DNA of 64,000 nucleotides from Gammaproteobacteria bacterium (GTDB taxonomy: Bacteria; Pseudomonadota; Gammaproteobacteria; UBA1113), in the NCBI GenBank assembly GCA_965230635.1, contig CBDDLJ010000022.1:86705-150704 (forward strand), given 5' to 3'. How positions within the stretch are numbered: the first letter of the stretch is position 1; each line of letters begins with the position of its first letter. Made by a program: the position numbers and the translations under genes. This document shows positions 1 to 64,000 of this stretch, in pieces. The notes beneath the pieces were generated by a model. It was not told where the DNA came from. It made no database searches and saw nothing but the letters and a program-made list of their open reading frames with translations.

Positions 1-2
1 GT

Positions 3-200
3 GGGTTAACGCAATTTTTACGAAAGCAAACACAAACGATACTGAAAGCAGCAATTGAGGCTGAGGTCAATAAGTTTATTAGTGCACATTCAGAAAATTA
101 GACAATAGTGATCAACAAGGTGGTCCGCAATGGTTATTCACCTAGACAGGCTATTCAAACAAGCATTGACCAAGTGCGTATTATTAACATGCTGCACCCC
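3..200 (+). pseudogene. IS256-family transposase, N-terminal fragment with in-frame stop
   Basis: Frame 3 reads GLTQFLRKQTQTILKAAIEAEVNKFISAHSEN*TIVINKVVRNGYSPRQAIQTSIDQVRIINM. The A.EAEV..F and VVRNGY..R.I.T..G..V motifs are the conserved N-terminal signature of IS256 transposases. The fragment is interrupted by TAG, and no DDE part follows. Confidence 0.5.
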
Positions 201-313
201 CATTATTGTGATGATGGGCGGGGTGCAATAACGAATTAATTTAGGTTTTTGTTGTGTCATATTGGACGTCTTTAGGCTGTTTTTAATAATACGCACAGAT
301 CAAATCACACCTT

Positions 314-1186
314 TTACACCAGTGTATAATGATCATTCGCTCTCTCAGCAGTATGACGGCTACTTCGAACACTACAACCAACTGCCGCTGCACATACAGC
401 AATTGTCAACGCTGTCATTGCCATCCCTGGTAAACAAAGAAATAAAAGCAAAGGGGAAGAGCAACAGAGTATAAGTCCTGCAACACCCGTGATAATCGTA
501 GCAGCGACCACTGCCTTCACAAGTGGAGATGCTCCCTTAGAACGCGAGCAAGTTATACCACTTTGTATCGAACGATTATGCCAATTATCGTTTAATCTAG
601 GTGTTGGTACACGTGGTTGAGTTAGCTGAAAAAATGATTGTTGATTTGTCGCTACCGAATGCACATTCTGTTGCGATGGCATATTAGCATCAGATGGTAC
701 ATATTGCGGTAACGGTAGTAACAAGTATTCTGCAGGTTGTGCAGCAGGCTCAATAACATAGACCGTTTCATGCACTCCTGGCACTAAATCTGATTCTATT
801 TGATGATCAGCACTTAACAAAAGGGCTCTAAAAGTCTCTACTACGCTGTGCATTTTATTACTAAGATGAATTATACGTCGATTCTGCTCATCAACTGATA
901 TGTCTGTATTATTCATCACCGTTTGACGTTGCTGACGCACTTGGTTTAACTTTTCATCTGCCTGGTGAAATGCATTGTCTAACACCGTGTTAATTTCTGA
1001 ATGTTGCTCTCTGTAAGCATTGTAAAGTGCTGCCAATTCCATCGATTCACGCAATGGTTTCGCTTTTATCGTAGCAACCAATTGAGCGACCTGTTCAGCA
1101 CTCAGTATTACCGTATCTTTTTGCATTGCTTGACGATTATCTGTTCTAATCAATATCGGAATAAAACCATTGTATGTTTGTATCAT
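314..1186 (-). CDS. hypothetical coiled-coil protein with two C-terminal transmembrane helices (candidate secreted effector)
   Basis: 290-aa ORF. The N-terminal half is Q/E/R-rich helical. The C-terminal region (AVVAATIITGVAGLILCCSSPLLLFLCLPGMAMTALTIAVCAAAVG) forms a bilobed hydrophobic hairpin. I recognise no known family. A PmrA-like box lies upstream. Confidence 0.6.
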   Translation of the reverse strand: MIQTYNGFIPILIRTDNRQAMQKDTVILSAEQVAQLVATIKAKPLRESMELAALYNAYREQHSEINTVLDNAFHQADEKLNQVRQQRQTVMNNTDISVDEQNRRIIHLSNKMHSVVETFRALLLSADHQIESDLVPGVHETVYVIEPAAQPAEYLLLPLPQYVPSDANMPSQQNVHSVATNQQSFFQLTQPRVPTPRLNDNWHNRSIQSGITCSRSKGASPLVKAVVAATIITGVAGLILCCSSPLLLFLCLPGMAMTALTIAVCAAAVGCSVRSSRHTAERANDHYTLV

Positions 1187-1286
1187 GACTAACCTCTTTT
1201 GTTTGTATATTAGACAGTTGTTGCTTTTACCGTATCACAAGTGATCATGTATTGCATTAACTGACTTGCCCTGTAACACCATTATG

Positions 1287-1320
1287 ATTCTATAGGATGA
1301 ATACTTAAGTAAAGATTAAG
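1287..1320 (-). promoter_or_regulatory. PmrA-like tandem box plus -10-like element upstream of CDS 314-1186
   Basis: The minus strand reads CTTAATCTT-TA-CTTAAGTAT (TTAA-N7-TTAA), followed after 7 nt by TATAGAAT. This resembles the Legionella/Coxiella PmrA consensus cTTAATatT-N2-cTTAATatT placed just upstream of a -10. The genome is AT-rich, so a chance match is possible. Confidence 0.35.
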
Positions 1321-1460
1321 AGAAGTCAGTAACTGATTATAAAAAAGTTTTCAATAACAAATAGCTGCTAAAAAATAGACATAATGGCCACGAATTAGAC
1401 TAATCAATACCTGTCTTTTTGACTATATTTTATTTATCTGAATTGCTAAACAAGAATGTT

Positions 1461-1623
1461 TATAGCAGTTTTCAATATTACTCAGCCATTATAAGCGAGT
1501 ATAACGCGTGCTTGCGCGGTTTCAAAAGCGAGGTTTGCTTACTGTAAATAAGCCTTTGAAGAACAAAGCAAGCGCGGGTTAGAGGAAGTTTATAATGGCT
1601 GAGTAATATTGAAAACTGCTATA
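1461..1623. mobile_element. MITE copy 1 (163 bp, long imperfect palindrome, 32-bp perfect terminal inverted repeats, TA-flanked)
   Basis: The element runs TA|TAGCAGTTTTCAATATTACTCAGCCATTATAA...TTATAATGGCTGAGTAATATTGAAAACTGCTA|TA. A second ~90% identical copy lies at 20386-20548 and a half copy at 21915-21958. Confidence 0.8.
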
Positions 1624-1630
1624 ATAATAG

Positions 1631-1961
1631 AGTTAGCCGATAAGCCGGGTTCTGTCGTGGACAGTCATTCATCTGGAGCGCATGTCGCCACACACTTCTT
1701 GCGGCCAACCCAAATCCAGTGCGAGCAACACTAACAGATTTCTATTTGGCCTTGCTCCAAGTGGGGTTTACCCTGCCACTGATGTTGCCATCAGTGCGGT
1801 GCGCTCTTACCGCACCATTTCACCCTTACCGGCAAACCGGCGGTATCTTTTCTGTGGCACTTTCCGTAGGCTTACACCCCCCAGGCGTTACCTGGCACTT
1901 TGCCCTATGGAGCCCGGACTTTCCTCCTTACATAAATGTAAAGCGACTGTCTGGCTAACTC
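1631..1961 (-). ncRNA. rnpB: RNase P RNA (bacterial type A, M1 RNA)
   Basis: The reverse complement carries the universal blocks GAGGAAAGTCCGGGCTCCATAGGGCA, GTGCCAGGTAACGCCTGGG, GGTAAGGGTGAAA.GGTGCGGTAAGAGCGCACC, GGTAAACCCCAC..GGAGCAAGGCCAAATAG and AGATGAATGACTGTCCACGACAGAACCCGGCTTATCGG. The P1 stem pairs GAGTTAGCC with GGCTAACTC. The ends are good to a few nt. Confidence 0.93.
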
Positions 1962-1979
1962 AACAAATATCGTAACGCA

Positions 1980-2828
1980 TTAGCTTGGATCTTTCAAGCT
2001 TAATGCTAACTCATATAAATAATTTTTTTTAAAGCCTGTTATTTGTGTTGCTAATGATACGGCTTGTTTCATAGGCAACTCGGCTAATAATGGCTCCAAT
2101 ACGTTTTCTGCTGTTTGAATATCTTCTTCTGCCTCCTTTGCTTTACTACCCGCAACACATATGACAAATTCGCCACGTACTTGCTCAGGATGATTCTGCA
2201 GCCATTGCTGAATTTCAAATAAACTGCCAAAATAATAATTTTCATATAACTTGGTTAATTCACGTGATAAAAATCCCTGCCGATCTTCACCAAAAATCGA
2301 CACTAAATCAGCAAGCATTGCAACGATACGATGTGGCGCTTCATAAAACACAAGCGTTTCGGTAAAGAATTGCAATGATTGTAATGTGCTTTGGCGCTGT
2401 GTTGCTTTACTCGGTAAAAAACCGTAAAAGAAAAATTTATCTGCTGGCAAACCACTCATACTCAAAGCGGTAATTAATGCACTAGCGCCAGGAATGGCAA
2501 TAACGGCTACATTTGCCTGGTGTGCCGCCTGTATTAAATGGTAACCAGGATCACTGATAGCTGGCGTTCCAGCATCACTGATCAACGCTAGTGATAAACC
2601 ATTTTTTAATTCATGCACCAAATACTCTGTTTGCTTCAATTCATTATGCTGATGTAATGATATTAATCGCGTATCAACAGAAAAGTGTTGCAACAAAATA
2701 CGACTATGCCGCGTGTCTTCTGCTGCAATAACATCCACCTCTCGCAATGCTTGTAATGCACGTGTGGAAATATCTTGTAAGTTTCCTATTGGCGTCGCCA
2801 CCACATAAACTGTTCCATTTTTAGCCAA
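1980..2828 (-). CDS. rsmI: 16S rRNA (cytidine1402-2'-O)-methyltransferase
   Basis: 282 aa. The N-terminus TVYVVATPIGNLQDISTRALQALREVDVIAAEDTRHS is typical of the RsmI tetrapyrrole-methylase fold. Synteny next to lpoA-yraN-diaA-dolP supports the call. Confidence 0.9.
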   Translation of the reverse strand: MAKNGTVYVVATPIGNLQDISTRALQALREVDVIAAEDTRHSRILLQHFSVDTRLISLHQHNELKQTEYLVHELKNGLSLALISDAGTPAISDPGYHLIQAAHQANVAVIAIPGASALITALSMSGLPADKFFFYGFLPSKATQRQSTLQSLQFFTETLVFYEAPHRIVAMLADLVSIFGEDRQGFLSRELTKLYENYYFGSLFEIQQWLQNHPEQVRGEFVICVAGSKAKEAEEDIQTAENVLEPLLAELPMKQAVSLATQITGFKKNYLYELALSLKDPS

Positions 2829-2929
2829 TCCGTTCTCCTAAGTAGATAGAACTCACCTGAAAACTATCAATTTGCCACAATGAAGCTATAATTGACAAAC
2901 TAATAAATGAATGTCAAACGAGATAGAAA

Positions 2930-4783
2930 ATGTGTAAACAATATTTACAAAATATTTTCACCGCAGCTGTTTTCCTAATTCTACTTGGATCGTCAATATC
3001 ACTAAGTTATGCCAGAATGAGAAGCGACGAAGTCACCCAATATGCCAATATGGTTGGGCGATATTTAGACAGCCCTAGCCATGCGCCAGAATATGAAAAA
3101 CAAGCACTAGAATTAAAAACCGTCGGTCAGCTACTGCAAGACAAACAATTAACGCAAGCAGAAGCATTACTTAACCATTTGAATATAGAAAAACTGCCTG
3201 ACAATTTACACACAGAAAAATTAATCCTTGAAGCCAATTTAGCCTTGCTACAGGGCTATGAATACCGTAGCTTAAACATACTCAACCAAATTGAATCTAC
3301 TCGGCATTTATCGCTTGATCAACAACGAGCTTACTACGAGTTGCTTAGTCAAGCTAACGAGCATAGTGGCAACTATATTTTAAGTGCTGAAGCATTAATG
3401 GAGTTAGATCCTTTGTTACAATCTAAAAAAGCGCAAATAGAAAATAATGATAAAATATGGAAAAATTTAAATCAGCTTTCAATAGAAGAATTAAGCACAC
3501 AAATTCACTATTCCATGTCAGAAAAATTGACTGGCTGGCTTGAGTTCATCTATATTAAAAAAGTCTACGATGACAACCCTGACTTACTGGCTAATGAACA
3601 AAAACAGTGGCGCCATCACTACCCTAAACATCCAGCAAATTCTCTCATACCTAAATTCAAATTGTTTTCACGCTTGCATAATCGTGGCAAACAAATGGTT
3701 TCAGCAAGTCACAGCTACAAGCCCTTAAGCATTGCCTTGCTATTGCCTACCACCGGCGCACATGAAAAAGCAGGTAAAGCCATTAAGTCAGGATTTATGA
3801 CAGCTTATTACCAGCAGCAAAATTCTTTTTATGCGCCTACCCGCATCAATACGTATAATACTGATAACACTAATATCCAAGCATTATATCATCAAGCTGT
3901 TGCAGATGGCGCTAATGTTATCATAGGCCCTTTGATAAAAAGTAATGTCGCACAAATAGCCAGTCTGGGATCGGTGCCCGTCCCAACCTTAGGTTTAAAT
4001 ATTGTTAGTGCTTCGCGAAAACAGGTAAAAAACTTATTCGAATTCGCCTTATCGCCACAAGATGAAGCCTATCAAGTGGCAAAACGCATGTTAAAAGATG
4101 GTTTTGAAGATGTTATTATCATTGCACCTAATTCCCAATGGGGGCAAGGTATTGCAAAAACATTTCAACAAACCTTTGTAAGTGGCGGCGGCAATATTGT
4201 TGATACGCTAGCTTACGGTAAAACAAGCACACTGGATTTAGCGATAAAAAAAATACTAAAAGTTGATAACAATGCGTTAAGACGGCCACAAAAAACAGAG
4301 AAAGAAGATACAGACGATTTATCTTCTCCACGACGTGATGATTTTTCTGCCATATTTCTAGTTGCTAATCCACAAGTTGCTCGTCAAATAAAGTCGTTAT
4401 TAAAATTTTATTTCACTGATAATGCTCCCGTCTATGCGACATCAGAAATCTATACTGGAAAACCGGATCCAGGCCATGATAAAGACTTAAATGGCATTAT
4501 CTTTTGTGACATGCCTTGGACATTGAACACCAGCTCTACTGTTCAACAAGCTAAACAAACCATGCTAGAAATAGCCGCTAATATTAGCACTAGCAAAGAA
4601 CGTTTATACGCCTATGGTTTGGATGCATACACATTGGCGACTCATATGAACCCTTTCCGACTGCAAGATTATTATTCAATCGACGGCTTTACCGGTAATC
4701 TTTATTTAAGTCATCACCACATATATCGGCAATTAGAATGGGCACAATTTACCAATGGTTATCCAAAACATATCAGCAATTAA
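2930..4783 (+). CDS. lpoA: penicillin-binding protein activator LpoA
   Basis: 617 aa with a signal/lipoprotein-like N-terminus and a TPR-like N-domain. The C-terminal periplasmic-binding-protein type 1 fold contains IALLLPTTGAHEKAGKAIKSGFMTAY. The gene is divergent from rsmI, as in other gammaproteobacteria. Confidence 0.85.
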   Translation: MCKQYLQNIFTAAVFLILLGSSISLSYARMRSDEVTQYANMVGRYLDSPSHAPEYEKQALELKTVGQLLQDKQLTQAEALLNHLNIEKLPDNLHTEKLILEANLALLQGYEYRSLNILNQIESTRHLSLDQQRAYYELLSQANEHSGNYILSAEALMELDPLLQSKKAQIENNDKIWKNLNQLSIEELSTQIHYSMSEKLTGWLEFIYIKKVYDDNPDLLANEQKQWRHHYPKHPANSLIPKFKLFSRLHNRGKQMVSASHSYKPLSIALLLPTTGAHEKAGKAIKSGFMTAYYQQQNSFYAPTRINTYNTDNTNIQALYHQAVADGANVIIGPLIKSNVAQIASLGSVPVPTLGLNIVSASRKQVKNLFEFALSPQDEAYQVAKRMLKDGFEDVIIIAPNSQWGQGIAKTFQQTFVSGGGNIVDTLAYGKTSTLDLAIKKILKVDNNALRRPQKTEKEDTDDLSSPRRDDFSAIFLVANPQVARQIKSLLKFYFTDNAPVYATSEIYTGKPDPGHDKDLNGIIFCDMPWTLNTSSTVQQAKQTMLEIAANISTSKERLYAYGLDAYTLATHMNPFRLQDYYSIDGFTGNLYLSHHHIYRQLEWAQFTNGYPKHISN

Positions 4784-4809
4784 CCTTAAAGCCCATTGTT
4801 AAAAAAATA

Positions 4810-5214
4810 ATGACAAGCTTTAAGCCAATGGTTTGTTGTAAAAAACAACAACTGTTTAAAAGAAGGTCTATTGGGCATTGGTCAGAAAGGAAAGCAAACG
4901 ATTTTCTTCGACGCAGGGGTTTACTTTTACTCGAACAGAATTATTATTGTCGTTGGGGTGAAATTGATTTGATCATGCAAGATAGTCAAACCATTGTTTT
5001 TGCAGAAGTACGTTATCGTAAACACAGTACTACTGCCGCATGGCTAAGTATTGCTCAAGAGAAACAACAAAGATTGCATCAAACCGCACAACATTATTTA
5101 CAAATCCACCCCATTATGAAGCAATTGCCTTGTCGATTTGACATCGTTGCTATGAGTCAGCAACAAGGCCAATTGCAAATACAATGGATAAAAAACGCAT
5201 TTGAGGCAAAGTAA
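4810..5214 (+). CDS. yraN: YraN family endonuclease (UPF0102)
   Basis: Contains the GEIDLIMQD..TIVFAEVRYR motif. The start is set at ATG 4810 rather than the ORF-track start at 4738, which overlaps the lpoA 3' end. Start uncertain. Confidence 0.75.
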   Translation: MTSFKPMVCCKKQQLFKRRSIGHWSERKANDFLRRRGLLLLEQNYYCRWGEIDLIMQDSQTIVFAEVRYRKHSTTAAWLSIAQEKQQRLHQTAQHYLQIHPIMKQLPCRFDIVAMSQQQGQLQIQWIKNAFEAK

Positions 5215-5796
<582 letters not shown>

Positions 5797-5803
5797 AGGT
5801 AAC

Positions 5804-6376
5804 ATGATGGCTAAAAAAATACTGATGACTTTACTCGTTGCTTGCACTCTAGTTGGGTGTGTCCCTGCGTTTATTGCCGGCACTGCCTTAGGTGGTATTG
5901 TTGTCTATGAAGGCCGCACTGCCCATATCAAAAAACAAGATTTCCAATTATCACAACAAATAAAAAAGCGTATTAATGCCGATCAAGCGATTGCCGAAAA
6001 TAGCCGCATCATTGTTTCAGCCTATGATGGCGTTATTTTACTCGCAGGCCAATCACCGCAAGCGAAATTAAAACAACAAGCCGGAAACATTGCCCACAGT
6101 GTTACAGGTGTGAAGCGCATATACAATGAAATCAGCTTGACCAAGCCGATTTCTTCATTAGCACAATCAAAAGATACATGGATCACAACCAAAGTTAAAA
6201 GCGTCTTACTGGCCACAAAAGATTTAAACTCTAGCCAGATTAAAGTCGTAACAGAAAATAGCGTTGTCTATTTATTAGGCAAAGTAACCCACTCTCAAGC
6301 AAAAATTGCTTCAGACGCAACACGCACCGTGAGAGGAGTCAAAAAAGTAGTCACTATTTTTGAGTACGATCGATAA
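5804..6376 (+). CDS. dolP: BON-domain outer-membrane lipoprotein DolP (YraP)
   Basis: Lipobox LLVACTLVGC, followed by two BON-like halves. GAGG lies 7 nt upstream of ATG 5804. The position after diaA is conserved. Confidence 0.8.
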   Translation: MMAKKILMTLLVACTLVGCVPAFIAGTALGGIVVYEGRTAHIKKQDFQLSQQIKKRINADQAIAENSRIIVSAYDGVILLAGQSPQAKLKQQAGNIAHSVTGVKRIYNEISLTKPISSLAQSKDTWITTKVKSVLLATKDLNSSQIKVVTENSVVYLLGKVTHSQAKIASDATRTVRGVKKVVTIFEYDR

Positions 6377-6795
6377 TGCAAACAGTTCACGCTGTTGTTG
6401 GCATAATAATCAATGACAAACAAGAAGTCTTAATTGCTCTGCGGCAAGCCCACCAACATTACGGCGGCTACTGGGAATTTCCTGGGGGAAAAATCAAACA
6501 GGATGAAGATGAGTTTAACGCACTAAAACGTGAATGCCTAGAGGAAGTCGATCTCACTATACAACAAGCAGAAATGTTAACAAAGCTTGATTATAGGCGC
6601 CCTGAACATCATGTGTTTTTAAGTGTATGGCAAGTAACATGCTTTTCTGGTAAAGCAAAAGGTTGTGAAGGCCAAATCATAAAGTGGGTTAACTTCACCG
6701 AGCTAGAAAACTACCAATTTCCTCCAGCAAATCAAGAAATTATTGCTGCATTTTTACATAATAAAAAAAATCATCCTGAAGTTGGTCACATCTAA
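6376..6795 (+). CDS. mutT: NUDIX hydrolase, 8-oxo-dGTP diphosphatase MutT-like
   Basis: Nudix box GGYWEFPGGKIKQDEDEFNALKRECLEEVDL; 139 aa. Confidence 0.8.
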   Translation: MQTVHAVVGIIINDKQEVLIALRQAHQHYGGYWEFPGGKIKQDEDEFNALKRECLEEVDLTIQQAEMLTKLDYRRPEHHVFLSVWQVTCFSGKAKGCEGQIIKWVNFTELENYQFPPANQEIIAAFLHNKKNHPEVGHI

Positions 6796-6943
6796 AAATC
6801 GATCATTGAAGTATACGCTGATTGATAAAAATTCAAAGCAATTCATTGTTTAAAATGGTAGCATTTTGGCCTGCGCCACAGGGGAACAACCACTTTGAAT
6901 CTCCCACTATGATCTGGTAGAATTTCTCCAGATAGTTATGTTA

Positions 6944-7150
6944 TAGCGGTTTTCTAAACTATTGATCATAATATCCTGCATGAGCAAACCACCCTTCCAG
7001 ATCACGAGGATGAATAGATTGACATGCATTTTTTATTTTCATACTAAAAGTTTCTGTTGTTCTAGCAGCAACTTTGCGCAAATAATTTTTTATTTTTGAC
7101 CAGATATTTTCTGGTTGTGTCCCTATAATGCTGTAAATTCTAGAAGGCTG
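6944..7150 (-). mobile_element. IS630/Tc1-mariner-family remnant (C-terminal transposase fragment plus terminal repeat)
   Basis: The minus-strand translation is YSIIGTQPENIWSKIKNYLRKVAARTTETFSMKIKNACQSIHPRDLEGWFAHAGYYDQ*. This matches the YSP.LNPIE.xWs.iK...r and C-terminal W..HCGY signatures of IS630 transposases. The end of the element reads TA|TAGCGGTTTTCTAAAC at 6942-6960. Confidence 0.6.
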
Positions 7151-7210
7151 ATAAAAAACAACCCAATTTGAGCTTATTTTTTTGTTAATAAATGAACACT
7201 GCTGTGCAAG

Positions 7211-7392
7211 ATGTGTTATCTATTAAGATGTACGTCGAGATGAAGCGATACGTCCTACGGGTATTTGTATTGTTTATGGTGTTAACCAGGAAGGACAGCG
7301 GGAGCCATTAGATTTGCTTTTGGCAGATAGTGAAAATGAAACAAGTTGGGAGTGTTTATTTAAAACACTTAATGAATTGACAGAACAGGAGG
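7211..7392 (+). pseudogene. IS256-family transposase internal fragment
   Basis: Translation DVRRDEAIRPTGICIVYGVNQEGQREPLDLLLADSENETSWECLFKTLNELTEQ matches the IS256 block (D.tyvkVR.dg.v....v.iAiGV..dG.RE.Lg...g.sEs...W...l..L). Both ends are truncated. Confidence 0.5.
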
Positions 7393-8001
7393 CTAGTGAA
7401 CCGAATAACATTGTAACAATAGCAAAGTGACATGGAAATATTTTGGACAATGAAAATTTACAGCAAAATTTGGACTTGATCTGCTTTCTCCAGCATATTC
7501 TTGCAGTGCACGGCTTAAAGGTTGGTATTGAATTCGTGCATTTTTCCCCATGGAAGGGGTATAAGTGGCCATAAAGGCAAAAGGATAATCACGATCGTGT
7601 TTATTTTCTGCTAAATGAAAGCAAACTCGACCAACTTGATGCCATTGTGGCAATTTTTCTGCGAAGAACGCTGAAAGTGCACCATCAAACTGTCTGATTT
7701 CACACCGGATCCAATCATAAAAATCAGATCATAAATCATATAATACTTGACGAGTACAATATTCTGCCCCTGGCATAATCGATTCAAATATTTTATAGAA
7801 AAATCGCGCCAATAATGCAGCACAGATGACCATGCACTGGTGTTCGCTGTACTCGCCAGAGTTAACAAATCGGCTGAAGTGCTGTGAAAAAGCATGGATA
7901 ATACTTTTATCTAGGATGTGAGGAATATCAGCATCGGTGGATTGACTCACATTAAGATGACCCAATGGAGATATAGATAAAACCGTATGCATAACAGACA
8001 A
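7393..8001 (-). pseudogene. frameshifted N-terminal remnant of an SNF2-family helicase-like gene
   Basis: Three overlapping ORFs in three frames (7729-8001, 7611-7895, 7393-7653). The last contains FHLAENKHDRDYPFAFMATYT...QPLSRALQEYAGE, which resembles the SNF2 helicase-associated N-terminal domain. The rest of the gene is absent. Confidence 0.4.
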
Positions 8002-8032
8002 TTGCCCTTCTCATTTTTAAGATCCAAAAATC

Positions 8033-8569
8033 TTATATTGTCAATTCTTGTTCTTCTTGCAATTTTACTGCTTCACCCATAATCCAAGAAATAATCAGTA
8101 AAAATAAGGCAAAAACGATGATAGAAATATCATTGATTTTTATGCCGGAAAATAATATTGGGTTATTTGGATCTTGTATTTTTGTTACGACATAAGACAA
8201 AAATGGGGTAAGTAATAAATCTGTCATTTTCCCAACAATAATAACGATACTTAAATTGCGAAAACAGACGACATTGCATCGCGTAAAGAATTTACCATTT
8301 GCATATAAACCAAAAAGTTTCACTAAAAAATAACAAATCAATATATCAAAACCAACATTGATAAAATCAATGCCCATGCCTGCCAATGTCATACGCCAAT
8401 GTTGACTAATCTGATTAAAATTTGGCCACCCTATGCTAACCACATTGGATGTGGCTGCTTGTATGGGATCAACGCATAACCAAAGCAGAATGTGTAAAAA
8501 TGGTAATAATATCATCACGCCAATCAAAAAAACGCGTAAAATATTAGCAATTATTCGGATTTTGTTCAC
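8033..8569 (-). CDS. hypothetical integral membrane protein (4-5 TM helices)
   Basis: 178-aa ORF, hydrophobic throughout, with no recognisable catalytic motif. Confidence 0.5.
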   Translation of the reverse strand: MNKIRIIANILRVFLIGVMILLPFLHILLWLCVDPIQAATSNVVSIGWPNFNQISQHWRMTLAGMGIDFINVGFDILICYFLVKLFGLYANGKFFTRCNVVCFRNLSIVIIVGKMTDLLLTPFLSYVVTKIQDPNNPILFSGIKINDISIIVFALFLLIISWIMGEAVKLQEEQELTI

Positions 8570-8621
8570 TGTAGTACCTCAATGTTTCGCTATTGCTCGC
8601 TATTATAACCTCCGAAGACAA

Positions 8622-9218
8622 TCAAGTTCTACGGCTCATTTTCAAATATTTTTGATGCAACGTATACACACGCGTGAATAACTCATCTAAACTACCTTGA
8701 TTATCAATCACATCATCAGCAATTTCTAAACGCTGTGCCCTTGTCGTTTGTGCCTGCATAATGTTCTTTACCTGCGTTGCCAACACGTTATCTCGTCGGC
8801 TGGCTCGTTCTATTTGTTGTGCTTCAGGAAGATCAACGACTAACACTCGGTTCACTAGATCCTTTCTCTCTATTTCTGCTAATAATGGAGTGACAACAAT
8901 GCAATAAGGGGCTTGTAAATTGGCAGCAGAGGATTGAATTGAAGAAAGGATGATGGGATGAAGTAATGATTCTAACCATTCACGTTTGCTTTTATCGCAG
9001 AAGATGATTTCGCGCAATCGCTTACGATCAAGTGTTTTATCAGCAGTGAGAATATCTGAGCCAAAATACTCAATAATTTTTTCATAACTCGGTTGTCCTG
9101 GTTCTGTTAATTGTGCTGCAATCACATCCGCATCAATAACAGGCACATCTAATTGTGCAAATATATTAGCAACCGCTGTTTTACCACTACCTATGCCTCC
9201 TGTTAATCCAACGATCAT
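8622..9218 (-). CDS. coaE: dephospho-CoA kinase
   Basis: MIVGLTGGIGSGKTAVANIFAQLDVPVIDADVIA contains the P-loop and the D.D motif. There is a 4-nt overlap with the pilD stop. Confidence 0.92.
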   Translation of the reverse strand: MIVGLTGGIGSGKTAVANIFAQLDVPVIDADVIAAQLTEPGQPSYEKIIEYFGSDILTADKTLDRKRLREIIFCDKSKREWLESLLHPIILSSIQSSAANLQAPYCIVVTPLLAEIERKDLVNRVLVVDLPEAQQIERASRRDNVLATQVKNIMQAQTTRAQRLEIADDVIDNQGSLDELFTRVYTLHQKYLKMSRRT

Positions 9219-10099
9219 TTGCTACCTAACAGAAAATGATCATAATTAACATATCCTGAAAACCAGGCATGTCCAAAAATTAACAGTAGCCAACCTGATA
9301 TTGCCAAATAAGGGCCAAAAGGAATAGCCTGACGTAAACTACGCTTTTGCAATAAAGCCTGCAAACAAGTCACAATAATACCAAGCATACAAGCCATCAT
9401 GATTACCACCGGTAACATTTGCCAGCCTAACCAAGCACCTAAAGCAGCAAATAATTTAAAGTCACCGTAAGCCATACCTTCACGTTGATAAATCAGCTGA
9501 AAAAGTTTAGCCACACTCCACAAGCTAACATACGCTGCGACAGCGCCAATAACAGCTGCTTCAATCATTGTGTAAAATCCAAAAAGATTAACAAGTAAGC
9601 CTAGCCATAATAAACCTAGTGTTAAGTCATCTAATAAAAATTGATGTTCCATATCAATGAAAGAGAGTACTAACAAATAACCAGTAAAAATCAACGCAGG
9701 CCACGTTTGCCATTGCCAACCATAACGCCAAATAACAGCCATTGCTAATAGTGCAGTTAATAACTCAACCAGCGGATAACGCCAAGGAATACGCTGACGA
9801 CAACAAGCACAGCGCCCACATAGAAAAATAAAGCTCAAAATAGGAATATTATGCCAAGGCTTAATAGCTTGCTTACAATAAGTACAAGTTGAGCATGGAA
9901 AGAAAAGATTAAAGCGCTTAGGTAACTCCGGACGTTCTGGCTGCTCTGCTAAATAATTCCGTGCTTCTTGATGCCATTCACGAAATACCATTCGTGGTAA
10001 GCGATATATGACTACATTTAAAAAGCTACCAATAATTAATCCAAAAATAGCAACAAAAACGAATAGCAATACTGATAATTCTGACAAGCTCTGACTCAA
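9215..10099 (-). CDS. pilD: prepilin peptidase / N-methyltransferase
   Basis: 294 aa, polytopic. A Cys-rich N-terminal region (CSTCTYC...CGRCACC) is followed by the A24 peptidase motifs GDFKL/GFGPY-like (MAYGDFKLFAALGAW, IPFGPYLAI). Confidence 0.92.
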   Translation of the reverse strand: MSQSLSELSVLLFVFVAIFGLIIGSFLNVVIYRLPRMVFREWHQEARNYLAEQPERPELPKRFNLFFPCSTCTYCKQAIKPWHNIPILSFIFLCGRCACCRQRIPWRYPLVELLTALLAMAVIWRYGWQWQTWPALIFTGYLLVLSFIDMEHQFLLDDLTLGLLWLGLLVNLFGFYTMIEAAVIGAVAAYVSLWSVAKLFQLIYQREGMAYGDFKLFAALGAWLGWQMLPVVIMMACMLGIIVTCLQALLQKRSLRQAIPFGPYLAISGWLLLIFGHAWFSGYVNYDHFLLGSK

Positions 10100-11319
10100 A
10101 TAACACCACCTAATTTGAAGATCGGCATGTACATCGCAATGACTAAACCGCCAATCAAAACACCTAAGATGACCATAATAATCGGTTCTAATAAACTACT
10201 CAAGGTCGAAACAGACGCATCGACTTCACTTTCATAAAAATTAGCCACTTTTCCTAACATAAATTCAAACGAACCCGATTCTTCACCAATTCCTACCATC
10301 TGAACCGCCATATTGGGGAAAATACCTGTTTCTAACATTGCTTGCTGCATTTGCTGACCTGCAGTGACACCATCAATAATGTGCTGTGTCGCATTATAAT
10401 AAACAATATTACCGGTGACACCGGCAACGGATCGCAAGGCATCAACAAGTGGCATGCCTGCAGCAAAGGTAATGGATAAAGTGCGTGCAAAACGAGCAAT
10501 TGCTGCTTTGCGTAAAATGAGGCCAACAATAGGAATATGTAAATAAGCGCGTTGCACAAAGTTGTTAAATGTAGTCGATCGTTTTCTTGCCTGAAAAAAT
10601 CCGATCACCAGGCAAGTTATCATACTGAAAGCGATAAACCAGTGCTCAGTCAATAAACCGGAAAAAAACAATACCAGCCTTGTTGCAAACGGTAACTCAG
10701 CACCAAAGCCTGAAAAGATTTTTTCAAACTGTGGCACAATAAAAATAAGTAAGCCCGCTGTCACTGCAAAGGCAATTGCTAAAATAGCAGTGGGATAAAC
10801 CAATGCTTTTTTTACTTTTTTATGTAAGTCCTCTAATTTTTCTTTATAACTGGCCACTTGATCTAGCATCACATCGAGTTGCCCCGATTGCTCACCTGCT
10901 GCCACTAAACTGCAAAATAAATCATTAAAATACTTTTTATGACGTACTAATGCGCTAGAAAGCGTCATGCCTGACTCTACATCCAACTTAATCGTATTAA
11001 CCACATAGTTTAACGCAGGATTTTCAACACTTTGTGTAATAATTTCTAATGCCTGCACCAATGGAACGCCTGCGGAAAGTAACGTTGCTAACTGACGGGT
11101 AAATGATGTCACTTCCATGCTAGTGATTTTTTGCGAAAATAATCGTGAACTAAACAATGGCTTGGGTTTTTTCTTAACTTTAATAGGGGTAATACCTTGA
11201 TTACGTAATTCTGCTTTAGCCATTATTAAGCTGATAGCTGTTATTTCACCCTTTATTGTTTGACCATTCTTATTTCGCCCTTCCCAACGAAAAACAAATT
11301 TTTTACTTTTAGCTGGCAT
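10096..11319 (-). CDS. pilC: type IV pilus inner-membrane platform protein
   Basis: 407 aa with two GspF/T2SSF repeats (SGMTLSSAL, AGEQSGQLD, GEESGSFEFML). Position is between pilB and pilD. Confidence 0.92.
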   Translation of the reverse strand: MPAKSKKFVFRWEGRNKNGQTIKGEITAISLIMAKAELRNQGITPIKVKKKPKPLFSSRLFSQKITSMEVTSFTRQLATLLSAGVPLVQALEIITQSVENPALNYVVNTIKLDVESGMTLSSALVRHKKYFNDLFCSLVAAGEQSGQLDVMLDQVASYKEKLEDLHKKVKKALVYPTAILAIAFAVTAGLLIFIVPQFEKIFSGFGAELPFATRLVLFFSGLLTEHWFIAFSMITCLVIGFFQARKRSTTFNNFVQRAYLHIPIVGLILRKAAIARFARTLSITFAAGMPLVDALRSVAGVTGNIVYYNATQHIIDGVTAGQQMQQAMLETGIFPNMAVQMVGIGEESGSFEFMLGKVANFYESEVDASVSTLSSLLEPIIMVILGVLIGGLVIAMYMPIFKLGGVI

Positions 11320-11402
11320 AGATTTCCTTACCTTTTACCATAGACCCTACCATGATTCTCACGAGATACCAAGCAGCGGACTCATTATTCTTTAACTACT
11401 AG

Positions 11403-13121
11403 TTAATCAACCGTTACTCGGTAAATTTCCTCTATACTCGTTTCTCCATCCAACACGCGCAGCATTCCTGATTTTCTTAATGGCAGCATACCTTGTTTCA
11501 CTGCAATCTCAAGCAAATCTGACGCTGATGCATCCGCTAATATCGCTTTCTGAATTTCAGGTGTCACTTTCATGACTTCGAACAAACCGATTCGTCCAGA
11601 ATATCCATTTTTACAATATTCGCAACCGACTTCATTTGGCCCATAAATTGTTGTGTTTTTGTACTTTTCAGGCTCAATGCCTTTATCTTGAAAAAATTTC
11701 TCTGGCACTTCTTTTTTAATTTTACATTGCTTACATAATAATCTTGCTAATCGTTGTGCAATGACTAAATTCACCGTCGATGCCACATTGTACGCTGGTA
11801 CTCCCATACTACACATTCGAATTAATGTTTCTGGCGCACTGTTTGTATGCAGCGTTGACAATACCATGTGTCCTGTTTGTGCTGCCTGTATAGCAATTTC
11901 TATTGTTTCTAAATCACGTATTTCCCCTACCATAATGACGTCAGGATCCTGGCGCAGAAAGGCTCTTAATGTATTAGAAAACGCTAACCCTACTTTATTA
12001 TTTACAGCAACTTGATTAATTCCTGTCACATTAATTTCAACTGGGTCCTCTACGGTCGATATATTGGTTTCTGCATTCTTCATCATATTCAAAGCAGTAT
12101 ACAGTGTCACTGTTTTACCACTACCGGTAGGCCCTGTCACTAATACCATTCCTTGCGGTCGACGAATAGTATTTAAAAACATGTCTTTTTGCTCTTGATA
12201 AAATCCTAAAGCATCAATACCAATCGTCGCATTGGTTGGATCCAATACACGCAAAACGACTTTCTCACCAAATATCGTCGGCAGTGTACTAATTCTAAAA
12301 TCAATATTATGTGTTTTTGATAACAGAATTTTAAAATGTCCATCTTGTGGAATACGGCGCTCAGAGACATCCAAGCGTGACATCACTTTCAAACGTGCTG
12401 TAATCCGGCTAGCCAGCTTAATGGGAGGAACTGCTACCTCATATAAAATACCATCACGGCGATAACGAATGCGATAAACTTTTTCATAAGGTTCAAAATG
12501 GATATCCGATACAGATTGTTTAATGGCATCAAGAATAATCTTATGTACAAAGCGAACGATAGGAGCATCTTCAACACCATCAGCATCCGATTCCTCCGGT
12601 GTTTCTTCAATGCCCATAGAAACATCGAGTAAATCTAAATCGGTATCTTCTAATTCATCTAACGGTGCTGTTTCTCGTGCCTCTAATACTTTTTCAATTG
12701 CTTTATCTAACTGATCTTCTTCCACTAAAACAGCATGTGTATTAATCCCGGTATGAAACTTAAAATCGCTTAATGCGGACAAGTTTGTTGGATCTGACAA
12801 TACAATATAAAGACGAACACCGCGCTGATAAATTGGTAAGGCATGATGTTTTCGAACCAGGTTCTCTGAAACAAATTCATGAGGAATTAAATCAAAATCA
12901 AAAGCAGAAATATCAATAAGTGGTAGACCAAAATCTTGCGCAGCAGCGAAAGCAATATCTTTGAACGATAAAAGCTTTTTTTCTGCAATGTAGGAGATAA
13001 ATGATTTACCTTCATCTACAGCGCGTTGAGACGCTTGTTGAGCTTGGACTTCATCTAATAAGCTATCCGCCACTAAACGCTGTGCTAAGCCATTTAATCC
13101 TGTCTTTGCTTTCTGTACCAT
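11403..13121 (-). CDS. pilB: type IV pilus assembly ATPase
   Basis: 572 aa with Walker A GPTGSGKT, Asp/His boxes (GEIRDLET, TGHMVLSTLHTN) and a tetracysteine motif CKQC...CEYC. Confidence 0.93.
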   Translation of the reverse strand: MVQKAKTGLNGLAQRLVADSLLDEVQAQQASQRAVDEGKSFISYIAEKKLLSFKDIAFAAAQDFGLPLIDISAFDFDLIPHEFVSENLVRKHHALPIYQRGVRLYIVLSDPTNLSALSDFKFHTGINTHAVLVEEDQLDKAIEKVLEARETAPLDELEDTDLDLLDVSMGIEETPEESDADGVEDAPIVRFVHKIILDAIKQSVSDIHFEPYEKVYRIRYRRDGILYEVAVPPIKLASRITARLKVMSRLDVSERRIPQDGHFKILLSKTHNIDFRISTLPTIFGEKVVLRVLDPTNATIGIDALGFYQEQKDMFLNTIRRPQGMVLVTGPTGSGKTVTLYTALNMMKNAETNISTVEDPVEINVTGINQVAVNNKVGLAFSNTLRAFLRQDPDVIMVGEIRDLETIEIAIQAAQTGHMVLSTLHTNSAPETLIRMCSMGVPAYNVASTVNLVIAQRLARLLCKQCKIKKEVPEKFFQDKGIEPEKYKNTTIYGPNEVGCEYCKNGYSGRIGLFEVMKVTPEIQKAILADASASDLLEIAVKQGMLPLRKSGMLRVLDGETSIEEIYRVTVD

Positions 13122-13348
13122 CTTTATCTTCTCCTCACTATATAATAGTCAATTGTAGGGAGAATTGGCTGTTTTTTTATAACTATACAGCAATTTTCTC
13201 TCAGCATCGCCTTGAGTCAAGCTAATTATAAAAATCAACTCATAAAAACACTGATTCTCAATGCTAGCACTGAACAGCGCCATTTTTTTTAAATGTGAGC
13301 ACAAATTATTCTAATCAATTGATTTAACTTTGTTTTTTACAAATTAAC

Positions 13349-13378
13349 GAAGCAAGAAGACGTCAGCCTTCTTGCTTC
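13349..13378 (-). terminator. hairpin downstream of the pilin gene
   Basis: Perfect 11-bp stem GAAGCAAGAAG / CTTCTTGCTTC with an 8-nt loop, 27 nt after the pilin stop. The trailing U-tract is weak. Confidence 0.45.
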
Positions 13379-13405
13379 TCAACTTAAAACAATATTACGA
13401 TAAAG

Positions 13406-13837
13406 CTAGCACAGTGATGGATCAGAACACACACTTGCCCAGGTAATACCGCCGTTCACAACTGTTGGTGTTAATGTAATTGTAGATGCAGCACTAAAGC
13501 AACCGGTACCACTCACACCTGTTGCCGTAATGACACCATTGGCGGCAACAGAAACACTATCGGTGCATCCAATAGTACCTGGATTCGCAGGTACACCGTT
13601 TGTCCCACTGGCACAGCTAGTAATGGAACCTGCGGCAATGCCACCGGTTGAATGTGCACATTGCGCAACATAGTTTTTAAAACCATCACCTGCTTGTACT
13701 ACTTCTGAAAAACGTGCTTTTTCTGTGTAACTGACATAGGATGGAATTGCAATTGCCGCCAGAATACCGACGATGGCAATCGTAATCATTAACTCTATCA
13801 ACGTGAATCCGCGTTGACACCTTTCTTTTACATTCAT
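13406..13837 (-). CDS. pilA: type IV major pilin
   Basis: Leader [10 protein letters not shown] followed by the cleavage motif [27 protein letters not shown]-terminal disulfide loop is formed by CSDPSLC. Confidence 0.9.
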
Positions 13838-13877
13838 TGTTTTCCTCCCAAAGAAACTATCTACCTATTAAGTGTAA

Positions 13878-13893
13878 TACAATATGAATGCCT
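13878..13893 (-). promoter_or_regulatory. possible sigma-54 (-24/-12) promoter of the pilin gene
   Basis: The minus strand reads AGGCATTCATATTGTA. GG and TTGT sit at the exact spacing of the TGGCAC-N5-TTGC consensus, about 40 nt upstream of the ATG. Pilin genes are RpoN-dependent in several gammaproteobacteria. Confidence 0.35.
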
Positions 13894-14079
13894 GTTTTTT
13901 AAACACAGTGATTTTTTGCACTTGAATAGAGTTAACCAATTGATTTTATTTATAATATTTTTTTTTCTTTCACTTGCGATTGTAAAATATATAAACAGAG
14001 TCTATTAAAAATTGGCTAAAAAGTGACAAAATTTATACTCATTTAACAAAATTGGGCACTTCACTAAAAAAAGCGATTA

Positions 14080-14109
14080 TTGTCGCCAACTAAGATTCTT
14101 TGGTATAAT
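14080..14109 (+). promoter_or_regulatory. sigma-70 promoter for tRNA-Thr
   Basis: TTGTCG-N18-TATAAT with an extended -10 TG (TGGTATAAT), ending 18 nt before the tRNA 5' end. Confidence 0.55.
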
Positions 14110-14127
14110 CAGCGTCTTTGTTTTTGT

Positions 14128-14203
<76 letters not shown>

Positions 14204-14495
14204 ACATGTGAATCTTTGCCACCTGAAAGACAATGATAATCCATTGCATATGACAATCGACATATTTTGTAAAACACTGAATTAACAATGCATAACATAT
14301 GCTTTTGTCTTATCATTTACTCACTAACACACAGTGATGATGATGCTTTTTGTTAATATTTTTCAGGCAATATGTGATTTTTTTTTATACAATGTAAAAT
14401 TTATCTTGCATTTGTCTAAAAAATGTTATATCATTGACATGAAATAAGTCATGTATACGTTAACTTTTGTCATTAATCATGCGGAGGTACTTTCT

Positions 14496-14882
14496 ATGTA
14501 TAAACGCAATCGTCCTCTTTCTTTTCTGCAACAGGCTAAAAATCATAAATACTTAAAACATCTTATAAGGGGAACTACTCATATGTCAAATAAATCAAAT
14601 ATTCCAAGCTATATACCCGCTGAGTCACAAGATCATTATCTTAACATGACAAAACAACGGGAATTAGCTGAGCAATGTCTTCGTAAGAATCAAATGGATG
14701 AAGCAACAAAACATATTGAAAAAGCAAAAGAATATTTCAAAGGTATTTCTGGAATAGGCGCAGAGCTTCATGGCCTTTTTGATTCTTTGTCTAAATTGCA
14801 AGAGCGTATTGACCATCAAGCTGAAGAATCTGTTAAGATAGAAAAAGTACATATTTCATGGTCTAATGACGCTAAACAATAA
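14496..14882 (+). CDS. hypothetical small helical protein
   Basis: 128 aa counted from the ATG preceded by GGAGG (14483-14487). Predicted coiled coil, no family recognised. The ORF-track start at 14451 lacks an RBS. Confidence 0.5.
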   Translation: MYKRNRPLSFLQQAKNHKYLKHLIRGTTHMSNKSNIPSYIPAESQDHYLNMTKQRELAEQCLRKNQMDEATKHIEKAKEYFKGISGIGAELHGLFDSLSKLQERIDHQAEESVKIEKVHISWSNDAKQ

Positions 14883-14963
14883 CAGCATTAACGTATTGAA
14901 ATAACTACATAAAATAAGTACAGAAAAAAGTATCATAATCATCTAATAAAAAGGAGAGTCATT

Positions 14964-15992
14964 ATGCCACGATTTCAAATACTTACTGCCTTAGGCAGCG
15001 CTGTGGGACGAAGAGGTTATTCGTCATTTCAAACTCATCCCAGTCTTAGCGTATACACTTGGTTACCCTCAGCAACTGTCGATGGTAACCGTGAGCGCAT
15101 TAGTTCGAGAACAGCTAAACTTAAATTTGCTGACCGATCTTCTGCTGTTAGGGTTGAGCCTCTTGGTCATGCTGCATCTAGGTTACAAATGAATACTATT
15201 CCTAAAGACGTACAGGAATTGCTTGCTGAATTAAACCTCGACAAGAAAGGAATAACGCAAATACAAGGCGAAATGAGTTGGTTTCCAAGGTCGGATAGTC
15301 AAACTAATGAACATATTCAGACAGGGGTAACATTCAGCCAAGAAGAGCGTAACGAATTTGAGGATAGACAGAGAATCATGGTTGGAGACGATCTTGAAAG
15401 AGCTCGCTCAGCGATGCCTGCCATACGAAATTTTTTTAGTCGTGAATTGGCAGCAGTAAATAGCTCTATCCAACATGATATTGCTCAATATGGTCCTGTC
15501 AGCGAGCAAGGAATACGAGTATTTACTGAATTAAACTTTCGAGAAGTTGTATTATGTTGGCTGAAGATGATGGATCCGGTTATTAAACACACTGAAAATG
15601 GAGAAAGGATCCTCAGCATGACGGAAATAGCGCCACACGGAACCTATTATGGAAAAGGAATGTTAGAATTTTTCAGAGGCGCGGCTTCATCAGGGGCTAC
15701 TGATAATTACAATCCATACTCATCTTTACAGCACGTTTGTACAACAGCGGTACTACAGTCTGTTCAAGCCGGTGTTGGTGTTGAGTTATTTGAGGAGATT
15801 GCTCGATCCGTTTTAAAACGCCCTGAGTTTGCCCATGGACTGGCTATCGTAGATGTAACAAGGGCGGTTACAGATGAAGTGGCGGCACAAACACAGGCTC
15901 GCTACAGAGTAGGTGATGCTCTGGTCAGTGACGTTGATGAAACAGCATCTTCAGAACAGCAAGAGAATCTATCTCCTTCCCCTCAACGGTGA
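14964..15992 (+). CDS. hypothetical protein (orphan; Glu/Ser-rich C-terminus)
   Basis: 342-aa ORF with an AAGGAGAG RBS. It looks visibly GC-richer than its flanks. The C-terminal tail is DVDETASSEQQENLSPSPQR. No family recognised. Confidence 0.6.
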   Translation: MPRFQILTALGSAVGRRGYSSFQTHPSLSVYTWLPSATVDGNRERISSRTAKLKFADRSSAVRVEPLGHAASRLQMNTIPKDVQELLAELNLDKKGITQIQGEMSWFPRSDSQTNEHIQTGVTFSQEERNEFEDRQRIMVGDDLERARSAMPAIRNFFSRELAAVNSSIQHDIAQYGPVSEQGIRVFTELNFREVVLCWLKMMDPVIKHTENGERILSMTEIAPHGTYYGKGMLEFFRGAASSGATDNYNPYSSLQHVCTTAVLQSVQAGVGVELFEEIARSVLKRPEFAHGLAIVDVTRAVTDEVAAQTQARYRVGDALVSDVDETASSEQQENLSPSPQR

Positions 15993-16011
15993 AGCTAATT
16001 TAAACAATAAC

Positions 16012-16040
16012 GTGGGGTTATGCTGCATTGCTAACCCCAC
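16012..16040. terminator. bidirectional hairpin between convergent genes (14964-15992 and secA)
   Basis: Perfect 9-bp stem GTGGGGTTA / TAACCCCAC with an 11-nt loop and T-rich tracts on both sides. Confidence 0.5.
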
Positions 16041-16158
16041 ATAATCATTTCTTACCGATTAACATCAACTTGATCTGCTTTGTTAAGCTGAATAAATTTT
16101 TGCGGAAGCAATACAGCTACACATATTTACAACTAGCCCTATACAACATAGGTTGTTG

Positions 16159-18855
16159 TCAAAGTTGCCCATGACAATGTTTAAATTTTTTGCCTGAGCC
16201 ACAAGGACAAGGATCATTACGGCCTACTTTTTTACCGTTGCGACGCATAGGGATAGCTCTATTATCACTTACTTTTTTTTCTTCTTGTGAAATGTTCTGC
16301 ATACCATGATGATAAGTCATCGGCTGTGGTACTGCTTGACTACGCTTTTGTTCCGCTTGCATTAATGCCTCTGCCGCATTTACTTGTATCCGACAAATAA
16401 CACCGATAGTTTCTCGCTGAATAGTTTTTAAAAAGTTAGAAAACAAATCAAACGATTCACGTTTATATTCTTGCTTAGGGTTTTTTTGTGCATAGCCGCG
16501 CAAATGGATCCCTTGGCGCAAGTAATCCATTGTTGCTAAGTGTTCTTTCCAAAATAAGTCTAAGCTATGTAGCAATATGGTTTTTTCTAAATTCCGCATT
16601 TCTGCTGCACCAATCTCTTGTTCTTTTTGTTTATAGGTACTATGTAAACTATCTTTTATACGCTGCAATACAGTTTCTGCAGTAAGATTAGCATCGTCTT
16701 GTAACCACTGATTAATATCTACTTTTATAGAAAATTCTTTTTCTAATACATGAGTTAAATTTTCCTGATCCCACTGTTCAACAAAACTTTCTGATGGAAT
16801 ATAAGCGCCAACAACATGACTCGCTACAGAATCAATCATCACTTGTATAGTTTCAGAGATGTCATCAGCACGCATAATATCGGATCGTTGTGAGTAAACT
16901 ACCTGACGTTGCTCATTTGCCACATTATCATATTCTAATAATTGTTTTCGAATATCAAAGTTGTGCCCTTCTACCTTACGCTGTGCATTCTCAATGACTC
17001 GCGATAACATCTTTGACTCTAGTGCTTCGCCATCTTTAACACCCAGTTTTTGCATCATACTGGTTAAACGTTCAGAGGCAAATATGCGCAACAAAGAGTC
17101 TTCTAATGCTAAATAAAACCGGCTACTGCCAGGATCACCTTGCCGTCCAGAGCGGCCACGCAATTGATTATCAATACGACGTGATTCATGCCGCTCTGTT
17201 CCTAAAACATGTAATCCACCCGCAGCAATGACAATATCATGACGTTTTTGCCACGCATCACGCAACGCTTTGATCTTTTCTTCAGAAGGTTCTTTCAAGG
17301 CTTTGATTTCAGCATCAACATTTCCGCCTAAGACAATATCCGTCCCTCTACCGGCCATATTGGTTGCAATGGTCACTGCTCCAGGTTGCCCTGCTTGTGC
17401 AATAATCTGTGCTTCACGTGCGTGTTGCTTCGCATTAAGCAATTCACACGGTATTTTTTCTTTCTGCAATAATTGCATTATCAATTCAGAATTTTCAATA
17501 GAGGCTGTACCTACTAACACCGGTTGCTGACGCTCACGGCAACTTTTAATTTCAGCAACAATTGCATTAAATTTTTCTTTTGCCGTCATGTAAACTTTAT
17601 CAGAATTGTCCTTACGCATAACTTGTTGATTAGAAGGAATAACAACAACTTCCAAACCATAAATTTGCTGAAATTCATACGCTTCTGTATCTGCTGTGCC
17701 TGTCATACCAGAGAGTTTGTCATACAAGCGAAAGTAATTCTGAAAAGTAATAGATGCTAAAGTTTGATTTTCATTTTGAATATTAACCCCTTCTTTCGCC
17801 TCGACTGCTTGGTGCAACCCATCTGACCAACGACGTCCTGGCATTAAACGGCCTGTATGTTCATCAACAATGATAACTTCATCGTTTCGCACGATGTATT
17901 CAACATCACGATGAAACAATGTATGTGCTCGCAATGCTGCATAGATATGATGCATCAAGATAATATTATGCGCATCATAGAGACTTTCACCTGGCGTTAA
18001 TAAATTTTCTTTAACTAACGCCGCTTCGATATTCGCATGTCCCGCTTCTGTCAAAAAAGCTTGTCGCGATTTTTCATCTAATGTGTAATCACCAGGACCA
18101 TTTTCACCTAATTGTTTTTTTAAGCTAGGTACTAACGCATTAATTTTAATATAAAGTTGTGAACTATCTTCTGCAGCACCTGAGATGATCAACGGTGTGC
18201 GTGCTTCGTCAATTAAAATTGAGTCAACTTCATCAACAATGGCAAAACTTAAATCCTGTTGTGCACGTTCAGCTAGCGAAAATGCCATATTATCACGCAG
18301 GTAGTCAAAACCAAATTCATTATTGGTTCCATAAATAATATTTGCTTGATACGCTTTTTGTTTATCTTCTTGCGACATATTGGGAATATTGACGCCTACC
18401 GTCATGCCTAAAAATTCATAAATGGGCGACATCCAAGCAGCATCGCGTTGTGCTAAATAATCATTAACAGTGATAATGTGTACTGAATTACCTTTTAGTG
18501 CATTGAGATAAGCCGGCAACGTTGCAGCTAAGGTTTTACCTTCACCGGTCAACATTTCCGCAATATTACCGTTGTGTAACACCATGCCGCCGATCATTTG
18601 CACATCAAAATGGCGCAAATTGAGCAGACGCACAGACACTTCACGTACGACGGCAAAACTTTCTGGCAATAAGTCATCCAGAGTTTCTCCACCTACTAAA
18701 CGTTGTTTGAATTGTTCAGTTTTTGCGCTAAGCTCAGTATCGGACAAGGCTTGAATTTCAGATTCCAGCAGATTAATACGGCTTACTATCTTATACAATT
18801 TCCGTAATACACGCTCATTACGGCTACCAAACAACCTCTTGACAATATTTAACAT
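16159..18855 (-). CDS. secA: preprotein translocase ATPase SecA
   Basis: 898 aa. N-terminus [19 protein letters not shown], Walker [10 protein letters not shown], the [19 protein letters not shown] motif, and a C-terminal zinc finger [14 protein letters not shown]. Confidence 0.97.
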
Positions 18856-18937
18856 TCAAAAAACCTTAGCCTGTTGAAAAATATAATTGAAAACGTGATA
18901 TACTAACACTTTTCTAGCAAACATTTCGAACTTTTTT

Positions 18938-19402
18938 ATGTCTAAAGATACATCAACAAAAAAACACGTTTTGAAGCACTTAGCGCTATCAAGTAATAAT
19001 ATTGTACAAGAGATAAATCATCATTTGTCAGATATTAATCAAGCATTGCAAATTGCATTGGATAAAACATTGGCTAAGCACTGCCGTATTGCTAACTTTC
19101 ATCAAGGGCGCTTAGTGATTGAAACGGATAGCCCAGCATGGGCAACAAAGTTACGCTTTAGCATTCCTGATCTACGCGAAAAATTAAGAAAAGATCCACA
19201 ATTTGCTAATTTAAAGCATATTGAGTATTACGTTAATCCAGAAAATACACCGAAACCTGCTGCGAAAGTAAAAAGAAAAAATGGCATGAAAATGTCACCC
19301 CATTCTGCTTCTCTATTACATACCATTGCAGAAGGCATCTCAGATAATAAGTTAAGTAAAATATTGCATAAGTTAGCTAAAAGTGGTGAATCATCCACAT
19401 AA
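18938..19402 (+). CDS. DUF721 / DciA-like protein
   Basis: 154 aa. The stretch ANFHQGRLVIETDSPAWATKLRFSIPDLREKLRK matches the DUF721 core. The position divergent from secA is seen in other gammaproteobacteria. Confidence 0.55.
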   Translation: MSKDTSTKKHVLKHLALSSNNIVQEINHHLSDINQALQIALDKTLAKHCRIANFHQGRLVIETDSPAWATKLRFSIPDLREKLRKDPQFANLKHIEYYVNPENTPKPAAKVKRKNGMKMSPHSASLLHTIAEGISDNKLSKILHKLAKSGESST

Positions 19403-19975
19403 GTAGACCGTCATCAAGCCGGCTAAAAATCCAAATACATGCCCTTCCCAGGATATATCCTTCCCTCCTGGTAGTAAATTTAAAAATAAACCACTCAGAT
19501 AGTATAGCAAGACAATCGCGAGTAAAATGGTCATTAGACTGACTTGATAATAAGCATATGCTAGGCAATAAGCAAAATATCCCATCACTAAACTACTAGC
19601 ACCAATGTGAATAGCGCGTCGACCAAATAACCAAATGGCACTGCCACTGAGTAAAACAATCCCTACCGTAACACAATAAAAATGCGACATTGACGGTGTA
19701 AGGATTAAAACAAAATTTAATAAGAAAAAGAGTGGAATACTATTATAAAATAAATGATTAAAATCGTAGTGTATCAATGAACTAAGCACGATACCCGGCA
19801 TTCCGAAAATACACCGAGGCATAATACCTAAGCGGGTCAAACGATAACCCAGCATCGCATTGACAGTGTGAATAATGAGTAACATTAGTAGCGCTAAGAG
19901 AACAAAATCAATATTCACTTTGCTTTGCTCAATTAAGAAATCTAATGTTGTTGCTGTATTTTTTAAAATTTGCAT
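19391..19975 (-). CDS. rhomboid-family intramembrane serine protease
   Basis: 194 aa with 6 TM helices. Motifs are HYDFNHLFYN (H...N), GASSLVMG (catalytic Ser) and HVFGFLAG (catalytic His). Confidence 0.8.
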   Translation of the reverse strand: MQILKNTATTLDFLIEQSKVNIDFVLLALLMLLIIHTVNAMLGYRLTRLGIMPRCIFGMPGIVLSSLIHYDFNHLFYNSIPLFFLLNFVLILTPSMSHFYCVTVGIVLLSGSAIWLFGRRAIHIGASSLVMGYFAYCLAYAYYQVSLMTILLAIVLLYYLSGLFLNLLPGGKDISWEGHVFGFLAGLMTVYLCG

Positions 19976-20224
19976 AAAAACTATTCTGGTCTTGTTGACA
20001 CATACACGTATTATATCCTGATTAAGCCAAAATCAACTAGCTTTTTAAGTAAAGCGCGATAACACTTTCATCTGTCATTTAGCCAAGATTTGAGCCTCCT
20101 CGTTAAATGCAACCACAAGCCACATGGAGCCTAAGACTATATCTTACCATTTTGAGCAATTAATTGCTTTTTACCTGTAAATCTGATCAAATTTCCTTCT
20201 ACAGGCAAAATAGAAGAGGTAAAG

Positions 20225-20790
20225 ATGTCTTTTTTAGAGCATTTTTCTATTATAGGCTGCGTTACGGAAAATGTACTTTTAAATCAGCTCGAAAACGCTA
20301 AGCTTTGTTATTTTAGTTTATCTAGAACAAGAACACAATCCACTCAAGCACAAAATACTAATGCTCGTGTTGGTACCTTTGCATTTATAGCAGTTTTCAA
20401 TATTACTAAGCCATTATAAGCGAGTATAACACGTGCTTGCGCGGTTTCAAAAGTGAGGTTCAATTACTGTAAATAAGCTTTTGAAGACCAAAGCAAGCGC
20501 GGGTTAGACGAAGTTTATAATGGCTTAGTAATATTGAAAACTGCTATAAAGCTCTGGAGATCATGAAGCTTCGTGCTAAACGTACAACAAAAAGCGATGT
20601 ATACAGTTTAGCCCTTGTTATGTGGGAAATAGGGTCAAGAAAAATTCCATATGAAGGTGAAGACAACGCTACTATTAAAGAAGAAGTCAAATCGGGGGAG
20701 CAAGAGTTACTTGAAGAATTTTCTATGCCTTATAGTTATAAATAGATTATAAAAAACGGTACAAGCCAGCCTTATTCGCTGTAAAGATGA
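20225..20790 (+). pseudogene. remnant of a eukaryotic-like Ser/Thr/Tyr protein kinase, interrupted by a MITE
   Basis: Before the MITE the sequence reads FLEHFSIIGCVTENVLLNQLENAKLCYFSLSR...VGTFAF. This is a decayed catalytic loop, with HRD now GCV and DFG now YFS. After the MITE it reads ALEIMKLRAKRTTKSDVYSLALVMWEIGSRKIPYEG...SYK*IIKNGTSQPYSL, the APE / DVYS.g..lWE / CW..dP blocks. The N-lobe is missing and there is an in-frame stop. Confidence 0.6.
20386..20548. mobile_element. MITE copy 2 (163 bp), inserted in the kinase pseudogene
   Basis: About 90% identical to 1461-1623. It has 32-bp perfect TIRs (TAGCAGTTTTCAATATTACTAAGCCATTATAA) and TA on both flanks. Confidence 0.8.
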
Positions 20791-20838
20791 GTCAGTGGGT
20801 GCAAAAGCTCGAAAGTATATCCCATGGTGGGCGTAATA

Positions 20839-20949
20839 TTTGTTTGACTGTTGTTTGATAGAAAGGAGAAAAAACCAAATAAAAAAACAGAAATTCATTA
20901 TTTATCAGTTTGTTATGCATATTGCTTTGTTTGACTGTTGTTTGATAGA
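20839..20949 (+). repeat. two perfect 24-bp direct repeats (TTTGTTTGACTGTTGTTTGATAGA) 87 bp apart
   Basis: Copies at 20839-20862 and 20926-20949, just upstream of the integrase pseudogene. They could be arm-type or att-like sites. Confidence 0.7.
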
Positions 20950-21014
20950 TGGGGCAATATGAAGCAATGTTTGGTTAGCAAATGCTTGATTATTTAAATT
21001 TTCAATAGGCGCTA

Positions 21015-21847
21015 ATGAGTAAGAAATTAAAACAAACAAATGTGAGAGCTGTATTGCCTATCTTCCATCGGGCTGAATACCTAGAGTTCAATGCCACCCT
21101 GCCCTCACACCTCAAAGCATACCAAGACTTCGAAAATGATTATCTCTGAGCTCATGCTTTCTTGTATGCACACAAGGACAACAAAGCTACCTTTAATGCT
21201 TACCGGCGTAAAGTGGAACGACTGCTACTACATGGTCATTTGTTATAGAAACTTCGAAGTTAATGGCGAAGAAAGACGAGCGACATGAGCGAACACTATT
21301 TATTTTTTCAGCACTGTATTTGATATATTTACGTATTTCTGAGTTAATCATTACCGATCGATGGTCACCTAAAATGAATGATTTTAAACGTGATCACCAT
21401 GGTCTTTGGTGGTTTACGACTGTGGGCAAAGGCAATAAAGAACGACAAATAGCTGTGAGTCGCTCGATGCTTACCACATTAAAACGTTGGTGAAAACATT
21501 TAGGATTATCACTCCTGCCCTCACCAAATGAACAAATGCCATTAATACTAACTGGTTGTGCTAAAAGCATGATCAGCACTAATCAAGTTGGAAATATTGT
21601 ACAAATATGCTTTGATTTAGCAGCAGAACGTATGTTTAGTGAAGGATTAGAAGAGGAAGTTGGTGATTTATACGCTACTGTTCACTGGTTACGGCATACA
21701 GGAATTTCTGATAATGTAAAACGTCGTCCAAGAGAGCATTTACGAGATAACGCTGGTCATGGTAGCAGTCAAACTACTGATCGTTATATCGACGTTAATT
21801 TACGAGAGCGATATCAAAGTGCAAAAGAAAAACCAATTAAAGATTAA
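21015..21847 (+). pseudogene. tyrosine recombinase / phage-type integrase, multiply frameshifted
   Basis: Pieces lie in three frames. They read AFLYAHKDNKATFNAYRRKVERLL (N-terminal SAM-like domain), LYLIYLRISELI..GKGNKERQIAV (catalytic R and K), and HWLRHTGIS...GHGSSQTTDRYIDV (H..R, H, nucleophile Y). Stops and frameshifts separate them. Confidence 0.75.
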
Positions 21848-21914
21848 CCAGTCAGTAATCGGGTTTGCTTACACTGATTGAAATTGAGCGGGAATATCAT
21901 ATAAACGATAATGT

Positions 21915-21958
21915 TATAGCAGTTTTCAATATTACTAAGCCGTTATAAGCGAGTATAA
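21915..21958. mobile_element. MITE half copy (left arm only)
   Basis: TATAGCAGTTTTCAATATTACTAAGCCGTTATAAGCGAGTATAA matches the first ~44 nt of the MITE, then similarity stops. Confidence 0.65.
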
Positions 21959-22330
21959 AGAAGATAACTATCAAATCCGGCAAAACAATGCAGCGAAAAA
22001 ATTGGCAATTATGAGACATTTTTCACCCAACCCTGCTCGCTTGCATTCATAGCAAAATAGTATGAAAGGCAAGTTGAGACAGGCGATGTAGAGTGATACT
22101 TTTTGTAGCACATTATTGATTGTCCAAATAGAGAGTGAAATATGGTTTTGCGCTGCACAAAGGTTGATTTTGGGTTTCAATTTATGTTAAAATTAGAGAT
22201 TATTTAATAAGACTTAAGTGTGAAAATATAGCTAAGTAAACTTGTTACAACATAAAGTTTCTGGGCTGGCATATTACTTAAACATGCTTTATTAATAATT
22301 TCTTTCAAGGTTAGTTGGAGTACACTTAAA

Positions 22331-23716
22331 ATGGCTATTACTTATGAGGATGCTATAAAAGCACAGCAAGAAATTGAAGATAAAGCTCTATTAGATCCCA
22401 ATGTTGTTTCTGTTGGTGTGGTTGCAGAACGTGATGCATTTGGAAAACAAACAGGTAATTATGCAGTGCAAGTAGGTGTCATATCTATCGATGCTTATTC
22501 TCGTACTCATGACCATGGAGAGTCTGTCATTCCAGATGAAGTTCTTATCCACTCGGATCAAGAGAACGAAGATAAGCATATCCGCATCACTATCGTTAAA
22601 GAAGGAAAGATTGAGGCATTAAACGCAACACCTATCCACGAAAAACAAAGTGAAATCCCAAGCGCTATCGATGATTTACCCGAAACAACTAGTACAACCC
22701 ACCGCACAACATTAAAACATAGACCCAGCCTATGTGGATATAGTATTAGCCACTCTGATATCTCTGCTGGAACTTTAGGGCTATTGCTTGAGTACACAGA
22801 AGAACCCCATGTTGGCAAAGCGTTTATATTAAGCAATAACCACGTAATAGCTGCGAATAATACAGCTTTTGCTGGTGATAAAATTACTCAGCCTGGTTCT
22901 CACGATTTTGGTCGAGTTGATACCAACACCATCGCGACCTTGCATCGTTGGATTCTACTGCAAGCCTCAACATTTAATTATGTCGATGCTGCCATCGCGC
23001 TAGTATGTGGCGGTAACAATTGGAGATCTTTTGTATCACCTTACATTAAACGTATTGGACAGCCCACAGAAATTGTTGAACCGGCTATTGGCATGCAAGT
23101 TGAAAAATTTGGTAGGACAACTGAATATACGACAGGTGAAATTATATCTACAAGTTTTTCAACCAATATAGAATACCCAATGAGCACACTAGCATTTAAA
23201 AACCAAATTCAAACAACAAATATGTCAACAGGCGGAGACTCTGGTTGCTGTATCGTTAAATGTGGATCAAGAAACTCCATAGGATTGTTGTTTGCAGGTA
23301 GTAATACAGCTAGTTACTCTAATCCTATGCTTGCGGTACTTTCTGCGCTTTCACAAAAACACAAAAATAAATATCCATCAGGAAAAGTAGAAAAATTTAA
23401 GGCAGACTTTCCATTACAAATTCTTAGGCAGCAGAGGCGTTCTTATTCATTTCACGCTAGAGCTATAGCTGCCAAAATCTCTGCATTAAGCCCTGCTATT
23501 AAAAGAGCAAACCGCCACAGAAGCGCCGCAATGTTAGCAGCGAGTATTAGCGTATTAATTTCTGGCGCTGCCAGAAAATGGACTACCCCATCACAACAGC
23601 AAACTTCAATGTCTCGTTTTAATCTGTTTGGAAAACAGCCTATAGCAGCAACCAACTTTCCGGATACAAGTACTAAAGCATTTAGCACACTTGGCATGAA
23701 TGGAAAAAGAAAATAA
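22331..23716 (+). CDS. chymotrypsin-fold (S1-like) serine protease with N-terminal and basic C-terminal extensions
   Basis: 461 aa. The candidate triad is His in FILSNNHVIAANN, Asp in NYVDAAIALV and Ser in TGGDSGCCIV. The last ~115 aa are basic/Ala-rich with a hydrophobic stretch (AAMLAASISVLISGAA). Confidence 0.65.
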   Translation: MAITYEDAIKAQQEIEDKALLDPNVVSVGVVAERDAFGKQTGNYAVQVGVISIDAYSRTHDHGESVIPDEVLIHSDQENEDKHIRITIVKEGKIEALNATPIHEKQSEIPSAIDDLPETTSTTHRTTLKHRPSLCGYSISHSDISAGTLGLLLEYTEEPHVGKAFILSNNHVIAANNTAFAGDKITQPGSHDFGRVDTNTIATLHRWILLQASTFNYVDAAIALVCGGNNWRSFVSPYIKRIGQPTEIVEPAIGMQVEKFGRTTEYTTGEIISTSFSTNIEYPMSTLAFKNQIQTTNMSTGGDSGCCIVKCGSRNSIGLLFAGSNTASYSNPMLAVLSALSQKHKNKYPSGKVEKFKADFPLQILRQQRRSYSFHARAIAAKISALSPAIKRANRHRSAAMLAASISVLISGAARKWTTPSQQQTSMSRFNLFGKQPIAATNFPDTSTKAFSTLGMNGKRK

Positions 23717-23842
23717 GCATAGTACCTTTACCTAATGTTTATCATCGACATTGTGCCTGTATAAAGCAGGTTATGATTTTAATATATTTTTCTTAAGTTG
23801 CTCTATAATCAACACACTAGTGTTTGTCCTAAGATGTCCTAA

Positions 23843-23986
23843 GTACTCGTAAACGATATCGCACAAGAGCTCAACATGGATAGTCTATTTGTTCTCCAAC
23901 TAGACATTGAAGGACACTATAATCAAAGAAAAAGGCATACTGCCATTGGCTATGTGATCTCTTTTGTGTTTGAATATGTAGAGTAA
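23843..23986 (+). pseudogene. possible IS3-family transposase C-terminal remnant
   Basis: Translation ...LDIEGHYNQRKRHTAIGYVISFVFEYVE* resembles the conserved IS3/rve tail (i..yi.fYN..R.H.alGy.sP..fe). Only ~45 codons are present. Confidence 0.35.
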
Positions 23987-24071
23987 TTTTTGTAAGGCTG
24001 ATTGCCCGCTAAAATGAGGTAAGATTAGTATTGCTGAAGTGTAGTTAACTGAACAACTACTGATAGCTCGG

Positions 24072-27000
24072 CTAATGGGCCTGTTTAGGGCAACCTGCAT
24101 TGTGAAATCCTGCTCCATTAGTGCCAATTTCCGAAGAACTTTCTATTATTACCTCACAATCTTGTGAAGAAGATAAATTTGCTGCCTGAGAATTAGAGAT
24201 TAAGCTATATTCAGGTAACAAACTTGCTGAATGATCGATACCTACATCATATTCATCAAATAAATCTTGCTTTATTCGTTTAATAGCCGATGACGCTAAT
24301 GATAAGCTGTTAACTTGTCCTGCTTCGATTACCATAATTTTATCTTGCTGTTCAACTAGAACAACATTATTTTTTAATAATTGCTTTATTATATAACGAC
24401 GACCTTTTGCATCGGTTTGTTCATAAATGGGGACGATTAAATAAGCAGGGATATCAATATCAGAGGATATATCAACGTTATCATGATGACTCTTAAGTAA
24501 TATCCCTTTTAAAAATAGTTTGATTTTCTCTGGCCACTTGGATAAGTGCGGAACTAAGCGACGAGCAAGTTGAGCGCGATCGCTTACAGTCATATCTTCA
24601 TACGCAAGCAATCTCAACATTGCATTTATTTTGATAAAATATTGAGTAGTATGCATAACTAAGCCAAGGGCAATTGTAATGCGAACTTCCTTATTCTCTT
24701 CTTCATTGTCGAGTAACGCCAATACCGTATCCATTTTATCAGAGTCTTGTGAGACACATAAAACTAAGTTCCTAGCAAGCAAAACACGAATCTCCTTCTC
24801 TACTTTTCTATTTTTGATTAAGGCCAAAACCTTATCCATTTTATTAGCAAGTGTGGCACGAATCTCTTTCTTTACTTGTCTGTTGAGCAGCTTCTTCGAC
24901 GTACTCATTTTCCTATAAACTCCAGAGCGATGCATGATTAAGCCACGAGCAAATGCGACACGAACGTGTTCATTCACTTGCTCATTTTCAAGTAACGCCA
25001 ATATCGTATCCACTTTTTTTTCACAACCCGGAAGAATATTTGCAGATAAATTATCGACAATATCGAGCAAATCCAAAAGATAACTTCGGATTGAATAGAA
25101 ATCAAAATGGGCTTCTTCAATGTCAAAGTTATCATGTATATATTCATTTACTTTCTGATTAGTCAGAAAATTCAAGATCACATCTAGTTTGTCAGAACTC
25201 ATAGGCATGCGCCTAATTAATTCATAGGCAAGCCGGATCCGGATACAGCTAAATACGTACTTGTCTGTCTTCTTATCAATAAGTAGCGCCCATATTGCAT
25301 CCACTTTATCATAATCCAGAGAAGTATATCTAGCCTGAGATATAGAATCAACTAAGCCAAGAGCAATCTTAATACGAACCTTTCCATTCATTTTATCATT
25401 TGCGAGCAACTTACATACTGCATCCACTTTCTCAAAGTCGCTAGAAATATGACTGACAAAATGATAAGCAAGCTTAGAACGAACATTCTCATTCACTCCT
25501 TCATCTTTGAGTAACATCCACACTATATCCTGTTTTTCACAGTGCTGGTATAAATACTTGGCTAAATTTTTAGCAAGCGCAATGCGAATATCCTTATTTA
25601 CTGCTTCGTTTTCAAAGAGCGCCAACACTGCATTCAGTTTGTCAGAAGCCTGAAATTTATCTAAGGCTAAGCAATTGGCGAGTGCAGCACGAACATCCTT
25701 ATTCACTGTTTGATTTTCAAGGAACGCTAAAACCACACCCATTTTGTCAGAGGCCTGGAGATTATCTAAGACTAAGCGACTAGCAAGCGCAGCACGAACA
25801 TTTTTATTTAATGCTTCGTTTTCAAGAAACACTAATATCGCATCCATTTCAAAAATTCGTGATATATGCGCAGCTAAACCACGAGCAAGCACAATGCGAA
25901 TATTCTCCTTCACTGCTTCCTTTTCGAGGAATGAAAACACTACATGGATATCCATTTTGTCAGAATCTTGCAGGATATGCTTAACTAAGCCATGAGCAAG
26001 TGTGAGGCGAGCCCTCTGACTCTCTTGCTCATTTGCAAGAAGTATCCATACTGCATCCACTGTGTTAGAGTTCTGGGAGAGATATGTGACCAAGCTAAAG
26101 GCAAGTGCGATACTATCATTTGTGTCTAGCACTCTGTCTCTGATTAATGAAAACACTGCATCTATTTTCTTTGAGTTCTCGGAGATATGCATGACTACAT
26201 CCCAGGCAAATGCAACACGAGACTTTTCAGCCACTTTCTCTTTTTTTAACGATAAAAAGACCTGATTCTTTCCCAGGATGCGCCTAACTAATACACAAGC
26301 AATCGTGATGCGAACTGCCTCATTCACTTCGTCATTTTTGATCAACGTCAGCATCGTATCTACTTTATCCGAATCCTGTGGAATATGCTGAGCTAAGCTA
26401 CGAGCACACATGATACGAGTCTTTCTATTTACCTGCTCATTTTTGATTAATGCTAACACTACATCCAGTTTGTCGGAATCCTGAAAGATACGCTTGATGA
26501 AATCATCGACAAGCTGATAACGAACCCGTCTACTCACTTGCTCATTTTTAATTAGCAATAAGATCTCATCCAGCAGTTTGCTAGAACATTGTAAAATTTG
26601 TGCGGCTAATTTACTAGCAAATGCGACACGAGTGTCCATATTCACTCCCTCATCTTTCATTAGCGCCAACGCTGTGTCCAATTTTCCAGAATCCAGAGAG
26701 AGGCACTTAGCGAAATTACAGACAAGCGCATAACGAACGCTCTCATCCAAATCCTCATTTTTGATTAACGCTAATACTGTATCCATTTTGTCAAAATCCT
26801 GTGAGATATATGCGCCTAAGCTCCAGGCAAAACTAACGCGAACAGATTTTTTCACTTTGTTATCTACAAGTAAAGTAGCAATACTATCGAATAGACATCT
26901 CTGTATTTGATAACAAGGTTTTAATATGTCTTGAAAACGCTCTTGTAACTTGTCAGGCATCGCATGTAGCTTTTTCAATCGCTGGTCAATAAAACGCATC

Positions 27001-30000
27001 AGAGATTGTTGCTTTCCTTCTAGTAATTCGATGCTGTTGTCTAGTGACAAACTGGCCTCAAGACAACGTATGAACAAATCTTCTTCAGCAACCCCCACCC
27101 AATCTCTTGGTGCTTGCAAGAGTAATTGAAAAAAAGTTTCTTGCGCATCCGGATATGGCTTTAACAACCCCGCTACAAAAGGCCAGACCAGGGTAAAATT
27201 TGGGTGATATTTGTAAGCTTTGATCACCTTACCGACAGATAGCTTTTGAGCCTCTGTCCCACAAGATAAATAATCTTTGATCACCCAGGCCGCTAAAAAT
27301 TCTTGAAATGACAAATGGAGAAACTCATAGGATTGTTGATTGTTTATCTCTTTTCCGATTTTTTTTAATAACCCTAATGTTTTCAAGTATTGTACCTTAA
27401 TGAAAGGTAGCCTATTCTCCGCTAACAATGTGGGGTTTTCTTCTGCACTTTCGATACCTTTTAACCAACGGATGGATAGTTGTGTGGTGTCTTGCCGTAA
27501 GCCTTCAAATGCCCAACAACCTAAGGTCTGTAATAATAGATTGATGACTGGATCTTTCAATATAATCACGTCATCTAATAGCGCATTCTCATCTAAACAA
27601 CCATCCCGCTCTAGATAGCGTCGACATACATTCACAATCAGCGATAAATACAGCTCACTTACCGATAATTGCGTCAACTCAACCTGCCTCTTGTGTCGAC
27701 AGGATGTTTGCCACCAGCTTTTTAATAAATACGCATTGATGGGAATGTGTGCTATCGACCACAGATCTTTGTTCTGTTTTAATTTTTCAATAAGCAGCGC
27801 TGGTTCTTCCGTATCTTTTAAATTATGTTTGAAAAATACGGAAACATCTTTTTCTGAAAACCCCTGGATCTCTATCAGTCCATCATAGCGCAACCACTGC
27901 TGTAAATTTGCTATTGCATACGGACGCGTTGTCACTAGCTTCTTAAACGGTAAGCGAAACAATTGAACCAGTAATTTATACCAAGCGCTACCTCTTGCAA
28001 ACGTTGGCAGTTCATCTAAACCCTCAATCATAAGCAAACAGTTAGCTGGTTTTTCTCGCAGTCTTGACAATATCTGCTTCGCCTCAGCGATAGATAATTC
28101 CAATTCACCCCAGCACGCACGACGTAGTAACTGCACGATATCCCATTCCTGGATATCTGGCCCCAATGTCTCTGGATGCAAACTGCGACAATGAATAATC
28201 AGCACCGCATCAAAATCTGACCATAATCCTGATATCCCTTGCTCTTGTTGCGCAAGCGCCCATTGGTAGGCGATATAATCACTCAATGTCGTCTTGCCAA
28301 CACCCGCAGCCCCCGACACCACCACCGTATTTACCGCCCCAGGCAGCATATCTTGCGTATCTTGATACTGTGCCGGCTTAAATATGTCAGATAATGCAAT
28401 CGCTGTCTTTTTGCCTTCAAGATCCCTATCGCGTTCTCGCAAAGGCCGAATTAATGGCTTGTTTTGATTGGTTGTAGACGCACTGGCTGACCGTTTCACT
28501 TCTTTTACTAGCTGAAGATTGACAAAATAATCGGCTAAGGAAAAATAATCCGTATCAAATAAGCGCTTTTTCACAAATGACGGCTGGGTATAATACGCCG
28601 CACACTGCGTCTGCCAACGTTGCAGCAAACGCTGCGGTGCCAACTGCGCCCACACTTGTTCAAAAACCGCCTGTATCTCCTGACATTGTAACACCATATC
28701 ACGCACCGTCTGGCCTTGACCGTTCGTCAAGGTTTCATCCGCCCCGTGCTGCAGCAATGCAATAAACACCTGTCGATAATCGTCTACATTGTGCCCATGT
28801 CCCAGCTGCCTTACTCGGGCAGCGAGATGCAAGGGAGTACACTGTGCTCTATCTAACGCATTCACTTCACCTTGAGTCGCCAAAAGCCTCACAATAGCCG
28901 CATTACCAAACTCCGCCGCTAAATGTAAACACGTTTTCCCATCCTCTCCAGCACTGAGCACCACCGTTGTCTTTGCTTGTAACTCAGTAAAAATTTCTAA
29001 CGGTGCATGACAAGCTGCAAGCTGCAACGGAAAATAGCCCGCAAGGTTGCGCTGATTGACGGCCGATGGAAAATACCTGAGTATGTCTTCATAACAGCCC
29101 CACTCATGGCAACCCGATACACACAATGCATGCAGTACCGTATCTCCTGCCGTATTGAGTGGACCCACCACTTCCATGCTTAATGGCTTAGTAGCCGCTA
29201 GTAAATCTGGTATCACCTTGCTGAATCCTTGCTGGCAAGCTAAATGTAAACACGTGTTGCCAGCACCATCGCAACCCGCCGTCGTTGCTCCATGAGCCAG
29301 CAATTGTCTACATAGCGCATCATCTCCCGATTGTATCGCCAGCATCAGGGGTGTCTTACCCCGGTAATGTGCCTGTAACTGCCACCGGTATTGTTGTTGG
29401 TTAAGCAAATAATCAATCAAATGAGGAGCCGGATACGTCGTGATAAAATAATGTAGCCATGTCTCCCCTTCAACATTGTTAGGTTTTTGCATACAGCGCA
29501 GCCCTGCATCTGTTGCAAAACCGGTGTCCGCTAACGTGTTCAGTAACCGCTCTATACAAGGAACTAGCGTTGGCGGACAAGGAGATTGGTCTTGTAAATG
29601 GACACAATACGCCGCCGCATAGCAATACAGCGCCCGCTCCGATGTCCCTGACGCGCTAAATCGCTCCGCAAGCTGCATTAATTCTAACGACAACCCTTGA
29701 CGACTTGACCTCAGTAACGCTGCTAGCTTATCTAATAACGTATCAATCGGAAATTGTGGATCAACTGATAAATGACCAAAAATGAAAATAGTCGAATTAT
29801 CAACCTGGCTATAACTCGCGAAGGGATGCGGTGCAGCAGCTGCTGCGCCAGCACCGCGTGAAACCGTGTCACTGCGGTGCACTACTAGCGGCTGAGTTTC
29901 CATTGTGCTAGCTGCAAGCACTGCTGTCTCTGCCTGGCCAGATAAAATTTCAACATCGACTTCATGTGGCGATATGATCGGCGCGACAGTCGCTTCAATG

Positions 30001-32474
30001 ACTCCAGCTGCAATTAACTCACCGATACGCCATTTATCCATTTGCGATTCCCAGCGCTCAAACAGGCCATGCTTAGTCGCCATATCACTCAAAAGCCCCA
30101 AGTGCTCTCGTAACATCGCCATTTTAATCCGCTTAGCCTCATCAATACCCTCTTTATGCGCAATAATTTTGCCGCGAGCCGCTGCCATGATACCAGCAAA
30201 CGTAAGTTTCACCGGACCAGCAGGATCGCTGCACGTCGGTAGCCGCCTAATCGCAGAAGTAAGCTCCTCACCCAGCGCAGCAATCACTTCACGGCCCCAA
30301 TAAGAAAGCTGCTTTGTGCTGCCATCTTTAACAAATTCCTGCATACACTGAAGAAATCCCCCTTTTTCCTCCGCTGGCAGTGTTGGATAACTCCTTAATA
30401 ACCGATACAACGCTTCATCATCGGGGTAACGTTGACGCCAGCCTTGCAATGCAATATTCGTGGGTGAATCAATCGTGATAACTCGTGGTTCATCCGCTAT
30501 CGTCTGCGTGACTTCACTCATCTTAAGCAACTTACGATCGGCCAGTGTGATTAGTGTGTTGATAAGCTCTGTCTGTAACGTACTGAGTTGCGGTTGTAAA
30601 GACAACAAATATTGCGCTGCAGTTAAACGCACCAATTGATGACTGGCCTCTGGCTGGTTTATTGACTGTTGGTAATAGTTGATTAATAACTGCACTGTCT
30701 TTTTCTGCAAGGTCGCTTTTGTCGCCGGCATCTCTATCCCTTGGATGGGCATATCATAAACTGCCATTAATGTGCGCATGACCCCCACTTGGGCATTGCT
30801 ATTTTTCAGCCATAACCGGCTTTTATCATTATCTTCAATTGGCAGTCTCAGGGACATCAACGCATTGTCCCACAATGAGTATTGCGGTAATACCTCGCCG
30901 ATAAAGTGTGCCTGCCATTTTTTTAACGCAGTAAAATAGGGCTGGTTGCAATGGCAGTAACGGTAGATTGTTCCAGCGTGTCGCCACAAATGTTGTAATA
31001 ATCCCACCGCTGCATTTATCGCACTACCGATGGAAGCATCTGGGTCACTCACTGCGCCTATAACAGCGTCACCAATACCCGCAGCCTGTAGCAACAAGGT
31101 ACCAGTGATTCTGGCATAGTGCGCGCGTTGTTGCCACGGCATTTCCTCCGCGGTAAAGTGCGTCAAACTCTCCAACGCATACTCAACGGTCGCACCGATA
31201 TCTATCCACTGACATTGCGCCACTTTATCTTCTGTCTGTGTGTCGATAGCTTGCAATCGGTGCTTTAAATTATGCAGCGCCGCTTTAATCGGGGCCAAGT
31301 GTAATGCCTGACTCACATGGATTACCTGTTTACTAATCATCGCAGCTAATGTTTGGTACAATGTATTGAGCACCAGGCACATCATCGCAATGTCCGGGGC
31401 ATGCAAGCCTTGCATTTGTTTTACTAACAATGACGTTATTTGTCTTAATTGCGTCTCCGTTAACTTGTCCTCTGCTTTCATCAGGCCTAGCTTAGTTACG
31501 GCAGATTCATCCAAAAAATCTAACGGGTTGTCAGCAATGAGCTTAAACAACTGCTTTATCAGTAGTTGCATGGTCTTATTACTTAAGCCTGCGCCCAATA
31601 AGATAACGCTCTGTTTTAGCGACGATTCACTTAATGTCATTTCATGTGCAATTATGTTATCCTGAATAATATCTTCAATGTCATGCAAGTGTTGTTTGGC
31701 CAGCTCATCCTCAGGATGTTGCAAGCAACGATGCTTTTGCAATTGATACGCCTGCACCAGCTTCTCCGTATTGGCAAATGGCACCACTGAAAATAATGCT
31801 GTTATCTTCGGTGTTAACTCTGGCGCTGCCGAGAGGGAAGCTGGGCCTATCTCGACTGGCTCATCCACAGAGCCGGCAGGAGTTGCGATAGAAGGTATCT
31901 GATTCACAGTAGTATTTGCCAACGGTGTTGATGCTGATTCCGACAATCCGGCTAAAATGGTTTGATATTTCTGAATCGCTGCATTGCGCTCTGTATCTGC
32001 CCAGTCTGTCATTTGATGACAAACAGCGATTAATTTTTCTAAACAATCGCGCATCGTTGGGATCAGCGCAGGTGCTTCTTGTTTTTTTAATTGCTTCCAA
32101 GCTTGCTGATAGGCAAAAAACTGACTATCCGCATCATGATGACTTGTCATCCCTTCCTCTATAAGACAACGTACTTTTGTCAACAAGGCTTTTTCTTCTG
32201 GTGACAGCAACGGCGGCAGTTTGTCTAGCGCAGTTTGATATTTTGCAATAACCGCATCACGTTCCGCATCATCCCAAGATGTTATCTGACGGCAAATAGT
32301 GATTAATTTTGTTAAACAGTCTCGCTGCCTAGCATAATACGCCGGATCATCCAGATGCTTCAATAGCTTCCAAGCACGGCCATAAACAATAAACTGACTC
32401 TTGGCGTTTGTCTTTTCGCTGGCTTGTGCCATATACTCATCTGCTTTTCTCACTTGTGCTGCAGTTGGTAACAT
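24072..32474 (-). CDS. giant NLR-like STAND protein, paralog A (2800 aa)
   Basis: One uninterrupted ORF. Domain order is: duplicated N-terminal helical module, ~800 aa unknown region, ankyrin repeats, NACHT NTPase, ~24 HEAT/ARM-like repeats, conserved C-terminal module. Ankyrin repeats lie at nt ~28700-29470 (GKTPLMLAIQSGDDALCRQLLAHGA, GNTCLHLACQQG, GKTCLHLAAEFGNAAIVRLLA, TPLHLAARV). NACHT motifs appear in canonical order: Walker A VVVSGAAGVGKTT (nt ~28290-28316), Walker B LLMIEGLDEL (~28008-28037), LVTTRP, IQGFSEKD, IPINAYLL, FLHLSFQEFLAA. Confidence 0.85.
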   Translation of the reverse strand: MLPTAAQVRKADEYMAQASEKTNAKSQFIVYGRAWKLLKHLDDPAYYARQRDCLTKLITICRQITSWDDAERDAVIAKYQTALDKLPPLLSPEEKALLTKVRCLIEEGMTSHHDADSQFFAYQQAWKQLKKQEAPALIPTMRDCLEKLIAVCHQMTDWADTERNAAIQKYQTILAGLSESASTPLANTTVNQIPSIATPAGSVDEPVEIGPASLSAAPELTPKITALFSVVPFANTEKLVQAYQLQKHRCLQHPEDELAKQHLHDIEDIIQDNIIAHEMTLSESSLKQSVILLGAGLSNKTMQLLIKQLFKLIADNPLDFLDESAVTKLGLMKAEDKLTETQLRQITSLLVKQMQGLHAPDIAMMCLVLNTLYQTLAAMISKQVIHVSQALHLAPIKAALHNLKHRLQAIDTQTEDKVAQCQWIDIGATVEYALESLTHFTAEEMPWQQRAHYARITGTLLLQAAGIGDAVIGAVSDPDASIGSAINAAVGLLQHLWRHAGTIYRYCHCNQPYFTALKKWQAHFIGEVLPQYSLWDNALMSLRLPIEDNDKSRLWLKNSNAQVGVMRTLMAVYDMPIQGIEMPATKATLQKKTVQLLINYYQQSINQPEASHQLVRLTAAQYLLSLQPQLSTLQTELINTLITLADRKLLKMSEVTQTIADEPRVITIDSPTNIALQGWRQRYPDDEALYRLLRSYPTLPAEEKGGFLQCMQEFVKDGSTKQLSYWGREVIAALGEELTSAIRRLPTCSDPAGPVKLTFAGIMAAARGKIIAHKEGIDEAKRIKMAMLREHLGLLSDMATKHGLFERWESQMDKWRIGELIAAGVIEATVAPIISPHEVDVEILSGQAETAVLAASTMETQPLVVHRSDTVSRGAGAAAAAPHPFASYSQVDNSTIFIFGHLSVDPQFPIDTLLDKLAALLRSSRQGLSLELMQLAERFSASGTSERALYCYAAAYCVHLQDQSPCPPTLVPCIERLLNTLADTGFATDAGLRCMQKPNNVEGETWLHYFITTYPAPHLIDYLLNQQQYRWQLQAHYRGKTPLMLAIQSGDDALCRQLLAHGATTAGCDGAGNTCLHLACQQGFSKVIPDLLAATKPLSMEVVGPLNTAGDTVLHALCVSGCHEWGCYEDILRYFPSAVNQRNLAGYFPLQLAACHAPLEIFTELQAKTTVVLSAGEDGKTCLHLAAEFGNAAIVRLLATQGEVNALDRAQCTPLHLAARVRQLGHGHNVDDYRQVFIALLQHGADETLTNGQGQTVRDMVLQCQEIQAVFEQVWAQLAPQRLLQRWQTQCAAYYTQPSFVKKRLFDTDYFSLADYFVNLQLVKEVKRSASASTTNQNKPLIRPLRERDRDLEGKKTAIALSDIFKPAQYQDTQDMLPGAVNTVVVSGAAGVGKTTLSDYIAYQWALAQQEQGISGLWSDFDAVLIIHCRSLHPETLGPDIQEWDIVQLLRRACWGELELSIAEAKQILSRLREKPANCLLMIEGLDELPTFARGSAWYKLLVQLFRLPFKKLVTTRPYAIANLQQWLRYDGLIEIQGFSEKDVSVFFKHNLKDTEEPALLIEKLKQNKDLWSIAHIPINAYLLKSWWQTSCRHKRQVELTQLSVSELYLSLIVNVCRRYLERDGCLDENALLDDVIILKDPVINLLLQTLGCWAFEGLRQDTTQLSIRWLKGIESAEENPTLLAENRLPFIKVQYLKTLGLLKKIGKEINNQQSYEFLHLSFQEFLAAWVIKDYLSCGTEAQKLSVGKVIKAYKYHPNFTLVWPFVAGLLKPYPDAQETFFQLLLQAPRDWVGVAEEDLFIRCLEASLSLDNSIELLEGKQQSLMRFIDQRLKKLHAMPDKLQERFQDILKPCYQIQRCLFDSIATLLVDNKVKKSVRVSFAWSLGAYISQDFDKMDTVLALIKNEDLDESVRYALVCNFAKCLSLDSGKLDTALALMKDEGVNMDTRVAFASKLAAQILQCSSKLLDEILLLIKNEQVSRRVRYQLVDDFIKRIFQDSDKLDVVLALIKNEQVNRKTRIMCARSLAQHIPQDSDKVDTMLTLIKNDEVNEAVRITIACVLVRRILGKNQVFLSLKKEKVAEKSRVAFAWDVVMHISENSKKIDAVFSLIRDRVLDTNDSIALAFSLVTYLSQNSNTVDAVWILLANEQESQRARLTLAHGLVKHILQDSDKMDIHVVFSFLEKEAVKENIRIVLARGLAAHISRIFEMDAILVFLENEALNKNVRAALASRLVLDNLQASDKMGVVLAFLENQTVNKDVRAALANCLALDKFQASDKLNAVLALFENEAVNKDIRIALAKNLAKYLYQHCEKQDIVWMLLKDEGVNENVRSKLAYHFVSHISSDFEKVDAVCKLLANDKMNGKVRIKIALGLVDSISQARYTSLDYDKVDAIWALLIDKKTDKYVFSCIRIRLAYELIRRMPMSSDKLDVILNFLTNQKVNEYIHDNFDIEEAHFDFYSIRSYLLDLLDIVDNLSANILPGCEKKVDTILALLENEQVNEHVRVAFARGLIMHRSGVYRKMSTSKKLLNRQVKKEIRATLANKMDKVLALIKNRKVEKEIRVLLARNLVLCVSQDSDKMDTVLALLDNEEENKEVRITIALGLVMHTTQYFIKINAMLRLLAYEDMTVSDRAQLARRLVPHLSKWPEKIKLFLKGILLKSHHDNVDISSDIDIPAYLIVPIYEQTDAKGRRYIIKQLLKNNVVLVEQQDKIMVIEAGQVNSLSLASSAIKRIKQDLFDEYDVGIDHSASLLPEYSLISNSQAANLSSSQDCEVIIESSSEIGTNGAGFHNAGCPKQAH
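24520..26890 (-). repeat. coding array of ~24 degenerate ~37-aa HEAT/ARM-like repeats in paralog A
   Basis: A recurring unit of the form DKMDTVLALIKNE.VN..VR.ALA..LA..I.QDS is visible by eye in the translation. Boundaries are approximate. Confidence 0.7.
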
Positions 32475-32549
32475 ACGCTGACTCCTTCAATGCCATCCTA
32501 CTAAGCGGACAATATATGCTCTGCGCCTCTTGCTATGTGTGCACACCTC

Positions 32550-32577
32550 ATACTACCAAACCAGTGGTCAATTGCAA
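32550..32577 (-). promoter_or_regulatory. candidate sigma-70 promoter of paralog A (duplicated upstream of paralog B)
   Basis: The minus strand reads TTGCAA-N16-TAGTAT, ~75 nt upstream of the ATG. The same block (TTGCAA-N17-TAGCAT) is conserved at 43886-43914. Confidence 0.4.
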
Positions 32578-32848
32578 AGAGGCGATAACAAAACAGCTTT
32601 TTGAATAAACGGCAGCTTAACAAAATAGCAAAAACATTGATTAACTACCTTAGTTTCTCACTACCAATACCCATTTCTTGCATAGAAAAAGTAAATATGA
32701 GCTATTTTTATACTGAAAATTTAAAATTGCTGATACATGGCTGCAGTAATGTTGACCGGCTTACTCGACACGCGCCCCTTAGATTTTTATGCTCTGCTCA
32801 ATAGGGCTGAGTCTTAAAAAAATCTTTTTGTTGATGCTATGAGGTGCG

Positions 32849-33166
32849 CTAGGGAGTCATCGCTGTAAATAAGCACTGTGGAGGTTGAGAGCGCTGTGTC
32901 TCTTGCATATCATCCATTGCTAAACGGCAGAATTTCATATCCTGTTTAATTTTCTCAAACGATGCCGATAATTCTGGCGATAATTCCAACGGTTTGGTCT
33001 GCCCAGCTTGCATTACCCATACCTTCCCTTCACGTTCAATGAGCAAGATGCGCTGTTTTAATAATTGTTTTATCAGATACTCGCGGACATCTTCATTATC
33101 ATTATAACGATCAAGAATTAAGTAAAGCGGAATATTCATGTCTGTCAGTAAGCATCGATTATACAT
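32849..33166 (-). CDS. C-terminal fragment of giant paralog B (conserved C-terminal module)
   Basis: IPLYLILDRYNDNEDVREYLIKQLLKQRILLIEREGKVWVMQAGQTKPLELS aligns with IPAYLIVPIYEQTDAKGRRYIIKQLLKNNVVLVEQQDKIMVIEAGQVNSLSLA at the C-terminus of paralog A. It is separated from the upstream ORF by a 1-nt frameshift. Confidence 0.7.
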   Translation of the reverse strand: MYNRCLLTDMNIPLYLILDRYNDNEDVREYLIKQLLKQRILLIEREGKVWVMQAGQTKPLELSPELSASFEKIKQDMKFCRLAMDDMQETQRSQPPQCLFTAMTP

Positions 33167-33189
33167 ATCTTTATCAAGTAATATGTCTA

Positions 33190-36100
33190 GAAAATTCTCC
33201 CTCTTATTTGGAAACTGAGGTAACTGCTCAGCGATAGCCTTTGCCAGCTGGACACGAAAAAAAACCCTCTATATGCCCATCTTTCAGCAAGTCCAATGCC
33301 AAATCAAACATCTCTCCCCTTTTATTCGGCAACAGATGTAACTGGGCAACTAAACCCTCAGCTAGCTTGCAATAAATCATACCATCTACATCTTTATTCT
33401 TAAGACATGCCAACACCACATCAATCACCTCTTCCCCTTTATTCGGCAGCAGAGGTAACTGGGTAACGAAATCTTCAGCTAAATTGGCGAGGATGTCACC
33501 ATTTACTTCTTTATCCTTCAGCAAAGCCAGCACCGCATCGCATGCCTCGTTCACCTTATCTGGGTACTGAGGTAATTGGGTGATGAAAGCCTTTGCCAGC
33601 TTGCACAGAATCTCACCTTTTACGCCACTATTTTTCAATAAAGTTATTACTATATTAAACACCTCAACTTTAGACAGCAACTGGAGTAACCGAGCAACTA
33701 AACTCTCAGTTAGCTTGTAACAAACCACACTGTCTACATCTTTATTCTTAAGACATGCTAGCACCGCATCAAACACTTTTCCCCCTTTATTCGGCAGCAG
33801 GGGTAACTGGGTAACGAAATCTTCAGCTAAATTAGCGAGGATATCACCACTTACTTCTTTATCCTTCAGCAAAGCCAGCACTGCATCGCATGCCTCGCTC
33901 ACCTTATCTGGGTACTGAGGTAATTGGGTGATGAAAGCCTTTGCCAGCTTGCACAGAACCTCACCTTTTACGCCACTATTTTTCAACAAATCTATTATCG
34001 TATCGAATCTCTGTTTCTTTTTATTCAGAAATTTGAGTAACTGGGTAACAAAAGCCTGGGCTATATCACATCTCTCATTCACCTTACTCGGCAACTGGGC
34101 GACAAACTTCATTGCCAGCTCAGCACGCACCCTACTATCTACGTCCTCATCCTTCAGCAAGGTGATTACTGCCTCAAACACTTTTTCCTCTCTATCTGGT
34201 AACTTGGTAACGTAAGCATTAGTTAGTATGCAGCGAGCCTTTTTATCTATGGCCTCATTTTTCATCAAGGCCAGCACTGCATCATGTATCTCCCCCATTT
34301 TATTCGGTAATATATCATGTAAGCCGGGAAACAGATCGACAACAAATCTTTTAGCCAGCTCGCAGCGATACCACGCATGGATATGCTTATTCTTCAGCAG
34401 GGCTGTCAATTTATCATATACCTCTTCCCGTTTATTCGGCAACAGTACGAGTAACCGTGCGACAAAAGCCTTTACCATCCTGTAACGGCTTTCATCATAC
34501 TCATTCTTTAGCAAGGTGATCACTGCTTCAAACACTTCTTCCCATTTATTCAGCAATTGAGGCAACTGGAGAAGCCCTGTAATCCAGAACGCTAGCTCCG
34601 TACAAACCAGCACATCGACGTTCTTATCCTTCACCAAGGCCAACACCGCATTTATTGCTCCTTGCTCTTTATCTGGTAATTGAGATAGCTGGGTAACAAA
34701 GGCGTCAGTCATTATGCAACGATACCATCTATCTATATCCTTATCTTTCAGAAAATTCATCACCGTATCACATACCTCGGTCGCCCTCTCTGGATACTGG
34801 GGTAACTGGGCAAGAAAACTTTCAGTCAACCTGCAGCGGACCCGGTCATCGACTTCCTTATCTTTCAGTAAGGCCAGCACCGCATCTAACACCCCTTTTC
34901 CTTTCTCTGGCAACTGGGGTAACTGGGCGACAAAGATCTTTGCCAGTTTAAAGCAAGCTTGCCAATCGACATCCTTATTCTTCAGCAAGGCTAGCACCGC
35001 ATCTAACACTTCTTTTCCTTTCTCTGGCAACTGAGGTAACTGGGGTAACTGGACAAGAAACCCTTCAGCCAGCTTGCAGCGAACCCATCCATCAACATTC
35101 GCATTTTTCAGCAAGCCCAGCACCGCATCGTATGCCTCGTTCACCTTATCCAGAAACCAGGGTAACTGAGCAACGTAGGCTTCAGCCAGCCCGCCGCGAA
35201 ATCCTTTATCGATATCCTTATCCTGCAGTAAGGCCAGCATCACATCGCATACCCCGTTCACCTTATCTGGAAACTGCGGCAACTGGGTAAAAAAACCTTC
35301 AGCCAGACTGCCGCGAACCCATCCATCAACTTCCTTATCCTGCAACAAGGCCAGCACCAAATCAAACACTCCTTTTCCTTTGTCTGGCAACTGGGGTAAC
35401 TGTGCAACGAAGGCCTTTGCCAGCTTACAGCAAGCCCGCCAGGCGATGTTCTTATCCTTAACCAAGGTCAGTACAATATCGCACCCCTCTCTCATCTTAT
35501 CTGGAAACTGGGGTAACTGGGTAAGAAAAATTTTAGCCAACTTACAACGAACCCATCCATCGATGTCCTTATTCTTCAGCAAGCCCAGCACCGCATCTAA
35601 CGTTCCTTGCCCTTCATCTGGCAATTGGGTAAGAAAAATTTCAGCTAGCTCGCAACGAACCCCGCTATCGATATCCTCATCCTTCAACAAGTCCAGCGCC
35701 ATATAGCTTCCCTTATCCGGAAACTGAGCAACGAAAGCCTTTGCCAGTCTGCTGCGAACCCATTCATCAACATCCTTATCTTTCAGCAAGGCCAGCACCA
35801 AATCAAACACTCCTTTTCCTCTACCTAGCAACTGGGGGAGCTGAGCGACAAAGGCCTTTGTCAGCTTACAGCAAGCCCGCCGGGGGATGTTCTTATCCCT
35901 CATCAAGATCAGTACAATATTACACCCTTCTGTCATCTTATCTGGAAACTGGGGTAACTGGGTAAGAAAAATTTTAGCCAGCTTACAGCGAACCCATCCA
36001 TCGACGTCCTTATTCTTCAGCAAGCCCAGCACCGTATCTAACATTCCCTGCCCTTCATCTGGCAATTGGGCAAGAAAAACTTCAGCCAGATCGCAGCGAA

Positions 36101-38200
36101 CCCCCTTATCGATATCCTCATCCTTCAACAAGTCCAGCGCCATATAGCTTCTCTTATCCGGAAACTGAGCAACGAAAGCCTTTGCCAGCTTAATGCGAGT
36201 CCAACTAGCATCCTTATCTTTTACCAAAGCCTTTGCCAGCTTAGCACGAGACCAAATAGCAACATCTTTATCTTTCACCAATGTCAGCACTAAATCGCAT
36301 GCCTTATTCACCTTATCTGGAAACTGAGGTAACCGAGCAACGAAAGCCTTTGCCAACCTGCCGCGAACCCATCCATCAACATCCTTATCTACCATCAAGG
36401 CCATTACTAAATCGCATGCCTTATTCACTTTATCTGAATACTGAGGCAACTGAGCAATGAAGTCTTTTGCCAGATCAGCACGATTCCAACGCTCAACATT
36501 CTTGTCTTTCAGAAAAGCCAATACCGCATCGTATCCTTTGTCTATCTTATTTGAAAACTGTGACAACTGTGCAATAAAGGCCTTAGCCAGCCAATATCGT
36601 AATCCATCTTTTATGTTCCCATTCTTCAACAAGGCTATTACCGTTTCACATCTCTCCTCCATTTTATTCGGAAACTTGAGTAACTGGGCAATAAAAATTA
36701 ACTCCATATCTATTCTATTCACCTTGTTCGAAAACTTGATTAACTGGTCTACAAAGGCCTCTACCAGTTCGGCACATGCCCTACTATCTAAGCCTTCATT
36801 CTTCAGCAAGGCGATCACTTCCTCAAACGCCCCTTCTTTTCCACTCAGCAAATTACCAATGTAGTAAACAACAATAAGCTTGCCAGGAACCTTGTTATCT
36901 ATGGCCTCATTTTTCACTAAGGCCAGCACCGCATCATGTATCTCCTCCATTTTATTTAGTAATATATTATGAAAGTCGGGAAACAGATCGACAACAAATG
37001 TTTTGGCCAGCTTGCAGCGATACCGCACATGGACATCCTTATTATTTAGCAGGGCCGTCAATTTATCGTATACCTCTTCCCATTTGTTCGGCAACAGTAC
37101 GAGTAACCGTGCGAAAAAGGCCTGTGCCAGCTTGTCATGGGTTTCATCATACTCATTCTTTAGCAAGATAATCACTGCTTCAAATACTTCTTCCCATTTA
37201 TTGAGCAACTGGGGCAACTGGAGAATATCAGTAACACAGAACCGAGCTATCGTAGCGCGATCCCGACTATCTACTTTCTTATTCTTCAGCAAAATCAGCA
37301 CAGCATTTAATGCTCCTTGCTCTTTATCTATCAACTGGGGTAACTGGGCAACGAAAACTTTAGCCAGCTTGTAGCGACCCCAACCCTCAGCATCCATAAC
37401 TCTCATCAAGGCAATCACTACTTCGCACGACTCATTTACTTTATCTGGCAACTGGAGTAACTGAGTGATAAAGGCCTTTGCTAGCTTGTAGCGAACCCAT
37501 CCACTAACATCCTTATCCTTTAGCAAAGCCAACACCGCATCTAATACCTCTCTTTTGTCTGGCAACTGGGGTAACTGAGCGACAAAGGCCTTTGCCAGCC
37601 TGCTGCGAACCCTTCCATCAGCATCCTTATCCTTTAGCAAAACCAGCAACGCATCTAACACTTCTCCTTTGTCTAGTAGCTGAGGTAACTGGGGTAACTG
37701 AACGACGAAGGCCTCTGCTAGCTTGTAACGAATACCGCAGACGATGTCCTTATCCTTCACCAAGGTCAGCATCATATCGCATCCCTCGCTCATCTTATCT
37801 GGAAACTGAGGTAACTGGGTAATAAAATGTTCAACCAGCTCGCAGCGAACCCTTCCATCGCCGTCCTCATGTTTAAACAAAGCCAGCACCTTATCACATC
37901 TTTCATTTATCTTATTAGGATACTGAGGTAACTGGGCCATGAAGGTCCTAGCCAGACTGCCGCGAGCCCATCTATCGATATCCTTATTCTTCAGCAAGTC
38001 TATTATTACATTGCAAGCCTCATTTATTTTATCTGGATACTGGGGCAAATAGACAACGACTGCTTCTGCCAGCTTAGCGCGAACTGTACCAGTTACTTTA
38101 TCATGTCTCAATATTGAGAGCACACCATCGAACACCTCTTTCCGTCCATTCTGCATCTTGGCAATAGCAGTCGTCGCTAGCATAGTGAGAACATTCCCTG
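33190..38200 (-). repeat. coding array of ~45 HEAT/ARM-like repeats with nested higher-order duplications
   Basis: 33541-33610 vs 33889-33958 match at 69/70 nt (348-bp unit). A ~441-bp unit is repeated around 35.33-36.21 kb. A ~330-bp block occurs at ~34.25-34.57 kb and again at ~36.9-37.24 kb. Confidence 0.8.
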
Positions 38201-38390
38201 GCAAACCCCTAGATTGAAGCATCATTAAAACTTCATCAACACAATAATGTAGAATAAGAGGACAGGATATGAATGACTTGACGAAATAATTTTGAGTATC
38301 ACTGCGTCTACATCTTAATTGCTTAATGCCGCGCAACAAGCGTTGTTGCATCGGACTTAGTTGGCTATTTGGCAATAAACTCGCCTCCAA
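33228..38390 (-). CDS. middle fragment of giant paralog B: ~45 HEAT/ARM-like repeats (1720 aa)
   Basis: The ORF is composed almost entirely of ~38-aa units of the form VLDAVLALLKDKDVDGWVR.KLAKAFVAQLPQ.PDK. The track start is TTG. The frame stays open upstream and aligns with paralog A (PRDWVG...CLEASL). Confidence 0.7.
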   Translation of the reverse strand: MEASLLPNSQLSPMQQRLLRGIKQLRCRRSDTQNYFVKSFISCPLILHYCVDEVLMMLQSRGLPGNVLTMLATTAIAKMQNGRKEVFDGVLSILRHDKVTGTVRAKLAEAVVVYLPQYPDKINEACNVIIDLLKNKDIDRWARGSLARTFMAQLPQYPNKINERCDKVLALFKHEDGDGRVRCELVEHFITQLPQFPDKMSEGCDMMLTLVKDKDIVCGIRYKLAEAFVVQLPQLPQLLDKGEVLDALLVLLKDKDADGRVRSRLAKAFVAQLPQLPDKREVLDAVLALLKDKDVSGWVRYKLAKAFITQLLQLPDKVNESCEVVIALMRVMDAEGWGRYKLAKVFVAQLPQLIDKEQGALNAVLILLKNKKVDSRDRATIARFCVTDILQLPQLLNKWEEVFEAVIILLKNEYDETHDKLAQAFFARLLVLLPNKWEEVYDKLTALLNNKDVHVRYRCKLAKTFVVDLFPDFHNILLNKMEEIHDAVLALVKNEAIDNKVPGKLIVVYYIGNLLSGKEGAFEEVIALLKNEGLDSRACAELVEAFVDQLIKFSNKVNRIDMELIFIAQLLKFPNKMEERCETVIALLKNGNIKDGLRYWLAKAFIAQLSQFSNKIDKGYDAVLAFLKDKNVERWNRADLAKDFIAQLPQYSDKVNKACDLVMALMVDKDVDGWVRGRLAKAFVARLPQFPDKVNKACDLVLTLVKDKDVAIWSRAKLAKALVKDKDASWTRIKLAKAFVAQFPDKRSYMALDLLKDEDIDKGVRCDLAEVFLAQLPDEGQGMLDTVLGLLKNKDVDGWVRCKLAKIFLTQLPQFPDKMTEGCNIVLILMRDKNIPRRACCKLTKAFVAQLPQLLGRGKGVFDLVLALLKDKDVDEWVRSRLAKAFVAQFPDKGSYMALDLLKDEDIDSGVRCELAEIFLTQLPDEGQGTLDAVLGLLKNKDIDGWVRCKLAKIFLTQLPQFPDKMREGCDIVLTLVKDKNIAWRACCKLAKAFVAQLPQLPDKGKGVFDLVLALLQDKEVDGWVRGSLAEGFFTQLPQFPDKVNGVCDVMLALLQDKDIDKGFRGGLAEAYVAQLPWFLDKVNEAYDAVLGLLKNANVDGWVRCKLAEGFLVQLPQLPQLPEKGKEVLDAVLALLKNKDVDWQACFKLAKIFVAQLPQLPEKGKGVLDAVLALLKDKEVDDRVRCRLTESFLAQLPQYPERATEVCDTVMNFLKDKDIDRWYRCIMTDAFVTQLSQLPDKEQGAINAVLALVKDKNVDVLVCTELAFWITGLLQLPQLLNKWEEVFEAVITLLKNEYDESRYRMVKAFVARLLVLLPNKREEVYDKLTALLKNKHIHAWYRCELAKRFVVDLFPGLHDILPNKMGEIHDAVLALMKNEAIDKKARCILTNAYVTKLPDREEKVFEAVITLLKDEDVDSRVRAELAMKFVAQLPSKVNERCDIAQAFVTQLLKFLNKKKQRFDTIIDLLKNSGVKGEVLCKLAKAFITQLPQYPDKVSEACDAVLALLKDKEVSGDILANLAEDFVTQLPLLPNKGGKVFDAVLACLKNKDVDSVVCYKLTESLVARLLQLLSKVEVFNIVITLLKNSGVKGEILCKLAKAFITQLPQYPDKVNEACDAVLALLKDKEVNGDILANLAEDFVTQLPLLPNKGEEVIDVVLACLKNKDVDGMIYCKLAEGLVAQLHLLPNKRGEMFDLALDLLKDGHIEGFFSCPAGKGYR

Positions 38391-38466
38391 ACAATGTATC
38401 AGTAATTCACCTTCAATTATCCCTACCCAATCCTTAGGTGCTTTTGTAAAAAGCTGTATAAAAAAC

Positions 38467-41400
38467 TCATTTAAAAACTTCTGGATCTCTCTTTAACAAT
38501 CCTGACACAAATGGCCAGACCAAAGTAAAGTTAGGGTGGTATTTATTGGTGTGAATGATTTGAGATATTAATGCTTTTTGTTCATCTGTTCCTTCTTTTA
38601 AACAACTCGCAATCACTCTTGCAGCTAAAAATTCCTGAAAGGTTAAATGAAGAAAACAATAATACTCTTGCCCATCAGACATTTTTTTGACTTGCTTTAT
38701 CAATCCCGATTGCTCTAAGGCTTCTATATCTATCTGAGCTAAATTTTCCTCCGTTAGTAACGTGTATTCCCCTGCCTGCGGAGTAACACCACCCAACCAG
38801 TGGGAGTTCAAATCTGTGGAATCCCGCACTAATCCTTCAAATGCCCACTGGCCTAACACCGTTAAAACAGCCTTCATATGTTCATCGTCAGTTACTCTCT
38901 TATTAAATTTCAATTCGGCTTTTTTTAACTCTCGCTCTTCCTCCCTATGAATGGATCGCCGACATAAATCTACTAATAGTGACTCATATAAATCACTCTG
39001 TGATAAGTCTGCTAATGTGGTTATATTTTGCTTGCTCTTCAGGCTTCTCCTCCAACGCTTAAGCAAATAGGCATTTATCGGTATATGAGCCATTTCCATA
39101 AAGTATTGACTCCTGTTTAATGCCTCAATGAATTCTTTTGTCTCTTTCGTATCGCCTAACACTTTTTTAAAATATACGGGAACATCCTCACTCCTAAACC
39201 CGCTTATCTCCACTAATTTCTCGTGATTTAACCATTGACGTAAATTATCAATCGCATAAGGCCGTGTTGTCACCAGCTTCTTAAATGGCAATCGAAACAA
39301 CTGCCTCAACAAACTGCGCCAATAAGACCTCATCTCCCCAGGTAACTCGTCCAACCCATCAAGCAACAATAGTGTCTTATCGGGTTTCTCTTGAAGTTTT
39401 TTCAGTAACGCCCTTGCATGATCCACTGATAAATTTAAATCTCTCCAACAAGCACACTGGACTAACTGTGCAATATCCCATTCTTTAATCTTTGGCCCTA
39501 GCTGCTTTGGATGTAACTCTCGGCACCGTACCATGAGCACGGCTTCAAATGCTGACCATACCCCTTTTTCCTTTGTTGCCCCCTCTTTGAATAGTGCCCA
39601 TTGATAGGCGATATAATCACTCAACGTCGTTTTACCTACTCCCGCTGCACCCGATACTAATACCGTATTAATTTCTTTAGATGCTTTTTCATGGGAACCT
39701 TGATAGGTATTTGAATCAAATAATTGAGACAGCTTGATTTCTTTCTTTTCACCGTCTAATCGATCACGCTCCCTTAGCGGTTTGTAAGATAGTTTATTTT
39801 GCTTGGATTGCGAGACATTGCTTGACTCTTCTTTTTTAACTACTCGAAGATTCACAAAATAATCTTTAAGCGAAAAATAATCTTTATCAAATAAGCGCTT
39901 GTTCACAAACGACGACTGCGTATAATACATCGTACACTCTGCCTGCCAACGTTGCAGCAAACGCTGCGGCGCCAATTGCGCCCACGCTTGTTCAAAAACC
40001 TCCTGTATTTCCTGATATTGTGACACCATATCACGCACCGTCTGGCCTTGACCGTTCCTCAAGGTTTCATCTGCCCCGTGCTGTAGCAATGCGATAAACA
40101 CCTGTCGATAATCCTCTGCATTGCGCCCCTTTCCCAGTTGCCGTCCTCGGGCAGCAAGTTGCAAGGGAGTACACTGCATCCCATCCAACGCATTCACCTC
40201 GCCCTGGGGTGCCAAAAGCTGCACAATAGCCGCATTGCCAAACTCCGCCGCTAAATGCAAACACGTTTTCCCATCCTCTCCAGCACTGAGCACTACTGTT
40301 GTCTTTATCTGTAACTCGGTAAAAATTTCTAACGGCGCATAACACGCTGCAAGCTGCAACGGAAAATAATCTGCAAGATTGCGCTGATTAACCGCCGATG
40401 GAAAGCGCCTGAGTATGTCCTCATAGCAACGCCACTCATCACAACCTGACACACACAATGCATGCAGTACTGTATCGCCCGCTGCATTGAGCGAACCCAC
40501 CACTTCCGTGCTTAATGGCTTAATAGCCGCTAGTAAATCTGATATCACCTTGCTGAATCCTTGCTGGCAAGCTAAATGTAAGCACGTGTTGCCAGTATCA
40601 TCGCAATCTGATATCGTTGCACCATGAGCCAGCAATTGTCTACATAGCGCATCATCCCCGGATTGTATCGCCAGCATCAGCGGTGTCTTACCCCGGTAAC
40701 GTGCCTGTAACTGCCACCGGTGTTGTTCTTGGTCAAGCAAATAATCAATCAAATGAAGAGCCGGATATGTCGCAATAAAATAATGTAACCACGTCTCCCC
40801 TTCTGCATTGTTAGGTTTTTGCATGCAGCGCAGCCTTGCATCCGGCGCAAAACCGATGTCCGCTAACGTATTCAGCAATCGCTCTATACAAGGAACAAGC
40901 CTTGGTGGGCAAAGGGATTGGTCTTGTAAATGGGCACAATACGCCGCTGCATAGCAATACAAAGCCCGTTCCGATGTACCTGATGTGTCAAATCGCTCCG
41001 CAAGCTGCATTAATTCCAACGACAACCCTTGACGACCTGATCTCAGTAACACTGCTAACTTATCTAATAACGAATCAATCGGAAATTGTGGATCAATCGA
41101 TAACTGACCAAAAATGAAAATAGTCGAGTTATCAGTGTGGCTATAACTCGCGAAGGGATTCGGCGCAACATCCGCTATCACAGCAGCTTTCGTATCAGTA
41201 CCCCGTGGAACCGAGTCACTGCAGTGCGCTACTAGCGGCTGAGTTTTTTTTGTTCTAGCCACAAGTGCTGCTGCATCTGCCTGGCCAGATAAAATTTCAA
41301 CATCGACTTCATTTGGCGATATGACCTCCGTGACGGTCGCTTCAATCATCCCAGCTGCAACTAAATCACCAATATGCCATTTATCCATCCGCGCTTCCCA

Positions 41401-43806
41401 GCGATCAAACAGGCCATGTTGAGTCGCCATGTCGTTCAGGATCCCCAAATGGTCTCGTAACATCGCCATTTTCACCCGTTTAGCCTCATCAATATCCTCT
41501 TTGTGCGCAATAATTCTGCCGCGGGCTGCTGCCATAATAGCAGCAGACGTAAACTTCGCCGGACCAGCAGAACCGCCACATGCCGGTAATCGCCGGATAG
41601 CAGAAACAAACTCTTCACCCAGCGCAGCAATCACTTCACGGCCCCAATAAGAAATCTTCTTTGTGCTGCCGTATTTAACAAATTCCTGCATACATAAAAG
41701 AAACCCGCCTTTTTCTGCCGCTGGCAGCGTTGGGTAACTCCTTAATAACCGATACAACTCTTCATCATCCGGATAACTCTGACGCCAACCTTGCAGCGCA
41801 ATATTTGTTTGTGAGTCAATGGTAATAACTCGCGCTTCATCTGCTGTCGTCTGCTCAGCCTGGATTGATTTGATCAACTCACGATCGGCCGATGTGATCA
41901 GTGTGTTGATATGCGCTGTCTGCAACGCGGTCAGTTGCGGCTGTAAAGACAACAAATGTTGCGCTGCAGTTAAGCGCACCAATTGATGGCTTTCCTCTGG
42001 CTGGTTTATTGACTGTTGGTAATAGTTAGTTAACAATTGCACTGTCTTTTTCTGCAAAGTCGCCCTTATCTTGGGCGCATCTATCCCTTGGATGGGTGCA
42101 TCATAAACCGCCATCAATGTGCGCATGACCCCCACTTGGGCATTGCTATTTTTCAGCCATAACCGGCTTTTATCGTTATCTTCAATTGGCAGTCTCAGAG
42201 ATTTCAGCGCATGGTCCCACAATGCGTGCTTAGGCAATACGTTTTTGACAAAATCCACCTGCCATTTTTTTAATGCAGCAAAATAAGACTGGCGGCAATG
42301 GCAGTAACGGTAGATTGTTTTACCACGCCGCCACAAACGGTACAATAATCCCGCCGCCGCATTTATAGCACCTCCCGCAGATACGGGGTTACCCACTGAC
42401 TCTACAACAGCACCACCCACACCCACGGCTTGTAGCAGTAAAGCGCCGGTGATTCTGGCGTAATGTGCACGCTGTTGCCACGGTGTTTTCTCCGTGGAAA
42501 AGCGCGTCAAACCATCCAACGCATACTTAATCGTCGCCTCGATATCTGCCCACTGAAGTTTCTCTACTGCATTATGTGACTTTGTGTCGACAGCATGCAA
42601 GCGGCGGTTTAAATTATACAACGCCGCTTTAATCGGCTTCAAATGCAATGCCTGACTTATATGGCTTACCTGTTTACTTATCATCGTCGCTAACGTTTGG
42701 TACAATGTATTGAGCACCAGACACGTCATGGCAATATCCGGAGCATGCAAACCTTGCATTTGCTGAACCAGCGATGACGTTATTTGTGTTAATTGTGTAT
42801 CCGTTAATTTGTCCCCTGCTTTCATCATACCCAGGTTGGTTGCGGTGAATTCATCTAAAAAATCTAACGGGTTATCCGCAATGAGCTCAAACAATTGGTT
42901 CATCAGTAATTGCATGGTCTTATCGATTAAGCCTGCACCCAATAAGACAACGCTCTGTTTCAGCGATGCTTGACTTAGTTTGATTTCATTTGCAATGATT
43001 TTATCCTGAATGATATCTTCAATGTCATGCAAGTGTTGTTTGGCCGACCCATCCTCAGGATGCTGCAAGCAACGTTCTTTTTGCAATTGGTAAGCCTGTA
43101 CCAGCTTTTCGGTATTGGCAAATGGCACCACCGAAAATAACTCGGTTATTTTTGGTGCTAGCCCTGGCATTGCCGAGGAAGAGGTCGGACCGGCTATGAC
43201 CGGCTGACTCGCTGCCGCTGCTGGGAGCAACGGGGTGGCAGGAGGGGCAGTTGCCAACGGCGTTGAGGCTGTTCCGGATAATCCCGCTAAAATAGTTCGA
43301 TATTTCTGAATCGCTTCATTGCGCTCTTCTTCTTCCCAATCTGCCATTTGGCGGCAAACAGCCATTAATTTTTCTAAACAATCGCGCATCGTTGGCATCA
43401 GCGCGGGCGACTTTTGTTTCTTTAATTGCTTCCAAGCCTGTTGATAGGCGAGAAACTGGCTATTCACATTGTCGCTTGTCATCCCCTTATCCATCAGACG
43501 ACGTACTTTTGTCAACAAGGCCTTTTCTTCTGCTGACAGCAGTGGCGGCAATTTGTCTAGCGCGGTTTGATATTTTGCAATCGCCGCATCACGTTCCGCA
43601 TCATCCCAAGATGTTATTTGGTGGCAAATAGTGATTAATTTTGTTAAACAGTCTCGCTGCCTAGCATAATACGCCGGATCATCCAGATGCTTCAATAGCT
43701 TCCAAGCACGACCATAAACAACAAACTGACCCTCGGCATTTGCCTTTTCGCTGGCTTGTGCCATATACTCATCTGCTTTTCTCACTTGTGTTACAGTTGG
43801 TAACAT
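38467..43806 (-). CDS. N-terminal fragment of giant paralog B: duplicated helical module, unknown region, ankyrin repeats, NACHT NTPase (1779 aa)
   Basis: By eye about 85-90% aa identity to paralog A over the N-terminal ~1300 aa, and lower across the NACHT. Walker A VLVSGAAGVGKTT lies at nt ~39627-39652 and Walker B LLLLDGLDEL at ~39341-39375. Also present are LVTTRP, ISGFRSED, IPINAYLL and FLHLTFQEFLAA. The fragment ends at a frameshift-created stop. Confidence 0.8.
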   Translation of the reverse strand: MLPTVTQVRKADEYMAQASEKANAEGQFVVYGRAWKLLKHLDDPAYYARQRDCLTKLITICHQITSWDDAERDAAIAKYQTALDKLPPLLSAEEKALLTKVRRLMDKGMTSDNVNSQFLAYQQAWKQLKKQKSPALMPTMRDCLEKLMAVCRQMADWEEEERNEAIQKYRTILAGLSGTASTPLATAPPATPLLPAAAASQPVIAGPTSSSAMPGLAPKITELFSVVPFANTEKLVQAYQLQKERCLQHPEDGSAKQHLHDIEDIIQDKIIANEIKLSQASLKQSVVLLGAGLIDKTMQLLMNQLFELIADNPLDFLDEFTATNLGMMKAGDKLTDTQLTQITSSLVQQMQGLHAPDIAMTCLVLNTLYQTLATMISKQVSHISQALHLKPIKAALYNLNRRLHAVDTKSHNAVEKLQWADIEATIKYALDGLTRFSTEKTPWQQRAHYARITGALLLQAVGVGGAVVESVGNPVSAGGAINAAAGLLYRLWRRGKTIYRYCHCRQSYFAALKKWQVDFVKNVLPKHALWDHALKSLRLPIEDNDKSRLWLKNSNAQVGVMRTLMAVYDAPIQGIDAPKIRATLQKKTVQLLTNYYQQSINQPEESHQLVRLTAAQHLLSLQPQLTALQTAHINTLITSADRELIKSIQAEQTTADEARVITIDSQTNIALQGWRQSYPDDEELYRLLRSYPTLPAAEKGGFLLCMQEFVKYGSTKKISYWGREVIAALGEEFVSAIRRLPACGGSAGPAKFTSAAIMAAARGRIIAHKEDIDEAKRVKMAMLRDHLGILNDMATQHGLFDRWEARMDKWHIGDLVAAGMIEATVTEVISPNEVDVEILSGQADAAALVARTKKTQPLVAHCSDSVPRGTDTKAAVIADVAPNPFASYSHTDNSTIFIFGQLSIDPQFPIDSLLDKLAVLLRSGRQGLSLELMQLAERFDTSGTSERALYCYAAAYCAHLQDQSLCPPRLVPCIERLLNTLADIGFAPDARLRCMQKPNNAEGETWLHYFIATYPALHLIDYLLDQEQHRWQLQARYRGKTPLMLAIQSGDDALCRQLLAHGATISDCDDTGNTCLHLACQQGFSKVISDLLAAIKPLSTEVVGSLNAAGDTVLHALCVSGCDEWRCYEDILRRFPSAVNQRNLADYFPLQLAACYAPLEIFTELQIKTTVVLSAGEDGKTCLHLAAEFGNAAIVQLLAPQGEVNALDGMQCTPLQLAARGRQLGKGRNAEDYRQVFIALLQHGADETLRNGQGQTVRDMVSQYQEIQEVFEQAWAQLAPQRLLQRWQAECTMYYTQSSFVNKRLFDKDYFSLKDYFVNLRVVKKEESSNVSQSKQNKLSYKPLRERDRLDGEKKEIKLSQLFDSNTYQGSHEKASKEINTVLVSGAAGVGKTTLSDYIAYQWALFKEGATKEKGVWSAFEAVLMVRCRELHPKQLGPKIKEWDIAQLVQCACWRDLNLSVDHARALLKKLQEKPDKTLLLLDGLDELPGEMRSYWRSLLRQLFRLPFKKLVTTRPYAIDNLRQWLNHEKLVEISGFRSEDVPVYFKKVLGDTKETKEFIEALNRSQYFMEMAHIPINAYLLKRWRRSLKSKQNITTLADLSQSDLYESLLVDLCRRSIHREEERELKKAELKFNKRVTDDEHMKAVLTVLGQWAFEGLVRDSTDLNSHWLGGVTPQAGEYTLLTEENLAQIDIEALEQSGLIKQVKKMSDGQEYYCFLHLTFQEFLAARVIASCLKEGTDEQKALISQIIHTNKYHPNFTLVWPFVSGLLKRDPEVFK

Positions 43807-43885
43807 ACGCTGCCCCTCTTCAACCCTACCCTACTAATAAGTGGATGATGTATGCGCTGCGCCTTTCGCTATGTGTACACCTATC

Positions 43886-43914
43886 ATGCTACCAAACCAA
43901 ATGGTCAATTGCAA
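43886..43914 (-). promoter_or_regulatory. candidate sigma-70 promoter of paralog B
   Basis: TTGCAA-N17-TAGCAT on the minus strand, lying within the ~130-bp upstream block shared with paralog A. Confidence 0.4.
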
Positions 43915-44148
43915 AGAGGAGATAATAAAATAGCTCCTCGAGAAAATCAGGGCTTAGATTGATAAAAGTATGCACCACGATAACGCTAACTTTGATCGTT
44001 TTCTGTGAGTTCAGCGTACAGATAGCCATAATTGCATCATGTTTTGTAAAGACATAAAGCATAGTTTTACCCTGACATGTGGCTGGTTATCACATGGAAG
44101 ATTTCCTGCGCTATACTAATATATAAACACCAATTAATAAGGAACATC

Positions 44149-44646
44149 ATGCTCAAAAAATTAACAAAAAATTTCATCATCTTGTTTTGTTCTCTTTTTG
44201 CGCTATCTGTGAGTGCTAAGCAAGGAGATTATTATCCCAAAGGTTGTAGCACAAAAAGTGTTGAATATCATTATGACAATGTCACACTAGCAACAAAACC
44301 AAGTGACAAAACTTACCGTGTTTTTGTCTTTAGAAATATTTCTAATCAAGCCATACAAATGGATCAAGCGCAAGAACAAAATAGTTTAGGAGCACATTAC
44401 ATATCAACTATAGCTCCTCACTCTTGGTCAGCATTTTTAGTTGAAAATAGTAATATTAAAATGATTTGCCAAGATCTCAGTGGCTATGGCGCACATCAAG
44501 TTTCTTGTAAAAATGTCATCAAAGCCTGTGAACTGCGGGTTGCTCCCGTTATGGCAAGTGCTCAAGGACAGTACTGGATTACTGAAAATCAATCCTCTGT
44601 TACTAGCTTGTTTTCTGAATTGAGAAGTCATGGTATATTCCCCTAA
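44149..44646 (+). CDS. hypothetical secreted protein (signal peptide, 4 Cys)
   Basis: MLKKLTKNFIILFCSLFALSVSA|KQ is a Sec signal. AAGGA lies upstream of ATG 44149. The ORF-track start at 44077 is unlikely. No family recognised. Confidence 0.6.
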   Translation: MLKKLTKNFIILFCSLFALSVSAKQGDYYPKGCSTKSVEYHYDNVTLATKPSDKTYRVFVFRNISNQAIQMDQAQEQNSLGAHYISTIAPHSWSAFLVENSNIKMICQDLSGYGAHQVSCKNVIKACELRVAPVMASAQGQYWITENQSSVTSLFSELRSHGIFP

Positions 44647-44670
44647 TACAACTTTAGATTTGGAATATCG

Positions 44671-46377
44671 ATGCGAACTCAAGACTATTTTTTTCCTACA
44701 CTAAAAGAAATACCAAATGAAGCTGACATTGTCAGCCACCAATTGATGCTACGTGCTGGTATGATCCGATCAATTGGTTCTGGATTATACACTTGGCTAC
44801 CACTAGGATTGCGTATTTTACAAAAAATTGAAAATATTGTGCGAGAGGAAATGAATAAATCAGGCGCAATAGAATTACGTATGCCGTGTGTGCAACCAGC
44901 TGACTTTTGGCAAGAATCTCAACGTTGGGATAAGTTTGGCCCACAGCTATTAAAAATAAACGATCGTCATCAGCGAGAGTTTTGTTTTGGCCCGACACAC
45001 GAAGAAGTCATCACGGATTTAATGCGACGAGATACACACAGCTATAAACAGTTACCTCTGAATTTATATCAAATCAGCACAAAATTCCGTGATGAAATTC
45101 GTCCACGTTTTGGTGTCATGCGCTCACGAGAATTTACCATGAAAGATGCTTACTCTTTTCATATCGATGAAGCCAGTTTACAAGCAACTTATCAAACCAT
45201 GTATGATACTTACAACCGCATTTTTACCCGCTTAGGATTAACATTTAGAGCAGTATTAGCGGATACCGGCGCCATTGGCGGGCAATATTCACATGAGTTT
45301 CAAGTCATGGCGGATTCTGGTGAAGATACTATTGTTTATAGCAACAGCAGTGATTATGCAGCAAATATTGAACGAGCCAAAGCCTTGCCACCGCAACCTG
45401 CTAACACCGCAGAAAAACCACTTGGCATTGTTAATACACCGGGACTACATACTACGGCTGATATCAACCAGTTTTTAGATACTAGCGCTGAGCAAGTTGT
45501 TAAGACTATTATAGTTAAAGGTAGTGAAACACCTTTCGTTGCCTTATGCTTGCGCAGTGATCATGAATTAAATCAAGTAAAAGCTGAAAAGCTCACCCAA
45601 GTGTATACACCATTAACCTTAATAGCAGAAGAAGAAGTTTCTCAAGCATTTGATTGCAACTCTCATTCTATTGGGCCTGTTGGATTAAAAATACCTGTTA
45701 TTGTTGAGGATAGTGTTTTTGTATTAACCAATTTCATTTGTGCTGCCAATGAAAACGATAAATATTGGATTAATGTTAATTGGCAGCGTGACACCAATGT
45801 GACTGAAAAAGCAGATTTTCGTAATGTTATTTCCGGCGATCCTAGCCCAGATGGTAAAGGGCATTTACAACTTGCTCGTGGCATTGAAGTTGGCCAAATA
45901 TTTCAAGTTGGCAGTGGCTATAGTGAAAAAATGCAAGCAACGGTACTCAATGAAAATGGCAAATCTGTTGCTCTACTGATGGGATGTTACGGTATTGGCA
46001 TTACACGCATCGTTGCTGCGGCTATTGAACAACATCATGATGAACATGGTATCATTTGGCCAGAGGCATTAGCTCCTTTTCAGGTCGCAATCGTACCCAT
46101 TCAATATCACAAAAACCAACAAGTACGACAATACTGCGATAATCTCTACGAGGCATTACAAAAAAAAAATATCAGCGTTATACTAGATGATCGCAAAGAA
46201 AGACCCGGGATCATGTTTGCTGATATGGATTTAATCGGCATCCCTCACCGCATCACAGTGGGTGAAAAAAGTTTAACTGAAAAGACAATTGAATATAAAA
46301 ATAGAGCAACAAAAGAAGCTAAAAAAATAGACTCGCTAACAGCCGTATCAACATTGAGTAAGCTGATCAATGCATAG
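44671..46377 (+). CDS. proS: proline--tRNA ligase
   Basis: 568 aa, bacterial-type ProRS with an INS editing domain. Motifs include QLMLRAGMIR, FRDEIRPRFGVMRSREFTMKDAYSF and GCYGIGITR. Confidence 0.95.
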   Translation: MRTQDYFFPTLKEIPNEADIVSHQLMLRAGMIRSIGSGLYTWLPLGLRILQKIENIVREEMNKSGAIELRMPCVQPADFWQESQRWDKFGPQLLKINDRHQREFCFGPTHEEVITDLMRRDTHSYKQLPLNLYQISTKFRDEIRPRFGVMRSREFTMKDAYSFHIDEASLQATYQTMYDTYNRIFTRLGLTFRAVLADTGAIGGQYSHEFQVMADSGEDTIVYSNSSDYAANIERAKALPPQPANTAEKPLGIVNTPGLHTTADINQFLDTSAEQVVKTIIVKGSETPFVALCLRSDHELNQVKAEKLTQVYTPLTLIAEEEVSQAFDCNSHSIGPVGLKIPVIVEDSVFVLTNFICAANENDKYWINVNWQRDTNVTEKADFRNVISGDPSPDGKGHLQLARGIEVGQIFQVGSGYSEKMQATVLNENGKSVALLMGCYGIGITRIVAAAIEQHHDEHGIIWPEALAPFQVAIVPIQYHKNQQVRQYCDNLYEALQKKNISVILDDRKERPGIMFADMDLIGIPHRITVGEKSLTEKTIEYKNRATKEAKKIDSLTAVSTLSKLINA

Positions 46378-46412
46378 AAACATAGAATATATATATTCTA
46401 TGTTTGTTTTTA
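46378..46412 (+). terminator. rho-independent terminator of proS
   Basis: 13-bp perfect palindrome AACATAGAATATA/TATATTCTATGTT followed by TGTTTTT. Confidence 0.75.
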
Positions 46413-46459
46413 TCTGCGCTATACTTATTTCAATGTCAATTTAAAAGAAACAAACTAAA

Positions 46460-64000: not shown

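Follow-up and report, generated by a model that had tools for sequence, protein, structure and literature searches.

Organisation of the locus

We analysed a window of 64,000 nucleotides of a bacterial chromosome (64 kb, the whole stretch of DNA, to which all coordinates refer), in which two giant genes, A and B, are located side by side on the minus strand between rhomboid/dciA/secA and proS. By SecA similarity alone, with 73% identity to a Legionellales MAG and 62% to Legionella maceachernii, the host is assigned to the order Legionellales. The genes sit in an island with the scars that the original prediction had described, i.e. a fragment of a eukaryotic-type kinase, a split tyrosine integrase, the tail of an IS3-like element, and MITE-like elements whose 36-nt inverted ends match perfectly. 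Tc toxin genes are found 8 kb from the locus, and neither canonical defence genes beside it nor dot/icm genes are present within the 64-kb window.

Gene A is, as predicted, a single gene of 2,800 amino acids, Table 1. Gene B (32849-43806, minus strand) consists of three ORFs in three frames, and only the read-through of two frameshifts gives a protein of 3,652 amino acids. The expectation of two adjacent genes of 2800 and ~3650 amino acids on the same strand is thus correct for the strand and for A, but for B the length holds only for the reconstructed product. We infer that both frameshifts are single-base insertions in T-runs. At the site of the first, the paralogs have P(K/E)VLN(D/E)F, and past the second the repeat consensus resumes in the next frame (RVQLAKAIAEQLP). 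A sequencing artefact as the general cause was rejected because secA, proS, feoB, gene A and the Tc gene all keep their reading frame despite longer homopolymers; other long genes of the window also contain stretches of 8-10 equal bases, and those genes are intact. At the two sites themselves, a sporadic sequencing error may have occurred. Promoter and terminator scans were uninformative, with counts near those of shuffled sequence.

Table 1. Features of genes A and B, with amino acid (aa) ranges in the protein, positions in the window and the basis of each assignment.
Feature	Protein range	Position	Strand	Basis and remarks
Gene A		24072..32474	minus	single uninterrupted ORF, 2,800 aa; NLR-like STAND protein; Pfam Ank and NACHT matches
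Gene A 5' leader/promoter region		32475..32598	minus	duplicated upstream of gene B at 43807-43935
Two tandem ~90-aa helical (TPR-like) modules	A 1-190	31905..32474	minus	internal BLASTP
All-alpha N-domain (putative effector slot)	A 215-830	29985..31832	minus	~600 aa; HMMER, AF2
Ankyrin repeats, ~7	A ~1003-1260	28695..29468	minus	Pfam Ank_2 8.6e-23, Ank 1.6e-16; repeat number by eye
NACHT module	A 1291-1800	27072..28604	minus	pre-NACHT segment, NBD aa 1383-1554, WHD/helical domains; Pfam NACHT 2.2e-17
HEAT-like repeats, 22	A 1861-2645	24540..26894	minus	period ~35 aa; iterated repeat HMM
C-terminal module	A ~2646-2738	24261..24539	minus	common to the whole family
Ser/Glu-rich tail	A 2739-2800	24075..24260	minus	composition; poorly conserved, paralog identity 17-60%
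Gene B fragment 1		38467..43806	minus	1,779 aa; helical modules, N-domain, ankyrin repeats, NACHT; premature stop at end
Frameshift 1, gene B		38473..38477	minus	coding-strand T5 run, inferred T4 to T5 insertion; three-frame translation
Gene B fragment 2 ORF		33228..38390	minus	1,720 aa
HEAT-like repeats, 43, in B		33218..38138	minus	period 39 aa; repeat HMM; spans ORF 33228..38390 and frameshift 2
Frameshift 2, gene B		33257..33264	minus	coding-strand T8 run, inferred T7 to T8 insertion; three-frame translation
Gene B fragment 3		32849..33217	minus	C-terminal module and tail; ORF 32849..33166 is 105 aa

The NACHT module

With a cutoff of 26.7 bits, the Pfam NACHT profile (PF05729) reaches 63.8 bits in A and 71.4 in B, and in both proteins the motifs follow in canonical order: GAAGVGKT, (E/D)GLDE, TTRP, GFS/GFR, IPIN and FLHL(S/T)FQEFLAA. 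The complete and ordered NACHT domain proposed for both genes is therefore confirmed. The Walker A motif GAAGVGKT, at residue 1388 in A and 1386 in B, fits the pattern GxxxxGK[ST]. Walker B is LLLLDGLDE in B, of the canonical D[GAS]hDE type; in A it reads LLMIEGLDE (MIEGLDEL), with a glutamate in place of the Mg-coordinating aspartate, which is the consensus among the paralogs. By these sequence features A and B are NACHT-clade STAND NTPases, predicted to bind and hydrolyse NTP and to oligomerise.

The best PDB match of the A module is NLRP3, which a single-sequence search finds at E=1.6e-13 and a profile search at 3e-35, and the profile also matches NLRP1 (1.6e-26) and NOD2 (5e-23). The match spans the pre-NACHT segment, TTRP, GFS and the FxHxxFQEFxAA winged-helix motif, where the histidine motif FLHLSFQEFLAA of A aligns with FIHMTFQEFFAA of NLRP3. 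All named database matches of the NACHT are metazoan. Judged by its best sequence matches, the core most resembles that of the animal NLRP/NOD receptors. However, A and B differ from these receptors by lying on a bacterial chromosome, by having a HEAT-like sensor with a helical period of 35-39 residues instead of LRRs, and by lacking any Pfam match to LRR, PYD, CARD or BIR. The NACHT has no match among the PADLOC defence models, whose matches cover only the ankyrin region and a P-loop fragment (PDC-S73, E=9e-5).

Repeat arrays and the C-terminal module

Behind the NACHT both proteins carry long arrays, for which 24 to 45 HEAT/ARM-like repeats had been estimated; the repeat HMM finds 22 in A and 43 in B. 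All these units bear the two-helix signature L..LL.D.D..VR..(L/A)A. TRF detects a period of 105 nt in A (25571-25849), and in B periods of 117 nt together with duplicated blocks of 348 nt and 441 nt. With 90-91% identity, these duplications appear to be recent.

The assignment to HEAT is less direct. Pfam HEAT_2 stays below its threshold (17.1 bits vs 27.7), hhalign of single repeat units against canonical HEAT units is not significant, and A-sol_ELP1 matches the array with E=1.9e-12, but no single stretch passes. The label HEAT-like, already used in the original prediction, is retained because of the repeat motif and because distant relatives have canonical HEAT arrays at the same position, although the Pfam score does not support it.

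The predicted C-terminal module of ~100 residues is indeed shared by A and B (38% identity over 99 residues, E=2e-18), and it is also present in the short paralogs described below and in P0028 and P0035. The last 60 residues of A contain 12 S/T, 8 D/E and 1 K/R.

The N-terminal half

In the giant proteins a region of 1,290 residues precedes the NACHT, formed by two TPR-like modules, an all-alpha domain of ~600 residues (the N-domain) and about seven ankyrin repeats. The duplication of the helical module, noticed earlier, is clear in A, where residues 23-86 match 114-177 with 53% identity (internal BLASTP, E=9e-23); the paralog P0005 has a single copy. The expected 6-7 ankyrin repeats N-terminal of the NACHT are found in both genes, with an Ank_2 E-value of 9.6e-27 in B, and their best matches are the eukaryotic ANK2 and ANKRD17.

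What had been described as ~800 residues with no motif holds a definable domain with remote homologues. A full HMMER search of 1.8 billion representatives found the N-domain in no more than 10 clusters, of which six are stand-alone proteins of 683-832 residues, from a few metagenomes, and one is a fragment of 306 residues. The AlphaFold and Foldseek analysis proposed for this region gives, with 12 diverse sequences, an all-helical AF2 model with a pLDDT of 62 (with a shallow alignment the pLDDT is 39.9 and the model unusable), and a Foldseek comparison of this model with the PDB returns no fold relative, only generic helical-solenoid noise (best E=0.1, TM <0.3). Neither a profile search of the PDB sequences nor PHROGs gives a match. 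By these searches the N-domain is a new protein family without sequence or fold relatives.

The N-domain contains a conserved Gly/Ala-rich hydrophobic segment at residues ~450-500 of A. We rejected a membrane protein, as no segment has convincing transmembrane hydropathy. No toxic or enzymatic effector domain was recognisable in A or B by Pfam, PDB profiles, Foldseek or PHROGs, and no DNA-binding or output domain is present.

A large and rare family

Judged from their sequences, A and B are not an isolated pair but form the giant branch of an NLR-like family that is large, with at least 15 paralogs, and very rare. At least 12 of these are short, 1,130-1,358 residues, and contain only the NACHT, the repeats and the C-terminal module, with no evident effector domain. 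Truncated paralog fragments of 340-789 residues (P0010 to P0013) are found elsewhere. In a scan of GTDB representatives with the family alignment, the family was absent from the named Legionellales, and no relatives were found in viral contigs.

In a related metagenome contig (L001) a tandem pair is formed by two A-like copies, so there is no fixed partnership between A and B. A functional sensor/helper pair was rejected on the same ground and because gene B is broken; as members of a much larger paralog family, A and B lose the special status as a pair that they had been given. A single Schlafen/AlbA_2-like neighbour in L001 is the only one that touches the PADLOC models.

More distant relatives (L058, L061, L062, L065, L066, P0014, P0051 and P0052) share the NACHT subtype at 24-29% identity, with the IAHIPIN and FxHxSFQE motifs and a HEAT array behind it, and P0051 apparently ends, as judged by eye, in a similar small C-terminal module. 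They differ from A and B in having canonical HEAT repeats (Pfam E-values down to 1e-102, HEAT_2 as strong as E=9e-102) and, N-terminal of the NACHT, a Trypsin_2, Lipase_3, TIR_2 or TPR domain instead of the N-domain and ankyrin repeats. They are located in bacterial contigs, next to LptD and FtsH, and those with trypsin, lipase or TIR domains come from Gram-negative bacteria.

HEAT and ankyrin repeats are among the listed architectures of the bacterial NLR-related NACHT proteins, which are antiphage and use HEAT, LRR or TPR sensors (Kibby et al., 10.1101/2022.07.19.500537). Together with the trypsin-, lipase- and TIR-NACHT-HEAT relatives, this contradicts the statement that the architecture matches no described bacterial family. 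Going by sequence, the layout of A and B is already known for bacteria, and the new part is the front end of 1,290 residues. A and B share with the bacterial NACHT proteins the central NACHT (with a Walker B of the D[GAS]hDE type in B, and a glutamate at its first position in A), the N-terminal output region, the C-terminal repeat sensor and its fast diversification, but differ from them in that PADLOC does not match their NACHT, in an N-domain without known relatives and in their unusual length (2,800-3,650 residues) and copy number. Clade 12 of Kibby et al. (10.1101/2022.07.19.500537) unites the animal NLRP/NOD receptors with NACHTs from Rickettsiales.

Divergence and selection

The paralogs are diverging, as had been proposed, and the divergence is concentrated in the sensor half: identity is 75-97% in the N-terminal half, 58-83% in the NACHT NBD, 44-81% in the WHD/helical part and 24-57% in the repeats. 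Compared with its relatives, A has a dN/dS of 0.15-0.44 throughout, and for B fragment 1 against A the value is 0.14-0.42, which indicates that B was constrained until recently. Values of 0.14-0.30 in the N-terminal half and the NACHT imply purifying selection there, and the repeats have 0.38-0.44.

A block of 4,742 nt with 81% identity between A and B (blastn) extends from ~124 nt upstream of each start codon to the P-loop region. In the N-terminal half A and B differ by a dS of 0.26-0.55, in the NACHT by one of >2.3. The 5' halves have a GC content of 46-49%, compared with 37-39% in the background. The N-terminal half of B may have been homogenised with that of A by recombination, while its NACHT and sensor half would be anciently diverged.

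Function of the proteins

We give about an even chance to the reading that A and B are ligand-gated STAND conflict sensors acting inside the Legionellales bacterium. They would then represent a lineage-specific, expanded family of NACHT-clade, NLR-related STAND proteins, with a presumed conserved chassis in which the NACHT and its winged-helix and helical domains are followed by a hypervariable HEAT-like solenoid and then by a small cap module at the C-terminus. By analogy with other NLR and STAND proteins, the repeat array would keep the NACHT closed and ADP-bound until a ligand from a phage, a mobile element or a host binds to it; binding would permit nucleotide exchange and oligomerisation, and the clustering of the N-terminal domains would produce the output. 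Very tentatively, this output could be a membrane-directed or protein-scaffolding activity of the all-alpha domain in an intrabacterial conflict or abortive-infection response. Gene A is probably functional, and gene B may be a recently inactivated, or possibly phase-variable, copy.

The order of effector, NTPase and repeat sensor and the identity of the NACHT suggested in the original prediction are supported; the layout is tripartite, and relatives have effector domains in the N-terminal slot. Trypsin, lipase and TIR domains are effector classes typical of bacterial conflict systems, so they count for a conflict sensor, and because of them the immune sensor is favoured over a secreted NLR mimic, the other possibility raised at the outset. 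The ordered NACHT, the tripartite layout with 22 and 43 repeats, the short paralogs, the divergence of the sensor, the block duplications in the array, the purifying selection on the N-terminal half and the NACHT, the contrast in dS between these two parts with the 81%-identical block, and the mobile-element island also back it, as does the antiphage role of bacterial NACHT proteins. Counted against it are the lack of a PADLOC match for the NACHT, of a recognisable effector and of adjoining defence genes, an intracellular host lineage known for secreted eukaryote-like proteins, and the animal origin of the best named ankyrin and NACHT matches. In addition, at least 15 paralogs would be an uncommon number for a defence gene in a genome of this kind, no effector domain is evident in the short paralogs, and oligomerisation, ligand binding and output are predictions from the NLR/STAND analogy.

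In the main rival reading, A and B would be translocated, eukaryote-like effectors, exported by Dot/Icm or another system into a eukaryotic host, which we regard as somewhat unlikely. Their ankyrin repeats, NLR-type NACHT and solenoid would then bind, mimic or hijack host signalling or membrane machinery, and an arms race with host targets would account for the many paralogs. The ankyrin repeats closest to ANK2 and ANKRD17, the metazoan NACHT matches with NLRP3 as the top solved structure, the Ser/Glu-rich tail and the nearby genes for Tc toxins, which target eukaryotes, are all consistent with this, as is the N-domain in stand-alone proteins of ~770 residues without known domains, typical of effectors. 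The SecA similarity points to an order that characteristically encodes Dot/Icm, and in Ca. Centrionella, a symbiont of the same order with expanded families of large multidomain ankyrin and ATPase proteins, NACHT/NLR and ANK/ARM are listed in the domain key of a figure that shows candidate Dot/Icm effectors; that paper, compared here by description only, gives no account of the A/B architecture (10.64898/2026.04.11.717937). However, no Dot/Icm genes lie in the window, the close bacterial chassis relatives bear TIR, lipase or protease modules like conflict systems, and effectors are not usually built as ligand-gated NTPase switches whose sensor is hypervariable. Type IV substrates of 2,800-3,650 residues would be extraordinarily large, and NLRP-type pathways are not known from the amoebae and arthropods that typically host Legionellales.

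Some STAND proteins, MalT and AfsR among them, have regulatory roles, and A and B could in principle be scaffolds or regulators that sense a host or environmental molecule within the bacterium, for instance at life-stage transitions; we consider this quite improbable. The absence of a detectable catalytic or toxic domain in the N-terminal 1,290 residues and the purifying selection on the N-terminal half would fit such a role, and the TPR-like, ankyrin and solenoid parts are all interaction modules; on this reading the ankyrin and all-alpha regions would be protein-interaction platforms and not killing modules. Against it, a DNA-binding or output domain is lacking, none of the named Legionellales representatives in the scan has the family, and such an extreme expansion into paralogs, the turnover of repeats and the association with mobile elements mark conflict genes, not housekeeping regulators. 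It is very improbable that the locus is a decaying relic, i.e. that both genes are left over from an element gained by horizontal transfer and now being lost, with B's frameshifts as the visible decay. The two frameshifts, the truncated paralog fragments, the broken kinase, integrase and IS genes in the flanks and the deviating GC content of the 5' halves agree with decay, but an intact ORF of 8.4 kb in A is very unlikely without selection, dN/dS is low in every region of A and in B fragment 1, and the other long genes with homopolymers of 8-10 bases are intact.

Implications

In a bolder reading, which we think unlikely, a Legionellales bacterium has at least 15 NLR-like receptors of the animal NLRP/NOD NACHT clade, and the giants fire the ~600-residue domain as an all-alpha executioner, whose Gly/Ala-rich hydrophobic hairpin inserts into membranes on oligomerisation, like CC-NLR resistosomes, HeLo and MLKL. 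Animal and fungal NLRs have been proposed to descend from bacterial NACHT proteins, and to our knowledge the animal NLR clade has so far been tied to Rickettsiales alone. If the bolder reading is true, Legionellales would be the second intracellular bacterial lineage after Rickettsiales with such genes, and this would bear on the origin of the animal NLRs. An expanded and actively recombining NLRP-like family in a second intracellular order would provide new material on the direction and timing of the transfer. The series from short chassis-only proteins over the giants to proteins with only the N-domain could separate sensor from output functions. The N-domain itself, if it is the output module, would represent a new type of effector in STAND immunity or, alternatively, a new class of effectors directed at the host.

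Domain organisation of the giant proteins

Both giant proteins, the product of the intact gene A and that of its frameshifted neighbour gene B, contain the ankyrin repeats and the complete NACHT NTPase of the original prediction. Pfam Ank_2 is found with E=8.6e-23 in A and 9.6e-27 in B, and Pfam NACHT with 63.8 and 71.4 bits (threshold 26.7 bits), with the NACHT motifs in the canonical order (GAAGVGKT, (E/D)GLDE, TTRP, GFS/GFR, IPIN, FLHL(S/T)FQEFLAA). In A the Mg-coordinating aspartate of Walker B is replaced by glutamate (aa 1484, window ~28023-28025, MIEGLDEL), which may alter hydrolysis; the aspartate is retained in B, in most paralogs and in the paralog consensus. The proposed duplication at the N-terminus and the common C-terminal module are also present. 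In the first 190 aa of A a helical module of ~90 aa occurs twice (53% identity, E=9e-23), and A and B share a C-terminal module of ~95 aa (38% identity, E=2e-18), followed in A by a Ser/Glu-rich tail.

An iterated repeat HMM divides the array of A (aa 1861-2645) into 22 units of ~35 aa and that of B into 43 of 39 aa, with the motif ..D.VLALLKD.DVD..VR..LAKAFV.QLP; TRF picks up periods of 105 and 117 nt in these arrays. The earlier description of the repeats as HEAT-like holds only in part, as Pfam HEAT_2 scores 17.1 bits, below its threshold of 27.7, and single units compared with HEAT by hhalign are not significant. We keep the label on account of the repeat motif and of distant relatives, in which canonical HEAT arrays occupy this position (Pfam E down to 1e-102). 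According to TRF, the array of B contains two recent internal block duplications (33338-33997 and 35302-36188; 348 nt x1.9 at 91%, 441 nt x2.0 at 90%), i.e. the array is still turning over.

Gene B is frameshifted

The giant gene pair is real, but it does not consist of two whole genes, as B is split into three ORFs, each in a different frame. The predicted length of ~3,650 aa came from reading through both breaks, which gives 3,652 aa; the length is thus correct while the single gene is not. Junction 1 is a T5 run on the coding strand (38473-38477), where frame 1 ends in ...DPEVFK* and the next frame continues FLNEFFIQLFTKAPKDW, in agreement with P(K/E)VLN(D/E)F... in the paralogs. Junction 2 is a T8 run (33257-33264), and the repeat consensus resumes in the third frame (RVQLAKAIAEQLP). 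Insertion of a single base into a T-run is the best explanation for each break. The other homopolymers of 8-10 bases in the window (in secA, proS, feoB, gene A and the 2,728-aa Tc gene) are all in frame, and we therefore reject a general assembly artefact as the cause of the breaks; a sporadic error may have occurred at these two sites.

Features of the giant gene island and its surroundings (window coordinates)
Feature	Position	Strand	Description
MITE-like element	1460-1624, 20384-20550, 21914-21958		~165 bp, perfect 36-nt terminal inverted repeats
Gene remnants	20563-20745, 21263-21847, 23876-23986	+	Eukaryotic-type kinase fragment (…DVYSLALVMWEI…), tyrosine integrase in two ORFs, IS3-like transposase C-terminal fragment
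Serine protease ORF	22331-23716	+	461 aa, phage-type, chymotrypsin fold, convergent with A; PHROG family 20754, E=1e-44
Gene A	24072-32474	-	Single unbroken ORF, 2,800 aa
Gene B, ORF 3	32849-33166	-	105 aa
Gene B, ORF 2	33228-38390	-	1,720 aa
Gene B, ORF 1	38467-43806	-	1,779 aa
DDE transposase	50446-51756	-	436 aa, apparently intact (DUF772 + DDE_Tnp_1), between feoB and the Tc locus
TcB/TcC-type fusion	51813-59999	-	2,728 aa: SpvB, TcdB middle domains, RHS repeat
TcA C-terminal part	60141-63941	-	1,266 aa, with TcB-binding domain

Genomic setting

The region is flanked by ordinary chromosomal genes, with secA, dciA and a rhomboid gene on one side and proS, an Hpt-domain response regulator and feoB on the other. 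SecA shares 73% identity with the protein of a Legionellales MAG and 62% with its Legionella maceachernii counterpart, which places the host in Legionellales, as a species that is absent from the GTDB representatives. The interval from the rhomboid gene to A shows the expected mobile-element scars, i.e. a kinase fragment, a split integrase, an IS3-like tail and the MITE-like element, together with the serine protease ORF. In the window the MITE-like element is present in two full copies and one solo arm, where zero matches are expected by chance. The protease has a GDSG motif and weak PDB matches to alpha-lytic and Glu-specific proteases, and its position next to A may be a coincidence; a trypsin-like domain is also fused N-terminally in L061, a distant NACHT relative. 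A Tc toxin-complex locus sits 8 kb past B. Tc toxins target eukaryotes, often insects.

A large family of related proteins

Full-length relatives are extremely rare, with five others among 5.8 billion proteins. P0005 shares the window's own 164,610-bp contig, P0004 is on another contig, and P0002 and P0003 lie in tandem on the metagenome contig L001. A NACHT-module profile search identified at least 12 short paralogs (1,130-1,358 aa), with 58-60% identity to A in the NACHT. After a short N-terminus they have the NACHT, ~16 repeats of 39 aa and the C-terminal module known from A and B; two are on the window's contig, and others are in tandem, adjoining IS fragments. Given this common chassis, A and B are not a unique pair, and the giant genes form one branch of a large family that has expanded, recombines and is associated with mobile elements.

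More distant relatives of the NACHT subtype (24-29% identity) are located in bacterial contigs, where LptD and FtsH are encoded nearby; viral contigs yielded nothing related to the family. Their output modules are a protease (L061, Trypsin_2 - NACHT - HEAT), a lipase (L058 and L066, Lipase_3 - NACHT (- HEAT)) or a TIR domain (P0014, TIR_2 - NACHT), and other architectures are TPR - NACHT - HEAT (L062), NACHT - HEAT - Ank (L059) and NACHT - HEAT (L065, P0052). The same effector - NACHT - repeat layout, with HEAT and ankyrin named, has been described for bacterial NLR-related proteins (Kibby et al., 10.1101/2022.07.19.500537), and the architecture does have a described bacterial match, contrary to what had been assumed. 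The PADLOC defence models contain no match to the NACHT. Near the NACHT genes of L001 there is a 478-aa Schlafen/AlbA_2 - HATPase_c_4 - Fic-like_C protein (24317-25753, minus strand), which partially matches PADLOC pAgo-associated models (E=3.7e-19), a weak hint of a defence context.

The NACHT domain resembles NLRP3

Among solved structures, the NACHT of A as a single sequence matches NLRP3 (E=1.6e-13). The family NACHT profile matches NLRP3 with E=3e-35, NLRP1 with 1.6e-26, NOD2 with 5e-23, NLRC4 with 6e-10 and NAIP with 1.5e-7, and the alignment with NLRP3 reaches into the pre-NACHT segment. The named database matches are all metazoan (sponge NACHT proteins, fish NLRP3-like proteins, primate NLRP13). 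Mammalian NLRs share a clade with Rickettsiales NACHTs (Kibby et al., 10.1101/2022.07.19.500537), and the A/B family may add a second bacterial lineage close to it.

A novel N-terminal domain

The N-terminal region is novel and conserved. When aa 1-1000 of A were searched with full HMMER against 1.8 billion representatives, only 10 clusters matched: the giant family itself, two more distant NACHT fusions, six stand-alone proteins (683-832 aa) and one fragment (306 aa). The fusions are N-domain - NACHT - repeats - C-module without ankyrin (P0028) and N-domain - Ank - NACHT - repeats - C-module (P0035), the N-domain being the ~600-aa region at aa 215-830 of A. No further Pfam domain scores above threshold in these relatives. 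Across the wider set P232, F233, Q288, D361 (in HAPD), R406, W520, D686, S724 and W726 are conserved.

The AF2 model, made from a 12-sequence alignment, is all-helical with moderate confidence (pLDDT 62); Foldseek gave no meaningful match to this fold, and a sequence-profile search of PDB gave nothing. All homologues, including the remote ones, preserve the character of a ~45-aa segment (A aa ~450-500, window ~30975-31127) that is rich in Gly, Ala and Ser and moderately hydrophobic; in most of them this segment ranks at or near the top of the domain in hydrophobicity. It is also the lowest-confidence part of the model. Speculatively, the segment is compatible with a helical hairpin, either buried or membrane-inserting.

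Conserved N-terminal half and variable repeats

Among six giant proteins, identity is 75-97% in aa 1-1290, 58-83% in the NACHT NBD, 44-81% in the WHD/helical part and 24-57% in the repeats. With a dN/dS of 0.14-0.30 for the N-half and NACHT and of 0.38-0.44 for the repeats, the proteins are under purifying selection, which is loosest, or gives way most to diversification, in the sensor. The gene product is a genuine NACHT STAND protein under selection, with a hypervariable helical-repeat sensor. The first fragment of B is under the same constraint as A, so the inactivation of B is recent.

The dS between A and B rises from 0.26-0.55 in the N-half to above 2.3 in NACHT, and their DNA is 81% identical over a block that begins ~124 nt before the start codon and reaches the P-loop region; the N-half has thus been exchanged or homogenised between old paralogs. 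The GC content of the 5' halves (28000-32000 and 40000-44000) is 46-49%, compared with 37-39% in the flanking chromosome, while the 3' repeats of A have background GC. This contrast suggests a foreign or separately evolving origin of the N-terminal half. In the L001 pair both genes are A-like over the whole length; tandem duplication recurs and a conserved A/B partnership is absent.

Possible function

By analogy with the standard NLR/STAND cycle, the repeats would autoinhibit the NACHT protein, ligand binding would lead to nucleotide exchange, and oligomerisation would cluster the N-terminal modules. We favour conflict sensors acting inside the bacterium, at roughly even odds, because of the effector types in the relatives and the switch-plus-sensor design. 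Translocated, host-targeting proteins are a possible but more doubtful reading. In favour of it, Legionellales is an intracellular lineage, the ankyrin and NACHT matches are animal-like, the N-domain occurs as stand-alone proteins, and a figure of effector candidates from another Legionellales symbiont includes NACHT/NLR (10.64898/2026.04.11.717937). Both readings rank above a signalling role unrelated to immunity, which we consider improbable, and above plain decay, which is more improbable still.

The architecture is of a known kind, that of bacterial NLR-related NACHT proteins with HEAT-type sensors. What is new is the giant N-terminal extension with its ~600-aa domain, the divergent HEAT-like repeat of 35-39 aa, the conserved cap at the C-terminus, the extent of the expansion, and the presence of an NLRP-like NACHT family in Legionellales.
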